Of a stretch of 64,000 bases of DNA, positions 1 to 64,000 are shown piece by piece. The position numbers were made by a program, and so were the translations under genes. The notes under the pieces are model-generated. The model saw only the letters and a list, made by a program, of their open reading frames with translations. It had not been told where the DNA came from and made no database searches. Positions within the stretch are counted from its first letter, which is position 1; each line of letters opens with the position of its first letter. Location of the stretch: the IMG/VR virus record IMGVR_UViG_3300030419_006839, positions 40,852-104,851 of that record; one strand, written 5' to 3'. The DNA comes from a virus.

Positions 1-27
1 GATACTGAGCATAATAGATTACGAACT

Positions 28-2142
28 ATGGAATTAACACATAGGAAAAACATAGAAATACAAGAAGCACAACTAGAAAACATTAAAGGAAACTTAGAAG
101 ACGGTAAAAAAGCATTTCAAGAGCTTAGGAAAGAAGGTTTTGTTGAAGAGGGGAGAGTTAATTATACCAAAATAGAAGGAATAGAAAGTGAAAAAGAAAG
201 ATATAAGGAAATAATGACATTGGCAGCAACGGCATATAATGCTATTGAAGAAATAGCAATTAAACATGATATTAAATTAAAAGAAATGTCTATAGAAAAT
301 GCGAAAGATCTTTTTAATATAGAAGTAGATTTATTTGAAAGGGCAGAACTTAAAAAGAGACATGAAATTGACATAACAAATAAAAAAAATGAAGATAGTA
401 TAAAACTATTAGAACTAGAGTTAGAACTTGGTAAGAAGTTTTCCGAAGGGAAACAGAAAGATTCTGAACAGTTAGAAATACTAATCAATAAACAAAACCG
501 ACAATTAGAAATAGAAGGAGAGATTTTAAATAACCTAATAGAAAGTGATGGTATATTAAGTGATACAGTGGCTAAACAAATACAATCTCTGCAGCATCTT
601 TCAAGAGAAAATGATTTACAAAGAAATATTTTAGAATTGCAATTAAAAAGAAACGAACAAGAAAGAATATATAATAATTTATTAGATGAATCATCTAATT
701 TCTTGAAAATGTCTGATTTGGAACGTAGAACTCAATTAACAAGACAAAGAATGACTCCTGGTGGTATGATTCCAAATCCATTACAAGAATATTCTAATAT
801 AAATGCTGAACTAATTAGAGCAGAAATGGAAAGATCAGTTCAACTTAGTATAATTAAGGATAAACATAAAGAGGATGATAAAAAAAGAGAACAAGAAACT
901 CTTAAAATAAATAATGAATTTAATATAAAAAGAAGTGAATTGGCCTTACAAGTAGAACAACAAGATTTAGAAAACTTTGAAAAAGTAAAAGACAACATAA
1001 CAACATTACTTGAAGATAAAATAAATAATCACTTTGAAGCAGCAGAAGCAGAGAAAGAATTAAATAGAGAAAAAAATGAAGCAATTGCAGAGATGGAAAG
1101 AGATCTATATAGAGAATTAAGAGACATACAAGAAGATTACACACTAACATTTAATGAGAGAATGAACAAATTAGAAAGTTTAGCTAGAGATAGTTCAGAA
1201 AGAAGATCTGAGATAGAAAAAGAAGCCGATGAAAAGAAAGAAGAATTTGATACAAATAATCTATTTAGTAGAGAAAGATTAGTTAATTATGGATCTTCAG
1301 TTGGTGGATCTCTTATTGCTTCAGCATCTATGCCATTGATAAGATCTCTAACTAGACCTACTGTTGAAGCTAATAGTGAGGGATTAGATGGTCGTTTAGG
1401 TAACTTAAGTAATACTGATTTTACAAACATGGGTAGTATTAGCGATATGTTTAAAAACTTATTTCTAGGAAAGGTAGAACAAGCAGAAGGTATTACTATA
1501 AACGAAATTCTTGAAAAAAACACTAATGCAATTGTAGATAACACTCAAGCACTATTGATTACAACAAATAATCAGAGAGGATATAAACAAGCGGAAAATT
1601 ACATTTTTGATAAACTTAGTGGGGGTCTACTAGGTGCTGGTAGTGCTGGTAGTAGTGAAATAGATAATAGTGGTAAGTTTAAAGAATCGGTGAAAAGTCT
1701 TCCCTCTTTAACTAATTTCACTAAGATTTTTAAGGATGTGGGTGCAAGTTCTATTTTTAGCGGTCTAGGAGGAATTCCTACAAGCCCTGTACTTAATAAT
1801 TTATGGGAAGATATATCAAAAGATATTTCAGTTCCAGAGACGATTTTTAGAAGTTTTCTTAGATTACTTGCTCCTTTCGACAACCCAACAAATGACAATA
1901 AACTCATGACTCAATATAAGCAACTTGGATCAGAGATGCAAAAAGCTCAAGAAAGATCTGCTGCTGACATGATAGGAATAAGTGCTGGAGCATTTACTGA
2001 AGCGTATGCACAAGCAGCATCAAATTCTGGACAAGGTGGAGTTCCAAATGTTACCATTAGTGGTGAATTTCGTTTAGATCAGGGAGCAATAAGGTTCTTT
2101 GAGGATGAGAGAAATAGATTATCCAAACGTGGTAATATTTAA
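28..2142 (+). CDS. Tail tape measure-like protein, C-terminal part (probably begins upstream of the window)
   Basis: Long E/K/L-rich coiled coil, then a Gly/Ser/Ala-rich end ('GGVPNVTISGEFRLD'); precedes tail genes; frame open from the window edge. Confidence 0.6.
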   Translation: MELTHRKNIEIQEAQLENIKGNLEDGKKAFQELRKEGFVEEGRVNYTKIEGIESEKERYKEIMTLAATAYNAIEEIAIKHDIKLKEMSIENAKDLFNIEVDLFERAELKKRHEIDITNKKNEDSIKLLELELELGKKFSEGKQKDSEQLEILINKQNRQLEIEGEILNNLIESDGILSDTVAKQIQSLQHLSRENDLQRNILELQLKRNEQERIYNNLLDESSNFLKMSDLERRTQLTRQRMTPGGMIPNPLQEYSNINAELIRAEMERSVQLSIIKDKHKEDDKKREQETLKINNEFNIKRSELALQVEQQDLENFEKVKDNITTLLEDKINNHFEAAEAEKELNREKNEAIAEMERDLYRELRDIQEDYTLTFNERMNKLESLARDSSERRSEIEKEADEKKEEFDTNNLFSRERLVNYGSSVGGSLIASASMPLIRSLTRPTVEANSEGLDGRLGNLSNTDFTNMGSISDMFKNLFLGKVEQAEGITINEILEKNTNAIVDNTQALLITTNNQRGYKQAENYIFDKLSGGLLGAGSAGSSEIDNSGKFKESVKSLPSLTNFTKIFKDVGASSIFSGLGGIPTSPVLNNLWEDISKDISVPETIFRSFLRLLAPFDNPTNDNKLMTQYKQLGSEMQKAQERSAADMIGISAGAFTEAYAQAASNSGQGGVPNVTISGEFRLDQGAIRFFEDERNRLSKRGNI

Positions 2143-2158
2143 TCATAGGAGGTAAATC

Positions 2159-2512
2159 ATGGAAGAAACACTGTTAACGACACTTACCGAATTAGGTAGT
2201 ACTGCATTTATTCAATTACTATTAGGTATTGTGATATACTTAGCAATAACAAAGTACCTTCCTAGAGTTGCCCAAGAACACAAAGAGCAAATAGAGAATC
2301 AAAGAACTGATTTCATGACACAACTAGATAAGCTTGAAAACAATAGACATGAAGCGGTAATAGCGTTTCAGAAAACAATTGATGATTTGGAGACAGCAGT
2401 AGAAAAGAATGAAAAATCTTTAGGTAAGTTGGTTTCTATTATAATCTCCACTCAAACTACTTCTGCAGAAGAAAGTCAAAAACTATTAGAAAAAGTTTTA
2501 AATGGAGATTAA
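2159..2512 (+). CDS. Holin-like membrane protein
   Basis: One N-terminal TM helix plus coiled coil; strong RBS AGGAGG. Confidence 0.4.
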   Translation: MEETLLTTLTELGSTAFIQLLLGIVIYLAITKYLPRVAQEHKEQIENQRTDFMTQLDKLENNRHEAVIAFQKTIDDLETAVEKNEKSLGKLVSIIISTQTTSAEESQKLLEKVLNGD

Positions 2513-2732
2513 TATGGAACCACATTACTTAGAGGAACTAAAACGTATAAATAAAAGATTAGATGATTTAGATAAAAAAATTGATGTCATGATGGAAAAC
2601 CATATATACCATTTATCTTTAGAGATAACAAAAATGCAAACATATTTTAAGGTATTAACTGGTTTTGTGGTTTTTTTACCACCTATAACAGTGACAGCAA
2701 TAAAAGTTTTTGAAGTTCTAACTCAGGGATAA
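2502..2732 (+). CDS. Small coiled-coil protein with C-terminal TM (XhlA/holin-like)
   Basis: RLDDLDKKID coiled coil followed by a hydrophobic helix; probable start at ATG 2514 after GGAG. Confidence 0.4.
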   Translation: MEINMEPHYLEELKRINKRLDDLDKKIDVMMENHIYHLSLEITKMQTYFKVLTGFVVFLPPITVTAIKVFEVLTQG

Positions 2733-2734
2733 AA

Positions 2735-3955
2735 ATGTCAATAACTTTTTTAGATGCCCTACAACAAGATATTAGGCCAAAATATTCTTTTTTTTTAGTG
2801 GAGAAGCCACCTTCCTATAAAAAAAATCCATACCCACCCATACATAATACAACAAATAACAACCCATTAAGAGTAACCAATATTTCTTCTAATTCTGTAG
2901 GTGGTATTAACTATGTAAAAATAACTACAGAATATGACCATCAAATGGAAGTTGGTGATGAAATATATATTTCTGGTTCTGGAGGATTTAATGGACACCA
3001 TACAGTCAAACAAGTATTGAATACTACAGTTTCAGTATTGGAAACTATATATTCTGGAAGTGATGAAAATCCTTCAAGTTGTACATGGAAGTTTTATTGG
3101 TATAAGTGGTCAGAAGACTTACAAAACACATCTTCTGATTTAGGTGGTTCACTAGAGAAAACAAGGAGAATAGATATTAGCAAATATGTACTTGAATGTA
3201 GAGATGTAAGTTTTGATTCAGAAGGAATTGTTCCACATACATATATGCATAGCTCTGTTGATATTAGGTTACTTAAAAATTTAAACAAAAACAAACAAAA
3301 AGAAGAAAGTTTTGACATAAGTAGAAGCGAAAATATATTTACAGAAATGAAATATAAATCGAGTGGATATGGAGCAAAAATATATTGCAATATAGAATTT
3401 GAATATTCAGATGGTACTTCAAAAAGTATAGAACCTTTCTTTATTGGTTTTGTTATAGATGCTAAAATGGGTGTAGATTATATTAACCTTACATTAGATA
3501 ATGGAACTTATGAAATAAAAGAGAAGGAAATAAGAGAGTTTGGAACCTATATACAAGACGTAATTCCTGTTAATAATAGATCTTCTAAAGGTGATGGGGT
3601 TACTTTTAAAACTAATATATTCCCTATTTCTAAAGGTTTTTTTGAAGCCTGGTTGTTTAAGAGAGCGGATAGAAAACCTGAGTTAAAAGATCTAGAACCA
3701 GATAGATTTTCTATAGAACCTAAATATTCAGGGTTTGATGTGTCAGACACTTACTGGAAAGAAGAAAAAAAGCCATATGAAAACATAAACGAAGGAGATG
3801 TAAAAATAGCTGATTTTGTAAGAAGATCAAATGTTTATGATTTAAGTAATGTTAGAGATAGAATGTTTAAAGTTAAAAGCAATCCAAGTGATGGTGATTA
3901 CTTCGGTGAATACAATAGAATAACTGATTATGAAGAACATAAGGTAGGGGGATAA
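2735..3955 (+). CDS. Putative tail/baseplate protein
   Basis: Beta-rich 'ITTEYDHQMEVGDEIYISGS..FNGHHTV' module common in phage tail proteins; lies between the tape measure and the giant tail gene. Confidence 0.45.
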   Translation: MSITFLDALQQDIRPKYSFFLVEKPPSYKKNPYPPIHNTTNNNPLRVTNISSNSVGGINYVKITTEYDHQMEVGDEIYISGSGGFNGHHTVKQVLNTTVSVLETIYSGSDENPSSCTWKFYWYKWSEDLQNTSSDLGGSLEKTRRIDISKYVLECRDVSFDSEGIVPHTYMHSSVDIRLLKNLNKNKQKEESFDISRSENIFTEMKYKSSGYGAKIYCNIEFEYSDGTSKSIEPFFIGFVIDAKMGVDYINLTLDNGTYEIKEKEIREFGTYIQDVIPVNNRSSKGDGVTFKTNIFPISKGFFEAWLFKRADRKPELKDLEPDRFSIEPKYSGFDVSDTYWKEEKKPYENINEGDVKIADFVRRSNVYDLSNVRDRMFKVKSNPSDGDYFGEYNRITDYEEHKVGG

Positions 3956-3957
3956 TA

Positions 3958-6900
3958 ATGGCTAAGATACCAGACAAGGAAATTAGAGAGAATTGGAGTC
4001 TTCCTAATTTGTATGAAGATGAAAATGGAAATCAAAAAACTAAACTAAAAGAACAGGAATCCATCTCTCACTACAACTTCAATCCTTATGGTGCTAAAGT
4101 TAATTATGACACTGGTGAAATAAATTTAGCATTTGATAATAATGCATCATCTTTATTTAATGATTTTATTCAAGCAAACTATATATTTTCACCAAGATAC
4201 CAAAGTCCTCACTCTTTAGTTAAAGATTTATTTAAAAATATAAATTCTCCAATAGTTAAAGATGAGAATTTTGAAGAAATAATTCTAAAAAACAAAGAAA
4301 AAACATGGACAAGTTTGGGTAAGGTTTCATATTTAGATAAAAACACTTATCCAAATTGTCTTTTACTTGTAGAAGGTACATTTTCTAATGTAGATAATTC
4401 AAACTCAACTGAAGTAAAAAAACTATATATAGCCTTTGGAGATCAGCTATTTTCTCAAGATTTAATTACAGGTGACTTAAAGTTAGAGTGTAGGGTTTGG
4501 GGTAATATTTATGGTTTAGAAAAAGATACTTATGGAAATGTATTTATAATTTCCAGTTTAAACGATGAGTGTAGAACTAATGTATCAGATGATAACTCAT
4601 TTAATACGGATGATAATACAAACCCTGCTGGATTGGGTATCGTAAACATTTACAAGTGGTGCTTTGATAAAAATAGTTTTCCAAATGTTGAAAATAGATT
4701 AGATTACAATAAAAAACTTAAAAGAATATTAACAACTTATTATAATGGTAGAACTGATTTTGGTAGCTTAAGTGATTTAGGTTTTTTATACAATAACTAT
4801 TCTCCCTATCAAGGAAAGATAGACGAAGATAATTGTAATTTAGCAAAAACCACAGTAGGATTCTTTAAAGACAATGTTATAAATTGTGGTCAATATTTTT
4901 TCCCTTGTCAGTCTTATGAATACTTGCCTAAACAAGTTAGCTATGATGGTGGCCCTACATCTACAAAAATTACAAATACATATGTTGAACTAGAGAAACT
5001 TGATTCAAAAGTCGTGGAAACAAAAATAGGGGGAAAAGAAATTGAACTTAATATATGGAATGCCCTTAAAGCTGCATGGAATGGAGAAGATCCAGAATCA
5101 ATTATAAAAGAAAAAGATTACAAAGAAATTGAAAAAATCATTAAAGAAAACACTAATACAACGAGATTAGAACTACCTAGTATTATTGGTATGCCAAATC
5201 AAGGTTTTTCATGGTTTGAGGATTTTTTGTACATACCCTTCGATAAAGGAAGTGTTTTTGGGTTGATGAGAATACCAACACCACAAGTAATTTTTAGTGA
5301 TTCAGTTTTAGATACCTTAAAACTACCAAAACCCTTCATAAAAGGAAACACTAATTCTTCTATTTCCAATTGTGATGATGATTTTATAAGTGTTTCAGAT
5401 GTTCCAAACTATACATCATATTTTAACATGTTACATACTGGAATTACTTGGTTGTCAAGTAGGGGTTTTGATGGAAAAAACTGTGGGTTATTTTCAAGAA
5501 CAAACCTAGAGGTAATAAATAAAAACTTAAGAGAAGGGGGAGATGGAGCAGGAGATAAATACAGTGATACTTACAGTGATGCAGATAAAAAGACACAAAC
5601 TAAATCTGTAAATGAACATGAAAATACAACCTTGAGTGGTAACAATTTAACTAGATTTTATGGAAATAGATACCATAATAAAAACATGGCAGCAGGTAAG
5701 ATAACTGAATTTTATGGTGATCAATCAAGTAATTCATATAGTGGTAAGATAGTTGAACATTCAAATTTAATCGGTGGTGGTTTCAAACCATCTTCAACAA
5801 AAAACTATTATTCATTTATTATAGATACTGAAAATGTTCCAAAAAGAGGAGAATCTGGTTCAACAGATTTATCTTTAGCACCAACTGGATGGACAGTTCC
5901 AGCCAATATTATTCACATTTCTAAACCTGTTGGAATTAATCCATCCTCAATAAGAAAACCACTAACTCACAAACTTGAAACTTTCATATACGATAGCACA
6001 TTGCAAGAATTGACTAATGAGATGGTTGATGTTTTACTAACATATAATAAATCCACTAGTAGTGTTGTACCTGTAAACTATATACTACAAGCCGAAGATA
6101 GTAGTATAAACACACAAACAAGTAAACCAAACAAATTCGGGGCTAAAACGAAGGAAAGATTTTGGAACATGAGGACTTCAGAAATAACACCTAGTAACGA
6201 CATTCTATCATATGTTAAAAGAGGTAGTGAATCATCAGATCCATTTTTAATTGGTAGTGCTAATGAGTTTTCAACCTCTTGGGGATTAGGTGGTGGTGTT
6301 CAATATGGTAGATCAGATGGTTCTCATTACTACCAAATACACAGGACAATAATTGGTAAAAAAACTAGTACTGATATACATACCAGGACAACGGGAATTA
6401 AACATACTAAGAGGTTTGTATTAAACAATACTAGAAATGGTAATTATGAATATTTTGATAGTAGTGGAACTAAACAAAACAATAGTGAATCAGGTGGAGC
6501 ATTAACCTCTGTATACACAAATAGTGGTAGTGAATTAAATTTTGATAATAGCCAATACAATGGTGCAGAATTCTTTTGTATTAATTCATCCAATAATTCT
6601 GCTGATATTTCTTTAGAAAGGTCAACACCTAGAGAAGTGGATTCAAGCGATAGAAATAACTTAAAACTAAATGATAATCAAATATTTTTTAACTTACCTA
6701 ATCCAATACACTGGGGTGATGTTGGTAGTATTATTATACATAAAAACAGATTATACTTTACTGTATTTGATTATAAATCAACAGAGCCTCATCAAAGTTG
6801 GGAAAATTCCGATAGGGTTGACATGGAGGTTTCTGGAAAACCAGCAGTAGGATATGAATTAGAAGCAGGTATTTATTGTCTAAACATATCAGTAGATTCT

Positions 6901-9900
6901 GCAGATAGTCACGGATCTTCAGGTTTCAGCAAAACTAACAATTGTACAAAATTCACCAATAAAGTTAATGAAACTATAAAGAAATTATCCAATGATGACC
7001 AATATTACAGCAATAATCTAAATCCCATCTTGGAAAACATTCCACACACAACAACAGAAAATCAAGCATCTGGTGGTAGTCAATCTTTAGATTCTGGATC
7101 TGGTTCTAGTAACTATCAAGGAACATCAACAAGTAGTGAACTTAATTATTTTAAACCTGATGAACAATACGATGCGTCTGGTAGTATGCCGATAACTGAA
7201 ATAAATCCAGATTTTACTTCTAGTCCAGTTAATAAAAACCCCAAAGATTTCCCTCCAATACAATTTCTTTTAGATCCTTCAAAAGATTCAAGACAAGTTA
7301 GATTGAAAAGAATTTCACATAGTAGCTATCGTGGAGAGTATGTTGAGAAAATGTCTTTAAATAGAGTTTTTTCCGATGGTGGAAAGAAAAGACGGCAATT
7401 AGAAGTTAGTCAATACTCCTCACCTAGATCTCCATTTGTTTCTGGAGATAAGGTTATATATTTAGCTGGAAATGAATTTTGGAGAGGTAGTTTGTTTAGT
7501 AGTAATGTTAGATTTAATCCATACTCTATGGATGGTAAAATGCTAATATTGGATTGTAAGAATACATCTAAAGAAAACATATTTTTTGGCAAAGCATCTC
7601 CTATAGATGAATTTACAAACTATGTAAATGCTAAAGGAAATAATGATGCCATGAAAGGTTTTTCATCAAACTCAGTAACAGATAGTTCTGGAAATACATA
7701 TGTTGTTTCTGGGAAAGATGCTTTACACCTACTAAGTTTTAGTGATGTACCTAAACCAAAACAAAATAGCTCAGGTAGTTTTAAACGTAAAAATAGTGGA
7801 TATATGTTAACTTTGATTGATGGTAAGTTAGAACTATCAACTCAAGCAAATAGAGATTTCTTATCGAAAACAATAAACTATAATGAAGAATTAATAACTG
7901 ATGGTAATAATTTCTTTAATTTTTCAATATTAAAGTATGGAAACGAACTATCTACAAAAATACCACTAATTGATACTAATAAAGAAAATTACTATGGCAT
8001 TATTTCTAAATTAGCAAGTTTAGTTGATGCTGAATTTGGTATAGAAAATCAAGAACCATACTTTAGAAATAAAGATTCAAATATGCTACTGTCTTCAGAT
8101 TTTGGTACATCATTAACACCAAGAGGTGGGCCATTAGATACAGACAACTCAATACTGAATAAATTCCTATTGGATTCAGAATATACATTTTGGTATGTAA
8201 ATGGTGAAATAGTCTCTGTCTATAATCAAGCATACAATGGATCTTCAACAAATAAGATAGTTGAAAGAGGGTTATTAGGTACAGAAGTAAAAGAACATGG
8301 ACAAAACCAAATAGTTTATAGAATGAAACTATATGCAGATGATAAGAATCTCATAAGTATAAATAACTACAGTAAAGATTATGATAATATATATAATGAA
8401 GTTAGAGTTGATTTTAACAGTAAAGAGGGTTTTCAAGATTCTATTGTTGTCTCTACAAACAATGAAAGTTCATCATATGATCGTACTTTTAATTATTCTG
8501 CTCCATTTATAACTGAAGGTTCTTGGGCTAAGGGAATTGCATATAGGCTTTTAAATAGACTTTCAAAAGAAAAATATTTAATTGACATGTCTATAAGGAT
8601 TAACCCTGAATTAAAAAATGCAGATTTTATAGTAGTTAATTGTGGTGAGTATAATATTAGTAATAAGCTTTTTCAGATAAAATCAGTATCACACAACTTA
8701 ACGGAACATATCACAAATATAAGTGCAATTTCCGTAGAAGAACCCACACTTAGTCTATCGTATTATAATGGTAGTAGTTTTGTTGCATATAACGATGGAA
8801 TAGATGCTGGATCAAATAAAATAGCTGGAAACGATGAGACTTTAATAATTAAACTAACAAATGAAGGAAATTATGATTTAAATATCAGTGATATTTTTAT
8901 TGATGACATAAGTTTTAAAGTTTTTAGATATGTGAATGGGGTAAAGAGTAAGGAAATAGAAAGAAATGATTCTGATTCTGGGTTTAAAGTTGGATCAGAA
9001 AAAGACTTAACCATACCTGTTGGCTCTAGTAAAGAGTTTTATATAAGTTTTATCTTACCACAAGAAAGTAATTTCTTTAGGGAATTAAGTATAGTTTCTA
9101 ATTTAGAAAAAAATCCCATTAGCCACTTCTCTATTTTTGGATCAATTAAATCTATAAGTCTAGATGTAGAAGGTGATTTAAGTTTTGGAAACATAAACAA
9201 TAACCAACCTAAATCAAAAAGAATTGTTGTTAAAAATAAGGGAGTTAATGAAATTAAATTAACCAATCTAGAAATTAAGTCTGGGAAGCAAGGAACAATT
9301 TTAAACAGTTTAGATGGATTTTCTTTCAACAAGATAAATATAAGTAACAATCAATCAACATCAATAAACACATCTAATGTAAACATTACATTAAAAGGAG
9401 AGGATAGTGGTAGTGGAGAAGATTTCACAATAATTGAAGTTGTTTTTGACCCTAGTGAAACTGTTAGGAATGGAAGATATAGAGTGGATAAAACTGGAAT
9501 TGAAGGAAATATAAAATTATTTATAGATGCAGAAACTACTGGTGGTACTAGTACCACATTAGCTTCAAGTTTAAACAGTACATCTCAACAAATAACCCTT
9601 ACAGATTCCAGTGGGTTTGATGTTGGTGATAACATAATGATAGATACAATTGAAATGGAAATAGTAGGTAAAAGTGGAAATACAATTTCAGTGGACTCTA
9701 GAGATAAACACAATGATAGTATACAAACCATACCAAAATCTTACAATTCTGGTACAAGTGTAATTAACCTAAAAAATACAGTTTCTACAAAAAGGATAAA
9801 TTATAGTGGTAAAATAAATAGTATACCAGTAAGTGCTAGAATACATGCCAATAGAATAAAACTATATGGCTTAGACAATTTAGAACTTCCAAAACAAGAT

Positions 9901-12900
9901 GGAAAGTATTTATTAGATAATCAAATCACTAGAAATAGGTTTTCAGCAAAACTAAAAAGTATAAAAAACCAACTAAAAACAAACAATTCAAATGCAAATA
10001 AAATTAAGATAGAAGAAGGAAGAGTTTATATTGGAACAGATAGTGGATACCAAACTGGAACTACTGTTCCTCTTTTTGTTTCAGATAGTTCAAATTTACA
10101 ATACAATCATGATTGGGAATCTAAAACATATAAAGTTAAAGTAAACTTAACAGATAATGATCAGAAAAACTTCAAATTACTATTACATTTAGATAAAGAA
10201 AACAGTGGCAATAGACATATTACTTTAAATAAATATGAAATAAGCAATTCAACAAATACACTTTTAGCTAGACAAAGAAGAAATTTAGAAAATTATACTT
10301 TTACTAATGTAGATGAAGATGGTCATATTGTTCTTAACTATATTTTCGCTCGTACAGATAATGAAAATCTAAACTTAGAAGAAAGACATAATTCTTTATT
10401 TCATCAAGATAGCGACACAACAGCGGTAGTGTCAGGTAAAGAATATGTAATATATCATTTAGGTAGTGGAACAGATGCAGAAAAAGAAACTAGATGGCAA
10501 AATGTCGGATTTGATGGAGTACCTTTTGAAGGAGCATACTTTACTGCAAACACAACAACAACGATGACTGATGACGCTAAAGTAACTGAATCTTTTATAA
10601 ATATATCATTGAATTTACTACATTTAAGTGTAGATACATATGACTCTAAAAACAATTCTCTAACTACGGTTGTTGATGGTTATGCAATAAATCAATGGAG
10701 AAAGGCATTATCAATAGATATTAAAACTGAAACAGTCTTCACTCTTGATAGATTGTCTGCAATGAATGTTGGAGACAAGTTTGCAATAATAACAGAAACT
10801 GAAAATATAGATGGGGATGTTTCAAATTATTCTAAAGAAGGATTTGATTCATCAAACAACAATCAAAAAACAGATGCAAGTATTAAGTCATGGCAATCAG
10901 GTTTACCATTAAGCTATGGAGGTAGTGGTAATGTTAGGTATATTATGGTTAATCTTCAAGACCATAAATTTAAGGCTGGAGAACAATTACTTATATATTC
11001 GTCAAATGGTGGTAAGTTTGATGGTGTTCATGATATACATAGTGTTTCCCCTGATATAATAAATTTGTATGGAGATAGTGCACTAAGTCCTAGTAGTGGT
11101 AATTTAAATGACGTATTGGATACTAATGTTAGAGTTACTAAGGTACATACAATAGATAGGATAATTAATCAAAACTCATTTGTTGTTAAAGATTTAGGTA
11201 GAGAAGATAGTACATCAGAAATAACATTACGAAATACAGTAAACGAACTTAGTACTCCAAATAAAGATTGCAACATTGTCTTATTAAATGACTTTACTAA
11301 ACAGGAAGGAATTATAATAAGAAATGAACCTGATATAATTACTGGTACAGTTGTAGGAGAAATATCAGAATTAGGTGATTATTTTATAAAAATAAGAATA
11401 GATGAAGATGAGGAGCTATTTCCAGGTGGTGTAGACCTAACAGAAGAAAACTGCATAAAGTTTATAGGTGATTCAAATAGTTTGTTTGATGGATATTTTA
11501 AATATCAAACTCCAATACCTATAGACAAAGATACTTTTAAAATTAAACTACCCAAACTATCCTTATTGAATGTGGCGTATTCTACAAGTCAAAAAAAGTA
11601 CTATGCTATCTGTAAAACGACAAAAAAAATAGACACCTTAAAAACTACAGACGGAGATGAAAGTACTAATAGGGAATATAATCCATATGGTCTTAAAAAC
11701 ATAATACCATTTAATGAAGGAGATACGGTTTCGATAGAAGGAACCTCAAACGAAGAATACGATAATATAAAATCAATTAAAATAAATAAAATACATGACG
11801 AAATTGGATTATTAACAGATGGTGTAATGGAATCTTTTGGTGGTAAAAGTGGAGAAAAAACTTTTTATGTTGAACTTGATTTACCACTAGATACGTACAG
11901 TAAAACACAGGCACGTACTCAGATTACACAATTATCTTCAAGTGTGGGCAGTACTTCAGCAACAACTTTCTCTGTTGATGATGCAAGTAACATTAGTCAG
12001 TATGACATTTTATTTTTCTCTTCTAGTATTTTTAATGAAGTTGAAGAAATAGTTAGAGTAACCAATATTAGTAGTAATGAAATTACTGTTGAAAGAGGAA
12101 TTGATGGATCTACAGCAGAAACCCATAATAGTGGTGATAAACTTTTCAAATTTGATAACATAATTAGTAAAGGATTTTTGCAAAAAAAATCTCCACATAA
12201 CGGAACTAAACTTAATTTCGTTTTAGAAGCTAGTAATAAGCAATATGGATTAAAGTTTTCAACCAACACTAGTAAGAATTATGATTCTAATCTTGCAACT
12301 TCTTTTTCAAGTTCTCAAGATACCTTCTCTGATGGTATTGGTATAAAAAGAGCTAAAATACTTAGTAGTGAAAGAGATAATAGCAAAATAAGGATTTGGT
12401 TTGATGTAGATACTTACCCTACAACACAACTACAATCTTCAATCACTAATTCACAAAACAACATTAAAGTAGGAAATACTGACCATATTAGTGAAGGTGA
12501 GATTATAAAAATTGATAATGAAGAAATGAGAGTAACCTCAGTTAGTAGTAATACCCTACTAATGGTTAAAAGAGCAGTAAATAGTACATCAGCAGCAACG
12601 CACCAAACATCCTCAACTGTTTCTAATGTTTTTGATTCTATATTTTCTGTTGGTGAAAATATAATAATTTACGATACAGATAATCAAGATTCTCATGGAA
12701 CTTGGAGTATTAGTGGTACAGATGGTTTCAACTACATTGAAGTAACTCTTGGAACTGGTGATAGTAGTTTTGTAATTAACAGAGGATTTATAGCAACGAC
12801 AAAACAAAATTTAGAATCGTCAAGTATTATTAAGTCATTTGATTCTATCAGTTTACCAAAAAAGACAAGTTCTACTAGTGGTGATAATATATGCAGACCT

Positions 12901-13914
12901 TTTGAAACATTTGAAACTAGCTTAACTAAATCTTTTGGATCTATGAATAAGACAAATTCAAATTTAAAAAATAAATATAGATCAATTTATGATAGTAATA
13001 ATGACAATGAAGTTGATATTTTTGATTTAGTATTGTTTTTTAGTAAGATGAAGGTTACTCCAGAAATCAGTCCATTTGTTTTTAATAGTTTTAGTAATTC
13101 TGATGAAAGTATATTATTTGAAGTTAAAGATAATATAATATACAAAAAATCAGGTCAACTATTAACTGGGATTGAAGATGTGTTAGAAGGAGATGGTGAA
13201 TCAAACATTGTAGTTTCAACAACAGATCCAGAAAACCCAACAATCAGTGTAAGCTCTGTTTTAAAGTCTTATCCTCAAAATCAAAATATATCAATTAGAG
13301 AAGCAGGAACTGATGATTCTAGAGAGGATTTTTTAAATGTAAAATATGATCATGACAATTCAAAAAGAAATATTATAGACTTATCAGGTAGTTTAACGTT
13401 TACTGATGTCGAGATTGGTTCTTCCTACACAAAGAAGTTAGAGTTAACTAATGTTAGTCCAAATATTGATTATGAATTAACTATTTCTACAATTATAAAT
13501 ACTCCATTTTATGATGAAAGTATGATATACGCACTAGATAAAGATGGAAACACTATATCATCTGATGCTATGCGTTTAGATTTTAGTAAAAATAAAATTA
13601 TAATAAGTCCAGATCAGGTAATAGATATACCTATATCTTTAACTACACAAAACACCTTAGAGAAATTAGATGAAGGTGAAAAAGGATTAGAAGTCAGAGG
13701 AACCAACGTAAGAATACCACAAGTATTATTACTAACAAATGAAAAAATAAGACAAATTTTCTCTCCAAATTCTGAAATAGGTATTTCTAATTCATATCAA
13801 ATTAGAAAAGCATACATTAAAATTGAATTTGTTGAATTAAATTCCTCAAATAATTCAAATAGAAATAAGACCTTTATAGTTTTACCAATAAATACTATAC
13901 CAAAAAATAATTAA
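3958..13914 (+). CDS. Giant (3318 aa) tail tip/adhesin-like virion protein
   Basis: S/N/T-rich beta domains; internal repeats 'TQL.SS....I.V.D......I.ID.E.M.V...S.N...V.R....T...H'; Ig-like segments ('LSFGNINNNQPKSKRIVVKNKG', 'LTFTDVEIGSSYTKKLELTN'); dockerin/EF-hand-like DSNNDNEVDIFDLV. Confidence 0.6.
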   Translation: MAKIPDKEIRENWSLPNLYEDENGNQKTKLKEQESISHYNFNPYGAKVNYDTGEINLAFDNNASSLFNDFIQANYIFSPRYQSPHSLVKDLFKNINSPIVKDENFEEIILKNKEKTWTSLGKVSYLDKNTYPNCLLLVEGTFSNVDNSNSTEVKKLYIAFGDQLFSQDLITGDLKLECRVWGNIYGLEKDTYGNVFIISSLNDECRTNVSDDNSFNTDDNTNPAGLGIVNIYKWCFDKNSFPNVENRLDYNKKLKRILTTYYNGRTDFGSLSDLGFLYNNYSPYQGKIDEDNCNLAKTTVGFFKDNVINCGQYFFPCQSYEYLPKQVSYDGGPTSTKITNTYVELEKLDSKVVETKIGGKEIELNIWNALKAAWNGEDPESIIKEKDYKEIEKIIKENTNTTRLELPSIIGMPNQGFSWFEDFLYIPFDKGSVFGLMRIPTPQVIFSDSVLDTLKLPKPFIKGNTNSSISNCDDDFISVSDVPNYTSYFNMLHTGITWLSSRGFDGKNCGLFSRTNLEVINKNLREGGDGAGDKYSDTYSDADKKTQTKSVNEHENTTLSGNNLTRFYGNRYHNKNMAAGKITEFYGDQSSNSYSGKIVEHSNLIGGGFKPSSTKNYYSFIIDTENVPKRGESGSTDLSLAPTGWTVPANIIHISKPVGINPSSIRKPLTHKLETFIYDSTLQELTNEMVDVLLTYNKSTSSVVPVNYILQAEDSSINTQTSKPNKFGAKTKERFWNMRTSEITPSNDILSYVKRGSESSDPFLIGSANEFSTSWGLGGGVQYGRSDGSHYYQIHRTIIGKKTSTDIHTRTTGIKHTKRFVLNNTRNGNYEYFDSSGTKQNNSESGGALTSVYTNSGSELNFDNSQYNGAEFFCINSSNNSADISLERSTPREVDSSDRNNLKLNDNQIFFNLPNPIHWGDVGSIIIHKNRLYFTVFDYKSTEPHQSWENSDRVDMEVSGKPAVGYELEAGIYCLNISVDSADSHGSSGFSKTNNCTKFTNKVNETIKKLSNDDQYYSNNLNPILENIPHTTTENQASGGSQSLDSGSGSSNYQGTSTSSELNYFKPDEQYDASGSMPITEINPDFTSSPVNKNPKDFPPIQFLLDPSKDSRQVRLKRISHSSYRGEYVEKMSLNRVFSDGGKKRRQLEVSQYSSPRSPFVSGDKVIYLAGNEFWRGSLFSSNVRFNPYSMDGKMLILDCKNTSKENIFFGKASPIDEFTNYVNAKGNNDAMKGFSSNSVTDSSGNTYVVSGKDALHLLSFSDVPKPKQNSSGSFKRKNSGYMLTLIDGKLELSTQANRDFLSKTINYNEELITDGNNFFNFSILKYGNELSTKIPLIDTNKENYYGIISKLASLVDAEFGIENQEPYFRNKDSNMLLSSDFGTSLTPRGGPLDTDNSILNKFLLDSEYTFWYVNGEIVSVYNQAYNGSSTNKIVERGLLGTEVKEHGQNQIVYRMKLYADDKNLISINNYSKDYDNIYNEVRVDFNSKEGFQDSIVVSTNNESSSYDRTFNYSAPFITEGSWAKGIAYRLLNRLSKEKYLIDMSIRINPELKNADFIVVNCGEYNISNKLFQIKSVSHNLTEHITNISAISVEEPTLSLSYYNGSSFVAYNDGIDAGSNKIAGNDETLIIKLTNEGNYDLNISDIFIDDISFKVFRYVNGVKSKEIERNDSDSGFKVGSEKDLTIPVGSSKEFYISFILPQESNFFRELSIVSNLEKNPISHFSIFGSIKSISLDVEGDLSFGNINNNQPKSKRIVVKNKGVNEIKLTNLEIKSGKQGTILNSLDGFSFNKINISNNQSTSINTSNVNITLKGEDSGSGEDFTIIEVVFDPSETVRNGRYRVDKTGIEGNIKLFIDAETTGGTSTTLASSLNSTSQQITLTDSSGFDVGDNIMIDTIEMEIVGKSGNTISVDSRDKHNDSIQTIPKSYNSGTSVINLKNTVSTKRINYSGKINSIPVSARIHANRIKLYGLDNLELPKQDGKYLLDNQITRNRFSAKLKSIKNQLKTNNSNANKIKIEEGRVYIGTDSGYQTGTTVPLFVSDSSNLQYNHDWESKTYKVKVNLTDNDQKNFKLLLHLDKENSGNRHITLNKYEISNSTNTLLARQRRNLENYTFTNVDEDGHIVLNYIFARTDNENLNLEERHNSLFHQDSDTTAVVSGKEYVIYHLGSGTDAEKETRWQNVGFDGVPFEGAYFTANTTTTMTDDAKVTESFINISLNLLHLSVDTYDSKNNSLTTVVDGYAINQWRKALSIDIKTETVFTLDRLSAMNVGDKFAIITETENIDGDVSNYSKEGFDSSNNNQKTDASIKSWQSGLPLSYGGSGNVRYIMVNLQDHKFKAGEQLLIYSSNGGKFDGVHDIHSVSPDIINLYGDSALSPSSGNLNDVLDTNVRVTKVHTIDRIINQNSFVVKDLGREDSTSEITLRNTVNELSTPNKDCNIVLLNDFTKQEGIIIRNEPDIITGTVVGEISELGDYFIKIRIDEDEELFPGGVDLTEENCIKFIGDSNSLFDGYFKYQTPIPIDKDTFKIKLPKLSLLNVAYSTSQKKYYAICKTTKKIDTLKTTDGDESTNREYNPYGLKNIIPFNEGDTVSIEGTSNEEYDNIKSIKINKIHDEIGLLTDGVMESFGGKSGEKTFYVELDLPLDTYSKTQARTQITQLSSSVGSTSATTFSVDDASNISQYDILFFSSSIFNEVEEIVRVTNISSNEITVERGIDGSTAETHNSGDKLFKFDNIISKGFLQKKSPHNGTKLNFVLEASNKQYGLKFSTNTSKNYDSNLATSFSSSQDTFSDGIGIKRAKILSSERDNSKIRIWFDVDTYPTTQLQSSITNSQNNIKVGNTDHISEGEIIKIDNEEMRVTSVSSNTLLMVKRAVNSTSAATHQTSSTVSNVFDSIFSVGENIIIYDTDNQDSHGTWSISGTDGFNYIEVTLGTGDSSFVINRGFIATTKQNLESSSIIKSFDSISLPKKTSSTSGDNICRPFETFETSLTKSFGSMNKTNSNLKNKYRSIYDSNNDNEVDIFDLVLFFSKMKVTPEISPFVFNSFSNSDESILFEVKDNIIYKKSGQLLTGIEDVLEGDGESNIVVSTTDPENPTISVSSVLKSYPQNQNISIREAGTDDSREDFLNVKYDHDNSKRNIIDLSGSLTFTDVEIGSSYTKKLELTNVSPNIDYELTISTIINTPFYDESMIYALDKDGNTISSDAMRLDFSKNKIIISPDQVIDIPISLTTQNTLEKLDEGEKGLEVRGTNVRIPQVLLLTNEKIRQIFSPNSEIGISNSYQIRKAYIKIEFVELNSSNNSNRNKTFIVLPINTIPKNN

Positions 13915-13937
13915 AGTTAGTGTGAGGTTGTCGATAT
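13912..13937 (+). promoter_or_regulatory. Class I (sigma28-like) promoter upstream of dnaE
   Basis: TAAAGTTagtgtgaggttGTCGATAT; same elements and spacing as the other copies. Confidence 0.7.
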
Positions 13938-13940
13938 TCT

Positions 13941-13969
13941 AGTAAAGAAATTGAATTTTACCTGTTATA
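13941..13969 (+). promoter_or_regulatory. Class II promoter candidate upstream of dnaE
   Basis: AGTAAA-N16-TGTTATA (other copies have N17). Confidence 0.45.
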
Positions 13970-14001
13970 TAATATAACTGATAATAACTAAGGAGTAATA
14001 A

Positions 14002-17000
14002 ATGGGATACGTTCCATTACATGTACATTCACACTTTTCACTACTTGATGGTTTAGAATCACCAAAACAACTAATACAGAGGGCTAAAGATGTTGGTATA
14101 GATGCATTAGCCTTAACTGATCATGGTACTATGGGTGGTCTTATAGATTTTTATTTTAGCTGTAAAGAAGAAAACATAAAGCCAATTATGGGTTCTGAAT
14201 TTTATTTTGCAGAAGATAGATTAATTAAAGAAAAAACTGCTCATGGAAATTCTAACTATCATCAAACAATTCTTGCAAAAAACATAGAAGGTTGGAAAAA
14301 CTTAATCACTCTGACTACAGAAGCAGCATCAACTGGTTTTTATAGAAACCCTAGAATAGATTTTTCCTTATTAGAACAACATAATGATGGATTAATAGTT
14401 GGATCTGGTTGTGCTGCTAGTATAATAAGTAAATGTATTGAATCTGATGACTTTTCTAAAGTCAAATGGCTATTTAACTTCTTTAAAAAGAATTTTGATG
14501 GAAGATTTTTTGCTGAATTAACCTCCATAGAAAATATATATGAAAATGGAGACTTAGCCGTAGATCAGAAAAAGATAAATAAATACCTAATTCAATATGC
14601 TAAAGAGTTTGGTATTCCTTTCACAATAATGTCAGATGCCCACTACGCTGAAAAAGAGCATTATGATGAACACGATCTTCTACTTGCAGTTCAGACTAAG
14701 AAAAAACTGAAAGATAAAGATAGATTTAGATTTGGAACTAAAGAAGTTTGGCTAAAAAGTGAAGATGATATGTGGGATTATTGGCATAGAGAAGGTAAGG
14801 ATCATATATCAGAAGATGATTTTGCTACAGCACTAGAAAATACTGTTAAAATAGCAGAAATGACTTCTATTGATTTAGAAGAATATTATAAATCATATCG
14901 TATGCCTAAACTAGATGTTAAAGATGCAAGAGAAGCTCTCTTTAATCGTGCTTTAAACAATAAAGAAAGAACTATGTTAATAAACAGGTTGTCTGACTCA
15001 GAACAATCTAAATATGTTTCTAGGTTAAATCGTGAATTAAATTTAATAGTAGATCAAGGATTTGCATCTTATTTCATGATGACTGCGGATTTAACTGACC
15101 ATATGCGTGAGAATAAGATAATGAAAGGTTTAGCTAGAGGTTCCGCAGGAGGCTCTCTTTTGGCGTATATGCTTGGCATTACCGATATTGACCCTATCAC
15201 ACACAACCTATCATTTGAACGCTTCATGAACGAAGATAAAGCGTCTATGCCCGATATAGATATAGACATAGATGATGAAAAACGACAAGAAATCTTAGAC
15301 TATTTTATAGGTAAATATGGAACAGACAACGTTTCTCAAATAGGAACTAGAATAACAATGCAATCTAAGTTAGCTAGTAAAGATGTTGGTAGAACTTTAG
15401 GTATTTCTTTCGATAAGTTAAATGATTTAAGTGATGATTTGGAAGTCTTATCTACAGTTAACAACTTCAAGGGAACAAAGGAGGAAATAAACAACATTAT
15501 TTCAGGTTTGAATGAACAATTAATCAGTTCAAATCCATCTCAGAATAGTAAGTTAACTAAGAAATTAGAATCTTGGAAAAAAATTAAAAATATTTCTGAA
15601 AAACACCCACAATGGCTACCTATGTCATCTAGAGTGTCTGGAAAACCAAAAGCAATAGGTAAACATGCTGCAGGTATTGTTGTGGCAGATGACTCATTAA
15701 AGAAAATATTACCACTACAACATGCTAAGAATGAAACATTGGTGACTGAGTGGTCTGATGGCCTTTCAAGAAAAGAATTATCTGATGTTGTAAAGGTATT
15801 AAAGTTTGATTTATTGGGGCTTTCTAATTTAGGTATAATTCAGAACACTATTGACCTTATTAGACAGAGACATAATGAAACAAAAAGATTAGATTTAAAT
15901 CTTTCTGACCAAAACATACTAAATTCAATCGTTTTAGATGATCCGTATGTTTTTGACAATTGTTTACCTAATAAATTAATGGGAGTTTTTCAATTTGACA
16001 CATATGCTGCAGAAAGAGTGCTTAATCTTATAACTCCTGAGAATATTATTGAACTTTGTGCATTAAATGCCATGAATAGACCTGCTGCTTTACAGGCAAA
16101 TGTTCCATTTATGTACGCACAGAGAAAAACTGGAAAAACAAAAATAGAATATTCCCATCCATTAATGGAAGAAATATTAAAGGAAACCTATGGATTAATA
16201 ATATATCAAGAGCAAGTCATGGAGATTGCCAATAAGATAGGAGGATTAACTCCAGCAGAAACAGATAAGTTTAGAAAGGTTCTAGTTAAGGTAACTGAAT
16301 CTAATAAAGAAAAAGAAGATAAAGAAAGGATAAGTTTAATTGATAAATTTCAGGTTGGTGCATTAGAGAAAGGAATGAGTCCTGATGACATAGTTTCTTT
16401 ATCAGAAAAGTTAATTTATTTTTCAGGATATGGGTTTAATAAATCTCATAGTAGATCTTATGCCTTATTAGCATATTACACTATGTATTTAAAAACTTAT
16501 TTTTATCCAGAATTTTTAACGGCATATTTAAATAAAAGACCAGAGAATTTAGATAGAGCTATAAGAGAAGCTGGATTCGATATGTTTTTACCAGTAGATG
16601 TGAATCAATCTAATAATAGTTTTATTTTAGATGAAAGTGGTAGAATAAGAGTAGGTTTTTCAGCAATAAAAGGTTTAGGTGCAGTTGCAGTAAAGGAAAT
16701 AGTAGAAAAAAGACCTTTTATGGACTTAGATGATTTAAAAAATAAGGTTGAAAAAAGAAAGGTAAATAAGACTAGAATTTCTGCGTTAATAAAGAGTGGT
16801 GCTTTAACTTCTTTGAAGGTGAAAACCAACCTAGAGTCTGAGTTACAGGTTTTAGGAATACCTCTTTGGTCAATTAAAAAACAACTTTTCTTGATAAAAA
16901 GATTAAAAAATGATCTTAGATTACCTGCTAGAGGTAGTCAGGTTTTAAACAATGAGGATATAGACTACGTTGAAGATGGAACTTCTGTAATTTCTTTAGG

Positions 17001-17214
17001 ATTTATAAATAAGATTGAAAAGAAATTTAAATCTGGAGGATATTTGGCAGAGTTATATGATGGAACTTCATATGTTTCCCTAGTTAAGTATTCTTTAAAT
17101 CAAAATGATACATACCCTAGATTGGGTCAAATAGTATTGATTGAAGGGGAAAAGAAGACATATGCTAAACACAACTCTACTCAATTAATGGTCAATAGGG
17201 TAAAGGGGTTTTAA
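14002..17214 (+). CDS. dnaE: DNA polymerase III alpha subunit
   Basis: PHP motifs LHVHSHFSLLDG and ALTDHG; RGSAGGSL; catalytic PDIDID; KFDLLGL; YGFNKSH. Confidence 0.97.
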   Translation: MGYVPLHVHSHFSLLDGLESPKQLIQRAKDVGIDALALTDHGTMGGLIDFYFSCKEENIKPIMGSEFYFAEDRLIKEKTAHGNSNYHQTILAKNIEGWKNLITLTTEAASTGFYRNPRIDFSLLEQHNDGLIVGSGCAASIISKCIESDDFSKVKWLFNFFKKNFDGRFFAELTSIENIYENGDLAVDQKKINKYLIQYAKEFGIPFTIMSDAHYAEKEHYDEHDLLLAVQTKKKLKDKDRFRFGTKEVWLKSEDDMWDYWHREGKDHISEDDFATALENTVKIAEMTSIDLEEYYKSYRMPKLDVKDAREALFNRALNNKERTMLINRLSDSEQSKYVSRLNRELNLIVDQGFASYFMMTADLTDHMRENKIMKGLARGSAGGSLLAYMLGITDIDPITHNLSFERFMNEDKASMPDIDIDIDDEKRQEILDYFIGKYGTDNVSQIGTRITMQSKLASKDVGRTLGISFDKLNDLSDDLEVLSTVNNFKGTKEEINNIISGLNEQLISSNPSQNSKLTKKLESWKKIKNISEKHPQWLPMSSRVSGKPKAIGKHAAGIVVADDSLKKILPLQHAKNETLVTEWSDGLSRKELSDVVKVLKFDLLGLSNLGIIQNTIDLIRQRHNETKRLDLNLSDQNILNSIVLDDPYVFDNCLPNKLMGVFQFDTYAAERVLNLITPENIIELCALNAMNRPAALQANVPFMYAQRKTGKTKIEYSHPLMEEILKETYGLIIYQEQVMEIANKIGGLTPAETDKFRKVLVKVTESNKEKEDKERISLIDKFQVGALEKGMSPDDIVSLSEKLIYFSGYGFNKSHSRSYALLAYYTMYLKTYFYPEFLTAYLNKRPENLDRAIREAGFDMFLPVDVNQSNNSFILDESGRIRVGFSAIKGLGAVAVKEIVEKRPFMDLDDLKNKVEKRKVNKTRISALIKSGALTSLKVKTNLESELQVLGIPLWSIKKQLFLIKRLKNDLRLPARGSQVLNNEDIDYVEDGTSVISLGFINKIEKKFKSGGYLAELYDGTSYVSLVKYSLNQNDTYPRLGQIVLIEGEKKTYAKHNSTQLMVNRVKGF

Positions 17215-17987
17215 TGAAAAAAATTATTATTGTTTTGTTTTTATTTTCAATTAGTTGTTTTGCAAAAGATCTTTATCATAATAAAAATCTTATTTATTTT
17301 TGGAATTTTGATAATGAAAGAAGATTTTTAATAGACGTTAAATCAAATACAATAGCACATAAAAGAGGAACTGTAAGGTGGATTCCAAGAGAGTATTCAT
17401 ATAATAATTCACCTGTTATTCATATACATGGTAATATAGATCCTAATTCTAGTTTTACAATACCTGCTAGATACCTTGAGCGTGAATTAAATGAGTGGAC
17501 ACTTGATTTTGAGTTTGGGGCTGGAAGTCATGATTTGGATCATACAAATAGGGATAATGGAGAATTAATGCCCTTTGGTCAGATACTCAGATGGGGTGAT
17601 TTAAGAATTACTTTTTATCAAGATTCTGCTCAAGGATGGAAAGGAATCGTGAGAATAATATATCAGGGTCAGAAGAGAACTATTGAGTATTTACGAGGGT
17701 TTAAATATTATTACATGGCAGTTAGATCGGAAGAAAATGGTATTTCAATTTGGCTAGATTCTTATTGTACTGATTATATTGAGATACCTAGAACTTCTGT
17801 AGTTGGTTTACCAATAGTTTTTGGAGGTAATGGGTTTGCTGGTAGGTTTGATGATATAAAGGTCTATAATGAAAGACTTAAACCCTGGGAAATAACAAGT
17901 AATTATTGGGGGAAAGAGTTAAATATTGAATCTAAAGACAAATTAATATTTTTATGGTCAAAAATAAAAAAACAAGGAGATTTATAG
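17214..17987 (+). CDS. Secreted LamG/ConA-like domain protein
   Basis: Signal peptide, 'LIYFWNFD', 'FAGRFDDIKVYNERLKPWEI', C-terminal 'IESKDKLIFLWSKIK'. Confidence 0.7.
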   Translation: MKKIIIVLFLFSISCFAKDLYHNKNLIYFWNFDNERRFLIDVKSNTIAHKRGTVRWIPREYSYNNSPVIHIHGNIDPNSSFTIPARYLERELNEWTLDFEFGAGSHDLDHTNRDNGELMPFGQILRWGDLRITFYQDSAQGWKGIVRIIYQGQKRTIEYLRGFKYYYMAVRSEENGISIWLDSYCTDYIEIPRTSVVGLPIVFGGNGFAGRFDDIKVYNERLKPWEITSNYWGKELNIESKDKLIFLWSKIKKQGDL

Positions 17988-18230
17988 AATGGTAAATACG
18001 AAAATATTTATTGTTCTTTTAAAATATGGTTGGAATGTGAGAAGAAAAAATTGGTGGTATAGGTTTCCATTTATTCCAATACCACCAAGAAATTGGTTGT
18101 TGTGGAGGTTTGAAACAGCTTGGGGGATTGATTCAAGAACATTCAAACTATCAGACTTACCTCCTGTTAATAAAATAATTAAAGATGTTTGGAAGTTTGG
18201 ACATTGGTTGAGTTATATAGGGAGATATAG

Positions 18231-18776
18231 ATGAAGAAAGAACGGGGAAGAAAAAGAACTAAGAAATATGAAAAAGGAAATGAAGCTTGGAATTTAAAAG
18301 ATTCTGATTGGAGATGCCCATCTTGCTCTAGACTTAAGGATGAAATATTAAGATTTGAGGATGGTAAGTGGATTGGGGGTCTTCATGAACATCATGACCA
18401 TTCAAATGATTGGCAAAGTAGGAGTGATGCAAGTAGGGTTAAGTTTCTAGCAATACATATTTGTGATCAATGTAATCATGCAGATGGATTAATTAAAAAA
18501 CAATATCCTGGAATAATTGATGATGAGTTCTCTTTCTCACCGATTCAAATTGGAATGTTTGTTACAGCTAGTCCGAATAAAAAGCATAGGATAAACTATG
18601 TCAAAGCATTAGAAATATACTATGAAGAAATTGATATGGGTATGGATGAATTTGAGATCTATTATAGAGATATGGTTAATGATGAAACTAACAACTTTGC
18701 TATTCATGCGATATATAAAAGAATGATTAAAGAAGGAACTAAGCCATCGACCTACTTTGAGAGCCAATATGTATAA
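18231..18776 (+). CDS. Zn-binding HNH-like hypothetical protein
   Basis: CPSC ... HEHHDH ... ICDQCN. Confidence 0.4.
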   Translation: MKKERGRKRTKKYEKGNEAWNLKDSDWRCPSCSRLKDEILRFEDGKWIGGLHEHHDHSNDWQSRSDASRVKFLAIHICDQCNHADGLIKKQYPGIIDDEFSFSPIQIGMFVTASPNKKHRINYVKALEIYYEEIDMGMDEFEIYYRDMVNDETNNFAIHAIYKRMIKEGTKPSTYFESQYV

Positions 18777-19749
18777 GATAGAAACTATTAAAATAAATAA
18801 TGTTCAGTCTTGGAAAAATGCTACTTTTAATTTCAGCAACTTTAATATTATCAGAGGAAGATCTAATTCTGGTAAAAGTGCCTTAATTAAATCAATATCA
18901 ATGGTTTTTGCAAATGAGTGGGATTCTTCTTGGTTAAGGCAGGGAGAAAACACTTGTTTCGTAGAAATATACTTTAAAGGTGGTAATTACATTAAAAGAA
19001 TTAGAGGAAGTCAGAATAGTGTTGAAATAAAAAACGAAAAAGGATCAAATAAATATACAAGCTTTTCTACTAAGTATCCTCAAGAAGTTTTAGATTTTTT
19101 AAACAATACTGACTACAACATAGGTTTTCAATTTGATTCTCACTTTTTTATAAGTGAATCTCCAAATAAGAGAGCTAATACGCTTAGTTCTTTTACTGAT
19201 TTGTCAAAGGTTGATAATATGTTGGATAGGGTTAAGTCATTAATAAATGAGAATAGAAGTAATAAGAAATTTGTAACAAATGAAATAGAAAACATAACTG
19301 ATAAAATAAATAAAAAAAATAATGAAAGTTTTCCAAACAAGGATGATGTAGTTAATCTAATAAAGGAATTATCACTTGTTGAAGAAATGAAGAAAAAACT
19401 ATCATTTAGGCAAGAGTTAAGTAACGTGAATAGTAATATCATATTATTATCAAGATCCTTACTACTTAGGAAAAGTTTTAAAAGGTTATCCTTAAATAGA
19501 GATTTAGTTAATTTAAAAAAAATAATGATGAAAGAGGAAGTTTATTCTGAAATAATAAGTAAGTTAAAAGTTATTTCAAAAAGAAAAAACTTTTTAAAAA
19601 GTACTCAAGAGTTGAAAGTTGTCAACGAAACCTTAGACTTTATTTCTTTAAAAATTAAAGAATTAGAGAAAGAAAAAGTTGGGAAAATTTGTCCAACTTG
19701 CAATACTGAATATAGAGGTGCAATTAGTAATGGTACATTTAATTCGTAA
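18769..19749 (+). CDS. SbcC/Rad50-like ATPase, N-terminal half
   Basis: Walker A GRSNSGKS, Q-loop region GFQFD, coiled coil ending in Zn-hook CPTC; no signature motif or Walker B. Confidence 0.8.
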   Translation: MYKIETIKINNVQSWKNATFNFSNFNIIRGRSNSGKSALIKSISMVFANEWDSSWLRQGENTCFVEIYFKGGNYIKRIRGSQNSVEIKNEKGSNKYTSFSTKYPQEVLDFLNNTDYNIGFQFDSHFFISESPNKRANTLSSFTDLSKVDNMLDRVKSLINENRSNKKFVTNEIENITDKINKKNNESFPNKDDVVNLIKELSLVEEMKKKLSFRQELSNVNSNIILLSRSLLLRKSFKRLSLNRDLVNLKKIMMKEEVYSEIISKLKVISKRKNFLKSTQELKVVNETLDFISLKIKELEKEKVGKICPTCNTEYRGAISNGTFNS

Positions 19750-20370
19750 AGAAGGATATAAGGAATATCAGGTTTTTTTATCTTCTATGAATGAAAGTTC
19801 TTCCATAATAGAAGTAGTTACTTATGACGCATTGGAACCAAGAAAAGATTCGTTACCGTTGTGGGTAGACACAAATAATGTAGAAATACAAAATTCAGAC
19901 CAAGTAGAATCTAAATTCCATAGTTTTATGGATAATGAAGGCACAGAAAAAATAACAACTTTAGGTGGGTTTCGTAACTAATGAAAGATCTTAGAGAATG
20001 GAGTATAATTAGCTCTGGTGATAAAAACTACATAATTGTAGATTATGACTATGAAAATTATGAAGCGGAATTAGCTGAATGGACTTTCGAGATAGGAGAT
20101 AAAACTGCTTTACAAATCGTAGAAAACATTCTAGATTTAAAATCTGAAATGTTCTTAGATATAAATCAAGTAAAAAAAATGGAAAGATTATTTGAATGGT
20201 AGGTTTATTATGAGTAAGAAAAAAGAAACTAGTGTTAAAGATGTTTATAATGACTATACAAACAATTACGGTTGTTGGTCTATATCTGATATAATAAGTG
20301 AATTGTGTGAAATAAAACGAGAAAAGAAGCTTAATAGTGAATATAGTTTCTTTTTTTCTGAAAAAAAACC

Positions 20371-20396
20371 TAAAGTTAAATCAAAATAGTCGATAT
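20371..20396 (+). promoter_or_regulatory. Class I (sigma28-like) promoter
   Basis: TAAAGTTaaatcaaaataGTCGATAT upstream of ORF 20437. Confidence 0.7.
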
Positions 20397-21005
20397 ATAT
20401 AATATAGGCATTTCAAACCTAATTTGGAGGGGAGATATGAGTATTGTTGTTTTAGAAAAAGAAGAAGGTGTAATAAATGTAGACTTTAAAAAAATAAAAG
20501 AAAATAGAGATAGACAAAAGACATTCCAAGAATTATTGTCTACAATAGATCTAACTCCACTTGAACCAGAAAATATACAATATCATGAAGAAATAACTTT
20601 ATTTCAAACAATAGAGAAGGATGACTGTGAAAATTGATTATTTTAAAAGTTTAGTAGGCAAACATATATATGAATTAGTTATAGATGGTGGTCAAACATA
20701 TAAGGACGTAAAAGTAGTTAAATTGCTATGGGACGATATGAATGATTTAATTTACTTATCCTACATTGAAAATAATTCAATAGGTTTTTATTGTGATGTT
20801 AAAACAATAAAATCAGTATCAACAGATGGTGTTTTATCCCAATGGTTTGATGAAGATGAAATATAAATTAGGAGGTGTAAATGTCAGACGGTCCATGTCC
20901 TAAATGTTCCGTTCTAAAGGAAAAGTTTGGAAAATATTGGTGTTGGGTTGTTTTTAAAAACAACAAACTTAAAACAGTTTTAAGGACAAAAAAAGAAGCA
21001 TTAAG

Positions 21006-21911
21006 TTGGGTGAGGAAAAATTGCGAATAGTATTTTTTACAGACCCTCATTTAAGTGTTAAAAAACCATCTTGTAGGAAAGATGATTATCATAATACAAT
21101 AAACAGTAAGTTAGACGAAATAATACAAGAGTCTAAACTTAGTGATTATGTTATAAGTGCAGGGGATATTTTCGATAGATATAATCCAGTGATAAGGACA
21201 ATGAATGTTTTTATGAATTTCATAGATAAACTTCATTGTCCTTTAGTTTTGTGTGCTGGAAATCATGATTTACAAGGAAATAATTATGAACAAATAGAGT
21301 CTACAGGTATAGGACATGTTTGTAGATTTTTCTCTGATAAAAAGGTGGTGTTGTTAAATATAGATAGAAAAAAATATAGTTTAAGTCATAATGTAGACAT
21401 TTGGTTTAAAGAAACTGATCCTATTAAAAGTATGAAGTTTTTTAATGTAGAAAAAGAAAAGGCAATTAATTTTGGCATTATTCATGATATGGTTATAAAT
21501 AATGAGTTTTTTGATAATTTTACCTTATTGGAAGATTTTGAAACTAATTTGGATTTATTGTTTAATGGTCATTACCATCCAGGGCATGAACATAGATACA
21601 TTAATAAAACTCATTTTGTTAATACTGGAGCAATGTCTAGAATGTCTTTAGGTAAGTCAGATATTACGAGAAAACCTAAGTATGCAATTATAACTGTGAA
21701 TGAGGAGGAAAAAAATATAGAAGTAGATTATAAGTCGTTTGCTTCATATGAGAAAGATGTTTTTCACCAAGTAATTAAGTCTTCATATCAAGAGTTTTTT
21801 GATAACATAGAGGAAAAAGCAATAGATAATGATGTTATTTCTTTTATGTTTGATGAATCAAACAAACTTAGTGAATCAGCTAGAAATGTTTTAAGGGAAA
21901 TATATGATTAA
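21006..21911 (+). CDS. SbcD/Mre11-like metallophosphoesterase nuclease
   Basis: Motifs DPH, GDIFD, GNHD, GHYH; start may be TTG 21021. Confidence 0.88.
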   Translation: MGEEKLRIVFFTDPHLSVKKPSCRKDDYHNTINSKLDEIIQESKLSDYVISAGDIFDRYNPVIRTMNVFMNFIDKLHCPLVLCAGNHDLQGNNYEQIESTGIGHVCRFFSDKKVVLLNIDRKKYSLSHNVDIWFKETDPIKSMKFFNVEKEKAINFGIIHDMVINNEFFDNFTLLEDFETNLDLLFNGHYHPGHEHRYINKTHFVNTGAMSRMSLGKSDITRKPKYAIITVNEEEKNIEVDYKSFASYEKDVFHQVIKSSYQEFFDNIEEKAIDNDVISFMFDESNKLSESARNVLREIYD

Positions 21912-22194
21912 GAATTTAAAAGAAGTATTAGCTAAAGAATATCCATATGCGGTTTATTTAGATTCTTTTGATGATTGTTTTGTTGGTATTTTAGAAAAGC
22001 AAGGATCTCCACAAACCTCATGTTACAATAAGGAGAAAATGATAATCAGTATGATGAAAAAGATGAACTTAAGTTTTGAAGAGACTAATCTCTTTTTTGA
22101 AAAATTTATATTAACTCAAGGTGCTGGATTGATAACTCCTTCATTTATTCATTTTCCTGTTGAGATAGAAAAAGATATATCGAGGCATATTTAA
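21904..22194 (+). CDS. Conserved phage hypothetical protein (paralog of 26746..26985)
   Basis: Both share 'D.FDDC..G..E..G......Y.K.KMI..M' and 'TP.F'. Confidence 0.5.
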   Translation: MIKNLKEVLAKEYPYAVYLDSFDDCFVGILEKQGSPQTSCYNKEKMIISMMKKMNLSFEETNLFFEKFILTQGAGLITPSFIHFPVEIEKDISRHI

Positions 22195-22618
22195 TGGAGT
22201 TTAATGAGATACAGGAAAAAATAAAAATGTATGAAATGGAATATCAAAAACTCTTAGGAGTTAAAGAAAGATTAATTAAACAATTAGAAATGGAGGGATA
22301 TTCAAAAGAAGAAATAGAAACAATAGATTTTGAAAAAGTTTCAATAGAAATGGAAGAAAGTATATTGAATGTTAAGACAGAAATTGAAAAAATGGAAGAA
22401 CAATTGGTCAGAAACAAATAATGTCCGATAATAAAAAGGAGTCATAAGTTGGAAATAACAATTAAAGTTACATGTTTTAATCCTGGTTGTGATGTTTTCA
22501 TAACAACAACGTTAGAAGAATTTGATTCTACAACATGTAAGAACATAATAAAACAATTATCTATAGAAGTAATGAACATTATGAACAACAGAGAGTTGGA
22601 TAATAAAAAAGAGGAACA

Positions 22619-22885
22619 ATGATAGCATATTTGTTAGGGTCTATGATGATGTTTTGTTTTACCTTTTCTTTCTTACCTCAAATAGGTAAGATGATGATTG
22701 GTAGAACTAACAAAAATGTAAGTATATTTATGATTATGCTACAGGTTATAGGCTATTTTTGTGGTGTTGTTTTTCTAAAAGTAGAGAGTGTTGATAATGT
22801 TTTATTGTTTTTAAACTACCATGCAGGTTTGTTTATATCTGTTATTACTGCATGTGCTTGGTTGTATTGCAATAAGGTTGAATAG
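22619..22885 (+). CDS. PQ-loop/SemiSWEET family membrane protein
   Basis: 88 aa, 3 TM helices, FSFLPQI motif. Confidence 0.7.
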   Translation: MIAYLLGSMMMFCFTFSFLPQIGKMMIGRTNKNVSIFMIMLQVIGYFCGVVFLKVESVDNVLLFLNYHAGLFISVITACAWLYCNKVE

Positions 22886-22967
22886 TTATGGATAATTTTG
22901 AGCTTACAGTAATTTGCTTAATATTTATATTAATAATATTATCTAACAACCCTTAAGAGGTGTTATA

Positions 22968-23891
22968 TTGGAAACTTTTTTGTTATTAGGTTTTTTCATG
23001 TCTGCATACTCAGTTGTAGCTAATGATAGTATTCAGACTTTAGGTACTTTTATTTCGTCAAATAAGAATAAATCTTGGTATCAGTTGTGGATTTGGTTTG
23101 GTGGAATAATGATAGCAACAGCTACGATTGGATGGTTTCTAAATGGAGGAGATTTATCTTGGGGAAGATTGTCTACCATTCCATATCCAGATAAATTTAA
23201 ATATAAGTTTTTACTAGCTCCAATTTGTCTATTAATACTAACTAGGATCGGTGTTCCTGTTTCAACAACGTTATTTACATTAACAACTTTTGCTTCAACA
23301 CCAACCGTTATGAAAATGGTAAAAAAATCTGTAACTGGTTATGTCGTAGCTAGTGTAATATCATTTTTAATATGGATAGTAGTTGCAAATCACGTAAAAA
23401 AACACAAGAAGTGGTGGTCTAATGTTCCTCCTATTTGGAGTAAATTACAATTAGTGTCCACTTCTTTTTTATGGATTACTTGGTTGATGCATGATACAGC
23501 TAATGAATGTGTGTTTCTTCCAAGAGATATATCCATTAACATGTTATTGTTGTATTTAATAACTTCATTTTCATTACTGGGTGTAATATTTTATATGAAA
23601 GGAGGTAAAATACAACAAGTAGTACAAAAAAAATCTGAAGTCATAAATATAAAACAGGTTACTATTATTGACTTTGTTTATGGTAGTTTATTGTTTTCGT
23701 TTAAAGTAGTTAATCCAATACCGATGAGTACAACATGGTTGTTTGTTGGAATGTTGGCAGGTAGAGAAATAGCTATGACTCAAGTTTTAAAAAAGAAACA
23801 GAGAGAGGGTTTAGTTGGAGTAGGTTGGGATTTCGTTAGATTAGTTATTGGATTAATAATTAGTGTTGGTGTTGCTATATATTTACCTTAA
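22968..23891 (+). CDS. PiT-like phosphate/sulfate transporter
   Basis: Multi-TM; 'ANDSIQTLGTF', 'PVSTT', 'HDTAN', 'PMSTTW' repeats. Confidence 0.65.
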   Translation: METFLLLGFFMSAYSVVANDSIQTLGTFISSNKNKSWYQLWIWFGGIMIATATIGWFLNGGDLSWGRLSTIPYPDKFKYKFLLAPICLLILTRIGVPVSTTLFTLTTFASTPTVMKMVKKSVTGYVVASVISFLIWIVVANHVKKHKKWWSNVPPIWSKLQLVSTSFLWITWLMHDTANECVFLPRDISINMLLLYLITSFSLLGVIFYMKGGKIQQVVQKKSEVINIKQVTIIDFVYGSLLFSFKVVNPIPMSTTWLFVGMLAGREIAMTQVLKKKQREGLVGVGWDFVRLVIGLIISVGVAIYLP

Positions 23892-23901
23892 AGGTTTAAA
23901 G

Positions 23902-24273
23902 ATGAAAAAATATGACCATTATAAATCAGTTCCTAAGTTTCCTTTTGAGATTGGTACAAAGACACGAAAACCTAAATCTATTGCAGTTGTGGATGAAGGC
24001 AATTGCACTGGATGTCAGGTCTGCGTTCCTTTTTGTCCTGTTGACTGTATTGAAGTTGATGATTTTTCTAATGGTAATGCTCCTATAAAACCAGTTAGAA
24101 TACGATATAATGAATGCATTGGTTGTTCTATTTGTTCTACAGTGTGTACTAAATTGACATGGGATGCCATACATATGATTAAAATAGCAGATTTTGAGTC
24201 TATGTTTCCAGGCATAGAAATTACAAATACTTTTGAAAATAATAATGAAGATAATGAGGTTATAGAAATATGA
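23902..24273 (+). CDS. 2x[4Fe-4S] ferredoxin
   Basis: CTGCQVCVPFCP and CIGCSICSTVC. Confidence 0.9.
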   Translation: MKKYDHYKSVPKFPFEIGTKTRKPKSIAVVDEGNCTGCQVCVPFCPVDCIEVDDFSNGNAPIKPVRIRYNECIGCSICSTVCTKLTWDAIHMIKIADFESMFPGIEITNTFENNNEDNEVIEI

Positions 24274-24668
24274 AGGTTGTAGCATATTTGAAACAACAGT
24301 GTGGTTGGAGTCGTGGGGTCAGGGAAGTTTTGGCAAAGTGTGGTATTGAATACGAAGAAAAACAAATTCATATCCCTGATAATTTCATCGAGATGGTAGA
24401 AAAGACGGGTCAGCATATGCAACCATGTGTGCAATTTGGTGATACTATGTTAGTCGATGTTAGTGGCGATGAAGTCTTGGAATATATTATTTCCAATGAA
24501 CATAGCATTGTAGACAATGATATTGTAACGGATGTTCCTTTAGATGCACCATGTACTGAGGAGGAGGAACTTGCAAAGGTTCGTGGAGATGATAAGGGAA
24601 GACCTAGCAATGGTGGTTCCCATCCACATATTCCAATCAAAGATAATGGATTTTATGGAGCAAGATAA
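24270..24668 (+). CDS. Monothiol glutaredoxin
   Basis: CGWS active site; 'MVEKTGQHMQPCV'. Confidence 0.8.
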   Translation: MKVVAYLKQQCGWSRGVREVLAKCGIEYEEKQIHIPDNFIEMVEKTGQHMQPCVQFGDTMLVDVSGDEVLEYIISNEHSIVDNDIVTDVPLDAPCTEEEELAKVRGDDKGRPSNGGSHPHIPIKDNGFYGAR

Positions 24669-24867
24669 TGTTATTGAGTAAAGATAAGAAAATTCAAGCA
24701 CTGAAAGACCAAATAAATAATTTAAAGAAAAGACCAAGCTCCATTTATGGTTCAGGTCATGCACTTAGTGATTCAGAAAAAGAAAGTGTGGTTAAAAGAG
24801 AAAACAAATGGAAAGAAAAACGTATCACTGAAATGATGCAAGAAATTAGGAGACTAAAGGGTAAATA

Positions 24868-25197
24868 ATGATATCCATATCTGATAAAGCACTAGAAACT
24901 GCAATGAGGATGAGGGATCAACAGGGTGAAGAATTTAAAAAATGTGGTCTTAGGATTAAGGTTGAAGGTGGAGGATGTTCTGGATTTCAATATAACCTAT
25001 CCTATGATGTTTGGGATGATGGTGATGTAGTATTCAACGTCAAGGATATATTTAAAATTATTGTTGATAAGAGGTCATTTTTGTATGTTGCTGGTTCTCA
25101 GATAAATTATGAGGATGGGTTGATGGGTAATGGGTTTGTAATTAATAATCCAAAGGCAAATTCAACTTGTGGTTGTGGGGAAAGTTTTAGCATATGA
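24868..25197 (+). CDS. A-type Fe-S carrier (IscA/ErpA/HesB family)
   Basis: GGGCSGFQY ... NP ... CGCGESF. Confidence 0.95.
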   Translation: MISISDKALETAMRMRDQQGEEFKKCGLRIKVEGGGCSGFQYNLSYDVWDDGDVVFNVKDIFKIIVDKRSFLYVAGSQINYEDGLMGNGFVINNPKANSTCGCGESFSI

Positions 25198-25766
25198 TTG
25201 AAGTTACAGAAAAGGCAATTGAGAAAATTTCTGGTATTATTGAAAACGATGAAGATTATTCTGCTGAGAATACCCTGTTCAGAATCCAAGTTACGGGTAA
25301 GACTGCAACGGATTATAAATATGGTATTGGATTGGAATTCAGAAAGGATGATTACACCGAAACTGAATCATTTTTTAATTTAGAAAAGTTTAGTATGGTT
25401 GTAGATGAAAGATCATTGAGAATACTGGATGGTGCTACAGTCGATTATAAAGAAGATTTGAATGTACAGGGGTTTGATATTATCAATCCAAATAAACCAG
25501 AAGCAAGTGATTTAGAAGAACGTATAATGGAATTGATTGATTCAACGATCAATCCTCAAATTGCATCACATGGTGGAAATATTCAAGTTGTCGGTATTGA
25601 TGCTGGTATTTTATATATCGAAATGTTGGGTGGATGTCAGGGTTGTTCTGCATCTCAATATACACTACAACATGCGGTAGATCAACAAATTAAATCTCGA
25701 TTTCCTGAGATAACGCAAATTGTAGATACCACAAACCATGAAGCAGGAGAAAATCCATATTATTGA
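25194..25766 (+). CDS. nfuA: Fe-S biogenesis protein NfuA
   Basis: Degenerate A-type N-domain plus NifU-C domain INPQIASHGG...GGCQGC...H.AGENPY. Confidence 0.9.
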   Translation: MIEVTEKAIEKISGIIENDEDYSAENTLFRIQVTGKTATDYKYGIGLEFRKDDYTETESFFNLEKFSMVVDERSLRILDGATVDYKEDLNVQGFDIINPNKPEASDLEERIMELIDSTINPQIASHGGNIQVVGIDAGILYIEMLGGCQGCSASQYTLQHAVDQQIKSRFPEITQIVDTTNHEAGENPYY

Positions 25767-26745
25767 TATGTAAAATCCACATGTGGAGTTGGATAAAATT
25801 TTATTATTTAATTTAAGGAACATTGTTTATGTTTGAATTTTTCACTGAACATGCACATGAAATTTATTGTTGGTCTTGGGCTTTAGGTATTTGTAGTGGA
25901 CTTTTTATTGTAATGCTATTAATAGCTGGAAACTGGGATCATGGTTATGCTAAAGGATACGAAAAAGGATTTGAAGAGGGACAAAAAAAATGATGGAATT
26001 CTGGAAGTTTAAGAAGTTTACAATGAAGTTTCAATGGAGGGGGAAGTGGAAACGAAACAACCCTGAAATAAGAGAAGAATTAATGTTAATGTCTAATAAT
26101 ATAGATCCATTAACAGGTATTACATTCCCTGAAAATCAGGTGCACTTCTCTTCTCGTAACTCTTGGTATCATTGGAAAAGATATGACATATGGGTTGCAA
26201 AGGGGGAATCTAATTCATGGTCAATGCAGTTATTCCCAACTGCAGAAAACCCATATTCTCCATATGCAGAAGAACATATGAGATTTGAAGTGTTTAAAAC
26301 ATTATGATAACATTTGAGGTAGTATTTTATGCCATATAAAAAAATAACAAGAGGAAAAAATAAGGGTAAGTATAGAGCGAAAGATGGTAGAGTTTTAACC
26401 TTAACTCAAATACAAGCTTACTATGCTGGTAAGAAAAATAAAAATAAAAAATAGGAGATATTATGTCGTTTTACTTTAAAGAAAAAGAATACAGAGAAGA
26501 ATTAATCAAAAATCATTTAAAGAAAATAGGGTATACATCCTCAGACTTTGCAACTTACATATATGCAGAGAATAAGAACGCTTGGGTGGGTATAAACTAC
26601 ACAGATCTTATAAATGATCTTCTAGATCAATTAAAAGGTCAAGTATCGCAAAAAGATTTAGTCGATCAAATATTTGATGTAATGAGGTCTGAAGAAGAAT
26701 ATTATATCAATGCTTGGAATAATTTAGATAAATAGGAGATATAAA

Positions 26746-26985
26746 TTGTTTGTAGATGGGTTTGATGATTGTTGTCTTGGATATGTGGAGAGGTTTGGAA
26801 TGCAACCAACTCCTCTTTACGATAAAGACAAGATGATTGATAAAATGGTAGATGACGGTATGACTCCAGAGGAAGCAATTGAATATTTTTATTTTAATAT
26901 AATTGGATCTTGGGTTGGAGAAACTACCCCTTGTTTTATGACTGAAATGGATAAAGAAGGAGTTGAGTTAATTTTAGAAACATGA
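26746..26985 (+). CDS. Conserved phage hypothetical protein
   Basis: DGFDDC...EEAIEYFYFNIIGSWVGETTPCF; paralog of 21904. Confidence 0.55.
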   Translation: MFVDGFDDCCLGYVERFGMQPTPLYDKDKMIDKMVDDGMTPEEAIEYFYFNIIGSWVGETTPCFMTEMDKEGVELILET

Positions 26986-27144
26986 TATTTAATTGCCAAG
27001 AAAAAGAAGAACAGTTTTTTAAGATGAATAAAGAAATAGAAGAAATATCTAATTCCATTACTAAATTAGATAAGATGTGGAAAACTAATTTAAAACTACA
27101 CTCTATAAATATATTAGTTATAGAGTTGCAAAAACTTTTAAAAG

Positions 27145-27654
27145 ATGAATAAAATAATTTTTTTATTTTTATTGATATTTATAACAGATTATTCTCTATC
27201 TGAAGAGAATCATTACAGTGTTATTGTTAGTAATAATTTATTTAGACCTTTGGGTTGGACTCCACCAAGAGTTATTCCCGAATGGAAACTGATAGGAACC
27301 ATAATTGGAAAGGATTATAAAATAGCTTATGTCTCAAATATTAAAACATCTAGCTTTCAACGCTTGGCTATTGGTGATACTTTTGGTAGTCATATCGTGG
27401 ATGATATACAACAAAACAAACTATTAACTAAAAAAGGTATAAAATATGAGTTTAGGAAACCAATATTCCTTAATACACGAAACAATAAGAGAAAATCAAA
27501 AACTAAAGAAACAAGTGGGGGAATTGTTAGAACAACTGGAATTACAAATGGAGGCGAATCAAAAACTACTAGACAGAATCAAACAGCTAGAAGAAGTAGA
27601 AGAAGAGAAAGATTTAGAGAAAGATTCCAAGAACTTAAAAATAGATTTGAATAG
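27145..27654 (+). CDS. GspC/PilP-like periplasmic protein
   Basis: Signal/TM, 'NNLFRPLGW', 'WKLIGTIIG...IAYV', 'LAIGDTFG'. Confidence 0.45.
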   Translation: MNKIIFLFLLIFITDYSLSEENHYSVIVSNNLFRPLGWTPPRVIPEWKLIGTIIGKDYKIAYVSNIKTSSFQRLAIGDTFGSHIVDDIQQNKLLTKKGIKYEFRKPIFLNTRNNKRKSKTKETSGGIVRTTGITNGGESKTTRQNQTARRSRRRERFRERFQELKNRFE

Positions 27655-28401
27655 GAAAAGTATAGTTTGATATGAATTTAGATTATTTTAAAGATAAAAT
27701 ATTTCAGTATTGTGATTTAAACCATGATAATGAAAATTTTTCAGGCTGGAAAGTTTGTAAAGAAAATATTAAATTGTGGGAAGAAATTTCTATGATGTTT
27801 TACGGCATGTGGATTGCAGAAAATTCAAGTAATGCTGAAATAGTAGAATTTTCTCAAACGGAGTGGTAGGTATGATTTTATTAGTTCTTGTTTGCTATGG
27901 ATGTTTTTCTGTAATTGTAAGTAATTTAGTTGAGAAGATTCCATATATTCCATATAATTTTCATGAATTTAAAAATGATTTAGACATTGGAGGAGATTGT
28001 GATAGTTGTTAGAACGGTTGAAATAGTTTCAGTCGTATTTTTATTTTTTATTTCCATTTTATTGTTGTTTCTCCTGATAGGTTGTGAGATGAGAGAGAAT
28101 GCGGTGATTAGAGAGCAGACCGACATTTTTACTGATGAAATACGAGAAAAGAATAAGGATATGCAATCCTTGTCTAATCAGTTAAAAGTTGCAGAGGAGA
28201 ATATTAAGACGTTGAAGGCAAAGTTACTTTGTCGTGAAGAACTGATAGATGAAGCAATGGAACAGGCTAAGAGAGATACTCTTAAAGAAAATCCAGTGTT
28301 GATCTCGATCAATAAAAATCCACAAAAATCTAATAAGGTACAGGCAGAACGTAATCAATAATGTACCAAAAAAAAGATAATTAAAAGGGGGAAGCAAAGT
28401 A

Positions 28402-28761
28402 ATGAAAATCAGATTGTTAGTAATGGGAATTATATTGATGTTTGTGTCTAGTTGTGCGGTGAAACCTGAGTTTCTAGTAGAAGGACGTACTACTATCAGA
28501 TCAACGTTGATTACAGAATCTCAGTTATTAGAACAGCAAAGATTAGAAAGGCAAATTTGGAACTGGAAGAATAGACAACGTATCAGATTTCAAATGGAGA
28601 TGATGAGACACAGACATCCACAAATGAGAATAGGTAGAAATACCTATAATCCCAATCGAAGGGGAATTCGTAGACATATCATTCGTAGAAAACATAATGG
28701 TGTTAAAATTCATAAGAGAAACTATTGGTCTAACAAAGTAGAATCAGAACGTAATAAATAA
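28402..28761 (+). CDS. Arg-rich lipoprotein
   Basis: Lipobox VSSC; R/H-rich C-terminus. Confidence 0.45.
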   Translation: MKIRLLVMGIILMFVSSCAVKPEFLVEGRTTIRSTLITESQLLEQQRLERQIWNWKNRQRIRFQMEMMRHRHPQMRIGRNTYNPNRRGIRRHIIRRKHNGVKIHKRNYWSNKVESERNK

Positions 28762-29346
28762 TATATGATTAAGAAAGATGGAAAATTAATATCTATATTG
28801 GAAATAAATTTTCGTGAAAAACTTAGGGTTGAGAAATTAGAAAAAGATTTTGAAGAATTAAAAATTAAGTTCAAAAAAGTAAAAGAAGAGAACAAGAAGT
28901 TAAAAAAACTTTTAAAAAAGAAATGAAAGAAATATATTTATTAAAAGAAATTTTTGAAGAACTGAATGATATGATGCATATCAAAGGAGGAGGTGAAACA
29001 CCAACGAAAGAGTGGGAAGATAAGTATAGATTCCTTCAAAGAAGGGTAGACTACTTTAAAAAAAAATTATTAAAATAAGAAATAGAGAAAACAAAGAACA
29101 ATTAGAAAAGATTAGAGAAATACAACGAAAGGAATATGTTAAAGGAGAAATAAACCTATACCAAAAAAACGAAAGGAAAAGATTAAAATATGAGGTCTTG
29201 AAAAGTAAAAAAACAAGTAGATAATAATGAGAATTATACCAATTTCAGGAACGGTTGGAAGTTCTTTCCATCACTATTTTGAATATTATAGGAGGAATAT
29301 ATTAGATAACTATCTAAATGAATCACTAATAGATCGGAGGTATAAA

Positions 29347-29535
29347 ATGGATGTTAGTACAAATAGATCAGATAATAATACACCTGATTATTTAAGATAT
29401 ATTCAAGAAGCAAAACAAGCGGAAAGAAAACAAGAAACTAGAAATTTAATGAACGAAGAAAAAGAAAACAAAAATAAAAGCGTAGGCAATATAGTTCAAA
29501 CAACTATTGGAACTATCATTGACATCTATGCATAA
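29347..29535 (+). CDS. Small protein with YjfB-like (motility-associated) C-terminus
   Basis: RBS GGAGG before ATG 29347; ends IGTIIDIYA; directly upstream of the flagellin. Confidence 0.45.
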   Translation: MDVSTNRSDNNTPDYLRYIQEAKQAERKQETRNLMNEEKENKNKSVGNIVQTTIGTIIDIYA

Positions 29536-29554
29536 AAAACAGGAGAAATTTATA

Positions 29555-30439
29555 ATGTTAAATAGTGTAGCAAATAGAGCATATCAAAACTATAAAAAGA
29601 CAACTGCAGAAATTCAAGAAACTATGCAATTATTGGCAGATGGCAAACCTAAACTTAATCCAACAGATCAATCTAGAGTTAATAAAATGAACTCTAGAAT
29701 TAGGACATTAAAAACCGCAAATACAAATGTAAAAGAATCTTTAAACCTTTTGAGATCTGCAGATAGTGGAATTAGTTCTATTAGAAGTGTGGTTTCTAAA
29801 CTAAGAGGTATTGCTCAAGAATCTCAGTCAGAAGAAATTAGTGCCGAAGAACGTGCTGATTTACAGGTAGAGTATGATACTTTATATAAAGAAATAGATT
29901 TCATATTAGACAATACAGAATATGATGGAGTTAAACTACTTGATGGTACGTTTGCAACTAAGAATGTAGTTATTGATTCTGATGATTCAGTTCAAATAGA
30001 TATTGATGATATGACTGAAGGTTCATTACGTATTGGTGCTTATACAAAAACATTAGAAATTGGCGATCCTGAGATTGGTTTGGATAATGGTCAAGGTGGA
30101 GTTTATGCCCCAGGGGATTCTATAAGTATTGTCAAGTCTTCCGTAGACACTGTTGAAAAGGCTCAAGACGCAGTTGCACGTTTAGATTTTGCTTTGGGTA
30201 AGTTAGATGAGGAATCAGTAAAACTAAATTCAAAGGCTCAGAGATTTGAATTTACTACAAGTCATTTAACAAGTATGGTAGGAGTATTGGAAGAATCGGT
30301 TGATACCATCGAAGATTTTGATGAGGCTAGAGAAATGAGTCGTTTGGCACAAGCTCAAATAAGACAACAATCAGCCATTGCCATGATGGTACAGGCACAA
30401 CAATTATCTCAAACTATTCACCAATTACTTAACCAGTAA
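29555..30439 (+). CDS. fliC: Flagellin (divergent)
   Basis: Flagellin_N features (ANTNVKESLNLLRSADSGI; ERADLQVEYDTLYKEIDFILDNTEYDGVKLLDG) and Flagellin_C (DFDEAREMSRLAQAQIRQQSAIAMMVQAQQLSQTIHQLL); RBS AGGAG before ATG 29555. Confidence 0.92.
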   Translation: MLNSVANRAYQNYKKTTAEIQETMQLLADGKPKLNPTDQSRVNKMNSRIRTLKTANTNVKESLNLLRSADSGISSIRSVVSKLRGIAQESQSEEISAEERADLQVEYDTLYKEIDFILDNTEYDGVKLLDGTFATKNVVIDSDDSVQIDIDDMTEGSLRIGAYTKTLEIGDPEIGLDNGQGGVYAPGDSISIVKSSVDTVEKAQDAVARLDFALGKLDEESVKLNSKAQRFEFTTSHLTSMVGVLEESVDTIEDFDEAREMSRLAQAQIRQQSAIAMMVQAQQLSQTIHQLLNQ

Positions 30440-30757
30440 ATGATTACATATAGAATAGAAGACATACCTGACGATAGAGGATGGTTAACCACTACATGGG
30501 GAAAAGCTGTAGGCTCTGAACCATGTAGTTTTATTTGTCATCACTGTGCTATAATTTGGAGGGCAAACTTCCCTAGAAATACAATTCTTGGAGTAAGGAA
30601 TAGTAACGTTTGGGAAAGAAATCCATGTCCAAGTTGTATAAAAAATAAACTAAAGAAATATGAGGGATTAGATGAAGTGGGTAATTAGTTTTTCAATTGG
30701 TTTTATAATTGCAATTAGTCTTCTTTACGGCATTGCACAATTTTGGACTTGGTAAAA

Positions 30758-30787
30758 AAAAAGGATGGGAATTAACCCATCCTTTTT
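30758..30787. terminator. Bidirectional intrinsic terminator
   Basis: AAAAAGGATGGG-aattaa-CCCATCCTTTTT between convergent genes. Confidence 0.85.
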
Positions 30788-30790
30788 CAT

Positions 30791-31207
30791 TTAATTTATT
30801 TTTATTGATTTTGGTTTCTCTGATTCTGGTATTTTATTTTCTAGTTTAATATTTAAAATACCATCAACAATTCTTGCAGATGTTACTAAGATAGTATTTG
30901 ATAATGTTAGAGACTTCTCAAACTTTCTATTTGCAATACCTCTATGTAGATATTTAGATTTAACATCTGACTGAATTTTTTCTCCAATAATCTTTAACTC
31001 ATTAGATTCTCCTGGGTGATGTGTTACTGATATTTCATCCTTAGAGAATCCTGCTACAGCTATTTCCACTATATATGTATTATCATCCTCCTGTATTATA
31101 TTATATGGAGGATATTTTTGTTTAGAGTTTTGGAATTCATCTAGTTGATTAAATAAACCTTTAAACCCTACAAAGAATGGATCGTATTTTGTTACTAATG
31201 TTGTCAT
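30791..31207 (-). CDS. Small heat shock protein Hsp20 (IbpA-like)
   Basis: YPPYNI, EIAVAGF, YLHRGIANRKF, DGILNI. Confidence 0.95.
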   Translation of the reverse strand: MTTLVTKYDPFFVGFKGLFNQLDEFQNSKQKYPPYNIIQEDDNTYIVEIAVAGFSKDEISVTHHPGESNELKIIGEKIQSDVKSKYLHRGIANRKFEKSLTLSNTILVTSARIVDGILNIKLENKIPESEKPKSIKIN

Positions 31208-31258
31208 AATTTTTTTCTCCTATTTAAGCAAGAATTTCAAGTGTCTTTCGACCACTTT
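31208..31258 (-). promoter_or_regulatory. ROSE-like RNA thermometer in the hsp20 leader
   Basis: UUCUUGCU-UAAAU-AGGAGAA hairpin occludes the SD with a bulged G; upstream GAAA-capped hairpin. Confidence 0.65.
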
Positions 31259-31391
31259 TTAATAGTTTATAAAAAGATGCTGAATAACATCTTGGCAGAA
31301 ACTTTCAGCATCTTTAATACACTTTTTCAGATAAGGAATTATTTAAATTCCCGACCTCAGTAGGTGATTAATATAAACTCACCCACATACT

Positions 31392-31464
31392 TATAACGTC
31401 ACTTTCCCTAAATTATTTACTAAAAAAATAAATCAGTAAAAAGTTTTAACCTATTAACGTTATA
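31392..31464. promoter_or_regulatory. Back-to-back class II promoters (hsp20 on -, thyX operon on +)
   Basis: AGTAAA-N17-CGTTATA at 31421-31392 (-) and 31435-31464 (+). Confidence 0.7.
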
Positions 31465-31489
31465 TATAATTGCAATGAGGTGAATTATC

Positions 31490-31813
31490 TTGAAAACACA
31501 TATAACTAGATCACACCTTGAAGAATATGAAATCAGTTTAGTTAATAAGATAAAAAGTCTATACAAACAAGTATCTTCTGATGATTCTGGTAAAACTGAA
31601 ATACAAGTAGTACTAGATAGAGGTGGGTGTATAGTTTGGATGGATATTATTTGCTCATCTGGGCATAAGCATTTAGATGAATATGCAAAAAAAATAATAG
31701 AAGATGCTTGTCCGTTTAAAGACTTCCCTGAAAATTCATTGCATCATTATTTAGACATTATTATAACAATTATTTTTAAACATAAGGAGAATCATGAACG
31801 TAACGTTAGTTGA
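31490..31813 (+). CDS. TonB C-terminal domain-like protein
   Basis: 'VVLDRGG...SSGHKHLDEYAKKIIEDACPFKDFP'. Confidence 0.6.
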   Translation: MKTHITRSHLEEYEISLVNKIKSLYKQVSSDDSGKTEIQVVLDRGGCIVWMDIICSSGHKHLDEYAKKIIEDACPFKDFPENSLHHYLDIIITIIFKHKENHERNVS

Positions 31814-32474
31814 TAAAATGGGTAATGACCTTAGTGTTGTAAATGCTGCTAGGGTTTCATTCGGTAAAAAAAAGGAAAAATTTGATGATAAGGATAAGAA
31901 ACTTATTGGTTACCTTGCTAGGCATAATCATTGGACTCCTTTCGGCCATGTTTCTTTACAGTTTCACATCGTTGCTCCTGTCTTTGTTGCTAGGCAATTA
32001 GTTAAACATCAAGTTGGCTTGGTTTGGAATGAAATTAGTAGGAGGTATGTTGATAGTGACCCTGAGTATTATACTCCAGAAAAATGGAGACTTAAAGCAA
32101 GTAATAAAAAGCAGGGAAGTTCTGATGAATTTTATTACAATGAAGTAGTAACAAAAGATGCTTTTGATCCTAGTATACCTAGTCCTGGAGGTAATCCTTA
32201 TGAAATGCCTTCATATAAATACATTTGTGAACAAGCTAGGATTGCATATAACTCTATGATAAATATTGGTATTTGTCCAGAACAAGCAAGAATGATATTA
32301 CCTCAAAGTATGATGACTGAGTGGTATTGGTCGGGTACTTTAATGGCATTTGCTAGAGTTTGTAATCTAAGATGTAAACCAGATACGCAGTTGGAGACTC
32401 AATGGATAGCAGATAAAATAGATAAGTTAGCAGTTGAAGTTGCCCCTGTTAGTTGGGAACAATTAAGAAAATGA
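31794..32474 (+). CDS. thyX: Flavin-dependent thymidylate synthase
   Basis: VNAARVSF, HWTPF, ARQLVKHQ, NEISRRY, EQARMILP. Confidence 0.97.
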   Translation: MNVTLVDKMGNDLSVVNAARVSFGKKKEKFDDKDKKLIGYLARHNHWTPFGHVSLQFHIVAPVFVARQLVKHQVGLVWNEISRRYVDSDPEYYTPEKWRLKASNKKQGSSDEFYYNEVVTKDAFDPSIPSPGGNPYEMPSYKYICEQARIAYNSMINIGICPEQARMILPQSMMTEWYWSGTLMAFARVCNLRCKPDTQLETQWIADKIDKLAVEVAPVSWEQLRK

Positions 32475-32691
32475 AAGAAAAGCAAAAATGGTGGGAAAGA
32501 AAAAGTCTTGTAAACGATACTCTCTTAGATCAAGAAGTTAAACTTGCAAACTTAAGATGGTCGCAAATAAAGGAAGACTTGGAAACTGTTCAACTAGAGT
32601 TGGTTGCTTTAGATGGAAAATACAACAAAGTTAAGAAGAAGAATAAAAAGTTAAAAAAACAAAACAAAAAGTTAAAGAGGAGATTATTAAA

Positions 32692-33423
32692 GTGACACTT
32701 ACTAATGTTCAATCAGGAAACGCTGAATGGGAAAATATTATAGATGCTAACATTCCAGAGAGTACAGAAACACATAAGCCAATCAAGCATTCTACAATGG
32801 TAGATTGGCTAGATTCTTCATTAGAGAAAAACAACATTAAAGTTGTTGATAGGGTTTTTAATCTAAGTAAAAATACTATGAGGATGATGGCATTATATCA
32901 AGTAGAAAAAAAAGATGAAAAAGATAAAAACACATTAGTTGGTTTGCTCAATTGCAATGAAAAAACGTATGCTGCTAAACTAATGTTTGGTTTGCGTTGG
33001 TTGACTTGTGGGAATAGACTTTGGTATGAATCTGTTCTTTTTAAAAGAAAACATACGGGAAATATAACTCAAGACTTAGAATTAGGAATAAGCAATGCAA
33101 TTAGTAACATAACAATATATCAAAACGAATTTGATAAAGTTATAAATAAATATAAGGAAATAAGAATAAATGATGAAATTGCAAGCCATGCAATAGTTAA
33201 TGCTGCAAGTAAAAAAATTATTCCTTCTTCTAAAGTTGTTAGTGTTTACAGAGAGTGGTTTAATCCATCATATACTTATGACCATAATGAGAAATCTTTA
33301 TATCGGCTTAATAATGCATTTACAACTTCTTTTAGAAACTATAAGAGTCCGTTTTCAGTTCCTAAAAGAAGTTTCGGTTTAATAAAACTACTTGGTGAAT
33401 ATACAACAAAATTGGAGAGTTAA
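32692..33423 (+). CDS. DUF932 family phage/plasmid protein
   Basis: 'THKPIKH', 'GLLNCNEK', 'TCGN', 'RKHT', 'SLYRLNNAFT'. Confidence 0.7.
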   Translation: MTLTNVQSGNAEWENIIDANIPESTETHKPIKHSTMVDWLDSSLEKNNIKVVDRVFNLSKNTMRMMALYQVEKKDEKDKNTLVGLLNCNEKTYAAKLMFGLRWLTCGNRLWYESVLFKRKHTGNITQDLELGISNAISNITIYQNEFDKVINKYKEIRINDEIASHAIVNAASKKIIPSSKVVSVYREWFNPSYTYDHNEKSLYRLNNAFTTSFRNYKSPFSVPKRSFGLIKLLGEYTTKLES

Positions 33424-33425
33424 AA

Positions 33426-34088
33426 ATGTTACTAGCGTTTTCAGGTAAAAAAGGTTCAGGTAAGTCAACTGCTTGCAAACTAACTCAGGAAATATTTCTT
33501 GAAGAAGGTTTAGGTTTAATAGAAATAAAAAGTTTTGCAGAACCTATCTATAATTTAGTGTCCGAAATGTTAGGGGTTCCTGTTAGTTATATTAAAGAGC
33601 ATAAAGATAATGGGCAACAGATACCTTTGCCTAAATTTTCTAAAGATCCTATAATTGATGAAGGTGGTAATCATTGGGTTTACAACCCAGTAAACTTTAG
33701 ACAGATACTACAAACAATTGGTATGAATCTAAGAGAATCTGATGAGAGTGCTTGGCTGAATTGCTTGTTTGGAAGATTTGATGCCAAGTATCTCTATGAT
33801 GTTCAGAATTCAATCTCTTGGGTCATTGAAGATTTGAGATTTGAAAATGAAATAAAAAGAATTAAAAATTTACAAGGTGTTGTCATTCGGGTAATGAGAG
33901 AAGACTTAATCTGCGATGATGAGAATATATCAGAAACTTCTTTGGATTCATATCAGAGATATGATTTCATTGTCGCTAATGACGGTAGTATAGATCAGTT
34001 TAAGAAAAATATATCTGAAATTATACATCAAATTGTATTGTCTAAAAATGATCCAGAATATGAAGCTAAAACACATTACTATTGGTAG
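33426..34088 (+). CDS. Deoxynucleoside monophosphate kinase
   Basis: GKKGSGKST, SFAEP, RQILQTIG, DLRFENE. Confidence 0.9.
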   Translation: MLLAFSGKKGSGKSTACKLTQEIFLEEGLGLIEIKSFAEPIYNLVSEMLGVPVSYIKEHKDNGQQIPLPKFSKDPIIDEGGNHWVYNPVNFRQILQTIGMNLRESDESAWLNCLFGRFDAKYLYDVQNSISWVIEDLRFENEIKRIKNLQGVVIRVMREDLICDDENISETSLDSYQRYDFIVANDGSIDQFKKNISEIIHQIVLSKNDPEYEAKTHYYW

Positions 34089-34097
34089 AGGTGATAT

Positions 34098-34454
34098 ATG
34101 TATGAATATAAAGCAAAGGTTGTTAAAGTTGTCGATGGAGATACTGTTGATTTTCTCGTTGATCTTGGTTTCGACACATGGAAAAAAGTTAGAGCAAGAT
34201 TGTACGGAATTAATGCTCCAGAAAGTCGTACAAGAGATCTTGAAGAAAAAAAACGAGGATTAGAATCTAAAAAATTTCTAACTGATACTTTATCTAATTT
34301 TGACAATGAATGTATTATTAAAAGCAGAGGGACAGGTAAGTATGGAAGATGTTTAGCTGAAATATTTATCGAAGATTTTAATCCTGAAGTCAGTGTTAAT
34401 CAGCAGATGGTTGATATTGGTTTAGCTGAAGAATATTTTGGTGGAAAACGCTAA
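34098..34454 (+). CDS. Thermonuclease (SNase-like)
   Basis: VVDGDT, RLYGINAPE, GKYGRCLA. Confidence 0.92.
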   Translation: MYEYKAKVVKVVDGDTVDFLVDLGFDTWKKVRARLYGINAPESRTRDLEEKKRGLESKKFLTDTLSNFDNECIIKSRGTGKYGRCLAEIFIEDFNPEVSVNQQMVDIGLAEEYFGGKR

Positions 34455-34477
34455 AGTTATCTAGAATTTGTCGATAA
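34452..34477 (+). promoter_or_regulatory. Class I (sigma28-like) promoter
   Basis: TAAAGTTatctagaatttGTCGATAA upstream of the DenV-like gene. Confidence 0.72.
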
Positions 34478-34509
34478 TATATAGTAGAAGCAAAATAAAT
34501 GGAGGAAAA

Positions 34510-34998
34510 ATGAACGTCTTCTACTTAGATCATAACACTGATGATTGTGCCAAGTATCATAATGATAAGCATTGTGTCAAGATGATACTTGAGTATGCAC
34601 AATTATTATCTACTTGTCATAGGGTATTAGATGGAGATCAATGTATCGACAAAGTATATAAAGCAACCCATAAGAATCATCCTTCTGCTATTTGGGCTAG
34701 AAGTAATTCCGAAAACTATAAGTGGTTGTATAAGCTTTTTTGTTCTCTATCTAAGGAATACGAGTATCGTTATGATAGAAGTCACTTAAGTTTTGTCAAG
34801 TTAGAAAATGTATTAGTTAATCAACCTAAAAACATAGTTACAGGTAGTTTTAATCAACCAACACCAGCAATGCCTGAATACTGTAAGATTCCAAATAACT
34901 CATTAGCTTCTTACAGGAAATATTATATAAATGAGAAAAGCCATATTGCTTATTGGAAAAAAAGAGAAATACCTAGTTGGTATAAGGAGAACAAATGA
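34510..34998 (+). CDS. Pyrimidine dimer DNA glycosylase/endonuclease V family
   Basis: MNVFYLD, DKHCVKMILEYAQLL, THKNHPSAIWAR; RBS GGAGG. Confidence 0.85.
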   Translation: MNVFYLDHNTDDCAKYHNDKHCVKMILEYAQLLSTCHRVLDGDQCIDKVYKATHKNHPSAIWARSNSENYKWLYKLFCSLSKEYEYRYDRSHLSFVKLENVLVNQPKNIVTGSFNQPTPAMPEYCKIPNNSLASYRKYYINEKSHIAYWKKREIPSWYKENK

Positions 34999-36069
34999 AA
35001 AATTTCAAATTAAATACAATTATTGCTACTTCCGTTTCAAAATGTCAAGATTTCTCTTGTCAGAAAGATATTGCATTGTCTGTTCATAATGCTATTAATG
35101 AACTTCATGTAAGTATTAGTACGTTGCATGAAATTTTTATTGAGTTCCCATATATATCAAACTATGCAGATTTCACTAAGTTTAAAGGTCTAACTAAGTA
35201 TATGTATTCTTGTTTATATAACTATGTAGTTCAGTGCGTTCGTGATACACCACATCCAGGTAAATGGAAACATGATACGAAAAGTGATCGTGTAGATAAA
35301 ATTATTAAATTTAATAGTTCCGATTGGTTAAACAATTCTGAATCAATAGGAGATAGTAATTGAAAAGTGTTAAAGAAAACAAAAGGGAGAATGAAAGATT
35401 AACTAGGATTGCTATGATAATATTTATTATTCTTTCTATCTTAGTTGTTTTTTTAGCAGGTTGTTCTAATGATGGGGAGATTTATTATAATAGTTGGTCT
35501 ACTAGCATACAATCATTAGATAGATCTAATGATCTTACTTTTGATGAATCCATACATCAAGAGTGCAATGGTAGACATTATGTAGACCCTTACACAAAAA
35601 TTGAATATTGTTTACCAGAAAATTTTACAAACTATAAAAATATACACATATATAAAATAGGAGAAAAGAATGTTCTTAAATAATCACTCTAGAAAAATTA
35701 TTAATCGAATGGGCTTAAATGTTTGTGATAAAACTGGAGTCGTATTAAGTCCAGGAAAATTTGAAAATGAAATGTATTATGTTCCAGTTTTTTGGAATTA
35801 TTATTTAGAAGGATCTTATGATGAGTTGCTAGAAGATGTTGTTTTTTTCAAACTTAATTATGATGACATTTCAAACTTTCCAGAATTGAAAGGTTTTGAA
35901 AAGTTTATATTAACTGTTTCTGAGCAAGGATTTGTTTCTGGGAGAATAGTGTAATTGAAAGTAACTCCAGAAATTTTATATGTTTGGATTGCAATATTAG
36001 CTTTCTGCTTTTCTTGCTGGTATTTTGCAATTAAATTTATAATTAAAATATTTAATTGGGTGTTTTAAT

Positions 36070-36537
36070 ATGACTAAAGAATTGCAAGAAGAAGTTGATC
36101 AAGCAGAAAATGATCATGAATTAATTTTACTTCTCAAAACTGAAGTAGAAAAACTTACTAATGAAATAGAAAAAACTGAACGACATTTAGAGGATTCTTT
36201 AAGTGAACATCACGAAACAGCAGAGCAGTTAGCTTTACATGAAAAACTATCTGCTCAACAAACTCTATTGAAACATGTATTTTATGGAGTACTATCTCTA
36301 GTTCTAGGTATGTGGAGTTTAGTCTTTGTGGGTTGGTTTACTGGACAAGAAGCTATTGAACGTGAAATGGCTTTCTTTGAAAGGATAATTCTTGTTTTCA
36401 TAGGAATCGTTGGAGGTGCAGTTTCAAGTTTCTTTGATGTTAGAAATTTTGCCCTAAATAGGGATGGTAATGGTAATGGAAACTCTAATGGTAATGGGAA
36501 TGGGAATGGAAAAAAAAGAATGAATGATACTGACTAG
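36070..36537 (+). CDS. Membrane protein (coiled coil, 2 TM, GN repeats)
   Basis: Hydropathy pattern; GNGNGNSNGNGNGNG tail. Confidence 0.5.
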   Translation: MTKELQEEVDQAENDHELILLLKTEVEKLTNEIEKTERHLEDSLSEHHETAEQLALHEKLSAQQTLLKHVFYGVLSLVLGMWSLVFVGWFTGQEAIEREMAFFERIILVFIGIVGGAVSSFFDVRNFALNRDGNGNGNSNGNGNGNGKKRMNDTD

Positions 36538-36995
36538 TTAGGAGGTTATATGTTGAAAGGAATTAGGACTATAATTCAAGTTTACTTGTGTGTCGCTTTT
36601 TGGATCATAATGAATGCAATTGCAATCCCTCTTGCATTCATACTTAATTGCATTCAAGATCTGTTGTGGTTAATTTCTCCTAAGTTAACTCTATGGTTTA
36701 ATCGAGGTGTTATAGCTGTTTACTCTAAGTTAGTTAAGGAGGATGAGGAGGACGATGAGTAGGCATCATTCAAAATATGTCAGCAACCAAGAAGTTATAC
36801 ATAAATGTTTAGTTACTTACGTTGAAGTACTTTCAAACATGCCATTCTCTTGGTATGTCGATAGAGTTAGTGAAAGTGTTTGTCGTAAGGGATATATGAT
36901 TGATAGAGGTGAAATTATCAAAACGATTGAACACTTCTTAAAAGATAAAATAAAAATTTGTCCTCATTGTTATAACGGACTAGGAGGTTAGGTAT

Positions 36996-37235
36996 ATGCC
37001 AATTTATGAATATAAATGCCCTGATTGTGGGGAAACTTTTGAAGCATTACAATCCATCAATGATGAACCATTAGATGAATGCGAATTGTGTGGAGGTGAA
37101 AACGTTAAGAAAATAATGTCAAAGTCAAATTGGAAAATGGCCGTGCATTGGTGGGATGATTCTTATACTCCTACTGGTACACCTGCTCAAAATAATCGTA
37201 ATAGAAACACCATTGAGGAGTTTGCCGATGCATAA
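36996..37235 (+). CDS. FmdB family zinc-ribbon protein
   Basis: MPIYEYKCPDCG...CELCGG. Confidence 0.9.
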   Translation: MPIYEYKCPDCGETFEALQSINDEPLDECELCGGENVKKIMSKSNWKMAVHWWDDSYTPTGTPAQNNRNRNTIEEFADA

Positions 37236-37734
37236 TTCTTCTAGTGTTTCTAAACAAATAAAGGAAATACAAAGTCAAGATACTTCTATGTTTCGTACTT
37301 TTGTTTTCGATATTGATGGTACTATTTTTAAACATAAGAGTAATGATGATTTAGACCAAGTTTGTGTCAAGTTAATTAAAGCTAAAGATAAATTACCTAA
37401 GCATCTTCAAGACTTTATGAGATCTCCTCCTGAGTATCTTCAAGAGGAGATACTCGATGGGGTTAAAGAGTTTTGGTTGAATTATCTTCATTCAAATGAT
37501 ACCATTATACTTACTTCCGCTAGATTGGAACGACATCGACTACAGACCGAAATTATGCTAAACTTTTGGGGGCTTCGGTTTGATCATCTCATTCTAGGTA
37601 TTCCTAGTGGTGTTCGATATTTATTTAATGACATTGATCCTAAAAAGCCAGGATTAGAAAAGGCTGTTGCTATTAATTTAAAACGTAATGAAGGTCTTAC
37701 GCCTAGATCTTACGATGTGAGGTACGATGATTAA
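37228..37734 (+). CDS. HAD-superfamily phosphatase-like protein
   Basis: FDIDGT, ILTSAR, RYLFND. Confidence 0.75.
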   Translation: MHNSSSVSKQIKEIQSQDTSMFRTFVFDIDGTIFKHKSNDDLDQVCVKLIKAKDKLPKHLQDFMRSPPEYLQEEILDGVKEFWLNYLHSNDTIILTSARLERHRLQTEIMLNFWGLRFDHLILGIPSGVRYLFNDIDPKKPGLEKAVAINLKRNEGLTPRSYDVRYDD

Positions 37735-38005
37735 AGAAAAAAAAGGTATGGATTTCTTTCTCCTTCAAGCTGCTAAAAAGAGATTTGAAGGGGATTTGTT
37801 AACTTATAACGCTAACCTCAACGTATTGTTGAGTAACCCTGCTGGTATTGGTGAACACTCCGACATTGTAGGCGAGGTCTGTAAACTCATTCAACATGCT
37901 CATGATGCCAAAGGTTGTCTTGAAATTGTTGATGCTTACATCGAGGAACATAATTATTAATGAGATCAAAGTGAAATTTGCCTTGAAGGAGGAAGTTTCT
38001 TAAGT

Positions 38006-38338
38006 GTGAAAAACAATAGTCGCAAAGAACAATTACGTTCGATGGGTACAAGGTATAATCTAAAATCTAATGGTGATTGGAAATACTTTAGGCTTAGACT
38101 TAAACCTCACATATTTAATTGGATTTACAAACTAGCCATCGAACAAGATGTGTCAATTAATAGAATGATTAATGAACTGTTTGAAACACAAATGAAATTC
38201 ATGGGATATGTTGCAGATGATGGAGAAGTTATGACTGATCCTCAAGAGGTCGCTCGACAACTTACTCACGATACTATAACTGATTCCATGAATAACTATT
38301 TATCAATGTTAGAAGAACGTAAAAATAAAGAGGTATGA
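38006..38338 (+). CDS. Ribbon-helix-helix DNA-binding protein
   Basis: FRLRLKP...LAIEQDVSINRMINELF (Arc-like). Confidence 0.55.
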   Translation: MKNNSRKEQLRSMGTRYNLKSNGDWKYFRLRLKPHIFNWIYKLAIEQDVSINRMINELFETQMKFMGYVADDGEVMTDPQEVARQLTHDTITDSMNNYLSMLEERKNKEV

Positions 38339-38931
38339 ATATGAACCAAGAAAATAAAACAACTACTGCTGAAGAAGTTAAAGCTACGAAACCAAAACGA
38401 ACTCGTAAGAAAACTCCAAAGAAGTCTGAATTTGAAACTTGCATGGATCATGTATTTGAAAATGAGGGAATACTCTCAGACGATCCTGTTGATCGAGGTG
38501 GATTAACTAAGTATGGAGTAACAATTTCGACATATAAAAAATATTGGAAAGATAAAGGCGAAGAGAAAACTGAAGATGATTTGAGAAAAGCCACTAAAGC
38601 CGAAGTTCTAGAAATCTATAGGAAAAACTTTTGGGAACCAAGTAGAGTAGAACAACTACCAAAAGAAATTAGAATGACATATTTCGATATGGTTGTTAAT
38701 CATGGACAAGGAAATGCCGTTAGAATATTACAAAAAGCCATCAATCTTGGTAGAATCTCCCTTATCTCAGAAGATGGTTTAATTGGAAAAAACACAATCA
38801 GTCACGCTAAGAAGGTCAGTCGAGATAAGTTACAAGCTTCTAGAGCGTTATTCTATGCGAATTTGATTGCTCGTAGACCTCAACAGGAGAAATTTTGGCT
38901 AGGATGGTATAGACGTTGCAAAAACACTTGA
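38335..38931 (+). CDS. Endolysin, glycoside hydrolase family 108 with PG-binding domain
   Basis: EG.LSDDPVDRGGLTKYGVT; FDMVVNHG; DGLIGKNT; KFWLGWYRR. Confidence 0.92.
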   Translation: MNMNQENKTTTAEEVKATKPKRTRKKTPKKSEFETCMDHVFENEGILSDDPVDRGGLTKYGVTISTYKKYWKDKGEEKTEDDLRKATKAEVLEIYRKNFWEPSRVEQLPKEIRMTYFDMVVNHGQGNAVRILQKAINLGRISLISEDGLIGKNTISHAKKVSRDKLQASRALFYANLIARRPQQEKFWLGWYRRCKNT

Positions 38932-38948
38932 TAACGAGTAACTAAACC

Positions 38949-39050
38949 TGCTAATCAGTTATTATTTCTCGATAGCTGGTTAGTAACTGAGCCTATTTGC
39001 GTGATCAGTTACGGTTTTATGCTGTAATGCTCATGTAAATGGGCTTTTTT
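38949..39050 (+). ncRNA. Structured 3' RNA element/terminator with two long G-U-rich hairpins
   Basis: 15-bp stem 38949-38963/38971-38985 and 16-bp stem 38989-39004/39031-39046, fully paired only on + with wobbles, then a T run. Confidence 0.55.
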
Positions 39051-39060
39051 GTTGCCTTGA

Positions 39061-39123
39061 AAAAGAAATGACACAAAGTGTGACGTAAATTTGGGCCAAA
39101 AAAGAAAAAACACAAAGTGTGAC
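39061..39123. repeat. 24-bp direct repeat x2
   Basis: AAAAGAAAnnACACAAAGTGTGAC at 39061-39084 and 39100-39123. Confidence 0.7.
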
Positions 39124-42100
39124 AAAACTTTTGAGAGTAAAGTGAGATCAAAATTGCGAGGTGATAACTATTGGGACTAAGAAGACTCTGCGGTGAAAAC
39201 TAAGCTATGACTGAACTTAACTGGTTATGACTGATAACCTTGTGGAGAAAAAAGATATTTAATTACACCTTAGTAAGAATTTATAAAAACTCTTTAGTAA
39301 AACAACTCCGAAAGACTTTAAACTTTCAAGTTTAATAGACGCATACAAAATCAAAAGGTTTAGACTAAATAACAATTTTTTAAAACTTTTTTTATTCCCT
39401 GGAGTGCTGGACTGCGAGATCGGTCATTGATGTCATTAGACTCCTCAGTTAAGATCAGTTATCATCCAGGAGTCTACGTAAGTCCCTCTTAGATCTCATA
39501 CGATCATATTTTTTCTTGGATTTTAACCGAATTGCACCAGGAGCAATCGGATGCCTAACCTTTACGCCTGGATTGCTAGACTCAGTAACTGATAGTGATC
39601 GGACTGCTTGCTTTTTTCGTTTAGTTCTTTTCATTTTTTTTAACCCCCTGTTTTCTGAGAAATCGGTAACTGAGAAATATGCCTTTTTTGGGCTGGACTG
39701 CTGGAGTGCTTGGGCTGGAGTGTTAATGTCCCCAAATACATTGAACATTCGTTATCATAATACATAAAATTCCCCGTCATCGTCATACCATGATGTGTTG
39801 TCATTAGTTATAATATTTCTATTTAAAAGCTCTTCTCTGACTTCATGTAAGCAGAACCCATTAAAAGGATCAAGGCTATCCCCCTTAAGGATAACCTTTT
39901 CAGCAAGTGATTTAATTTTACCAGAAAAGGAAAATACTGGAATTGTCTCAATGTGTTTAATGCATTTCATAATTTTCCCTACTAAAATCCCATGTTTTAT
40001 CTATGATTAGTTCTTTATACCATTGATCTATGTCAGATGGATGATCTGATTCAAACATATAATGAGCGAGAATATCAATTAATTCTTCTCCATTATAGGA
40101 ATCTATTTCAAATTTCGCTAATGCTTTAGCTTTTCCCCACGTATCTAACTTGATTCCCACTTTATATCCTCCTGATTGAAATATTCTCTGGATGTTTCAA
40201 GAAAATAATAAATCATATTCCAATCGTCTTGTTTAATTTCATTACCATTTTCTAATTCTTGAATTAAACAATGTACGCTATTAGCTATGTCTCCAAGACC
40301 AAATAAGGTAGTTCCACCTAACATAATTCCCACTTTATAGCCTCCTGAATACGTTTTACTTTATCTGGGTCTACATTATTGTTTGTAATTACAGTTGATT
40401 TTTCAACTAATTCTGGATATGCGTATAATGCTTTCTTCCATATTGCTTCAACTAAGAAATCTTCTTCCTCTACGAACTCTTTAGTAGACTGATAGATACA
40501 AACGGTGTCTGATATATTATGGTAAATTTCCCAAGCATCTATATCATCAAAGTACCTTATATCCTTTGATGAATACGATCCATAGTTTAGTATTATCTTG
40601 ACGCTAATTCCGTCATCTTTTCCAATAGCCATCTGTCTAAGATGTTCTACTGATTTTATTGGTATATACTCTGGCATCTATATTTCCTCCTTCAGTAAAT
40701 TAAGTCTATGTCTTATGATAGAAAATACATCCTTAGTAAAATCACACTTACTTATTGGATCATCAGTCAGTAATTTGATAACAGTTTCCGTAGAAACTAT
40801 GTCAAAGTATTTAAGTAAATCTTCTTCTATTTCCGTTCCTACTTTTGCAATTTGGTATTTTGTAAAGGGAATACCTCCAGCCATTTCAATCTACCTCCTC
40901 TAAAAAATATTCCTTAACATCTTCTATATTAGATATTACATACCTTATACACCATCCAGCTATTTCAATATCATCCCATTCTTCTGGAAAAACATAATCA
41001 TAATTTTTTAATAACTCATCCATTTCTCTTTTCATTGATATCCTTTCTTGGTATAATCATACCTGTTTTTGCATCAATAAACCAGAAATCATCTTCACTT
41101 ATTTCTTTAAAGCCCTGCGGTTTTCCTTGACTTCCTGTGTATTCCTCTATCTCGATTATTTCATTTTCTTTATAATCTTCTTCAAAAGGTATTGATTCTG
41201 AATAGTTATGTAAAAAGTTAAGAATACTATCTTCAGTTAATTCTTCTCCATTTGTTTCAATATACTGAACAGTAAAAAATGGAACTTTATACCAAATATC
41301 AACCCTATATTTCATTGTATCTCTCCTGTAACTTTTTGCAGATTAATTGGACAACCCCTTATTCCATACAGTTCAGAAAAATAATCATCTATGAAATTAC
41401 GGCAAGATTCAAAAATGTCAGTCTTTATATCATCTTCTCCATATAAACCTTCTATATCTTCAAGTAGAAAGTATAGTTTTACAATAATGGTTGATTTAAC
41501 TTCTTCCTTAACCTCTTTACTTTCTAATTGTAAACTCATACATAAACCCCTTAAAGAAAGGGGGAAATTAATCCCCCAATTGTGTTAGATTCTTACTTGT
41601 TTCTGTCCACCATAAATACGAACAGCTTGTTTTGTAGCATCTTTTTCTGACAAACCTTGTAGCATCAACAATTCTTGTACAGCTTTTGCCTTTGCTATTT
41701 CAGGATTTGCCACTCTTAACGCTTCTTTACCAGAACTGTAGAATGTTCCATCTTGTTTTGGTGTTTGCATTCTATAATTACTTGGTGAAACTCCAACTAA
41801 ACTATTAAAGGTTCTGCGATTAACAGCATCAACTTCCTCAACACCACCAATACGAAATAGAAAGTCATTAAAAGATCGACTAATTTGCTTTTGAGTTTCA
41901 ATAGCGGTTACAGGTGTTTGGAATTGATTGGTTACTACGTTGCTGTTAGTTACATATGTCATATCAAAATCTCCTATGCCTTATTTGGCATTAATTGTTT
42001 AGTGTGTAGGAACAACCTTTGCTCCTACTATATAATATCGACAGTTTCGAGAAAACTTTAGCGTTTTTTTAAAATTATTTTCAATGATGCGAAAATTCCT

Positions 42101-42250
42101 ACCAAACTCCACCAACTTACAGCAGATAGGAAAATGATAACGATTGCCACAATTCCATATGCGACAATTTTAAGCAAGAAATCAAACACATTGTTACTAC
42201 TCCTTTATTATATAATATCGACAGTTTTGAGAAAACTTTAGAGAAAAATA

Positions 42251-43120
42251 TTATAAATCTTCTCTAATTCCAACCATAACAGGAAATCTTGGATAACCAT
42301 CATCTGTTATTTCTTGATACTTTACAGTTGCAAGTTTTCCAATGTGGTCATCTTTATTTTTCCAGTATTCTTTTAATTCCTCCTTTGTTACGGATGGTCT
42401 AACCCTAAAGCTAACTTTTCCATCTGTAACTAAAAATGATCCTAAAACATTAGGATGGTTATTTTGTTCTACTGCATCGAGTATAGTATATTCGGAATCC
42501 TTGAAATATTTATACTTAAAAAGTTGATTACTTCGTTTGTTCTCATATGGTAAGTTGTCAATTCTTACCATTAAACCCTCATATCCACATTCTATAAAGT
42601 CTTGACAATATTTGTCAAACATTTGTAAACCCTTATACGATATATGACCTAAACTTATTGTCTCTACCGTTTTAATATAAGGACTTATAGATACAGGATG
42701 TGTATAAGCTAAACGACTAATTTCTCTTTTCCTGTTACTGAAACTAGAATCCATAACAACGTCAAAAACATGAAACTGTATTTCTTTATGGTTGTCATGT
42801 AAATTTTTAGTTCGTGAAACAATACTATTTATCTCTGAAAATGTTAATGATTCATTGAATAGTTCACCGTCTAACCACTCTAAAGAACGGAATGTGCTTA
42901 ATTTACCAACTTTAATTAATTCTTGATGTAAATGTGGACAACTTGTAACCTCTTTTCCTGAACGTTTGAACATCTTACCATTTTTTAAATTACCAACGAC
43001 TCTCACACCGTCAAGTTTTGGTTGGACAAACATTTCATGTTGATTGTGTTCTGTATAACTATTGACTTTTTTACGACTTGATTTATCAGACAAGTCGTGA
43101 GCCAACATTGGTTTAATCAT
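42251..43120 (-). CDS. ATP-dependent DNA ligase
   Basis: QPKLDGVR, LDGEL, FHVFD, YEGLMVR, LFKYK, PRFP. Confidence 0.95.
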   Translation of the reverse strand: MIKPMLAHDLSDKSSRKKVNSYTEHNQHEMFVQPKLDGVRVVGNLKNGKMFKRSGKEVTSCPHLHQELIKVGKLSTFRSLEWLDGELFNESLTFSEINSIVSRTKNLHDNHKEIQFHVFDVVMDSSFSNRKREISRLAYTHPVSISPYIKTVETISLGHISYKGLQMFDKYCQDFIECGYEGLMVRIDNLPYENKRSNQLFKYKYFKDSEYTILDAVEQNNHPNVLGSFLVTDGKVSFRVRPSVTKEELKEYWKNKDDHIGKLATVKYQEITDDGYPRFPVMVGIREDL

Positions 43121-44018
43121 TTTTTTCTCCTTCGTCCTATACTATATAATATCGACAATTTTGAGAAAACTTTAGCCCTTTTTTGAAAAAAAACCACTTT
43201 TTTTTAAATTTATTTTTTCTGGCAATATAGTATTTTTCTTTGATTGGGATGGTTGATGGCGTGGGGGCCATTGCGAGGATGTTAATCCTCGACAATTTTG
43301 TTATAGATTTGATCTACCTTTTCAATTAATAGATTTAGTTTGTGATTTTCTATACGTTTTAATTCTTCTTGCACATTTCCTACATACTTAGCCTGTAGTT
43401 CTTCAATCATATATTCCATACATCCCATAGCATCTAATAATAAAACAAAATTATTCATTACTTTTTTTTCAAAGCTTAAATTTGTTTTATCTTTTAATTC
43501 TCTGTTTTGTTTTCTTATTTGCCATAGGTCATATACTTCTTGATCTTCTTTAGATGGTATTGTGTCATTATTCATTATTGACTCCTTAAGCTGTTGGATA
43601 TTGTTGAAAAAAGTTAATTTCTAATTGTTTATAATCACCATTAGCTTCCTTTTTTTTGATCCACTCTTGTTCTTCATTAACAATTTCTGCTATTTTTTCT
43701 AAAAATTCTAAGTTATTAAACATATGCGGTTGTTCATATATTGATATATTATTTATTTCAATTGGTTTATAACCTTGTAGGTTGATTGTTACATCAACGG
43801 AACTAATCGTGCAATCATCATGTTGATGACCGTAATAATTAAATTCTTCCATAGTAAACATATCTTCGTCAAAATAGTCTATTTCAGGTAAAAAATCTTC
43901 AATCTCAAAAGAATCATTGCATTCTAAAGTTCCAGAAACAAGGCTTGAAACCTCTGTTCTAAAATGGACTTTATTAATAGTAATGTCTTTAGCACTAATT
44001 TCTTGTTTTAATTTTAAA

Positions 44019-44228
44019 TTATCCATAAATATCTAACTTTGCTCCTAAATTTGGGTTAGTAGATTTTGCCTTTTTTCTTTCATGTTTTGCTAAATCTAAA
44101 GTTGCTTCTATCCTTATTTCTCTTTTTGCATGTTGGATTTCATTGTATAATTGAAATTGTTCCAACGTACTAAAGTTTGCTATCCTACTTTGTCTCAAGA
44201 ATCTTGGATTCATGAATGTAGTTATCAT
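44019..44228 (-). CDS. Small protein with YjfB-like C-terminus
   Basis: Ends NPNLGAKLDIYG. Confidence 0.4.
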   Translation of the reverse strand: MITTFMNPRFLRQSRIANFSTLEQFQLYNEIQHAKREIRIEATLDLAKHERKKAKSTNPNLGAKLDIYG

Positions 44229-44853
44229 TACTCACTCCATACTTTAATAGCATTTGATTTAATCTCTGAAACATAAACATCTCCTAAATCATAACTTCCC
44301 CAATTTAAAGGTGATGAAACACCACAAAACCAACGAGCATTTTTATTCTTTGCTTCATTTGTTGGTGATTGCCATTTTTTTAAAACTTTCCAAGTCCATC
44401 CTTCAGCATTTCCAACACCTTTCCATATTTCATATGGTTCGTTTAAATTTCTAGTTTTTGCACAATAGTTTTTCTCTCTTGCCATTCAGTACTCCTTAAT
44501 TCGTTCTTTGTTCCTATTATATAATATCGACAATTCCTAGAAAACTTTAGCCTTTTTTTCAAAAAAAGTGCCTTTTTTTTGATTTAATTTTTTCTGTAAA
44601 ACATTATTACTTTATTATAGGACGTGTTGATGGGCCTGGGGCCATTGATTAGGCTAACATTTCAGATTCCATAATCATCTAAAAAAGTTTGACATATTAC
44701 TTGACATAATTCATCTGTCAGTCTGTCTTTGACTGAAGGTCTATTTGAATTTTCTTGCTCTAAGTCATCGAGGTAGTCATAACATGAATTAGATAGAACG
44801 GTTATAATATCTTCCTGTAGTTGTTCTCTGAGTTCTTTAAGTATTTTCATTGA

Positions 44854-45588
44854 TTATGCCACCTTTCCATACTTTATTTTTTCAATCTGTAATAAATTTT
44901 TAGATTCTCCATTTGCTTTAGCTCCATGATATTCGTAAGCTATACATTCGATATTTTCATTCCAACATGCACGACATTCTTGACATTGACCACCTTGCGA
45001 ACCACTTGGACAAAAATATATACCACTTTCTTTGTTGTCTTTATGCAAACTAAATTCATCTTTAGTTAAGACTACAGAATGTGTTTGATGTTGATTTGGT
45101 TTGAATGGTTTATTCTTAAACGGTGAGCTAACTCTAATGGTTAAATTTTCAGGTTTGTTTACAAACTGTTTTTTATGTTGCCATTCTTTTGTTGGTAGCC
45201 AATGGTTTATATGTGGCGTTTTTCTACAAATCTCATATATATCTGATAAGTGTTGTAAGTCAATAATATCTCCAGCATCAAACCATCTAAAAAATGGAAC
45301 TCGTTGCATTAATTTTGAATTGTTTAGAATAAAAACTACAGATTCTACCCATAATTTTCTATTGGATAAATATTTTTGATAACGATTTTCTAACGCATTT
45401 TTTACATTAGAAAATTTATATCGTCCATTATCTGCATAACATCCAAAACAAGCAGAACCCTCCACTTCGATCAATACAGATCCCGTATCACAATATTCTA
45501 CTGGAATATTCCATGAAAGTGCTGGCATTTTTCCTGCATCGCTTAATCCACCAATATTTTCATTTGCTTGTTTAATTGTAGTTACCAT
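44854..45588 (-). CDS. Gp88-like Cys-rich phage protein
   Basis: KMP..SWNIP, C..GS...SACFGCYA, FRWFDAGD, HWLPTKE, CP...CQECRACW. Confidence 0.75.
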   Translation of the reverse strand: MVTTIKQANENIGGLSDAGKMPALSWNIPVEYCDTGSVLIEVEGSACFGCYADNGRYKFSNVKNALENRYQKYLSNRKLWVESVVFILNNSKLMQRVPFFRWFDAGDIIDLQHLSDIYEICRKTPHINHWLPTKEWQHKKQFVNKPENLTIRVSSPFKNKPFKPNQHQTHSVVLTKDEFSLHKDNKESGIYFCPSGSQGGQCQECRACWNENIECIAYEYHGAKANGESKNLLQIEKIKYGKVA

Positions 45589-45765
45589 TTTATTCCTTTG
45601 TCTTAAGTTTAGGTTAATTGCTTCCTATTATATAATATCGACAATTACTAGAAAACTTTAGCCCTTTTTGTAAAAAAAGTCACTTTTTTTTGATTTTATT
45701 TTTTCCTACAAAGATTGGAATGTTTTGGAAATGGGATGGTGATCTCGCCTACGGCATTGAGAAGT

Positions 45766-46005
45766 AAAAAAAGCAAGCTACTCGCCCCTCGATGTTTACT
45801 TTGAGTCGAAACTCATGACTTATAATCTAAGCCATATTCAACACCTCTTTGTACTTTCGGAGTTTTCACTTGCCGATGAGAGCAACGTCCAAAGAATGGT
45901 AGATCTACGTAGGACTTCTAGAATGTTTTGTAGCGTGGATCAGACGCATCACTCATTATGGAATATCCGCATTCGGATCTTACATGCTTTTAAGCTCATC
46001 TTTCC
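45766..46005 (-). ncRNA. Candidate multi-hairpin non-coding RNA
   Basis: GC-elevated intergenic stretch with at least 5 hairpins including a UUCG tetraloop, ending in a stem plus U run. Confidence 0.45.
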
Positions 46006-46014
46006 TATAGAAAT

Positions 46015-46434
46015 TTATAAATCCATATGGTAACCGTAATCCTCATCTGTACCAAAACCTGCAGATGCTAATGCTTCGCCATCATCTGAATAATCATCCA
46101 CAGTATTTAATGAATCTGTATCATAAAATGCTTGTTGCCACCATGAATTAACTTGATTTGTTAGTTCCTCATAAATCCTTGCTTGAAGGAATTGAAAAAT
46201 ATTTTCACAACTTGAAATAGAAACAAATCCAGAATCAGATTCAAAACCCAAATCTGTATCATCTTTTAAGTATTCGATATACTCCCAATTTGATGTTGGC
46301 ATTTGACGGTCAATTTCTTCAGTAATTAACCTTTCACTGTCAAAAGTACTAAATTCTTCAGCACTCATGTTATCAATTTCTGATCTAATTTCATCACAAA
46401 TATTTTTTGCTAATCTTTCAACTTTAATAGACAT
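46015..46434 (-). CDS. Ocr-like (T7 gp0.3) DNA-mimic anti-restriction protein
   Basis: Acidic; DLGFESDSGF...FLQARIYEELT resembles T7 Ocr DLEFEDSGL...ILQARIYEQLT (recalled sequence). Confidence 0.75.
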   Translation of the reverse strand: MSIKVERLAKNICDEIRSEIDNMSAEEFSTFDSERLITEEIDRQMPTSNWEYIEYLKDDTDLGFESDSGFVSISSCENIFQFLQARIYEELTNQVNSWWQQAFYDTDSLNTVDDYSDDGEALASAGFGTDEDYGYHMDL

Positions 46435-46830
46435 AAATTAAACTCCTAAAAAAATTTCATCTTGACAAGTTTGACACAAACCAGAAATTCTATATTCTTT
46501 TTTTGATATATCATCTCTGAAATTTAGATTTACTTTGTGTGGTTCTTTTGAAACACAAGAATTGTTAGTAATTGATTCTGTTCTATCAAATAGAGAATCT
46601 AAAAATATTTCAATTGGTCTTGATTTTTTAGTTGGTTTCATAACTTACCTCTATTATATAATATCGACAGTTTCAAGAAAACTTTAGGAAAAAATCAATT
46701 ATTTTTTGAAAAAAACTGATTTTTTTTTCTTCAATTTTTGATTCTTTCTTTTTATATCTGACACCTGTATGTAGATTCAAATCTTCACTTTTTAGCTTTC
46801 TATTGACATTATCTGATCGCTTAAATTTTG

Positions 46831-46980
46831 TCATTCAGCTTTACCAAGTTTTATGTTGCCGTTGCTTTCCTCTACTTTTGGATCATCATCTTTTTTGAGT
46901 TTGGCTCGTTTGATTCTTGCTTTGTGCCTTGCAAGTCTAATTCGTTTTTTACGATTCTGTAATTTTCTAGTGTGTTTCAT
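46831..46980 (-). CDS. Very basic 49-aa peptide (not in the ORF track)
   Basis: MKHTRKLQNRKKRIRLARHKARIKRAKLKK...; GAGG SD; directly after promoter 47006-47031. Confidence 0.55.
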   Translation of the reverse strand: MKHTRKLQNRKKRIRLARHKARIKRAKLKKDDDPKVEESNGNIKLGKAE

Positions 46981-47845
46981 ATTTCCTCTTTACCTCTATT
47001 ATATAATATCGACAATTTTGAGAAAACTTTAGCCCTTTTTGTAAAAAAAAGCAACTTTTTTTTGATTTAATTTTTTCTGAGAATACCATAAACCTGTGTT
47101 ATACCTGCATTGGTGTGTTGGAATACATTGAGAACCTTATACATTCCACCCGTTTAATCTTAAATCGTTTAAATGTGATTGTAAAGGTTCCAATGTATCA
47201 GTATTTACTGTTATTATATGGTTGGTTTCAACGACTAAAACATCGCATTCTTGTTTTGACTTACCAGAAAAAGTATTTATTTTTTTTCTGGTAAATTCAC
47301 GAATGGATACATTTTTATTTATTGCTTTACAAAAGTGTGTTGCTACTTTCATTAGAAACTCCTAACAAAATCATGGAAGTCATACGTTGATAATAATTGA
47401 GTCATTCTTTTTTCTATTTCTGTTGCGTGTATAATATCAGCAAATTTTAGGTTTTCCATTATTCGATGATATGCAACTATTGGAGGAATACTGTTGTCTA
47501 AATTATCATACATTAAATTAAAATCTTCCTTCAATTCTGAAATTTGTTCTTTTGTTAGTTTGTTTTCCCATTCTCCAAGCTTCATTCTTTTATTTAAGCT
47601 ACCGCTTTTTGAGAATGATAACATTGTGTCAATCCTTACCTTTGAGGCTTTTCTGGTTAAATCATTTTTTTGTTCTTTAGTAAATGATTTTGACACACCA
47701 TCTAAAACTTTAGAAATAAACTCTTTTGAAATGTTTACTTGTTGGTTTGTTAGATCTGCTAAATTTTGCATGTTTACCTCTTTTGTATACTATATAATAT
47801 CGACAGCTTTGATGGAAACTTTAGGAAAAAAGTGATTTTTTTTTG

Positions 47846-48001
47846 CCCCATTTTTTGAAAAGTTGGCACGATTTATAATCACTTTTTTGCTTTGAATCAT
47901 TTTTTGAATCTTGAAACCCTTGCTATTACTCGCTTTGGCGAGATTGCAAATCCCCTTTTTTCTTTTCACCCTCAAAGAAAGAAAAAAGGGGTTTGTAATA
48001 A
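47846..48001. repeat. 156-bp repeat copy 1 with long hairpin
   Basis: CCCCATTTT...GTTGGCACGATTTATA...ACCCTTGCTAT...ATTGCAAATCCCC...GGGGTTTGTAATAA. Confidence 0.85.
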
Positions 48002-48905
48002 CCTGTAGTTATACAGTTAAGATTAAATCTAACTGACTTAATTTAATAAGTCAGTTAGTTTATTATCCCATAAAATAGTTGACAATCTTGATGCTATTTC
48101 ATATATATGTTCTTCCGCACAATCATTTCCATTTTCGTTTTCCTGAAATTTATATTCACAAAATTCCACATAATTATCATATTCTACCTCTAATAAATAA
48201 GTTAGTATAGTTTGTATATCAATTGATATATCAAAAATTAAATTAGATCTTTCTTGTTCAGTCATTTTCTTCTACTATTTCACTCCATAAAGAAATAAAA
48301 TTTTCAGACTCATAATACATAGATTTATATAGCAAGTCTTGTATTTCATCAATTGGATTACTTGAAGTTTCAATAATCCATCTTGCTATTTTTTCTAACT
48401 GTTTGTCATTGTATGGTTCTTTCATAATTATATACCCATAATCCACTTATCTAAAGCATAATTAAATTTATTCTTTTCTTTTATTGGATCAATTCCAACC
48501 TTATGAAAAGTGTAGTTTACTGAATCATCCATATAGTCATAATACGTTTGTTGATTGTCAAACTTTGGTGATTTTCTCTCATTATTATAAGAATTACAAG
48601 CTTCATTAAAACCATTGAAAATATCTTGAAAAATAGTGTTTTTGGTTGAAAGTTCTTTACCGTTCCAAATTACTTTTGGCATTCTAATATTCTCCTTCAA
48701 ATCTCTCATCTTTAATCATTGTTGCTTGAAATTTTGGGTCTAATTTCATATAGATAGTTTTAGGTTTTGACGGTTGTGCAAGATACATCTTGCCATCATC
48801 ATCAATAAATAAAACCTTAAACCAAATTCCGAGAATTTTAACTTCGTAATTTTCCATATTAGTAATTTACCTCTAATATATAATATCGACAGTTTTGAGA
48901 AAACT

Positions 48906-49067
48906 TTAGCTTTTTTTGATAAAGTTTTTTCCTAAAGTTTCGTAAACTCTTTTCATAAATTTTTCACGATTTTTTCTATATTCCTTAATTCTTTTCTGTT
49001 CTTTAGTTAAACCAATAACATCAATTTTTTCGTGTAAGTTATGAGGGATTGTTTTAATAATATTCAA
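48906..49067 (-). CDS. 53-aa paralog of ORF 50013..50168 (not in the ORF track)
   Basis: TTG start; IPHNLHEKIDVIGLTKEQKRIK...FMKRVYETLGKNFIK. Confidence 0.6.
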   Translation of the reverse strand: MNIIKTIPHNLHEKIDVIGLTKEQKRIKEYRKNREKFMKRVYETLGKNFIKKS

Positions 49068-49190
49068 GTTGTTACCCTATTGGTAAAATATTCTGGTTTA
49101 AATTTCTTGCATCTAAAACTTGTCGGTTCACAATGCACCACTTTCTATAAATATCAGTTTTTTGGATAGTAAGTTTTTTAATTTTTCTTA

Positions 49191-49346
49191 CCCCATTTTC
49201 TGGAAAGTTGGCATGATTTATAATCGCTTTTTTGCTTTGAATCATCTTTTGAATCCTTCAACCCTTGCTATCATTGGGTTTGAGGAGATTGCAAATCCCC
49301 TTTTTTCTTTTCACCCTTAAAGAAAGAAAAAAGGGGTTTGTAATAA
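49191..49346. repeat. 156-bp repeat copy 2
   Basis: Same length and blocks as copy 1. Confidence 0.85.
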
Positions 49347-49381
49347 GGTAGAGAAGGGCAGTTAAGCCCAACTCTATTGAT

Positions 49382-49786
49382 TTACTTATCTATAGTCATT
49401 TTTATTGTAGCAATATATACAACACCACTTTTATCAGTTTCTAGTTGTTGTGTTTCAACCCTTGATTTTTTTAGGGTATTTGTTTGCAAATAATCAGCTA
49501 ATTCTGTTCTTGCCATATGTTTTGCTTTATTTATAGCAAGTTGTACATTTCTACTTCTAGCCTGTTTTATAGTTGTTATTTTCTTTGGTGTTTCTATCAC
49601 TTTAGTTGTTGGTTCTAAAGGCATATTAATATTTTTAGAAGAACATCCAGAAACACATAAAAAAACTATACCTAAAATTAATATTGAACCTAAAACAAAA
49701 ACTGTTTCGATTGCATCCTTAATATCATCTTTAATGCTTGTTCTAATTTCTTGGTTTTGCAATTGATTTCCTTGATACATTTTCAT
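49382..49786 (-). CDS. LPP20-like lipoprotein
   Basis: Lipobox VSGC; 'ARSRNVQLAINKAKHMARTELA'. Confidence 0.5.
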   Translation of the reverse strand: MKMYQGNQLQNQEIRTSIKDDIKDAIETVFVLGSILILGIVFLCVSGCSSKNINMPLEPTTKVIETPKKITTIKQARSRNVQLAINKAKHMARTELADYLQTNTLKKSRVETQQLETDKSGVVYIATIKMTIDK

Positions 49787-50604
49787 ATTGCTTCCTCTTA
49801 TCTAATCCAGTTTGGGTTATCTTTATAGTGAAATGATTTTTTCCAATCCTCAAATTTTTCTGCTTGTTTGTCTATTTCATAATCTTCTATTGCATCCCAT
49901 AATCCTTCAACTATATCATGGAAAATATTTTTTTCATTTTTTGGCCTTAATTTTCCATTCCAATTAATTTCTAAATTGTTAGTAATCCCTTCTATTTTAT
50001 ACATTGTTATTCCTATTTTATAAAGTTTTTTCCTAAAGTTTCGTAAACTCTTTTCATAAAGTTCTCACGATTTTGTTGATATTTCTTGATTCTCTTTTGT
50101 TCTTTAGACAAACCAATAACATCAATTTTTTCGTGTAATTTGTGGGGTATCGTTTCAATAATTTTCATATTTTCCCTTTGTTCTCTACTATATAATATCG
50201 ACAGTTTCAAGAAAACTTTAGTAGTTTTTTACAATGAAATGTAACTTTTTGATGAATTAAATAACCAATTTTCAACTAGAAACTTATCAATTAGATTATT
50301 TCTATATGCGTTTAGAAATTCCTCATCAGTTACAGATAACAAACAATCATCCCATGCAAAAAAAGTATTTTCACCATCTTCTATTTCATAAACTCCATTT
50401 TCCCTATCTATTTTCGTGATAGCATAATAACGACTTTTTCGGTCTATGTTTCTAGTTGGAATGGTTTTTACGATTTGGCGAATGCTGTGGTTCATAATTG
50501 TATTTCCTCTTATACTATATAATATCGACAGTTTCTAAAAAACTTTAGAAAAAAAAACAACTTTTTCAAAAAATTTTCCAAAGTAAAAAAATAATTTTTC
50601 ACAC

Positions 50605-50760
50605 CCCCATTTTCTGGAAAGTTGGCACGATTTATATTTGTTTTTTTGCTTTGGAACATTTTTTGAATCTCTAAACCCTTGCTATCACTGGCTTTGCCGT
50701 GATTGCAAATCCCTTTTTTTCTTCTCACCTATAGAGGAAGAAAAAAGGGGTTTGTAATAA
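50605..50760. repeat. 156-bp repeat copy 3
   Basis: Same length and blocks; compensatory change in the stem. Confidence 0.85.
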
Positions 50761-51228
50761 GCTACCCTAACACAGTATATCCACATTCTCACTTATAGAT
50801 ATATACACATCTTTTTACTTCTTGCAAATTTAATTATGTTTTGTTATTATTTGCAAATAAACTTAATACTAGTTGTAAGTGTTAAGACATTTAATAAAGA
50901 GGTTTTTATGAGTTTTGAAGAAAAAATAGAGTCTTATGAGAAGATTACTAAGAAGTTAGAGAAATATGATAGTCCTGATTTTAATTTGACAAAAGAATTT
51001 TTCAAAGAAATGAATTTTAATTTTAAAGAAGGGTGTGAGATATTTTATTCTAGTGAGTCTGGTGATAAAAAAAACTTAAAACGTGCAGAAAGGAAGTTAG
51101 ATAGAGCGATTAGATCTGCTGAAAAACTAGAGAGTATTTTGTCTAGTCAGCAAAAGAGTTTCAGAAAAACTGTAATCAATTCTAGTAAGGAAAAAGAAAA
51201 ATCTACTGGACAGACTTTTTGATAAACT

Positions 51229-51261
51229 AATCATATGTGGGAATAACACCCACATATGATT
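51229..51261. terminator. Hairpin between convergent genes
   Basis: AATCATATGTGGG-aataaca-CCCACATATGATT, perfect 13-bp stem. Confidence 0.7.
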
Positions 51262-51774
51262 TAACCTCCCTTCATTATGTTTATCTTCTCTTGATACGTT
51301 AATTTTTCCCACAACTCTTTTTTATCATTTTTATCTTTTTCTTTACCTGAAACAATTTCTATTAGGCTTTTGTTTTTTTCATCCTTTATTGTACTCAGAA
51401 ATTCACATTTATATATCTTTACCTCAGTACGAGAACTTGGTTGTAGGAAAAATAAAGTTGAATCAGTTCTTAATGGGTATTCTGGATGTAAGTAATTGAT
51501 AGTCTTTCCTTTGCTTTTTATATCCACCTCTATAGTCTTTTTAATATTGTTATGTAGCCACTTGTTTTCTATATCAAAACCTACGACCACATTACTCTTG
51601 TAGTTAGATATATTGGACAACTCATTTTCAAGAACACATCTGTTGATTTTAATGATAAAAGTTTTTTTGTATGCATTAACAAACTCATCTAGATCAAATA
51701 GATTAATATTAAATCTATCAGTAAACACGTATTTCATTTATTTACACGACTCCTTCATATTAATTTACATAGTA

Positions 51775-51804
51775 AATAACACAATTATAGATAAAATATT
51801 TACT
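51775..51804 (-). promoter_or_regulatory. Class II promoter
   Basis: AGTAAA-N17-TGTTATT upstream of ORF 51737. Confidence 0.6.
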
Positions 51805-51987
51805 AAAAACTATGTTATATATATTATTAAAACAAATATTTATAAAAAAAAGTAAATTTAAAACAAACTCTCCTGAAAAGATGGTGCTGTGAAAAAATAT
51901 TTGATTTTGGATATAGGCTTATACGCTTTTTTCTCCGAAATTGTTTTTTACTCTTTTTAGGAGTTGATGTCATAGGAGTACAAGTAA

Positions 51988-52539
51988 ATGCAAGATAATG
52001 GGTATAGAAAATCATATTTTGAAGGATATTTGTCAGCTTATAATGATCTAATAACTAAAAAAATCAATAGAAAAAAAGTTTCTAAGTTTATAACAGAAAT
52101 GAAAGAATGGTCAGGTGTTGAGTTTGATGTGTCTAGATTAAATAGAATAAAAGAAATGCAAATACCTTCTATAGAAAGATCTAAATCTTATAGAGAAGTG
52201 GATCTTAAACCAGGATTTGTTTATTTTGTAAGAAAAAGAGGTACTGATGAAATTAAGATTGGTCATACAGTTAATATTAAGAGTAGGATGCAAAGTATAA
52301 AGACAGGTGTAACGGGAGAATTAGAATTAATTTTTAAGGAAACCTGGGAGTATAATAATTCTAAAAGTGGATCGTATTGGGCAAAATATTCAGAGAAAAA
52401 TTACCATTCTCTCTTTTCTAGTTATAGAATAAAAAGAGAATGGTTTTTACTGCCAAATATAGATAATTATATTTCTGGATCTTTGTTCAATAAGAAAGAA
52501 TATGTTTCTAGCCTACAAAGTAATGACCCTAGAAGTTAG
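51988..52539 (+). CDS. GIY-YIG/T5orf172 domain protein
   Basis: GFVYFV...IKIGHT...RMQSIKTG...EKNYH..F...RIKREWF. Confidence 0.85.
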   Translation: MQDNGYRKSYFEGYLSAYNDLITKKINRKKVSKFITEMKEWSGVEFDVSRLNRIKEMQIPSIERSKSYREVDLKPGFVYFVRKRGTDEIKIGHTVNIKSRMQSIKTGVTGELELIFKETWEYNNSKSGSYWAKYSEKNYHSLFSSYRIKREWFLLPNIDNYISGSLFNKKEYVSSLQSNDPRS

Positions 52540-52753
52540 GGTCTAACTTGTTATAGAATCAATTATTTTTTGAATGATTTTTTCAGTTAGGGTATCTATA
52601 AACTCATCTGTTTCATCCATTAATTTTTCTAGAACCATTTCAACGACTTTTTCTACTAATTCGTCACCTTGATCCTGAATTTCACTTACAACTTCATCTT
52701 TTAGCTTACCAGCTAAACTACTAGCTAAATCTCCAAATCCCATTACTTACCTC

Positions 52754-53365
52754 CTATATTGATATAGAAAAATCTTTTTCTTTTTTTACATGTATTACAT
52801 GATCTGCATGTATTTGTATGTCTTGTTTATGAGAAACCATTATGATTTGAATACCCAATCTTTCACAAATTTCGCTAATAAAGCTAGATGCGTTTTCCAG
52901 GTACTCCAAACTAAGAAACTTCAAAGGCTCATCCAAGATTATTATTTTAGATGAATTTTGAAGATGAATAAAAATAATACGAACAACTAAGGAAATTATA
53001 TCGTTTATACCACCTCCTGATGATTTTTGTGGTGAAACTTCAATACCCTCCTCTGTTAAAAACACCTCTACGGCAGGTTGATTCCTGTATGTAGAAATTT
53101 TTATGTTGAAAATTATATCCTTTTCAAATATTTTACTTAAAGCTTCTGTGATTAGTGAGTTGAAGATTGAACAGATTTGACCTCTGTATTTTTCTGAAAC
53201 AGCGATTAAAAAATTCTTTAATTCTTCGTATGTTTTGTCTAAGTTTTCTAATTCGGAAAGGTTTGTTTCATATCGAGTAACTGATTTTGATAACTCACCA
53301 ATCTCTCTTTCATGTAGGTTAACTTCATTCAAGATATTATTGAGTTTAATTTTTAAATTTTTCAT
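52754..53365 (-). CDS. SbcC/Rad50-like ATPase, C-terminal half
   Basis: Coiled coil, signature SSGGG, Walker B IIILDEP, H-loop MVSH; no Walker A. Confidence 0.82.
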   Translation of the reverse strand: MKNLKIKLNNILNEVNLHEREIGELSKSVTRYETNLSELENLDKTYEELKNFLIAVSEKYRGQICSIFNSLITEALSKIFEKDIIFNIKISTYRNQPAVEVFLTEEGIEVSPQKSSGGGINDIISLVVRIIFIHLQNSSKIIILDEPLKFLSLEYLENASSFISEICERLGIQIIMVSHKQDIQIHADHVIHVKKEKDFSISI

Positions 53366-53373
53366 ATTGATAT

Positions 53374-53399
53374 AAAAAAAGCCCACCATTTCGGTGGGC
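53374..53399 (-). terminator. Intrinsic terminator after the SSB gene
   Basis: GCCCACC-gaaat-GGTGGGC followed by T7 on the - strand. Confidence 0.8.
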
Positions 53400-53412
53400 A
53401 ATTATTAGTTTT

Positions 53413-54291
53413 TTAGAAAGGTGAATCGTCTGATGCTGAATCAGAAGATATTTTATCTTGCATCATCTTCTTCAAATCAGCAGAAACATTATCGAAAGAA
53501 CTAGAGTTGGAATCGTTATTATTAAAACCATTACCATTTTGACTTCCACGATCTTCATGGACACCAGTTAGGTACTCTATTATCTCATCTCTAGTTCTGA
53601 TTCGATAATAATCCTCTAGGTTAATAGAGTTGTTTTTAACTAAGTCAGATTCTTCAGGACTTAGTGGTGATTCGTTTTTACCTGCAATAATTTCAAATTT
53701 CTGACCACCGAATCTATCAGGGTGGTACTTCAACAATAAATCATAACCAGACTTATCATCAGATGGATCTCCTCTATAAGACTCACTTAAAAAGTCTGCA
53801 TTAGGGTCACTTTCAGAAGGAGGAGTTGCCATTTCTACTAACTCATTAAATGGTGATTTCCTAAATCCAATAATACCCATCAATTCCTCTGGTGGTAAGC
53901 TTGACTTCTGTGCCATTCGGTCAATACAATTAATAGACGCTTGAAAAGTAGCTCTAGATGGTGTTGCATCCTTACCCCAAGAAGGAGGAGGCTGTTTAAA
54001 CGAGCAAAAACCTAAATCTGAGTGCTTTTCACCTTTTAGCTGAAGGTCATATACTTCATCAATTGGACACTTTCCATCTATACGAAGTATAGTAGATCCA
54101 CTATAGTCATAATTTATACATGGAATAACAATAGTAACTGATGTTCCCGTTGTCTTCTCAACTTCAATGAAATGTAGTTGTCTTCGTACAATATCTCCTA
54201 CTAGTCTTACTCTTGGATTTTTTTTCCAATCAATAAAGTTTGCCTTTGGTAAACTACCTGTGTTTTCAGCTTTAAGTTGTCCTAATTTCAT
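53413..54291 (-). CDS. Single-stranded DNA-binding protein (gp32-like)
   Basis: 'VRLVG', 'INCIDR', 'GDPSDDKSGYDL', acidic tail ending DDSPF. Confidence 0.7.
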   Translation of the reverse strand: MKLGQLKAENTGSLPKANFIDWKKNPRVRLVGDIVRRQLHFIEVEKTTGTSVTIVIPCINYDYSGSTILRIDGKCPIDEVYDLQLKGEKHSDLGFCSFKQPPPSWGKDATPSRATFQASINCIDRMAQKSSLPPEELMGIIGFRKSPFNELVEMATPPSESDPNADFLSESYRGDPSDDKSGYDLLLKYHPDRFGGQKFEIIAGKNESPLSPEESDLVKNNSINLEDYYRIRTRDEIIEYLTGVHEDRGSQNGNGFNNNDSNSSSFDNVSADLKKMMQDKISSDSASDDSPF

Positions 54292-54359
54292 TTTTTCATT
54301 TCTCCATTTAATTTTAATTATTTTTGTTTTTAATTGGCTTAATTGCCTTACAATTTAAA

Positions 54360-54385
54360 TTATCGACTGTTTTTAGTTAACTTTA
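54360..54385 (-). promoter_or_regulatory. Class I (sigma28-like) promoter for the SSB gene
   Basis: TAAAGTTaactaaaaacaGTCGATAA. Confidence 0.7.
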
Positions 54386-54396
54386 ATTTTTTTATT

Positions 54397-54508
54397 AAAA
54401 AAAAAGAAGAGTAGTTTAATTAAGCTATATTGAAGGATGGATACAGCTTTATGTCGGGTAAAGACAAAGAACTACTCTTCTATTAAGGAGTCACACAAAC
54501 AACCAACA
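54397..54508 (-). ncRNA. Candidate ~110-nt small RNA
   Basis: Own class II promoter, 12-bp closing stem (54405-54416/54470-54481), two inner hairpins, U run. Confidence 0.55.
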
Positions 54509-54513
54509 CACTA

Positions 54514-54543
54514 TATAACGTGATTTATGTTTGTTTATTTACT
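54514..54543 (-). promoter_or_regulatory. Class II promoter
   Basis: AGTAAA-N17-CGTTATA. Confidence 0.68.
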
Positions 54544-54549
54544 AAATAT

Positions 54550-56187
54550 TTAACTTTCTTGACTTGTTGAAGCTATTTGATTGATTGATAACTGAATATC
54601 ATCAATTTTGTCTTCTAGGTTATCTAATCTATTTTCAGTTTCCTCTTTAGGAAGTGAATAAGATTTAAACATTGCATCTCTCTCACTCAAACTAGCAGCA
54701 ATAGCATCAGTTAGGTCAGAATCCTCTAGTTCTTCTAAACCAGTAGGTAATCCTGGATTTGGTAATTCTAAGCCATTAGAGCCTATTTTAGAGCCTTTAA
54801 GTGTCATCTTAAGGGGTACATCACCCCACTCGACTTCAGGTAGTCCGAATCTATGTTTTCTAACATAATTTATTGTTAAAACACCTTCCATTAATTGTTG
54901 TCTGTCTAAATCCCATTGTTCTTGTTCATCTAAAGATTTTTCCAATCCCCAATCTAAATATACATCTCTATACCCAAAACCACCTTTGTGTCCAATTTTA
55001 GGGTTTGGTAAAGACCAAATCAATTCAGAATTTAAATGATATGCAAAGGTGGATAACTGAGGAATTAAGGCATCTTTTTCAAACTGTTCTTGTTGTTGTT
55101 CTGAGTTAAGCTTACCTGTGTTGGGTGTTACCATACCTAAAACTAATGGTTGCATGTTAAAAACAGACATTATTTGTTCCAACATCCATTGACTATATTG
55201 CTTAAAAGACATTTCACTTGGAGCTAAACCTACTTTTTCTATTTTAACAGATCCTTCACCCTCTCCAGTAGAGATTAATATAGGTCTATGTGGTTTTCCC
55301 CTTAAGTTGTTATCCCAGAATTTTTGATATTCCTGTAATCTTTCTAGGGATACATTATTAAACAATACAGCTAATCTTGGAGTTGCATCATTACCAAAAA
55401 GTGCTGAATTATAGTTCTCAACTCTTGTTGCATTAACTACAGTTTTTGCTAATGTTTCTATTTTTGAAGTCCCATAAGGTGTTCCAGATCTTGGATTCAT
55501 TACCATATATATAAGTTCGTCTATACCATACCAAACACCACTTAAATGACTTGAGTTTTTCTTTTCTGAATCAGTCATAAATATATTGGTAAACCCTCTA
55601 TCTTGATCATCATAATCATGACCAGAGCTTTGAATGTCAGATTTTTCAAAGTAGCATTTATTGAAATTTATAAAATTCCCAGATTTATCTGTATTTAATA
55701 CAAAACTAGGAGAATGGGCAGCATATATTTCTACAGGCATACCAAATTCATCACGAACTATCTCCAAACAACCTGCATCATAAACTAACATATCTCTGTC
55801 AAGTTTTTGTCGAATTGAACTAAAAGATTCTCTACTTGAGTTTGGATTTATAACTAAGTCTGCTAGTTTTTCAATGTGACGCATTTGTTGATCGCTTGGG
55901 TTTGATGCATCATTGTCTGGAGTTGCAATAGGAACTATTTCTGGTGGGATTAAACTTAATCTAGTTACAATTTTATCAACACATGCACGAATCCATGTAT
56001 TTTTTTCATAAATTAACCTCATCTCATCAAAAGTTAAGTAGTCAACAGTGTTTCTTTCAAGCGAAATCCTTCTTTCTTCTCCAATTTCAACCCTTCGCTT
56101 TCTCTTTTTTATTGCGTTGGTTGTATTTAGTTTTAAAGAGGGTCTTTGCATAGAAAGAATTTTATTTGATTTTGTAAAAGAAATCAT
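54550..56187 (-). CDS. Phage portal protein
   Basis: IRACVDKI, DMLVYDAG.LEIVRD..G.PVEIY, PYGTSKIE, EMSF, IMSVFNMQP..LG, LTINYVR. Confidence 0.9.
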   Translation of the reverse strand: MISFTKSNKILSMQRPSLKLNTTNAIKKRKRRVEIGEERRISLERNTVDYLTFDEMRLIYEKNTWIRACVDKIVTRLSLIPPEIVPIATPDNDASNPSDQQMRHIEKLADLVINPNSSRESFSSIRQKLDRDMLVYDAGCLEIVRDEFGMPVEIYAAHSPSFVLNTDKSGNFINFNKCYFEKSDIQSSGHDYDDQDRGFTNIFMTDSEKKNSSHLSGVWYGIDELIYMVMNPRSGTPYGTSKIETLAKTVVNATRVENYNSALFGNDATPRLAVLFNNVSLERLQEYQKFWDNNLRGKPHRPILISTGEGEGSVKIEKVGLAPSEMSFKQYSQWMLEQIMSVFNMQPLVLGMVTPNTGKLNSEQQQEQFEKDALIPQLSTFAYHLNSELIWSLPNPKIGHKGGFGYRDVYLDWGLEKSLDEQEQWDLDRQQLMEGVLTINYVRKHRFGLPEVEWGDVPLKMTLKGSKIGSNGLELPNPGLPTGLEELEDSDLTDAIAASLSERDAMFKSYSLPKEETENRLDNLEDKIDDIQLSINQIASTSQES

Positions 56188-56513
56188 ATTATTCCTCCTA
56201 ATCGTCTTCTTCTAAGTTTTCTATTTCAGGTTGAAGTAAAATTCGATCATTAATAAAAGCAGAGAAAAGACTTATCAGAAGTAAGTTTAAAGAAGAAAGA
56301 TAAGAATCTTCATATGCTTTGAATGCAGATAATAATAAACAAGAGATAAATATTATCGCAGTTAAAAATTTTAAATAAATATCTAAATCTAAAGTTATAA
56401 AATATCGTACAAAGTTGTAAACTTTTCTAAAAATTGATTTAATAAATCTAATTATACCTTCTACAATTAAAACTTGAAAGTTAAATATTTCTTCTAGTAT
56501 TTCTCCAGAGTAT

Positions 56514-57512
56514 TTAATAAAGTTCACTAAGATAGCCAAAATAACCACCGTCCTTTGGTTTAGCATTTGTTTTTATTGTATATATAACACCAGCAATAGC
56601 TTGAATTAAATCATGACTACCACCTGGAGGGTGGTCATATTTGTTTCCAACTCTTTCTAGTTGTCTTAACTCTTTGTGTGGTAGGTTAACTTCACCTTCA
56701 GGTGTTTTAACATTTAATGGATACATATTTATTCTTTTTTCATAAATAGCTTTAATCAACTCATCAAAAGGTTCAGTTGTTCTATCTATAGATAAGGTAT
56801 CGGCATCCATTCCTACAGCTTTCATGTTTTGTATAAAGTCTGCTGATTGGTAACCATCTAAAGTTACCCTATGTATATTATATCCTCTTTTGATTACATC
56901 AAAAATTATTTGTCTAATTGCTATTAATTGAACTGGACTTTCTTTATAACCTTTAAATGATGCTAGTAAATCAAAGGAGACTATTGGTTCTTTTATTTTT
57001 CTCACTCTATTTTGTGCATCTCTTTGTTCTTTTTCTACCCAATCTTCTGCATGACCTACAGCCAAACCTAGTCGATCTTGAGTTAATCCTATATCAACGT
57101 GGCAATATCTTCGTATGTGATCTTGACAAATAAAATCATCTCTAAAAACGGTATTAACTACTTCACCATTTGGTTGTAGGAACGGATTTTTTATAATTGG
57201 ATGTTTAAAATCTTTTAGTTTTTCAAAAGATTTTTCAATAAACTCTGAGTGTTCAATAGCAGGAGCGACTGCATCAATTGGATTAGCACCAAAATCTCTC
57301 GTAGCTAATGCAGGGTTTCTTAGAAACTCATCCATATAACTTTCTATTGTTTGGGTATCTCTCATTCTCCAAGTAGGTGCTTGTATTGCAAGAGATTTGT
57401 CAAATTTAAACATTCTGACATCATAATCGTACTTTTCTTTGACAAAATCTGGATTTAAAGAGGTTCTACTACTATAGTCTTGCTCTAAAGAGAAAATTGA
57501 TTCATCACTCAT
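56514..57512 (-). CDS. Terminase large subunit, C-terminal nuclease part
   Basis: APTW, HVDIGLTQDRLGLAVGH, VTLDGYQS, YDHPPGGSHDL; close to the portal gene. Confidence 0.85.
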   Translation of the reverse strand: MSDESIFSLEQDYSSRTSLNPDFVKEKYDYDVRMFKFDKSLAIQAPTWRMRDTQTIESYMDEFLRNPALATRDFGANPIDAVAPAIEHSEFIEKSFEKLKDFKHPIIKNPFLQPNGEVVNTVFRDDFICQDHIRRYCHVDIGLTQDRLGLAVGHAEDWVEKEQRDAQNRVRKIKEPIVSFDLLASFKGYKESPVQLIAIRQIIFDVIKRGYNIHRVTLDGYQSADFIQNMKAVGMDADTLSIDRTTEPFDELIKAIYEKRINMYPLNVKTPEGEVNLPHKELRQLERVGNKYDHPPGGSHDLIQAIAGVIYTIKTNAKPKDGGYFGYLSELY

Positions 57513-57868
57513 TTAAAAATACCAAAAAGAAATGAGAAAAATCCTTTCTTTTTCTCTTTTTCTATTATTTTTTCTGCTACTTTTTCAGAATCTATCTTAT
57601 ATTCTGAATTTTGTACACGTTCCCTTAAATCCTTCAGTTGTTGTTCTCTATCTGGATCAATTTCATTCTGTTTTTGTATGAAATCTAGGTTTTCCATTTC
57701 TTTTTTTTCGTTTTCACCTGAAAATTCAAAAATAGCTTTAACAATTTCTATTTCTTCATTTGTAAGGCTTTCTAGGTGACTTTTTAATACAAAATCTGTT
57801 CCTTTAGAGATTTCTATTAAATGTTTTGAATTTGTACCCAATTCTTTTGCTAACTCGTAAACTCTCAT
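57509..57868 (-). CDS. IF2_N domain fused to FlgM-like anti-sigma28 domain
   Basis: MRVYELAKELGTNSKHLI...LKSHLESL (IF2_N); DREQQLKDLRERVQNSEYKIDSEKVAEKII (FlgM C-terminal pattern). Confidence 0.72.
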   Translation of the reverse strand: MRVYELAKELGTNSKHLIEISKGTDFVLKSHLESLTNEEIEIVKAIFEFSGENEKKEMENLDFIQKQNEIDPDREQQLKDLRERVQNSEYKIDSEKVAEKIIEKEKKKGFFSFLFGIFK

Positions 57869-57877
57869 TACAACCTC

Positions 57878-58240
57878 CTAAAAGTCGTGCAAATAAATAG
57901 AATTTATTCTTTTTTCTCTTTTTTCTTTACGTAATTTATTTTGTCTTTTCTTGTATTTTTTCAAATCTTTTTTGTGTTCTTCTTTGAAGTCTGAAGCGAA
58001 ACCAACAACCCTATATATTTTTAACATAATAGCAAAAACGGCTACGGCACTTGTTCCACCAACGCTCATTGCAATACTTTCACCAATCTCAGGAAATTCA
58101 TTAAATATAGGAGCAAGTAGTCCCAAAATACCACCTAAACTTGCAAATTTAGACCATGTGGTATCATGAACCCTATCTATTCTCTTATCATACTCCTCAT
58201 CTATTAATTCCTCTTGGTCTTTCATTGCTATTATTCCCAA
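57878..58240 (-). CDS. Membrane protein (2 TM) between the terminase halves
   Basis: Two hydrophobic helices and a basic tail. Confidence 0.55.
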   Translation of the reverse strand: MGIIAMKDQEELIDEEYDKRIDRVHDTTWSKFASLGGILGLLAPIFNEFPEIGESIAMSVGGTSAVAVFAIMLKIYRVVGFASDFKEEHKKDLKKYKKRQNKLRKEKREKRINSIYLHDF

Positions 58241-59025
58241 AAATCTCTTCTATTACCACTAATTGCTATTTCTCTCATTTTCCTTACCGCAAAAGAATCT
58301 GTAGATTTTGGACTAGTTATAACTATTATTTTATAGTGATCTGGAAACCTTGTCTTACAACTACCTAAGAGTGAATTGTATATCTCATTTGCTGCGGATT
58401 TGTTCATATTATCTACAAACCAATCTGCTTCATCGAGTATTCCTTGTTTTGTATTATAACCCAACCAAGCAGTTGATTTTGAATGACCACAAACTCCAAT
58501 TATGTTTTTGGGAAAAATTATTCTATCTTTTGTATCAATATAGTATGGAACCCTGTGTCCATCTAAACTAGATAGTTCAAAAGCACTTTCCACTTCAAAA
58601 AAACACTTTGAATGTTTTAACTTTTCTCTAAGGTCAGTAAAAACTACATCCCTGGCTTGGTGTTGGTTTGTTGCCATATTTAAAAAATAAATGTGAGTTC
58701 CTACCGCTAAACTACTATATCTTTGTGGGTTTTTTAACATTGCAGTTTGCCAGATACCTCTACACTGATAAATAGATGAGTTAAAACTCTTTCCAGAACC
58801 TTTTCCTAGTACCAACCAAGCTTCTCTAACTTCAGGATCATCTACGTGCTTTAATAGACTTAAATTAGCATCTGAAATATCTAGAGATAAGTCCATATAG
58901 TCTTCACTCAGTATAAATTCCTCCATATCGACATTTTTTGTTTCATAATCACCATCAGATTGTGAAACTTCTATCCTTTTTTTTAATTCATCAGCAAAAT
59001 TTCCTAATAAAGATCCAGAATTCAT
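58231..59025 (-). CDS. Terminase large subunit, N-terminal ATPase part
   Basis: Walker A LGKGSGKS, NMATNQHQA, Walker B GILDEA, motif III ITSP. Confidence 0.85.
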   Translation of the reverse strand: MNSGSLLGNFADELKKRIEVSQSDGDYETKNVDMEEFILSEDYMDLSLDISDANLSLLKHVDDPEVREAWLVLGKGSGKSFNSSIYQCRGIWQTAMLKNPQRYSSLAVGTHIYFLNMATNQHQARDVVFTDLREKLKHSKCFFEVESAFELSSLDGHRVPYYIDTKDRIIFPKNIIGVCGHSKSTAWLGYNTKQGILDEADWFVDNMNKSAANEIYNSLLGSCKTRFPDHYKIIVITSPKSTDSFAVRKMREIAISGNRRDFWE

Positions 59026-59750
59026 GGTAACTCTCCTGAAGTTAGTTTTTTAATACTTTCTGCCATTTCTATTTTTTTATTTTCGGCTATGTCTGCTTCC
59101 AATATGACTCCCATAACTTTCTCTATCATACCTCTGATCTCAGATACGTTTACCATTATTTTCAACTTTGCTTCTAATTCCATTAGGTTTGTTATGGTTG
59201 TTGTTATTTGCTGTATTAATTTTTGACTACTTCTAATGTCTTTTGCTTCAGGATAATCTCCATGTGCAGAAACATTGTACTGTAAGTATGTTCTCAATAG
59301 GGCTAATTCACCTCTTAGGTCATGTAATTGAGGATTGTCATATTCATCTTGCCAAATATTATATATTTCTGAGTTTTTCTCTATCTTGGGTATAAAACCT
59401 GTTTGAGTTTTTTGAAACTTACTACTATGGTTGTCCATAAATGATTCTCTTATCTCAAGGTCTGTTTTTTTACTATTGGACATATCAACAGTCTCCGATG
59501 TTTGGTTTTTAGATGCACCAACAGTTGGTTTTACATTGCCATGAGAAATACAAAAATCATATCTTACTCCAGTATTAACCCATTTATCTGTATCTGGGTC
59601 TTTAACGTAGTGAAATGGTCTATCTTTTTGGCAAGATGCTCTATCTACACCACAATTTGGACACTTAGTCAGTTCTTTAGATCTACCATAGTGATAGTCG
59701 CAATTTCTACAAGTAGATACTGGATAGCCACATTTTAAGTTTTCAGACAT
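59022..59750 (-). CDS. Putative terminase small subunit
   Basis: N-terminal Cys cluster with CISHG, 'DLRGELALLR' helix; overlaps the TerL start. Confidence 0.55.
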   Translation of the reverse strand: MSENLKCGYPVSTCRNCDYHYGRSKELTKCPNCGVDRASCQKDRPFHYVKDPDTDKWVNTGVRYDFCISHGNVKPTVGASKNQTSETVDMSNSKKTDLEIRESFMDNHSSKFQKTQTGFIPKIEKNSEIYNIWQDEYDNPQLHDLRGELALLRTYLQYNVSAHGDYPEAKDIRSSQKLIQQITTTITNLMELEAKLKIMVNVSEIRGMIEKVMGVILEADIAENKKIEMAESIKKLTSGELP

Positions 59751-60242
59751 TTAAAAAATCCTATATTTATAATTAACCAATTTATCTATATTAAAAATCT
59801 TAAGAGGTTTTAAATATTCCAAAACATAACCTCCCCACTTCCATTCCTCATCAACAATGAAAGATTTCCTATTATTATCACACCAATTATTATACGAACT
59901 TATAGGTATTGCATAAGTTTTAGCTTTATTTAGAAAGCTAACCTTATTTTCAAACCCCATAGACATTATAACATATGATTTGCATCTATTTTTAGCAAAA
60001 TGAGATAGAGATTTTCTTTGGTGTTTTTTTAATTGACTTTTTTGTATTCTATCTTTTTTCGTGTATTTTAGTTCTAATGTAGTAAAACTTTTATCAAAAA
60101 ACCAAAAGTCACAAGGTTTTTCAAACCTAGCAAACCTTCCCATTTCTTCAGGTCTAAACCAGTAAAAATCTCTGTCTAAAAATCTATTTTTTTCTTGATA
60201 GAATATTAAAGTTTTTTCAAAAGCTTTTTCTTGTATGTTCAT
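59751..60242 (-). CDS. RecU-like Holliday junction resolvase
   Basis: PCDF...LELKYT...LKKHQ PD-(D/E)XK pattern. Confidence 0.7.
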   Translation of the reverse strand: MNIQEKAFEKTLIFYQEKNRFLDRDFYWFRPEEMGRFARFEKPCDFWFFDKSFTTLELKYTKKDRIQKSQLKKHQRKSLSHFAKNRCKSYVIMSMGFENKVSFLNKAKTYAIPISSYNNWCDNNRKSFIVDEEWKWGGYVLEYLKPLKIFNIDKLVNYKYRIF

Positions 60243-60251
60243 AGGTTATCA

Positions 60252-61340
60252 TTATGTTGTACCGCACCAAAAAGCCATACCATTTCTCCTTATAAAGATT
60301 AAATTATTTCCTATTATTGGATAATGCAACTCTCCATTAAATTCTATTTTTCTATGGTGATCTCTTTTAACACAACTTGAACCTTCTTGATGTATACTTA
60401 ACTTATATTGTATATTTTTAGATACAATTTTATGCTTTATTTTATCACCAAATTCATATTCCTTCCCAATTACGTCTTTTATTATAACATTACTTCTACA
60501 ACCTAAGCATGAAGCTATAACTTGATAGTCTTTGGCTAAATCTTCTGATATTCCGCAAAAAACACCTTTGTTGAAACCTTCAGAGAACTCACCTACTCTT
60601 TCTACCATCCAACCATCACCAAGTATTGCTCCCTCTAGGAATTTCTCTAGCAACCTTGTAGAAAGATTAAAAATACTTTTCAATCTTCTTTCTTCTTTAG
60701 TTCTTCCTATTTTTTCTACGATCCACTCATGTAATGGCTTACTGTATATATTAAAGTAATATATGTCGGATAATCCTTGTTTTTCCCTAGAGTAGTGATA
60801 AACTTTTGATTTTTCACCAAAAAGTCTTTCTGAAACATCTTTTATTATGGGTATGTTTTTTTCTTTACACTGTGAAATACTAATAGTGTTTTTTTTCTTT
60901 GACAACGACCCGTCTGTTGCAACAATACCTAACCAGAAATAAAAATCTTCTGCATCTAATACAAAACTACCTATTTTTACTTCGGTAGGATCTTTAGTTT
61001 CTTCAAACTTTATTTTATGGTCAAAAACTAATGGTTTTTTCTTTATGTCACAATATTCTACAAAATCATTTCTCCTAGTTTGTTCATCTAAAACACCATG
61101 ATGTTGATTGTATTTACTTGTCCATAGATAAACTTCTTCTGAAAATTTTGGAGATTCCCAATATCTGGTTTTAAAGTAATATAGAGGTTTATCGTATGAA
61201 AATGAGTCCAATTCTTCTACTTCTTTCCACCTATCCAATAGGGAAGATGGATTTCTCATTAGTACTACTTCTTTATCTTTTATTGAGTTTATTGACTTAA
61301 AGCCATCTTGTGTTAATATTTCTGTGTCTTGGTCAAACAT
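60252..61340 (-). CDS. Free-standing intein-derived LAGLIDADG endonuclease
   Basis: Hint-N FDQDTEILTQDGFKSI; WLGIVATDGS; FLEGAILGDG; Hint-C IRRNGMAFWCG; no exteins. Confidence 0.78.
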   Translation of the reverse strand: MFDQDTEILTQDGFKSINSIKDKEVVLMRNPSSLLDRWKEVEELDSFSYDKPLYYFKTRYWESPKFSEEVYLWTSKYNQHHGVLDEQTRRNDFVEYCDIKKKPLVFDHKIKFEETKDPTEVKIGSFVLDAEDFYFWLGIVATDGSLSKKKNTISISQCKEKNIPIIKDVSERLFGEKSKVYHYSREKQGLSDIYYFNIYSKPLHEWIVEKIGRTKEERRLKSIFNLSTRLLEKFLEGAILGDGWMVERVGEFSEGFNKGVFCGISEDLAKDYQVIASCLGCRSNVIIKDVIGKEYEFGDKIKHKIVSKNIQYKLSIHQEGSSCVKRDHHRKIEFNGELHYPIIGNNLIFIRRNGMAFWCGTT

Positions 61341-61929
61341 TTCTACGACCTTCTAACATGGTGTGTATACAATCAATTAATTTTTCATGTTTATCTGTAT
61401 CGGAAAGATTAAACATGTACTTTAGGAATGAAGAATTTTCGTTTTTTCTTAATAATTTTAAATACTTAATATTTCCTTCAAATATGTCATAAAACCAAGA
61501 TGGAGGAGTTTTACCTTTTGTATTTAGATATAATTCAGCTTCCTTTCTCTTAACTCTTACAACAATATCTGGATTTAAATTTTCTACTTCTACATTAATA
61601 GCAGACTTTCTTTCATTTATTTCTGCAGACTTGAATTTTATATAATGTATTTCCTTAAGTGTTTTTCTTATGTTTTTTTTATAAAACACTAAGTTATGCT
61701 TTCTTAGTATATTTGATATTATTTCCTCTTGTTCTTCTCCTAACCAACTAACTTTCTGGTAAGATTTATCTAAAAAGCCTGAATCTTCATTGTTTGTATA
61801 GAGTTGATTTAGCATTTCATCAACTTTATCTTCACTAATGTCAATCATCTGCTCATCAGAAACTAAATCTTTAAGCATTTCTTTCTTTTCTTCTAAATTC
61901 AGAACAGAAGAATCTGCAACTACTTCCAT
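61333..61929 (-). CDS. Hypothetical protein
   Basis: 198-aa ORF tightly packed between its neighbours. Confidence 0.5.
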   Translation of the reverse strand: MEVVADSSVLNLEEKKEMLKDLVSDEQMIDISEDKVDEMLNQLYTNNEDSGFLDKSYQKVSWLGEEQEEIISNILRKHNLVFYKKNIRKTLKEIHYIKFKSAEINERKSAINVEVENLNPDIVVRVKRKEAELYLNTKGKTPPSWFYDIFEGNIKYLKLLRKNENSSFLKYMFNLSDTDKHEKLIDCIHTMLEGRRNV

Positions 61930-61931
61930 TT

Positions 61932-62711
61932 TTAACCTATAAATAATTTTTGATTTTTATCGAAAACCATATGAGATTTTGTTTGAAAAGCCATACATTC
62001 TTTTTTATGTTCGCAAAATTTACAATTCTTTTCTGAATAGGAAGCATTTAGGTTGTTTTTCTTTAGTCTGTTTTTTGTTTCTATAGAAATATCAAACAAC
62101 TTACTCATATCAGATATTCCTCTTGCTGTTTCTACAAACTTGTTATACCTCAAGAAATAAAAACCTATTTTATCTATATCAATATCTTGATAAGTAGAAG
62201 CAAAGTAATACATAGATAGTTGATTTGAATTATTAACTTCTTCTTTTGTAGATATTTTATAATTCGACTTCCAATCTACTAAGTAGGTTTCACCATCTAA
62301 TTCAAAAACTAAATCTATAAACCCACTCATAGTCATATCACCACTAACCTTAATTTTGAAATATTCCTCTAAAAAAAGTACATTAGCATTAGTCCATCCA
62401 CGCTTAATCATATCGTTAGACCAACTAATTAACATATGTTCTCCATCTTTTAAGAATTCTTGAGGGTCTTTATTAAAGGTAGGGGATTTTTTTACAAAAC
62501 TGTTATAGAAATTTTCTGTCCAGTTAATTTTAATGAATTCGTTATCTCCAATTGCATTGCTTTTTATAATATCTGCTATTGAAGCATGTAAACAACTACC
62601 AAAAACACCATAAGGTGATTCTACTGAACCTTTTCTTTTTTCTACGTACTTCCAAAAGCCTTTTAATTCACATTCTTGTGTGTCATTAATGGCACTCGCA
62701 CTTATTCTCAT
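61932..62711 (-). CDS. PD-(D/E)XK exonuclease (Cas4/AddB-like)
   Basis: ISASAI..C, G..LH, GFIDL...LVDWKS, QLSMY, CKFC.HKKEC. Confidence 0.9.
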   Translation of the reverse strand: MRISASAINDTQECELKGFWKYVEKRKGSVESPYGVFGSCLHASIADIIKSNAIGDNEFIKINWTENFYNSFVKKSPTFNKDPQEFLKDGEHMLISWSNDMIKRGWTNANVLFLEEYFKIKVSGDMTMSGFIDLVFELDGETYLVDWKSNYKISTKEEVNNSNQLSMYYFASTYQDIDIDKIGFYFLRYNKFVETARGISDMSKLFDISIETKNRLKKNNLNASYSEKNCKFCEHKKECMAFQTKSHMVFDKNQKLFIG

Positions 62712-62760
62712 TTAGTTTTCCTTATTAAAGTTAGTTTTATTTTATACTATCAGTTATAAT

Positions 62761-62790
62761 AATAACAAGTTTTTTTGAGTTTGTTTTACT
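62761..62790 (-). promoter_or_regulatory. Class II promoter heading the nuclease/packaging operon
   Basis: AGTAAA-N17-TGTTATT. Confidence 0.62.
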
Positions 62791-62804
62791 TGAAAATTTT
62801 TCAT

Positions 62805-62830
62805 TAAAGTTATTTATTATTGGTCGATAA
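62805..62830 (+). promoter_or_regulatory. Class I (sigma28-like) promoter of the sigma-like gene
   Basis: TAAAGTTatttattattgGTCGATAA. Confidence 0.72.
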
Positions 62831-62864
62831 TATAAAGTATAAACAAATTAAGAAAGGAAAAATA

Positions 62865-63605
62865 ATGAATAAGCAAACAATTTTAAAAGCATATAACGGT
62901 GATACAATAGCAAAAACTCAAACATACAACCACTATAGAAAAGTCTTGAAAAGTATGCTATATGGGTATAATTTTGATTTAGATCCTTCAATTTGTTCAG
63001 AAGATGTTGCTCAAGTGGCATTACCTGAAGCAATGAAGAGATTTTTTAAGAATTTAGACACTAATCAGATTGATAAGTTTGATTCATTTGCTAAATCTAA
63101 TATTAATTTTGCAATAAAGCATTTCATACAGTCTCAGAAGTCAAAAAATAATGGTCGAAGGTTGTTTTTTAGTATGGATGCACCTAAGAAATCTTCAAGT
63201 GTTGAAAAAAGTGGTGATTTTTTCTATCATGAAGACATAAAGAATGAAAGATGGTCTATGGAGGAGAAATTAGTTTATGGGGATACTAAGGATGAAATGT
63301 TGAAGCTGATTTCTAAAGCACAGGTTAAATCTCAGGGTTTTAAATCATTAAATCCAAAGTTTACTGAGATTGCAAAAGAGGTTATTTCTGGAAATAGTTG
63401 TAGAACCAACTTAGCTAAAGATTATGATCTATCAATATCATCTATTACTAGGTTTATTACAGAAATTATGTATCCGTGTTGTTTAATGGCTATTGATAAG
63501 CATACAACGTATAAAAGAATGGGTCAACACCTAAATAAAAGTGCAAAAGGGTTAATCGTACAGGAAAAGGGTACGGAATTTGCTAAGAAAGTAGGTTATA
63601 TTTAA
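62865..63605 (+). CDS. Putative phage RNA polymerase sigma factor (divergent)
   Basis: 'KAYNGDTIA', region-2-like 'EDVAQVALPEAMKRF...KFDSFAKSNINFAIKHFI', 'FSMDAP', HTH 'NLAKDYDLSISSITR'; RBS AAAGGA before ATG 62865. Confidence 0.65.
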   Translation: MNKQTILKAYNGDTIAKTQTYNHYRKVLKSMLYGYNFDLDPSICSEDVAQVALPEAMKRFFKNLDTNQIDKFDSFAKSNINFAIKHFIQSQKSKNNGRRLFFSMDAPKKSSSVEKSGDFFYHEDIKNERWSMEEKLVYGDTKDEMLKLISKAQVKSQGFKSLNPKFTEIAKEVISGNSCRTNLAKDYDLSISSITRFITEIMYPCCLMAIDKHTTYKRMGQHLNKSAKGLIVQEKGTEFAKKVGYI

Positions 63606-63633
63606 ACAATATATAAAAAATCACATATTTTAT

Positions 63634-63665
63634 AGACGTAAGAGAAATCTTACGTCTTTTTTTTT
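63634..63665 (+). terminator. Intrinsic terminator
   Basis: AGACGTAAGA-GAAA-TCTTACGTCT plus T run. Confidence 0.9.
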
Positions 63666-63749
63666 GCCTTTTTTTAAATTACTTGTTATAATTAAAAAAG
63701 AACTTGAAATCAGTATAGGTTTTCGAGAATATATTTAGAGGAATCAAAT

Positions 63750-64000
63750 ATGGGTAAAAAAAGAACCAACTTTCCTAGTTATGGTGACGATGAAAAAATA
63801 AGCATCTCCAATAGTAGATTTAAACAATTCGACTATGAATATGCTTTAAAGCTTAAAGAAGAATACCCAAAAATATGGAAAATGGCAGGTACAGGTGGAA
63901 ATCCACCAACTTCATTTACAGGTAATGATGCTTTTCGACTTTGGGGTAAATATCGTGCAGGAGAGCGTACACCATCAGTTTTATCTTGGATTAAGAGAAG
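63750..64000 (+). CDS. Partial phage protein (runs off the window)
   Basis: GAGG SD; open frame MGKKRTNFPSYGDDEKISISNS... Confidence 0.55.
   Translation, partial: MGKKRTNFPSYGDDEKISISNSRFKQFDYEYALKLKEEYPKIWKMAGTGGNPPTSFTGNDAFRLWGKYRAGERTPSVLSWIKR

Follow-up and report, generated by a model that had tools for sequence, protein, structure and literature searches.

A candidate two-step transcription programme drawing on the host flagellar sigma system in an uncultured marine phage

We analysed a window of 64,000 nucleotides from an uncultured marine virus contig (105 kb, GC 30%, about 73% complete, ~8% intergenic), whose source is a large lytic-type marine phage with a portal protein distantly related to that of phage SPO1 (about 24% identity). 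The genes on which the argument turns are listed below, with position 1 as the first letter of the window.

14002–17214 (+), DnaE-type DNA polymerase III alpha
29555–30439 (+), phage flagellin with Flagellin_N and Flagellin_C domains
34510–34998 (+), denV-type pyrimidine-dimer glycosylase
46015–46434 (−), ocr-like anti-restriction gene, a member of the class I regulon
54550–56187 (−), portal protein
56514–57512 (−), terminase large subunit, nuclease half
57509–57868 (−), P0002, 119 aa: IF2_N domain, predicted FlgM C-terminal sigma-28-binding module and hydrophobic tail
57878–58240 (−), P0003, predicted two-TM protein, lying with P0002 between the terminase halves
58231–59025 (−), terminase large subunit, ATPase half
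62865–63605 (+), P0001, putative divergent phage sigma-70-family factor, 246 aa

Searches of the contig ORFs identified no ssb gene, and fliA is absent from the sampled part of the genome (~73%), though the missing 27% could contain a phage fliA. The flagellin matches Flagellin_N (E 2.7e-14) and Flagellin_C (E 7.8e-13), both above the cut-offs. The two peptides that the earlier note called YjfB-like (29347–29535 and 30440–30688), by contrast, have no Pfam or NCBIfam match to that family; only their C-terminal ...GTIIDIYA ending is reminiscent of YjfB. No class I or class II promoter lies upstream of the flagellin gene, and the lack of a class I promoter there counts against the circuit proposed below.

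The first promoter class, TAAAGTT-N11/12-GTCGATA, occurs in 17 oriented copies in the contig. The sixteen proposed in the earlier note fall within the window, as 15 exact N11 copies and one N12 copy, and the 17th lies further upstream in the contig:

13912–13936 (+), class I, in tandem with class II, before dnaE
20371–20395 (+), class I, before small genes and a Metallophos nuclease-like gene
34452–34476 (+), class I, before denV
42036–42060 (−), class I, clustered, with spacer dyad
42216–42240 (−), class I, clustered
43150–43174 (−), class I, before an ATP-dependent DNA ligase gene (42251–43120)
44525–44549 (−), class I, clustered
45636–45660 (−), class I, before a GP88-family gene (44854–45588)
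46662–46686 (−), class I, 21 nt before ORF 46438–46641, followed by the ocr-like gene
47007–47031 (−), class I, clustered
47798–47823 (−), class I, the sole N12-spacer copy
48884–48908 (−), class I, clustered
50196–50220 (−), class I, clustered
50523–50547 (−), class I, first in the clustered array
54361–54385 (−), class I, before a 292-aa gene (53413–54291); site retained in relatives L001 and L004
62805–62829 (+), class I, before the phage sigma gene

Chance would yield about one exact N11 site (maximum 5 in 100 shuffles) against the 15 observed. Every copy (17/17) faces a downstream gene, 15/17 are intergenic, and for most the start codon is 21–77 nt away. Relatives with 62% portal identity carry TAAAGT(T/A)-N12-GTCGATA before the homologous gene. 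The regulon comprises the small-gene cluster, the ocr-like gene, the ligase, denV, dnaE, the DnaB/primase genes and the phage sigma gene; the ocr-like gene and the small-gene cluster are functions typical of an earliest class. Placement before dnaE, denV and the sigma-like gene agrees with what had been proposed; the proposed site before ssb is not confirmed. In the 6 dispersed copies just the two boxes are constant and the spacers are free. The spacers of 11 clustered copies contain a dyad, AGTTT-N5-AAACT, which overlaps the -35 box and is not found in the dispersed copies (n=6).

Class I looks like a sigma-28 (FliA/SigD)-type promoter, as both boxes and their spacing match the consensus. This has been given as TAAAGTTT-n11-GCCGATAA (PMC2859248) and as TAAA-N15-CCGATAT, with tcgatat variants recorded (PMC3720852). 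The -35 box TAAAGTT is invariant across the 17 copies and reads TAAAGTTT in the clustered ones; the -10 box GTCGATA(w) is likewise invariant and contains the CGA core. Sixteen copies have the spacing TAAA-N15-TCGATA; the remaining copy has N16, as do relatives L001 and L004. Compared with the published octamers, which may not be those of the host, class I matches at 15/16 positions with the right spacing. Only position -14 deviates, with T in place of C, and a single change is tolerated there (PMC12784957). The C preceding TAAAG also fits the P. aeruginosa -35 element TCTAAAG. The early region shows no enrichment of sigma-70-type sites, with 74 observed and 82 expected.

A second class, AGTAAA-N16/17-YGTTAT, occurs in 8 copies in the contig, whereas shuffled sequences give 0.31 (at most 2); each of the 8 is intergenic and oriented. 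Behind them lie a TonB-like/thyX operon, hsp20, the exonuclease-to-portal operon, dnaE, the DnaB/primase genes and two function-unassigned genes. The earlier placement of this class before thyX, hsp20 and the packaging operon is borne out. At replication genes the two classes stand in tandem. Copies include:

13941–13968 (+), class II (N16), in tandem with class I, before dnaE
31393–31421 (−), class II, toward hsp20 (30791–31207)
31435–31463 (+), class II, before a TonB_C-like gene, thyX and a dNMP kinase gene
51776–51804 (−), class II, before ORF 51261–51737
54515–54543 (−), class II, right after the portal stop codon, in tandem with class I
62762–62790 (−), class II of the exonuclease-to-portal operon, which contains the FlgM-like gene

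The sigma-like protein P0001, whose only evident promoter is class I, was recognised by fold. Its model (N-domain pLDDT 70–87) contains a sigma domain-2 fold similar to many sigma factors (VIA Z 9–10.7, rmsd 2.2–2.5 Å, ~88 residues), all top Foldseek matches of the model are sigma factors, and its closest clusters in the Atlas consist of viral Sigma70_r2 proteins. In Pfam (Sigma70_r2 and r4 included) and PHROG it has no match, and its best NCBIfam match, FliA, is far from significant (E 0.085). Judged by the modelled fold, P0001 is a very divergent sigma-70-family protein whose subgroup is not assignable; the earlier description of a sigma-like gene is upheld by structure and not by Pfam or PHROG. 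Group-3 sigmas carry an arginine (R80) at the W434-equivalent position that contacts -12G. In a MAFFT alignment with bona fide FliA, a weak one at 16% identity, P0001 has N in place of this arginine, and relatives have S or T. The model also shows no sigma-3 domain, the reader of the extended -10 element.

P0002 combines an N-terminal IF2_N domain with a match to the Pfam FlgM family (PF04316, 30.9 bits, cut-off 25). TIGR03824 matches over profile positions 57–98 only (E 2.6e-4; 21.7 bits, below the equivalog cut-off of 40.75). The protein aligns with the FlgM chains of Aquifex (1rp3_B) and P. aeruginosa (9wsf_B). Residues L78, L81, V85, V97 and A98 align with V77, I80, I84, V96 and A97 of P. 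aeruginosa FlgM, and I101, I102, E105 and K108 with its L100, L101, E104 and R107, so that the reported sigma-28 contact positions are identical or conservatively replaced in 9/9 cases. In the P. aeruginosa structure, FlgM 61–107 is sufficient for a crystal complex with sigma-28. We conclude from these alignments that P0002 carries a predicted two-helix sigma-28-binding module of FlgM. It is not a full-length FlgM equivalent, as IF2_N replaces the disordered N-terminal export part; the FlgM-like gene noted earlier in the packaging operon is FlgM-like over its C-terminal ~40 residues and not over the remainder. P0002 homologues are near-identical ones only, and in relative L002 an unrelated 73-aa ORF occupies the same slot, two points that weigh against the circuit proposed below.

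These elements are consistent with a two-step phage transcription programme built on the host flagellar sigma system. Host sigma-28 would read class I promoters, switching on early genes, replication genes and the gene for P0001. The 8 class II promoters would then be read either by P0001 or by host sigma-70 together with a phage activator; they serve hsp20, genes of nucleotide metabolism and the recombination/packaging operon. P0002 made from that operon would finally trap host sigma-28, closing class I and the late flagellar genes of the host. This is the best-fitting arrangement, and we put its chance of being correct slightly below even. The circuit outlined in the earlier note thus keeps its logic and its parts list, without YjfB and ssb, while which sigma reads which class is our reading of the evidence. 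We favour host sigma-28 over the phage sigma as the reader of class I because P0001 lacks sigma-28 hallmarks.

An unlikely alternative is a self-contained phage pair, in which P0001 or an unsampled phage FliA reads class I and autoregulates, the FlgM module brakes that sigma, and infection starts from weak sigma-70 sites or a virion-delivered protein. The class I promoter in front of the sigma gene would fit autoregulation, and the incomplete contig leaves room for a second sigma gene. The nominal FliA match of P0001, for all its lack of significance, points the same way. The invariance of 14 conserved positions across 17 copies is also more typical of promoters read by phage-specific factors, and counts against host sigma-28. 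Against such a pair stand the missing Pfam sigma match, group-3 arginine for -12G and sigma-3 domain of P0001, and the sole contig with a P0001 relative lacks class I in its 2.6 kb. Moreover, the motif equals the consensus found throughout bacteria and persists in relatives; P0001, by contrast, has almost no detectable homologues. The canonical FlgM module more likely suits a canonical sigma-28. The pair would also face a start-up problem, because good sigma-70 promoters are not seen in the early cluster.

Comparably improbable is a purely host-directed role for the FlgM module, with host sigma-28 still reading class I. P0002 would then shut late flagellar genes, for example halting flagellin synthesis or blocking superinfection via flagella, and early shut-off would come by other means, such as a repressor on the spacer dyad. 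Restriction of the dyad to the clustered early copies and its overlap with the -35 box agree with an operator, although it might only be the trace of a ~60-nt promoter cassette that was duplicated recently. The gene itself is a lineage-specific, moron-like insert between the terminase halves. The two roles are nevertheless hard to separate, because any sigma-28 trap would also hit class I: an effective one would silence the phage's own 17 promoters.

There is a smaller chance still that P0002 has no anti-sigma role and is a small IF2_N phage protein acting in packaging, in DNA metabolism or at the membrane, with both promoter classes served by other factors. Small IF2_N-headed proteins that end in different C-termini are encoded on ten viral contigs, in one case within a replication module; P0002 has a hydrophobic tail and sits between the terminase halves beside a membrane protein, and its FlgM match is confined to about 40 residues of a short, charged, K/E-rich helical segment. 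Against this view, one stretch of 40 residues is hit in register by both independent FlgM profiles and by both solved FlgM chains, and all of the reported contact positions are conserved.

That class I is not sigma-28-type at all, and represents instead a site for an RNA polymerase encoded by the phage or carried in the virion, or else an operator beside an AT-rich sigma-70 -10, seems very improbable. In its favour, most copies, and relatives as well, have a TATAAT-like hexamer after GTCGATA, the dyad with its 3-nt centre resembles hairpin promoters and giant ORFs without known domains exist. But TATAAT lies too near the start codon for a -10, the dyad is missing from dispersed copies, the giant ORF has tail-fibre matches only, and chance is unlikely to produce a 15/16 octamer match with the correct spacing. 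For ORF 46438–46641 we considered the TATAAT as -10 and rejected it, as the transcript would lose its ribosome-binding site.

Returning to the circuit in which host sigma-28 opens class I and P0002 closes it, the closest parallel is the bacterial sigma-28/FlgM checkpoint (Salmonella, E. coli; P. aeruginosa 9WSF/9WSM; Aquifex 1RP3/1SC5). Class I boxes and spacing are alike, the phage two-helix module keeps the contact residues, and a flagellin gene is present. Unlike the bacterial system, the phage promoters drive early and replication genes rather than flagellar genes, the sampled genome has no fliA, the flagellin has no sigma-28-type promoter, and the exported N-terminal region of bacterial FlgM gives way to an IF2_N fusion and a hydrophobic tail.

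Bacillus phage SPO1 runs a cascade from early promoters read by host sigma-A to gp28 and then gp33/gp34. Both phages are large and myovirus-type, with many strong early promoters clustered ahead of small genes for host takeover, an early sigma gene and a second promoter class. SPO1 early promoters, however, are of the housekeeping type and not the flagellar sigma type, the shut-off proposed here would use an FlgM-type anti-sigma, and no relation in sequence is detectable between P0001 and SPO1 gp28 or gp34. As with T4 AsiA/MotA, G1 gp67 and P23-45 gp39, a sigma-binding phage protein would close early promoters and hand the polymerase on. T4 also has tandem early and middle promoters at replication genes, and class II, with its upstream box and (T/C)G-n-TAT -10, could be activator-dependent like T4 middle promoters. 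AsiA, gp67 and gp39 are unrelated in fold and act on the housekeeping sigma, whereas the module here would be borrowed from a host anti-sigma for an alternative sigma. We found no paper on a phage relying on a minor, checkpoint-controlled sigma for its early genes, which counts against the circuit, and none on sigma-28-like promoters or mini-FlgM genes in other phages.

We hypothesize that this phage may time infection by the flagellar switch of its host. More specifically, early genes would fire only with free sigma-28, that is, once the hook-basal body is complete and host FlgM has been exported, and a non-exportable phage FlgM module would then re-brake the early class and host flagellin, a sequence of events that is possible though somewhat more doubtful than the circuit itself. 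If true, the phage would have built its developmental switch by borrowing a sigma/anti-sigma pair from the host.

The motif TAAAGTT-N11-GTCGATA (class I) occurs in 15 exact copies in the window, and one copy with an N12 spacer (47798-47823) completes the 16 promoters that an earlier note had claimed there; chance, with up to two mismatches allowed, would give about one. One further copy lies upstream of the window, for a contig total of 17. All 17 are oriented toward a gene, most at 21-77 nt from the start codon, and 15 are intergenic, though intergenic DNA makes up ~8% of the contig. Moreover, two related viral contigs (L001 and L004), with portals 62% identical to the one here, keep TAAAGT(T/A)-N12-GTCGATA ahead of the homologous gene.

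Eleven of the 17 copies make up an array (42.0-50.5 kb) ahead of small ORFs and share a ~60-nt cassette (window 42036-50547, minus strand), in which an A-run/T-run hairpin is followed by the promoter with an AGTTT-N5-AAACT dyad and then by TTATATARTAG. The dyad, with arms of 5-6 bp, overlaps the -35 box and the spacer and is not shared by the dispersed copies. An early-gene repressor may use it as its operator, or it may just reflect recent duplication of the cassette. The six dispersed copies retain the two boxes alone, as a -35/-10 pair would.

These boxes equal a published sigma-28 consensus, TAAAGTTT-n11-GCCGATAA (PMC2859248). Their spacing is that of the general form TAAA-N15-CCGATAT, for which tcgatat variants are recorded at flagellin genes (PMC3720852), and the sole departure from consensus is a T at -14, where single substitutions are reportedly tolerated (PMC12784957). 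The specific base contacts of sigma-28, namely -13C, -12G, -11A and CTAAAG of the -35 element (PMC12784957), are all retained. As for competing readings of the motif, a hairpin promoter or virion RNA polymerase was without support, and a TATAAT following GTCGATA was ruled out as a sigma-70 -10 box, since it sits too near the point where ORF 46438-46641 starts; nor does the early region show an excess of sigma-70-type sites. Promoter recognition by sigma-28 is conserved from phylum to phylum, and class I is probably read by a sigma-28-type factor.

Good sigma-70-type promoters are few. One, at window 50822-50850 (TTGCAA-17-TATTAT with TG), precedes ORF 50908-51222 at the divergent junction that lies ahead of the early array, with repeated TTTGCAAAT on both sides; the 104-aa product of this ORF could be a regulator.

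The class I regulon includes an ocr-like anti-restriction gene (phrog_2568, E 2.8e-6), genes for an ATP-dependent ligase and a GP88-family protein, many small ORFs without assigned function, denV, dnaE, the DnaB helicase and primase genes, a conserved 292-aa gene after the portal, and the sigma-like gene at 62865-63605, for which class I is the only evident promoter. The ocr-like gene and the small-gene cluster are contents expected of an earliest class. While early genes, dnaE, denV and the sigma-like gene had been correctly placed in this regulon, no ssb, also claimed for it, could be confirmed; the 292-aa gene was considered as an ssb candidate, with an AF2 model (pLDDT 38.6) too low for use.

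A second class, AGTAAA-N16/17-YGTTAT (class II), is present eight times in the contig, where shuffles give 0.31, and every copy is intergenic and oriented, which bears out the claim of a further promoter type before thyX, hsp20 and the packaging operon.

Genes and operons preceded by class II promoters
dnaE: class II and class I in tandem
DnaB/primase: class II and class I in tandem
292-aa gene: class II and class I in tandem
hsp20: class II alone
TonB-like/thyX/dNMP-kinase operon: class II alone
ORF 51261-51737: class II alone
109-aa gene in the structural region: class II alone
Operon of exonuclease, RecU, terminase and FlgM-like gene, through to portal: class II alone

The downstream box, (T/C)G-n-TAT(A/T)(A/T), resembles an extended -10, and AGTAAA lies ~3 nt farther upstream than the sigma-70 -35 position. 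ECF-type promoters have the form xGxAAC-N16/17-CGT, to which class II is loosely similar. Class II might be read by the phage sigma, or else by host sigma-70 aided by a phage activator, in the manner of T4 middle promoters.

Several further features accompany these promoters. A box, ATAACTGATARTA, which is commoner than chance would give, lies downstream of three of the eight (dnaE, DnaB/primase and the exonuclease operon), with sites at window 13974-13986, window 62745-62757 and contig 7809-7880 (minus strand), and may act in the 5' leader or as an operator. The first gene of the thyX operon (window 31490-31813) encodes a 107-aa TonB C-terminal-like protein. The post-portal slot, occupied here by tandem class II and class I promoters, holds a tRNA gene in the relatives L002 (7740-7830) and L003 (about 3590-3680), with extended -10 boxes of the forms TGTTATAAT / TGTTACAAT. 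The head-gene block (468-aa and major head genes) has neither class I nor class II but a near-consensus sigma-70 promoter, TTGCAA-17-TATACT, at contig 1137-1204, so that a late class is unaccounted for by the two motifs.

Three further proteins encoded in the window are:

62865-63605, plus strand: P0001, divergent sigma-like protein
57509-57868, minus strand: P0002, IF2_N-FlgM fusion
57878-58240, minus strand: P0003, predicted two-TM protein

P0001 had no match in Pfam or PHROG and no significant match in NCBIfam. Homologues were absent by word index, among viral contigs and by tblastn against cultured phages, and phmmer/hmmsearch comparisons with sigma ORFs of five genomes, FliA and RpoD among them, were likewise negative; a full HMMER scan of 1.8 billion representatives returned a single distant homologue (25% identity). 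The one contig recovered with a relative of P0001, a 2.6-kb metagenome contig, carries neither class I nor class II motifs. The AF2 model has a mean pLDDT of 60 (70-87 in the N-domain), and the top Foldseek hits to it are exclusively sigma factors. In structural alignment it matches domain 2 of sigma factors from many groups (Z 9-10.7, rmsd 2.2-2.5 Å, ~88 residues). Because of these fold matches, and because the closest Atlas clusters consist of viral Sigma70_r2 proteins, P0001 is assigned to the sigma-70 family, at the level of the family rather than of a subgroup.

P0002 opens with an IF2_N domain (residues 1-48); its residues 65-103 pass the threshold of Pfam FlgM and also match TIGR03824, though there they fall short of the equivalog cut-off. 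The FlgM-like gene expected in the packaging operon is thus present as the C-terminal module, whereas FlgM's exported N-terminal half is missing, with IF2_N in its place; the C-terminus is a hydrophobic tail. HMMER aligns the module with residues 49-85 of Aquifex FlgM and 77-107 of P. aeruginosa FlgM, and P0002 L78, L81, V85, V97, A98, I101, I102, E105 and K108 thereby correspond to FlgM V77, I80, I84, V96, A97, L100, L101, E104 and R107, which are reported sigma-28 contacts; in the crystal complex with sigma-28, FlgM 61-107 was sufficient (PMC12784957). A search with the FlgM segment recovered near-identical homologues only, and viral contigs commonly encode small proteins that have an IF2_N head but a different tail.

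The large terminase is encoded by two ORFs (window 56514-59025), one for its ATPase half and one for its nuclease half, and the P0002 and P0003 genes sit in the gap. In the corresponding region of L002 (3648-5684) the gap holds an unrelated 73-aa ORF. The split is thus conserved, and the gap looks like an insertion hotspot. P0003 showed a very weak, non-significant match to the FlhB/YscU export-switch family (E 0.09). A LAGLIDADG endonuclease gene within the packaging operon (window 60252-61340) and a T5orf172/MUG113 (GIY-YIG-type) gene on the opposite strand (window 51988-52539) are likely mobile homing genes.

The contig is ~73% complete, with 104,851 bases (the window spanning 40852-104851) and a GC content of ~30%. 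The window's genes lie on the plus strand as far as about 39 kb, on the minus strand at 39.4-62.7 kb and on the plus strand again from 62.8 kb, and the major head and tail genes come before 54 kb in the contig. Portal and DnaE have distant cultured relatives only, the portals of SPO1-like Bacillus phages being ~24% identical. No cultured phage matched at the DNA level, a 20-nt match to Campylobacter phages consisting of a TATAAT box and ribosome-binding site and being at chance level, and the window contains no tRNA genes and matched no Rfam families. For protein P0005, an 87%-identical protein is encoded on a 17-kb contig.

Two proteins suggest a diderm host, namely the TonB_C-like protein and a GH108 endolysin that carries PG_binding_3. 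ORF 29555-30439 encodes a flagellin, as claimed, with Atlas neighbours of mixed phyla and neither promoter class upstream, while the flanking peptides described as YjfB-like lack profile support. An iron-sulphur/redox run at window 23902-25766 (4Fe-4S ferredoxin, glutaredoxin, IscA-like and an NfuA-like IscA + NifU fusion) is unusual auxiliary content for a phage; in a scan of genome contigs, the NfuA-like gene had only matches of 38-51%, from mixed phyla.

The earlier note proposed that host sigma-28 reads class I, the phage sigma reads class II and the phage FlgM module silences sigma-28. Of the readings considered, this circuit, each functional step of which we infer, fits the largest share of the facts, although in full it is a little less likely than not. 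Its main competitor is a sigma/anti-sigma pair belonging wholly to the phage, perhaps including a fliA encoded in the quarter of the genome that is missing. A complex prediction of P0001 with P0002 scored 0.01, which counts neither way. Because the FlgM module is so canonical, it appears better suited to a canonical host sigma-28 than to the very divergent phage sigma, and P0002 rather likely binds the host factor. In the alternative given in the earlier note, the phage sigma itself would read class I and be the FlgM target. When P0001 and two relatives are aligned with bona fide FliA, the group-3 arginine that reads -12G is absent, and the P0001 model lacks a sigma-3 domain; both observations argue, weakly, against P0001 as the reader of the class I -10 box.

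Sigma replacement and anti-sigma action are textbook elements of phage temporal programmes, which to our knowledge start from the housekeeping sigma; our literature search found no paper that describes FlgM in a phage or phage promoters dependent on sigma-28. A non-exportable FlgM on a carrier domain would constitute a compact natural sigma-28 inhibitor, usable as a tool. If the early class depends on the flagellar sigma, the success of infection would follow the motility state of the host, with a bearing on marine phage ecology, flagellotropic infection and a possible greater vulnerability of motile cells.

Follow-up and report, generated by a model that had tools for sequence, protein, structure and literature searches.

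The gene F0, which lies at positions 29555-30439 of the 64,000-nucleotide stretch of viral DNA analysed here (the window, which covers positions 40852-104851 in a 104,851-base IMG/VR virus record, itself about 73% complete), codes for a genuine flagellin homologue, intact and with a long evolution inside phage genomes behind it. F0 and a small upstream gene, F1, together form a conserved module of two genes. The evidence on the role of F0 leans to the decoy or circuit-manipulation type, with the host flagellar programme as the putative target.

An intact gene for a minimal flagellin

29555-30439, plus strand: F0, flagellin-like gene, 294 aa, minimal D0-D1 flagellin fold, member of the derived, motif-deleted subclade

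An earlier note on this DNA had read the interval as an open reading frame of 294 residues with the helices of Flagellin_N and Flagellin_C, and it was right on both counts. The frame runs uninterrupted through 294 codons with zero stops, and its ATG follows the Shine-Dalgarno sequence GGAG by 8 nt; a longer form from a TTG at 29507 is not needed, since the homologues share the Met start of F0. Residues 3-133 match Flagellin_N (Pfam PF00669, 53.8 bits against a cut-off of 26.6) and residues 210-292 match Flagellin_C (PF00700, 49 bits against 23). Moreover, about 25 NCBIfam flagellin models match F0 at 70-88 bits, none of them near its curated cut-off (330-630 bits; the best match reaches 88.5 bits against 347).

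The AlphaFold2 model, computed from 20 family members (pLDDT 77), is that of a minimal flagellin, with long N- and C-terminal helices (2-29, 36-90, 97-120, and 200-293) and a small beta region, and it has the four-helix D0-D1 architecture and the beta-hairpin of filament subunits. The top Foldseek matches of this model are all flagellar filament subunits, with TM scores of 0.73-0.77 to solved filaments; they include Leptospira FlaB (9lry; TMq 0.73, TMt 0.77, E 4e-13) and subunits of Kurthia, Pseudomonas, and Vibrio. Likewise, the profile of the F0 family finds only flagellins among PDB sequences, with Legionella 6b5b (122 bits) and Vibrio FlaB (118 bits) at the top. An assignment as FlgL (hook-associated protein 3) was rejected, as the score with TIGR02550 is 23.3 bits where 127.2 would be required, with a match in the N-terminal part only, and the PDB profile matches are restricted to flagellins.

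Departure from the canonical flagellins

The anomalies that had been claimed for F0, namely the missing INTN start and an altered SSG segment, hold up when it is aligned with 42 canonical flagellins: the N of the INTN start is gone from F0, as are the pairs R-I and D-D from SG.RIN.A.DDAAG, and another residue takes the place of the G in DDAAG. The phage flagellin lineage consists of two subclades, a basal one (P0131 type) in which this motif is intact, and a derived one, including F0, in which it is deleted. Throughout the derived, F1-associated subclade, the ND0-ND1 segment L.SG.RIN.A.DDAAG departs from the canonical form in the same way (R-I and D-D deleted, final G replaced), and the G of LGA.QNR, 100% conserved in canonical flagellins, is absent. 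The basal proteins, which are 287 aa long and begin MIQGLQ, retain the canonical ND0-ND1 spacing and residues (SGSRIP.FSDD; SG.RI....DD), and their genes have no small gene upstream. Flagellin_N scores are 42-54 bits in the derived subclade versus 84.8 bits in the basal one, and out of 63 columns that are at least 80% conserved among the 42 canonical flagellins, the derived subclade keeps 32 and the basal subclade 36. The C-terminal D0 of the F0 lineage is nearly invariant.

A virus-only lineage

Searches of 5.8 billion proteins recover 163 relatives of F0, 276-315 aa long and with 40-91% identity, nearly all on marine metagenome contigs. An exhaustive search with F0 among 1.84 billion cluster representatives gives only 6 clusters at E<=1e-30; beyond a sharp gap the canonical flagellins start, at 118 bits or less and 34% identity to F0, and the nearest of them are about 30-34% identical even in D0-D1. 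A scan of viral contigs with the single F0 sequence returned none, and alignment-based scans of IMG/VR did find loci, 24 plus 11 of the basal branch (35 altogether). The isolate-phage collection holds no close relative of F0, and the lineage is absent from the sequenced cyanomyophages and pelagimyophages there; the matches in that collection are Listeria and Bacillus prophage flagellins (24-27%) and a partial match to a gut metagenome phage (31%).

A quick maximum-likelihood analysis of 63 rows, with the canonical-flagellin rows assigned by motif alone, separates all 22 phage rows from the rest by a branch of length 1.28 (SH-aLRT 99) and nests F0 among them, which places it in a long-branched clade made of phage proteins only. 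The claim that F0 is phage-encoded, divergent, and not a host fragment is thus borne out by the viral record, the phage neighbours, and the occurrence of the whole family on viral contigs.

Among 185,579 species-representative genomes, two carry the lineage, in both cases on MAG contigs of 6.7-8.5 kb with the same phage neighbours as the viral loci, and no other flagellin is found in those MAGs. The two contigs, L026 (NZCQ01000013.1) and L027 (PBYE01000017.1), were binned as 'Pacearchaeota' and 'Chromatiales', show a T4-like gene order (hsp20, F9, F12, F1, F0, gp33, gp59, gp32), and have the appearance of phage contigs that were mis-binned into cellular MAGs; L027 and the IMG/VR locus L016 agree in length and in match coordinates. 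Chimeric assembly most likely accounts for two further sequences, P0019 and P0020, each of which joins an F0-like C-terminal half in frame to a PanC-like or a SecA fragment on a contig of 1-1.8 kb.

Purifying selection and integrity

Pairwise dN/dS among the T4-like flagellin copies is 0.04-0.18 over dS values of 0.08-1.6 (Nei-Gojobori), which indicates strong purifying selection and contradicts the pseudogene-like decay that the earlier note had named as a possible refutation. Pooled by region, dN/dS is 0.10 in the N-terminal D0, 0.14 in the linker, 0.09 in the N-terminal D1, 0.19 in the hairpin and central part, 0.13 in the C-terminal D1, and 0.05 in the C-terminal D0; every region is constrained, the C-terminal D0 most of all, and the central region of the phage flagellins is not hypervariable. 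The other refutation foreseen, a chimeric insert, is unlikely, as the same or a near-identical protein is present on more than 13 contigs (NCBI, IMG, Logan, ENA, and Tara) and the GC content near F0 (0.30-0.32) matches that of the record.

Gene neighbourhood and the partner gene F1

29227-29535, plus strand: long form of F1, 102 aa, with a conserved core of 62 aa at 29347-29535
30440-30688, plus strand: Cys-rich ORF of 82 aa (CxxC...CPSC), beginning one base past the F0 stop, without a family match
30758-30787, plus strand: strong hairpin resembling an intrinsic terminator (12 pairs and a T run), which ends the long plus-strand block and faces hsp20
30791-31207, minus strand: Hsp20, convergent, flanking the flagellin unit; equals family F19 of the T4-like relatives
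31490-31813, plus strand: TonB_C-like ORF of 107 aa, flanking the flagellin unit
31794-32474: ThyX, near F0
44019-44228, minus strand: second F1 paralogue, 69 aa, in a minus-strand early region dense in sigma-28-type promoters

The Cys-rich ORF probably closes the same transcription unit as F0. Elsewhere, the window encodes a DnaE-type Pol III alpha polymerase (14002-17214), an exonuclease, a dNMP kinase, a DNA ligase, a portal, a GH108 endolysin, and a terminase. No other flagellar structural gene lies near F0, as had been noted before, and none was found in the record; nor was FliS found in the 104.9-kb record or in five T4-like fragments.

The IMG/VR relatives are mostly marine T4-like myoviruses in which the flagellin gene stands directly upstream of gp33 (late-transcription coactivator), gp59 (helicase loader), and gp32, past which come genes for the baseplate hub and the tail tube; the gp32 of these phages shares about 50% identity with cyanomyophage gp32 and likewise with pelagimyophage gp32. 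The backbone of the window phage is different (DnaE, another portal), so the flagellin gene has moved between unrelated phages. In both backbones its setting is non-structural: its neighbours are ThyX, hsp20, and dNMP kinase in the window phage, as against gp33-gp59-gp32 in the T4-like genomes.

F1 precedes the F0-type gene in 25 of the 27 derived-subclade loci, where it encodes proteins of 62-71 aa with the pattern DYY.VYQEVQ.AKQA.R...HEREKH...GS.LDV.A, and the N-terminal extension of the long form is conserved as protein sequence in a homologue of 73% identity. The precomputed domains of 95 F1 homologues include no Pfam domain, and the ESM Atlas neighbours of F1 are 100% viral clusters, with weak leads to DUF3879 and DUF6033. 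YjfB_motility (PF14070) matches the F1 paralogue over the C-terminal 17 positions only (11.3 bits, E 0.04) and 3 of 40 members of the F1 family weakly (E 0.1-10), which does not establish F1 as a YjfB protein. The F1 family is an orphan known only from viruses.

Two other features of the window were recorded. The motif AGTAAA-N17-CGTTAT occurs 6 times against 0.18 expected, including a back-to-back pair between Hsp20 and the TonB_C-like ORF (31393-31421 on the minus strand and 31435-31463 on the plus strand), and an ORF of 3318 aa upstream of dnaE (3958-13914, plus strand) has no Pfam family at E<=0.001.

Sigma-28-type promoters and a phage FlgM domain

13912-13936, plus strand: second upstream sigma-28-type promoter, preceding dnaE
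20371-20395, plus strand: sigma-28-type promoter nearest upstream of F0, TAAAGTT-N11-GTCGATA
57509-57868, minus strand: IF2_N-FlgM fusion, 119 aa, with the sigma-28-binding C-terminal part of FlgM, between the ORFs that match terminase

The window contains 16 exact TAAAGTT-N10-12-GTCGATA sites, where 0 are expected and none occurred in 100 shuffles. These sites match the E. coli sigma-28 consensus TAAAGTTT-n11-GCCGATAA (PMC2859248), and we infer that the sigma-28 of the host uses them. Most of them stand ahead of minus-strand early genes, and the plus-strand sites are at 13912 (before dnaE), 20371, and 34452. Since a single, weak terminator-like site (28014-28036) intervenes between the promoter at 20371 and the terminator at 30758-30787, F1-F0 is placed downstream of this promoter, and F1, F0, and the Cys-rich ORF probably end a non-structural transcription block driven by sigma-28. 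No dedicated promoter for the F1-F0 unit was recognised in the window; a sigma-70-like match at 29198-29225 was rejected as the F1 promoter because it ends 1 nt before the long-form ATG and cannot serve that start. No sigma-70 r2 or r4 domain was found in the record.

The FlgM part of the IF2_N-FlgM fusion scores 30.9-31.7 bits against a cut-off of 25. The terminase large subunit is matched by two minus-strand ORFs, 56514-57512 and 58231-59025, between which lie the fusion gene and an ORF of 120 aa, so that the terminase is split or interrupted.

Basal-subclade genes carry a perfect sigma-28 promoter about 35 nt ahead of the ATG, CTAAAGTTTT-N-G(C/A)CGATAT, followed by a conserved leader; across five distinct upstream regions both promoter boxes are kept and the spacer varies, and each basal-subclade record has exactly one sigma-28-type site, at the flagellin gene.

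A candidate role in the flagellar circuit

We tentatively favour, with rather less than even confidence, the reading of F0 as a flagellin mimic that acts on late flagellar export and on the FliS/FlgM/sigma-28 circuit of the host. The lean towards a decoy or circuit role comes from the loss of the canonical motif, the retention of only half of the conserved positions, and the long stem branch, together with the non-structural, sigma-28-driven block and the FlgM domain in the same genome. FliS binds D1 and the C-terminal D0 of flagellin, and the docking of flagellin on FlhA is the work of FliS alone (PMC6070490); in addition, Salmonella FliS suppresses the secretion of FlgM and protects FlgM (reviewed in PMC8306008). 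F0 would be made in the infected cell, where its C-terminal D0 helix, which is nearly invariant and corresponds to the part of flagellins that binds FliS, would engage the host chaperone and the export gate for late substrates. Titration of FliS or occupation of the export pathway would then shift the FlgM/sigma-28 balance, given the restraint that FliS puts on FlgM secretion in Salmonella, and it is on this balance that the early transcription of the window phage appears to depend. Later, the phage IF2_N-FlgM protein, in which IF2_N stands in place of the N-terminal part of FlgM, might turn sigma-28 off. F0 would accordingly serve as a regulator or decoy of the flagellar circuit and not as a normal filament subunit. 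Reliance on sigma-28-type promoters is not confined to the window phage, as a T4-like relative of the F1 subclade (the L018 record, G001:C1:25758-38331) has 10 same-strand TAAAGTTT-N11-GTCGATA sites over about 12.6 kb of small early-type genes. However, the link to sigma-28 is not universal in the lineage, because most T4-like loci of the F1 subclade have no sigma-28-type promoter within 10 kb and no FlgM was found in five T4-like fragments, these being only 22-34% complete. The relation between FliS and FlgM is known from Salmonella and Yersinia, and it may fail in the host of the window phage; in addition, a pure FliS decoy needs the C-terminal D0 only, yet the whole of D0-D1 is constrained, which fits an exported or polymerising protein.

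The last point bears on the main rival role, possible though somewhat unlikely, in which F0 would be exported by the flagellar type III system of the host and added onto the growing host filament. There it could replace or cap the host flagellin, blocking flagellum-binding phages or the trapping of progeny on debris, or it could sustain filament growth and swimming after host gene shut-off, just as cyanophage psbA sustains photosynthesis. The full D0-D1 with both termini is under purifying selection, the fold matches that of filament subunits, and the perfect class-3-type sigma-28 promoter of the basal subclade would have the protein made when the export gate takes filament-type substrates; a precedent exists in Enterobacter, where a prophage flagellin, FliC-P, replaces the host flagellin and forms filaments (PMC13418256). 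Against a place in the filament stand the low identity to canonical flagellins even in D0-D1, the long stem branch, and, in the derived subclade, the deletion of the most conserved flagellin segment with changes at half of the conserved positions. The export signal of Salmonella flagellin is said to comprise residues 26-47, and the deleted ND0-ND1 segment presumably overlaps this region. Furthermore, flagellar filaments grow at the tip only, and a lytic infection would recoat little of an existing filament, while the central region, with an omega of 0.19, is not hypervariable, as a surface under pressure from phages or predators would be.

A wider form of the circuit reading, which we regard as speculative and distinctly unlikely, holds that at least two unrelated marine phage backbones run partly on the host flagellar sigma factor, with the flagellin mimic as an 'on' lever and the phage FlgM-domain protein as an 'off' lever. 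With FliS soaked up or late export occupied, host FlgM would be expelled or degraded and sigma-28 kept free for phage promoters; the phage FlgM-domain protein, its FlgM N-terminal part replaced by IF2_N, may be non-exported and would act in the opposite direction, and F1 would adapt or hold the flagellin mimic. Reliance on sigma-28-type promoters is not confined to the window phage, as a T4-like relative of the F1 subclade (the L018 record, G001:C1:25758-38331) has 10 same-strand TAAAGTTT-N11-GTCGATA sites over about 12.6 kb of small early-type genes. However, the link to sigma-28 is not universal in the lineage, because most T4-like loci of the F1 subclade have no sigma-28-type promoter within 10 kb and no FlgM was found in five T4-like fragments, these being only 22-34% complete.

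It is quite improbable that F0 belongs to the virion or to another structure built by the phage, with the flagellin fold used as a fibre, whisker, decoration, or cytoplasmic polymer and F1 as an assembly partner. In favour of such a role, the family is confined to phages, is strongly conserved, and comes with a small partner protein that is itself phage-only, and the lineage occurs in two unrelated phage backbones; nevertheless, the gene is never in a structural module and has replication or nucleotide-metabolism neighbours in both backbones, the promoter of the basal subclade is of the sigma-28 and not of the T4 late type, and a fold search of viral structures in BFVD gave nothing meaningful (best E 2.8e-3, TM 0.53). 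Lastly, the view of F0 as non-functional, be it a piece of host DNA, a product of chimeric assembly, or a pseudogene in decay, can practically be set aside: P0019 and P0020 prove that chimeric assemblies of an F0-type gene occur, but F0 has an intact frame and a good ribosome-binding site, its protein recurs in several independent assemblies at the GC content of the record, and F1-F0 synteny is kept over 25 loci under the low dN/dS given above.

Relation to known systems

The phage flagellin genes documented so far belong to temperate enterobacterial phages that swap the filament protein of their host (PMC13418256), and the literature searches gave no report of the marine family described here. 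The closest precedent, FliC-P, is the prophage flagellin of FRphi, a temperate Enterobacter phage that carries TldR (Nat Microbiol 2026, PMC13418256). Like F0, it is a flagellin homologue in a phage genome, and it interferes with the host flagellar programme, as is proposed for F0. In contrast, FliC-P is canonical, with a D0-D1 highly similar to that of the host and large outer domains, and builds filaments in the lysogen, whereas F0 is a minimal D0-D1 protein, about 30% identical to canonical flagellins, without SG.RIN..DDAAG, in large, apparently lytic marine phages. The partners are also different, namely an RNA-guided repressor of host fliC (TldR) for FliC-P and a 62-102-aa orphan, F1, for F0. 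A TldR-FliC-P module at the F0 locus was considered and rejected: the flanking ORFs, of 102 and 82 aa, have no Pfam family and none is TldR-sized, and the gene set is that of a large phage with a DnaE-type polymerase.

With bacterial flagellins F0 shares both Pfam domains, the helical D0-D1 fold with its beta-hairpin, and the C-terminal D0 consensus ..Q.A...M.QAQQ......LL.., and its best matches among solved flagellins are Legionella FlaA (6b5b), Vibrio cholerae FlaA-D, and Leptospira FlaB. It differs from them in the deleted ND0-ND1 linker, in 31 of the 63 conserved positions, in missing all NCBIfam cut-offs, in having no fliS, fliD, or flaG among its neighbours, and in belonging to a virus-only lineage. 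Short flagellin homologues that are dispensable for motility and have other roles are described for Campylobacter (FlaC, PMC4863622) and for Vibrio (flagellin-homologous proteins, PMC6692518); these are encoded by cells and leave them through the flagellum as secreted proteins, and their sequences are not close to F0.

The present case differs from these: a deep lineage of flagellins confined to viruses is widespread among uncultured marine T4-like phages and has also entered an unrelated large phage, and a derived branch of it has shed the hallmarks of a filament subunit and is nonetheless under strong selection, in genomes with sigma-28 promoters and FlgM. If F0 is indeed a flagellin mimic, phages would control a secretion-coupled transcription checkpoint, and the lineage would offer a natural set of flagellins in which chaperone and export binding is uncoupled from polymerisation; if the mimic and the phage FlgM-domain protein do work as opposed levers, this would be a viral take-over of that checkpoint by copies of its own parts.

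The lineage would also mark its hosts as bacteria with an active sigma-28 regulon. Four of the T4-like relatives carry permuted two-piece tmRNA genes (L035:340-618, L040:7075-7354, L039:7294-7481, and L002:7956-8225), which score 80-108 bits with the Rfam model tmRNA_permuted; two of them exceed the alpha_tmRNA cut-off of 50 bits as well (63-64 bits), and the tags predicted by ARAGORN from the T4-like tmRNA are GNDYELQMAA and GEYNQLPMAA. These genes hint at Alphaproteobacteria as hosts of the T4-like relatives.

Follow-up and report, generated by a model that had tools for sequence, protein, structure and literature searches.

In lytic phages, early-promoter arrays such as the host-takeover module of SPO1 and the early regions of T5 and T4 match the consensus of the host's primary sigma factor. 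These arrays, and likewise the promoter/stem-loop (PeSL) cassettes of T4-type phages, place many near-identical promoters before small genes of unknown function, and the locus described here, on a 105-kb marine phage contig of which 64,000 nucleotides (the window) were analyzed, appears to be organized in a similar manner; its duplicated, promoter-flanked cassettes in particular may be likened to those of the PeSL type. Unlike the arrays of SPO1, T5 and T4, however, this one matches the consensus of a flagellar alternative sigma factor and a sigma70 scan picked out not one of its copies. The regulatory cascades of SPO1 (gp28 and gp33/34), T4 (gp55 and AsiA) and phage G1 (ORF67) offer a further analogy, as the present phage also seems to combine a phage sigma factor made early, a phage-encoded anti-sigma factor, a second promoter class on later genes and tandem promoters on replication genes. 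It departs from them in its sigma28-like early class and in its putative anti-sigma factor, which joins a FlgM domain to IF2_N; the phage anti-sigma factors known to us target the housekeeping sigma factor.

The class III flagellar promoters of bacterial sigma28 (FliA/SigD/WhiG) have two consensus blocks, a spacer of free sequence and a C before TAAAG, as in TCTAAAG, and their systems include the anti-sigma28 factor FlgM. The phage sites share these sequence features and the phage genome also codes for a FlgM domain, yet the sites precede early, replication and sigma genes rather than flagellar genes. Phage flagellin and sigma28-type signals also come together in the prophage flagellin FliC-P/TldR system, where the flagellar promoter belongs to a single cargo gene instead of a core early and replication program.

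Anatomy of the class 1 sites

The motif TAAAGTT-N11-GTCGATA (class 1) occurs 16 times in the 64-kb window at no more than one mismatch, compared to 0.03 occurrences expected, and this number was reached in 0 of 100 shuffles. Fifteen matches are exact, while the sixteenth (50057-50081, plus strand, GTTGATA) lies antisense within an ORF, shows no promoter features downstream and was taken as chance. Together with one N12 copy, the motif search bears out the tally of the sequence-only reading of eleven clustered and five dispersed copies: the cluster, entirely on the minus strand between 42036 and 50547, consists of ten N11 copies and the single N12 copy, so that the one canonical, longer spacer claimed earlier is real, and only the dispersed copy previously placed at 54360 has to be moved, by one nucleotide (Table 1). 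A seventeenth copy, also exact, is found outside the window at genome position 7909 (minus strand) of the same contig, upstream of a DnaB-like helicase gene.

Table 1. Coordinates of class 1 and class 2 sites and of the regulatory and flagellin-like genes in the window.
Feature	Position	Strand	Context
Class 1 copy	42036..42060	-	upstream of ORF 41585-41962
Class 1 copy	42216..42240	-	upstream of small ORF 42058-42189
Class 1 copy	43150..43174	-	upstream of ATP-dependent DNA ligase gene 42251-43120
Class 1 copy	44525..44549	-	upstream of ORF 44228-44485
Class 1 copy	45636..45660	-	upstream of GP88-family gene 44854-45588
Class 1 copy	46662..46686	-	upstream of ORF 46438-46641 and acidic 139-aa ORF 46015-46434
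Class 1 copy	47007..47031	-	upstream of small ORFs
Class 1 copy, N12 (canonical) spacer	47798..47823	-	
Class 1 copy	48884..48908	-	position 48876, 8 nt after GTCGATA, is the consensus purine in other samples
Class 1 copy	50196..50220	-	
Class 1 copy, first of array	50523..50547	-	upstream of ORF 50229-50495
Dispersed class 1 copy	13912..13936	+	upstream of DnaE-type DNA polymerase gene 14002-17214; tandem with class 2 site 13941-13968
Dispersed class 1 copy	20371..20395	+	upstream of small ORF and Mre11-like phosphoesterase gene
Dispersed class 1 copy	34452..34476	+	upstream of pyrimidine-dimer glycosylase gene 34510-34998
Dispersed class 1 copy	54361..54385	-	upstream of 292-aa gene 53413-54291 with SSB-like acidic ...DDSPF tail; N12 spacer in relatives L001 and L004
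Dispersed class 1 copy	62805..62829	+	only visible promoter of phage sigma gene
Class 2 promoter-like site	62762..62790	-	heads packaging operon containing FlgM-like gene
Class 2 site	54515..54543	-	just after portal gene; tandem with class 1 site 54361
Class 2 site	51776..51804	-	upstream of ORF 51261-51737
Class 2 site	31435..31463	+	upstream of thyX operon
Class 2 site	31393..31421	-	upstream of hsp20 gene
Putative divergent phage sigma factor, 246 aa	62865..63605	+	Pfam Sigma70_r2 E 0.036, sub-threshold; ESM and fold matches
IF2_N + FlgM fusion, 119 aa	57509..57868	-	Pfam FlgM 30.9 bits (cut-off 25), IF2_N 35.8 bits (cut-off 25.3)
Phage flagellin homologue	29507..30439	+	Pfam Flagellin_N and Flagellin_C above cut-offs

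The clustered copies have about 32 nt in common, with T-run/A-run tracts upstream, and six of them share up to 95 nt. In the six dispersed copies, the one at 7909 included, only TAAAGTTA and GTCGATA are invariant and the spacer is free in sequence and fixed in length, just as had been described for those in the window. TAAAGTT is invariant in 17 of 17 copies, as is GTCGATA, which is followed by T or A. On the 3' side of all true copies, in the same orientation, comes (T/A)TATA(R)TA, then a Shine-Dalgarno sequence and a start codon, these last two 15-75 nt downstream of every copy, and a purine is conserved 7-9 nt after GTCGATAT. The invariant blocks, the free spacer of fixed length and the proper direction and spacing relative to a gene start support the interpretation of these sites as bipartite -35/-10 promoters, as far as sequence can tell.

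It is very improbable, in our view, that the repeats are primarily something other than promoters, such as borders of mobile or recombinogenic cassettes, operators bound by a DNA-binding protein of the phage or hairpin promoters serving a virion RNA polymerase of the N4 type. The long shared stretch and the duplication of adjoining gene segments of 118-195 nt would fit such a role, but the dispersed copies share two short blocks only, always placed properly before genes, and recombination at promoter repeats is compatible with promoter function. Every copy coincides with breaks in metagenome contigs, and there are a few short-sided joints between different copies; breaks are, however, expected at repeats that exceed the word length of the assembler. 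A 5-6-bp hairpin can form in the spacer of seven clustered copies, yet it is weak (-1.5 to -2.1 kcal/mol) and absent from 10 of the 17 copies, among them the whole set of six dispersed copies, which led us to reject the N4-type promoter with its 5-7-bp stem and 3-nt loop in every promoter. The search for an RNA polymerase motif in any frame of the contig was likewise negative, the contig being about 73% complete, so that a further polymerase or sigma factor could sit in the missing part. The window does contain a 3318-aa ORF of unknown family, for which neither PDB nor Pfam gave a match and only faint tail-fiber matches were obtained.

Likeness to sigma28 and housekeeping promoters

The published FliA/sigma28 consensus is TAAAGTTT-N11-GCCGATAA (PMC7286023), a GTCGATAA variant is bound in vivo by E. 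coli FliA (PMC4183435), and P. aeruginosa fliC carries TCTAAAG and GCCGATAA at -15 to -8 (PMC12784957). The extended -35 block TAAAGTTT is present in 11 of 11 clustered copies, in most of them preceded by C, and the -10 block, which keeps the CGA core and the -11 A, matches six of the eight positions of GCCGATAA, with a difference at the second base. In the SigD form the -10 block ends in GATAT, and to this form the phage block matches at seven of eight positions. The B. subtilis hag promoter has UP-like tracts upstream, to which the tracts upstream of the phage sites may be likened. Sigma28-dependent transcription begins about 8 nt after the -10 block, and in the phage sites a conserved purine stands 7 nt after GTCGATAT. 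Unlike canonical sigma28 promoters, 16 of the 17 phage copies have a spacer 1 nt shorter, with 10 nt between TAAAGTTT and the -10 block compared to 11 (15 from TAAA); the length of the sigma28 spacer is stated not to be conserved (PMC12784957).

The 11-nt spacing is found in the N12 copy and at the orthologous sites of two relatives, L001 and L004, whose portal proteins are 62-63% identical to that of this phage. Both keep TAAAGTn and GTCGATA at this site while the sequence around it differs from that of the present phage. The earlier sigma28-like reading is partly supported, by the match of both blocks to the published consensus, the canonical spacer in L001 and L004 and the presence of a FlgM domain, and is qualified by the spacer that is one nucleotide short in nearly all copies of the phage itself.

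The same motif had been noted to be readable as TAAAGT-N17-TAnnnT, a housekeeping-type promoter, and indeed TAnnnT lies at a suitable distance from TAAAGT in 16 of 17 copies. In that case the housekeeping sigma factor of a host with an odd -35 would recognize TAAAGT-N17-TATTAT, helped by CGn acting as an 'extended -10' and by a strong UP element, and the sites would resemble sigma28 promoters by chance, which we consider improbable. The primary sigma factor is the usual reader of phage early promoters, and a YGn-TAT architecture is common to class 1 and the class 2 sites described below. Housekeeping promoters have a TTGACA-like -35, a spacer of 16-18 nt and a TATAAT-like -10. TAAAGT, however, matches TTGACA at only two of six positions, and the sigma70 scan of the early region returned 50 sites compared to 62.8 expected, which is no excess, with none coinciding with a class 1 copy. 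The hexamer aligned with TATTAT has lost its final T in L001 and L004, where it is TACTTA or TACTAA and the closest good TATAAT stands at 22 nt from TAAAGT, so that the housekeeping caveat, although it holds for the spacing of TAnnnT, is weakened. It would also leave the invariant GTCGA unexplained, would let a TATTAT-set start coincide with the Shine-Dalgarno sequence of several copies and would make the FlgM domain in the same phage a coincidence. The -35 consensus of the C. jejuni housekeeping factor (sigma70), TTTAAGTnTT (PMC3824568), resembles cTAAAGTTTT, which leaves room for a host whose housekeeping factor has an unusual -35 preference.

Poribacteria is the only candidate host phylum that we found, the best matches of the phage ThyX being to MAGs of this phylum at 65% identity. 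These MAGs contain FliA (217-220 bits) and 7-11 flagellin matches, and their GC content is 40-50% compared to 30% in the phage. A 14-nt spacer, proposed as something to look for in the flagellin promoters of the host, did not turn up in this candidate phylum, where these promoters read TAAACAT...CCGATAAGGTA, with a different -35 and a spacer 2 nt longer than that of the phage.

The putative phage sigma factor and the FlgM fusion

The 246-aa protein matches Pfam sigma region 2 with 14.3 bits, below the cut-off of 24, and region 4 is without a Pfam match. Its nearest ESM clusters are viral sigma factors, and all top Foldseek and VIA-align matches of its fold model (pLDDT 60) are sigma factors, the sigma-2 domain aligning with Z scores of 9-10.7 and an rmsd of 2.2-2.5 Å over about 88 residues. 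Matches over the full length include SigH, SigD, sigmaS and sigma28. The sole NCBIfam match is FliA, which is not significant (E 0.085), and hhalign against three Poribacteria FliA proteins gave a probability of 0.3. The predicted fold thus points to a very divergent sigma factor.

The FlgM domain was also recovered by a genome search (31.7 bits), and scores 21.7 bits, under the cut-off, with the NCBIfam FlgM equivalog. The C-terminal sigma28-binding helices (Pfam PF04316) are present, while IF2_N takes the place of the N-terminal export region. The gene is inserted between the terminase halves, within the late packaging operon headed by a class 2 site, and is absent from the relatives compared, being found only in this phage. 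In a model of the complex, FlgM-like residues 91-111 lie on the C-terminal half of the phage sigma factor with an ipSAE of 0.71, compared to 0.33 for the best of three controls; the runs share at least 70% of contacts, the partner pLDDT is at least 59, and 58 of 80 solved complexes attain the ipSAE mark, as do 2 of 110 mismatched pairs. The model speaks for binding of the phage sigma factor by the FlgM-like C-terminus, with a score that might be recall of solved sigma28/FlgM complexes.

This bears on the main alternative, in which the phage sigma factor, as a very diverged sigma28-like protein, itself reads class 1 and the FlgM-like protein is its cognate anti-sigma factor, forming a self-contained sigma28/FlgM module. 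Class 1 would then be a delayed-early or middle class and the sigma gene would be under positive autoregulation, which is common among alternative sigma factors. We regard this as unlikely, though the complex model, a length as in group-3 sigma factors, the fold matches and the sole FliA match all speak in its favor. A link to FliA at the sequence level is missing, given the hhalign result and the sub-threshold region 2, and the complex score may be a memory of solved structures. Furthermore, the sigma gene faces a divergent intergenic region in which class 1 is the only promoter-like site directed toward it, and without another visible promoter the module would have to bootstrap itself; a factor already present at infection must therefore read class 1 first. 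A textbook housekeeping promoter, TTGAAT-N17-TATCAT, precedes the syntenic sigma gene of the distant relatives L006 and L007, and this indicates that class 1 occupies the place of a host-read early promoter. Reading of class 1 by the phage factor would also leave class 2 with the host housekeeping sigma factor as its sole candidate reader.

The flagellin homologue scores up to 88 bits with NCBIfam flagellin models, under their cut-offs, and the 110 nt upstream of the small gene lying before it contain no class 1 site.

A possible early-to-late switch

The class 2 motif, AGTAAA-N17-YGTTAT, occurs five times in the window compared to 0.06 expected, and nine times in the genome compared to about one. 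It is located at the RNR, thyX and hsp20 genes and the packaging operon, which are late and nucleotide-metabolism genes, and stands in tandem with class 1 at the helicase, polymerase and SSB-like genes; such tandems on replication genes are expected of successive temporal classes. Class 1 precedes the early small-gene cluster, the genes for the ligase, DnaB-like helicase, DnaE polymerase, SSB-like protein, Mre11-like nuclease and DenV, and that of the phage sigma factor.

We propose, with confidence just short of even, that host sigma28 holoenzyme starts the early program, the phage sigma factor succeeds it and class 1 is switched off by the FlgM-like protein. The 17 sites would be genuine strong sigma28 (FliA/SigD)-type promoters with a -35 of cTAAAGTT, a composite -10 of GTCGATAt and UP-element-like T/A tracts before them, and transcription would be expected to start at the conserved purine. 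On entry, host RNA polymerase with host sigma28 would read these sites and drive the early small-gene cluster, the replication and repair genes and the phage sigma gene, which would couple productive infection to cells that are motile and have active sigma28. The phage sigma factor made early would then direct class 2 and with it nucleotide-metabolism, packaging and structural genes, and the IF2_N-FlgM protein, as a product of the later operon, would bind the sigma28-type sigma factor and silence class 1. The assignment of each class to a sigma factor, the timing and what the FlgM-like protein does are our inferences here.

In its fullest form, this would mean that a lytic marine phage rebuilt its temporal program on a sigma28/FlgM switch, with immediate-early, replication and sigma genes firing only from sigma28 holoenzyme, a late, non-exportable FlgM fusion ending that class and the phage sigma factor running the late genes, a picture drawn from the sequence that we offer tentatively and hold to be somewhat more doubtful than not. 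With flagellar-type promoters, a FlgM domain and a flagellin on one phage, the infection program may be wired to the motility switch of the host. If true, infection would proceed only in motile cells, the ones that a flagellum-dependent phage can reach.

A recurrent two-block motif in the early region

The source of the sequence is a single linear IMG/VR virus contig of 104,851 bp (about 30% GC, estimated to be about 73% complete), of which the window forms the right-hand 64 kb. The sequence-only reading had described an array of near-identical promoters here, and the array is real: TAAAGTT-N11-GTCGATA, the class 1 pattern, occurs in 15 exact copies in the window compared to 0.03 expected from shuffled sequences, far beyond chance. 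The single copy with an N12 spacer that this reading had pointed out is also present (47798-47823, -), and an additional exact copy outside the window, 5' of the DnaB-like helicase gene, brings the total in the contig to 17 sites. A one-mismatch match at 50057 (+) is attributed to chance because it lies antisense within an ORF and has no other promoter feature. All class 1 sites are followed on the same strand by a Shine-Dalgarno sequence and a start codon 15-75 nt downstream, and they are almost certainly promoters.

The 11 clustered copies are near-identical across about 32 nt, cTAAAGTTTTCTnnAAAnTGTCGATATTATATA(R)TA, and upstream of them lie a T-run and an A-run that fit an UP element. Up to 95 nt are common to six copies, and stretches of 118-195 nt from adjoining genes are present in duplicate, indicating that part of the array expanded by cassette duplication. 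The six dispersed copies have only TAAAGTTA and GTCGATA in common, a fixed distance apart, as had been claimed from the sequence alone; such a pattern marks two recognised blocks separated by a spacer of free sequence. Class 1 heads small early genes, the genes for a ligase, a GP88-family protein and DenV, a Mre11-like operon, replication genes and the gene of the phage sigma factor. Within the early region, a 139-aa protein lacking a family match is strongly acidic (24% Asp+Glu, 6% Lys+Arg), and downstream of its gene comes a non-coding stretch of higher GC (45766-46014) with a terminator-like hairpin at its end (45790-45768).

Logan contigs from four public runs, examined over 41900-50700, end at almost every class 1 copy, and many of them match partly and then continue into unlike sequence (share 0.45-0.78). 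A few short-sided joints connect different class 1 copies and may be repeat artefacts. These breaks and joints are compatible with a population whose early regions are mosaics formed by recombination at the promoter repeats, or with artefacts of repeat assembly.

Likeness of class 1 to sigma28 promoters

The published FliA consensus is TAAAGTTT-N11-GCCGATAA (PMC7286023), sites bound by E. coli FliA include the variant GTCGATAA (PMC4183435), and in the P. aeruginosa fliC open complex the two elements are TCTAAAG (-36 to -30) and GCCGATAA (-15 to -8) (PMC12784957). The -35 block of class 1 is a full match to the FliA consensus, with the preceding C also present in most copies, and the -10 block, GTCGATAT, matches at 6 of 8 positions. 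The spacer is one base shorter than in the FliA consensus in 16 of the 17 copies; according to the authors of the P. aeruginosa structure, neither the sequence nor the length of the sigma28 spacer is conserved (PMC12784957). The P. aeruginosa numbering puts the predicted start about 8 nt past the -10 block, and a conserved purine lies 7 nt past it; the one copy in the window with a T at this position has a G there in two other samples. The class 1 sequence is probably of the sigma28 type.

Related contigs bear on the alternative, raised as a caveat in the sequence-only reading, that class 1 is a housekeeping promoter of the form TAAAGT-N17-TATTAT. Five IMG/VR contigs have portal proteins with 59-63% identity to that of the phage. 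In two of these, L001 and L004, the orthologous site, located between the portal gene and the SSB-like gene, has TAAAGTTC-N11-GTCGATAC and TAAAGTAT-N11-GTCGATAC. Both blocks are retained there with a spacer of canonical length; the hexamer that a housekeeping promoter would need reads TACTTA or TACTAA. In the phage itself TAnnnT is kept in 16 of 17 copies, and the -35 consensus of C. jejuni sigma70, TTTAAGTnTT (PMC3824568), is uncomfortably close to cTAAAGTTTT. Against this, no class 1 copy passes a sigma70 scan, in which the early region is not enriched (50 sites found compared to 62.8 expected), the invariant GTCGA is left without a role, and a start set by TATTAT would land on the ribosome-binding site in several copies.

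A 6-bp hairpin in the spacer (AGTTTT/AAAACT) is possible in some clustered copies. It is weak and missing from 10 of the 17 copies, including all dispersed ones, which indicates that the signal does not include it; an N4-type hairpin promoter was rejected on the same grounds.

Megablast of the array against INPHARED phages gave no match, nor did an exact-pattern scan of IMG/VR with the 32-nt class 1 consensus; the 14-base bipartite pattern gave single, chance-level matches in at least 113 IMG/VR contigs.

Class 2 sites, the phage sigma factor and the FlgM-like protein

A second promoter-like motif, AGTAAA-N17-YGTTAT (class 2), is independently significant and separate from class 1, with 5 occurrences in the window compared to 0.06 expected and 9 in the genome compared to about 1 expected. 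The listing below admits a spacer of 16, AGTAAA-N17(16)-YGTTAT(A), and three further sites lie in the contig outside the window.

Positions of class 2 sites and of genes discussed in the text
Feature	Position	Strand	Basis
3318-aa ORF	3958-13914	+	
Class 2 site	13941-13968	+	motif match
62-aa ORF	29347-29535	+	
Flagellin homologue	29507-30439	+	Flagellin_N and Flagellin_C above cut-offs
Class 2 site	31393-31421	-	motif match
Class 2 site	31435-31463	+	motif match
ThyX	31794-32474	+	
139-aa acidic protein	46015-46434	-	
Class 2 site	51776-51804	-	motif match
292-aa SSB-like protein	53413-54291	-	
Class 2 site	54515-54543	-	motif match
Large terminase, two ORFs (264 aa, 332 aa)	56514-59025	-	
IF2_N-FlgM gene, 119 aa	57509-57868	-	IF2_N and FlgM domains both above Pfam cut-offs
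Class 2 site	62762-62790	-	motif match
Phage sigma, 246 aa	62865-63605	+	sigma factor by fold

Class 2 heads the genes for ribonucleotide reductase (RNR), thyX, hsp20, one gene of the structural region and the packaging operon with the FlgM-like gene, while class 1 and class 2 stand in tandem before the helicase, polymerase and SSB-like genes. This division of genes looks like that of two successive temporal classes. The SSB-like gene adjoins the portal gene and is kept in all relatives, with the tandem sites upstream; its product has no family match, and its acidic C-terminus ends in ...SDDSPF, resembling the protein-interaction tip of bacterial SSBs. The portal/SSB-like interval of this phage holds promoters only, compared to tRNA-like sequence, recognised by eye, in the relatives L002 (about 7760-7840) and L003 (about 3640-3720). 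Two long ORFs were also noted: the 3318-aa ORF gave only faint tail-fibre PHROG matches near residues 2640-2745, with no Pfam or PDB match and no RNA-polymerase motifs, and an ORF ending at 2142 (about 1995 aa including the part before the window) had no Pfam or PDB match.

The 246-aa product is a sigma factor by its modelled fold. Its structural matches are all sigma factors, and about 88 residues of the sigma-2 domain align at Z 9-10.7 with an rmsd of 2.2-2.5 A, in a comparison made with a model of pLDDT 60; language-model features agree with this identity. By sequence it is nearly an orphan, with one real homologue (P0004, 25% identity) among 1.84 billion representatives. Its profile had no match among PDB sequences, PF04542 was not found in a six-frame search of the contig, and the protein had no match in Poribacteria genomes; hhalign comparisons with Poribacteria FliA and with an RpoD-like sigma showed no signal, from alignments too shallow to discriminate. 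Pattern-based searches of IMG/VR found no close relatives of P0004, the ligase or DnaE.

The large terminase is encoded as two ORFs here and in all relatives. The 718-bp gap between them is filled by the FlgM-like gene and a 115-aa membrane-like ORF; L002, L005 and L006, three relatives without FlgM, have a gap of about 256 bp. A FlgM-like gene 87% identical to that of the phage (P0006) lies on a 17-kb contig. No close relative of the flagellin homologue turned up in INPHARED, or among 185,579 species genomes with a pattern method, and the 110 nt ahead of the 62-aa ORF preceding its gene showed neither a class 1 nor a class 2 site.

At the sigma gene, class 1 is the only visible promoter and the divergent intergenic region permits no read-through, so the reader of class 1 must be present at infection. 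A distant higher-GC lineage (L002, L003, L006, L007) has TATG(T/C)TATA-type sites at the corresponding places instead of class 1, and there the syntenic sigma gene stands behind a textbook host housekeeping promoter, TTGAAT-N17-TATCAT with a TGTG -16 motif, in the place of class 1. Given the need for an early reader and the housekeeping promoter at the same place in relatives, the simplest inference is that host holoenzyme, in a form that would be sigma28 by sequence, reads class 1. Under this scheme class 2 would fall to the phage sigma, and the FlgM fusion, made late, would switch class 1 off.

That the phage sigma may itself be the sigma28-type reader of class 1 is kept alive by modelled binding of the FlgM-like C-terminus to it, which scored 0.71 compared to 0.33 for the best of three controls. 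Of 80 solved complexes, 58 attain the mark used, as do 2 of 110 mismatched pairs; the model had at least 70% contact agreement between runs and a partner pLDDT of at least 59; the pass may, however, reflect resemblance to solved sigma28/FlgM complexes. In class 2, TAAA lies exactly 17 nt ahead of the YG(T)TAT core, the canonical sigma28 geometry, and the motif admits two readings, an extended -10 (YGnTATAwt) or a sigma28-like site with CGT replacing CGA. This geometry makes possible, if speculative, a scheme with two sigma28-type factors, a host form for class 1 and a phage form for class 2. Reading of class 1 by the host holoenzyme remains the simplest proposal.

Habitat, a host lead and significance

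Phage DNA is present in marine, seawater and plankton metagenomes from at least 8 studies, and there is no RNA run among the sequencing runs listed with it. The ThyX proteins of Candidatus Poribacteria and Nitrospinota MAGs (loci L124-L135) share 61-65% identity with the phage ThyX, a possible lead to a flagellated host phylum that falls short of identification. Three Poribacteria MAGs (GC 40-50%) each encode a genuine FliA and show 7-11 matches to flagellin, and their flagellin genes have upstream sigma28-type sites, TAAACAT...CCGATAAGGTA. The sequence-only reading had suggested comparing the phage spacer with that of the host's flagellin promoters; in this candidate phylum the distance from TAAA to CGATA is 18 nt, compared to 16 in the phage and 17 in the canonical promoter, so that a spacer rule common to the two gains no support.

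Early promoters in phages would be expected to rely on the primary sigma factor of the host. A full-text literature search returned no paper on a phage early programme behind sigma28-type promoters or on a phage FlgM, and no phage with its whole early and replication programme on alternative-sigma (flagellar) promoters plus a matching anti-sigma domain. With 17 defined sites, one sigma gene and one FlgM gene, the question is directly testable. If the proposal is true, the sites would offer a compact natural set of sigma28-type promoters of graded divergence, usable in synthetic circuits. The FlgM fold would be newly used as a viral timing device, and the phage would represent a new means of viral sensing of the host's physiological state, motile or not, at transcription initiation.

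Follow-up and report, generated by a model that had tools for sequence, protein, structure and literature searches.

AsiA of phage T4 is a phage-encoded anti-sigma factor, and to our knowledge the phage anti-sigma factors described so far have the housekeeping sigma factor as their target. In bacteria, sigma-28 (FliA), which is the flagellar sigma factor, is bound by the C-terminal two-helix part of FlgM, and the flagellar export signal of FlgM sits in the N-terminal half of the protein. Another phage-encoded anti-sigma factor is gp39 of phage P23-45 (PMC3950348). The sigma-28/FlgM complex of Aquifex aeolicus has been solved (PDB 1RP3/1SC5), the sigma-28 promoter consensus of E. coli is TAAAGTTT-n11-GCCGATAA (PMC2859248), and temperate phages have been described that carry flagellin plus TldR regulators (PMC13418256). 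Our search of the literature turned up no paper that describes a FlgM encoded by a phage or sigma-28 promoters before the early genes of a phage. The parts of the phage protein described here are of known kinds; their combination and the use that we propose for it are new.

The DNA analysed, referred to below as the window, comes from an uncultured phage and is the right-hand 64 kb (64,000 nt) of an IMG/VR virus record of 104,851 bp, which is estimated to be 73% complete. The minus strand of the window carries, at 57509..57868, an ORF encoding a 119-aa protein that is made up of an IF2_N head, a FlgM-like segment and a hydrophobic tail, and in which the matches to the two Pfam families exceed the respective cut-offs. 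This protein is called the chimera in the following. A Shine-Dalgarno sequence, AGGAGG (57874..57879, minus strand), is recognizable in the sequence 5 nt 5' of the ATG; it overlaps the stop codon of the upstream gene and makes a strong ribosome-binding site. At the other end, the TGA stop of the chimera gene and the ATG of the downstream gene, which encodes the C half of the large terminase (TerL), share the tetranucleotide ATGA, an overlap that had been pointed out in the preliminary description of this DNA and is present in the sequence. The G+C content is 26.9% for the chimera gene and 31.7% for the window, thus the composition gives no sign of a recent import.

The chimera gene is the eighth of eleven genes in an operon that runs on the minus strand from 62711 to 54550, includes both TerL halves and the portal gene, and has no gap longer than 10 nt. 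No minus-strand terminator was found along this operon before 53399-53381. A free-standing LAGLIDADG endonuclease gene (60252-61340, minus strand; Pfam LAGLIDADG_3, E 9e-8) is also located inside the operon, flanked by a 198-aa ORF on one side and a RecU-like resolvase gene (phrog_843) on the other. On the opposite strand, an ORF with T5orf172/MUG113 (GIY-YIG-like) domains at 51988-52539 (plus strand) lies beside a SMC/RecF-like ORF (52754-53401).

The chimera gene had been described as lodged between the halves of the terminase, and the flanking ORFs bear this out. The N half, the ATPase (58231..59025, minus strand), matched phrog_2 with an E value of 2e-8 and contains the Walker A sequence GKGSGKS and a DEAD box, and the C half, the nuclease (56514..57512, minus strand), matched phrog_17415 with an E value of 6.6e-5; the two families match successive parts of TerL in separate ORFs. 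Two genes are present between the halves. The first (57878..58240, minus strand) encodes a predicted membrane protein of 120 aa with hydrophobic stretches, for which no family was found in Pfam, PHROGs or NCBIfam, and the second is the chimera gene. A similarly divided TerL was found in a 120-kb viral contig (G001, locus L012), the N half of which is 31% identical to that of the window (E 2e-34) and has the same end point, and the C half of which is 28% identical to 56514..57512 (E 1e-30) and is 503 aa in length against 332 aa in the window. The split point after ITSP[KR] is common to the window (56514-59025) and to L012. Three ORFs, unrelated to the two of the window, lie between the TerL halves at L012:2782-7494, and the gap of each phage holds one small membrane protein. 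The occurrence of the same split in a distant relative means that the split is ancestral and that the gap is a slot for variable cargo. An Rfam search of 50000-64000 returned nothing, with no sign of a group I or group II intron between the TerL halves, and PDB sequence searches with the halves gave nothing useful. A TerL assembled by a split intein (a 'fractured gene') was considered and rejected, as the halves leave no room for intein parts and have no intein end motifs.

The Pfam profile of FlgM (PF04316, curated cut-off 25 bits) matched the chimera with 30.9 bits (E 3.2e-7) at residues 65-103, corresponding to 57560..57676 on the minus strand and covering positions 16-55 of the 55 positions of the profile. 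The preliminary description had assigned residues of about 70 to 103 to FlgM, and this predicted sigma-28-binding segment is in good agreement with it. In a six-frame scan of the genome the same match gave 31.7 bits. For comparison, FlgM of E. coli itself reached 38.1 bits and the homologues P0002 and P0003 of the chimera 26.4 and 31.1 bits, respectively; all four homologues exceeded the curated cut-off. The next matches over the segment were coiled-coil noise with E values of about 0.03, and the FlgM match, which spans only about 40 residues of charged helix, is five orders of magnitude better. Pairwise alignments fell on the FlgM motif as well, with E 0.022 for residues 48-85 of Aquifex FlgM (1rp3_B) and E 2e-4, as a single comparison, for residues 66-87 of E. 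coli FlgM. The motif of the C-terminal FlgM helices, G/S-x-Y-x-[VI]-D-x-x-K-[IV]-A, is present in the chimera, for which helices were predicted at residues 73-87 and 94-107 by a model of low confidence. P0002 carries the substitutions D93N and A98V at two conserved positions of the motif. The full-length FlgM equivalog of NCBIfam, TIGR03824, gave 21.7 bits against a cut-off of 40.75, with only model positions 57-98 matched, which is expected because only the C-terminal part of FlgM is present. By these profile and pairwise matches, residues 65-103 share homology with the two helices at the C-terminal end of FlgM.

Other searches with this part of the protein returned little. A word-index search with residues 62-108 retrieved the chimera's own cluster alone. 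The ESM Atlas structure neighbours of residues 56-119 were generic helical hairpins; a FlgM cluster came first (TM 0.51), to which we give no weight. An AlphaFold2 model of the chimera built from four sequences had a mean pLDDT of 46, too poor for fold comparison. A separate observation concerns P0022, a secreted-looking protein of 330 aa, which contains six copies of the FlgM-motif-like sequence DL.TLKRWI.NGEFRLSRSKAQGII.KQRN and scored 23.2 bits on PF04316, under the cut-off.

Complex prediction was performed with residues 49-119 of the chimera and E. coli FliA, a stand-in for the sigma-28 factor of the host, and supported binding weakly, with a score of 0.53 against 0.00 for the best of three controls. 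At least 50% of the contacts agreed between the runs, and the pLDDT of the partner was at least 58. In the calibration, 58 of 80 solved complexes attained the mark, as did 2 of 110 mismatched pairs. Just 7 of the 80 solved complexes, but both of the passing mismatches, attained it with a score of 0.60 or less; since the prediction used our own alignment, these counts apply only approximately. As the sigma-28/FlgM complex has already been solved, the score of 0.53 may show likeness to it only.

The sigma-28-type motif TAAAGTT-N11-GTCGATA, named class 1, has 16 copies in the window, where 0.03 would be expected, and 17 in the genome, and every copy is aimed at a nearby downstream ORF. It is a nearly exact match to the E. 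coli sigma-28 consensus. The genes preceded by class-1 motifs are dnaE, a gene for a DenV-type glycosylase (denV), the DNA ligase gene, a GP88-family gene, many small ORFans and a sigma-like gene. Eleven near-identical copies are clustered in the early region at 42036..50547 on the minus strand, the genes of which include those for the DNA ligase and the GP88-family protein. These eleven copies share a longer block, CTAAAGTTTTCTnnAAAnTGTCGATATTATATAATAG, that runs into a perfect TATAAT. The block might represent a start region common to these copies or an additional promoter overlapping the first, and its running into TATAAT means that a different holoenzyme may act in the early cluster. We rejected the idea that the class-1 motif is a sigma-70 promoter, as there is no acceptable -35 element 16-18 nt upstream of the TATAAT, and as copies outside the early cluster (13912 and 54361) keep the sigma-28-type core without TATAAT.

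A second promoter-like motif, AGTAAA-N17-YGTTAT (class 2), was found 5 times in the window against 0.06 expected, and one of the copies (62762..62790, minus strand) stands at the head of the eleven-gene operon, inside which no sigma-28-type motif was found. Class-1 and class-2 motifs are arranged in tandem before three genes, namely dnaE, a 292-aa gene after the portal gene and a 508-aa gene, at 13912-13968 and 54361-54543 in the window and at about -33008 to -32942 to the left of it. The second of these sites consists of a sigma-28-type promoter directly after the portal gene (54361..54385, minus strand) and a class-2 motif at 54515-54543. Transcription of the genes behind such tandem motifs may take place in two phases. 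In the related phage G001, both the sigma-28-type motif and FlgM are absent, and the sigma-28-type motif was not found in the T4-like loci that encode relatives of the chimera with its head and tail (see below). Among the phages examined, a FlgM segment together with sigma-28-type promoters occurs in this phage only, which supports the FlgM reading.

The reading that we prefer, to which we assign a probability of about 0.5, is that the chimera is a non-exportable anti-sigma-28 factor of the FlgM type that would bring the early transcription of the phage to an end. The late timing of the chimera is deduced from gene content only.

The sigma factor to be bound would most simply be that of the host, and a second candidate is encoded by the phage. 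An orphan sigma-70-family-like gene is located at 62865..63605 on the plus strand, behind a sigma-28-type promoter at 62805..62829 on the same strand that was recognized by motif match. Its product matched Pfam Sigma70_r2 with an E value of 0.041, and its best NCBIfam match was FliA with an E value of 0.085. The search returned no homologues of it, its nearest ESM Atlas clusters were viral Sigma70_r2 proteins (score 0.96), and a single-sequence model had a pLDDT of 41, too poor for fold comparison. The FlgM-like segment might therefore be directed to this protein and not to host FliA; the phage sigma would then be a diverged FliA-type reader of TAAAGTT-N11-GTCGATA, and the chimera the cognate anti-sigma factor that ends the early phase. 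Such a pairing would agree with the weak Sigma70_r2 and FliA matches and with the grouping with viral sigma factors by ESM Atlas features, and the class-1 promoter on the gene would suit positive autoregulation. However, the very first genes cannot need a protein that has yet to be made, unless the virion brings it along, and the simplest explanation for a near-exact bacterial sigma-28 consensus is that the phage uses the host factor. Moreover, none of the matches of the sigma-like protein comes near the cut-offs, and its model is as poor as stated. We consider it distinctly unlikely that the phage's own sigma-like protein is the target.

The N-terminal residues 1-48 of the chimera (57725..57868, minus strand) scored 35.8 bits on the IF2_N profile of Pfam (PF04760, curated cut-off 25.3 bits), in line with the earlier assignment of the first 45 or so residues to this domain. 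The head aligned with residues 4-59 of Thermus thermophilus IF2 (E 0.005) and has 44-53% identity with the IF2 N-termini encoded by many bacterial genes on metagenome contigs; when the metagenomes were scanned, nearly all matches were bacterial IF2 genes. The Pfam search that the preliminary description had proposed for both domains thus gave matches above the cut-offs for IF2_N (35.8 against 25.3 bits) and FlgM (30.9 against 25 bits). Its claim that the export half of FlgM has been replaced also held, as IF2_N, a folded domain, stands at the N-terminus and the alignment with E. coli FlgM has no likeness before the motif, where the disordered part of FlgM with the export signal would lie. The N1 (IF2_N) sub-domain of E. 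coli IF2-alpha has been reported to bind NusA (PMC12297416), and by analogy the head may give the chimera a role at NusA and RNA polymerase. The chimera shares with IF2-alpha N1 about 48 first residues that pass the PF04760 cut-off; it differs in that the GTPase and other IF2 domains are missing after the head.

The C-terminal tail, KKKGFFSFLFGIFK (57512..57553, minus strand), is a candidate membrane-targeting helix that is invariant in the four homologues. Its final residues, EKEKKKGFFSFLFGIFK, are similar to those with which E. coli MinD ends, EEEKKGFLKRLFGG: both sequences stand at the extreme C-terminus and consist of a lysine run, then G-F and then a short hydrophobic stretch with L-F-G. 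In the chimera the basic residues come first and the hydrophobic ones follow, with a mean hydrophobicity of 0.70 and a hydrophobic moment of 0.42. The phage tail is less amphipathic and more evenly hydrophobic than that of MinD. The resemblance to a membrane-targeting helix that the preliminary description had noted is borne out by the MinD-like sequence. The tail may be a membrane anchor, and it may equally well dock onto another protein. The C-termini of the DNA polymerases of phages that encode proteins with this head and tail, [ST]LE[GSD]FF, are loosely similar to the tails; by comparison with T4 and RB69, we take these polymerase ends to be clamp-binding.

The whole architecture of the chimera was found in one cluster of near-identical proteins only, among 1.84 billion representative proteins. 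In a sensitive search, all matches beyond the three near-identical homologues were via the head only, save one repeat protein. Four sequences are known, and they hardly differ in the head, the FlgM segment or the tail; the FlgM segment is conserved in P0001-P0003, and P0003 has a 15-residue deletion, which is confined to the linker between the head and the FlgM segment. This pattern fits separate modules. The PHROGs collection has no family for the chimera, and none for the head-and-tail relatives described next. Among the 50,697 cultured-phage records of INPHARED, no homologue of the chimera was found, the relative from locus L009 gave a single short, meaningless match, and the 6-kb region had no DNA match.

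The head (IF2_N, 35-44 bits), together with a similar tail, recurs in small proteins from nine of the ten viral loci L002-L011. These relatives start with MRVYELAKE, have acidic linkers of 70-170 residues that are unrelated to one another, and close with a conserved tail, for example GFWGWLKGLF or GFFGWFKGLFGG, following the pattern G/T-F-W/F-G-W-L/F-K-x-L/I-F; none of them gave a FlgM match. L008 has the head alone, as the last part of a longer open frame, and at L007 the ORF is interrupted by the contig end. The neighbours of the genes are always a DNA polymerase gene, sometimes with a small nuclease gene, on one side and genes for a UvsX-like recombinase and a DnaB-like helicase on the other. 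Examples in uncultured T4-like phages are L002:8001-8375, L003:5467-6120, L009:8001-8543 and L011:2367-2846, among others. From their sequences, the IF2_N head, variable linker and conserved tail define an undescribed family of small phage proteins, the members of which may, by analogy with IF2, be NusA-docking proteins. As head and tail are common to proteins of T4-like phages that lack the FlgM piece, the chimera is a FlgM module built into a phage scaffold that already existed, at the place of the linker, and is more than a FlgM that has received another N-terminus.

The existence of relatives without the FlgM piece also means that the scaffold serves an independent function, possibly the main one. 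The FlgM likeness might then be convergent or functionless, with head and tail doing the job, the former on NusA or another partner of IF2 N1 and the latter on the membrane or the sliding clamp. The frequency of head-and-tail proteins with mutually unrelated linkers, the restriction of the more distant matches to the head (apart from the one repeat protein), the reported binding of NusA by IF2 N1 (PMC12297416) and the loose likeness of the tails to the polymerase C-termini would all be in keeping with this. However, the FlgM match stands five orders of magnitude above the coiled-coil noise and exceeds the cut-off in four homologues, it occurs among the phages examined only where there are 17 sigma-28-type promoters, and the segment is conserved, unlike the preceding linker, which can be lost. 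We therefore regard a FlgM segment devoid of function as unlikely.

A further link to the flagellum is a flagellin gene of the phage at 29555..30439 on the plus strand, which matched the NCBIfam flagellin models with an E value of 5e-25. No close relative of it was found among 185,579 species genomes, no tRNAs were found, and the best match of the phage DnaE, 31% to a Muribaculaceae MAG, is uninformative on the host. The flagellin gene shows an interest of the phage in the flagellum, and it is conceivable that the chimera protects or stores sigma-28 instead of silencing it, or that it mainly stops flagellum synthesis by the host, for example against superinfecting phages that depend on the flagellum. 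Both versions would draw on the same FlgM homology as the preferred reading, FlgM has been reported to guard FliA against proteolysis, and a paper by Barembruch and Hengge (2007), cited in PMC9266447, states in its title that FlgM modulates the proteolysis of FliA. The chimera gene is, however, grouped with packaging genes rather than with the early genes, for which a stabilised sigma-28 would be needed, and nothing in the analysis indicates the flagellum as the receptor of the phage. Both versions are, in our judgement, very unlikely.

With the chimera read as a non-exportable anti-sigma-28 factor, the following course of infection can be proposed. Infection would begin with RNA polymerase to which a sigma-28-type factor is bound, in the simplest case host FliA, which would be free in cells with completed flagella because such cells export their own FlgM. 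One of the early products would be the phage sigma-like protein, a possible reader of the class-2 promoters. The chimera would be produced alongside the packaging proteins and bind sigma-28, whereby the early genes of the phage and the late flagellar genes of the host would be switched off and core polymerase set free. It would not be pumped out like host FlgM, because the export signal is missing. More speculatively, the head would position the chimera at NusA and RNA polymerase, and the tail would keep the captured sigma factor at the membrane.

In its fullest form, this proposal would have the phage take the flagellar checkpoint as its developmental clock. The phage would infect cells from which FlgM has been exported and run its early and replication genes on sigma-28; the non-exportable chimera, held at RNA polymerase by its NusA-directed head and at the membrane by its MinD-like tail, would then silence sigma-28, and the polymerase would pass to the phage sigma, the scaffold itself belonging to a new and widespread NusA-docking family. 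We regard this picture as doubtful. If true, a phage FlgM together with early promoters of the sigma-28 type would be a new way of timing the lytic cycle, infection would be linked to the motile state of the host, and a domain swap would have made a secreted bacterial regulator cell-bound. The shared IF2_N head hints that there may be a wider phage family acting on NusA and on the coupling of transcription and translation.

Compared with bacterial FlgM, the chimera has the same C-terminal helix-turn-helix motif, LRERVQNSEYKIDSEKVAEKII, and in both proteins the segment lies near the C-terminus. It differs in having IF2_N instead of the export half and an added hydrophobic tail, and its gene is located in a phage packaging operon and not beside flgN or flgA, with no sigma-28-type promoter before it. 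With the phages that carry flagellin and TldR (PMC13418256), this phage shares a flagellin gene and, as proposed here, an interference with the control of host flagellar genes; theirs is an RNA-guided repressor of host fliC in the lysogen, whereas here a FlgM-like protein, a probably lytic phage and flagellar-type promoters on phage genes are involved. Like AsiA and gp39, the chimera would be a small phage protein that retargets host RNA polymerase via its sigma factor at a change of gene class. However, AsiA and gp39 are early or middle proteins of unrelated sequence that hit the housekeeping sigma factor, whereas the chimera would hit the flagellar sigma factor and would be derived from the host's own inhibitor.
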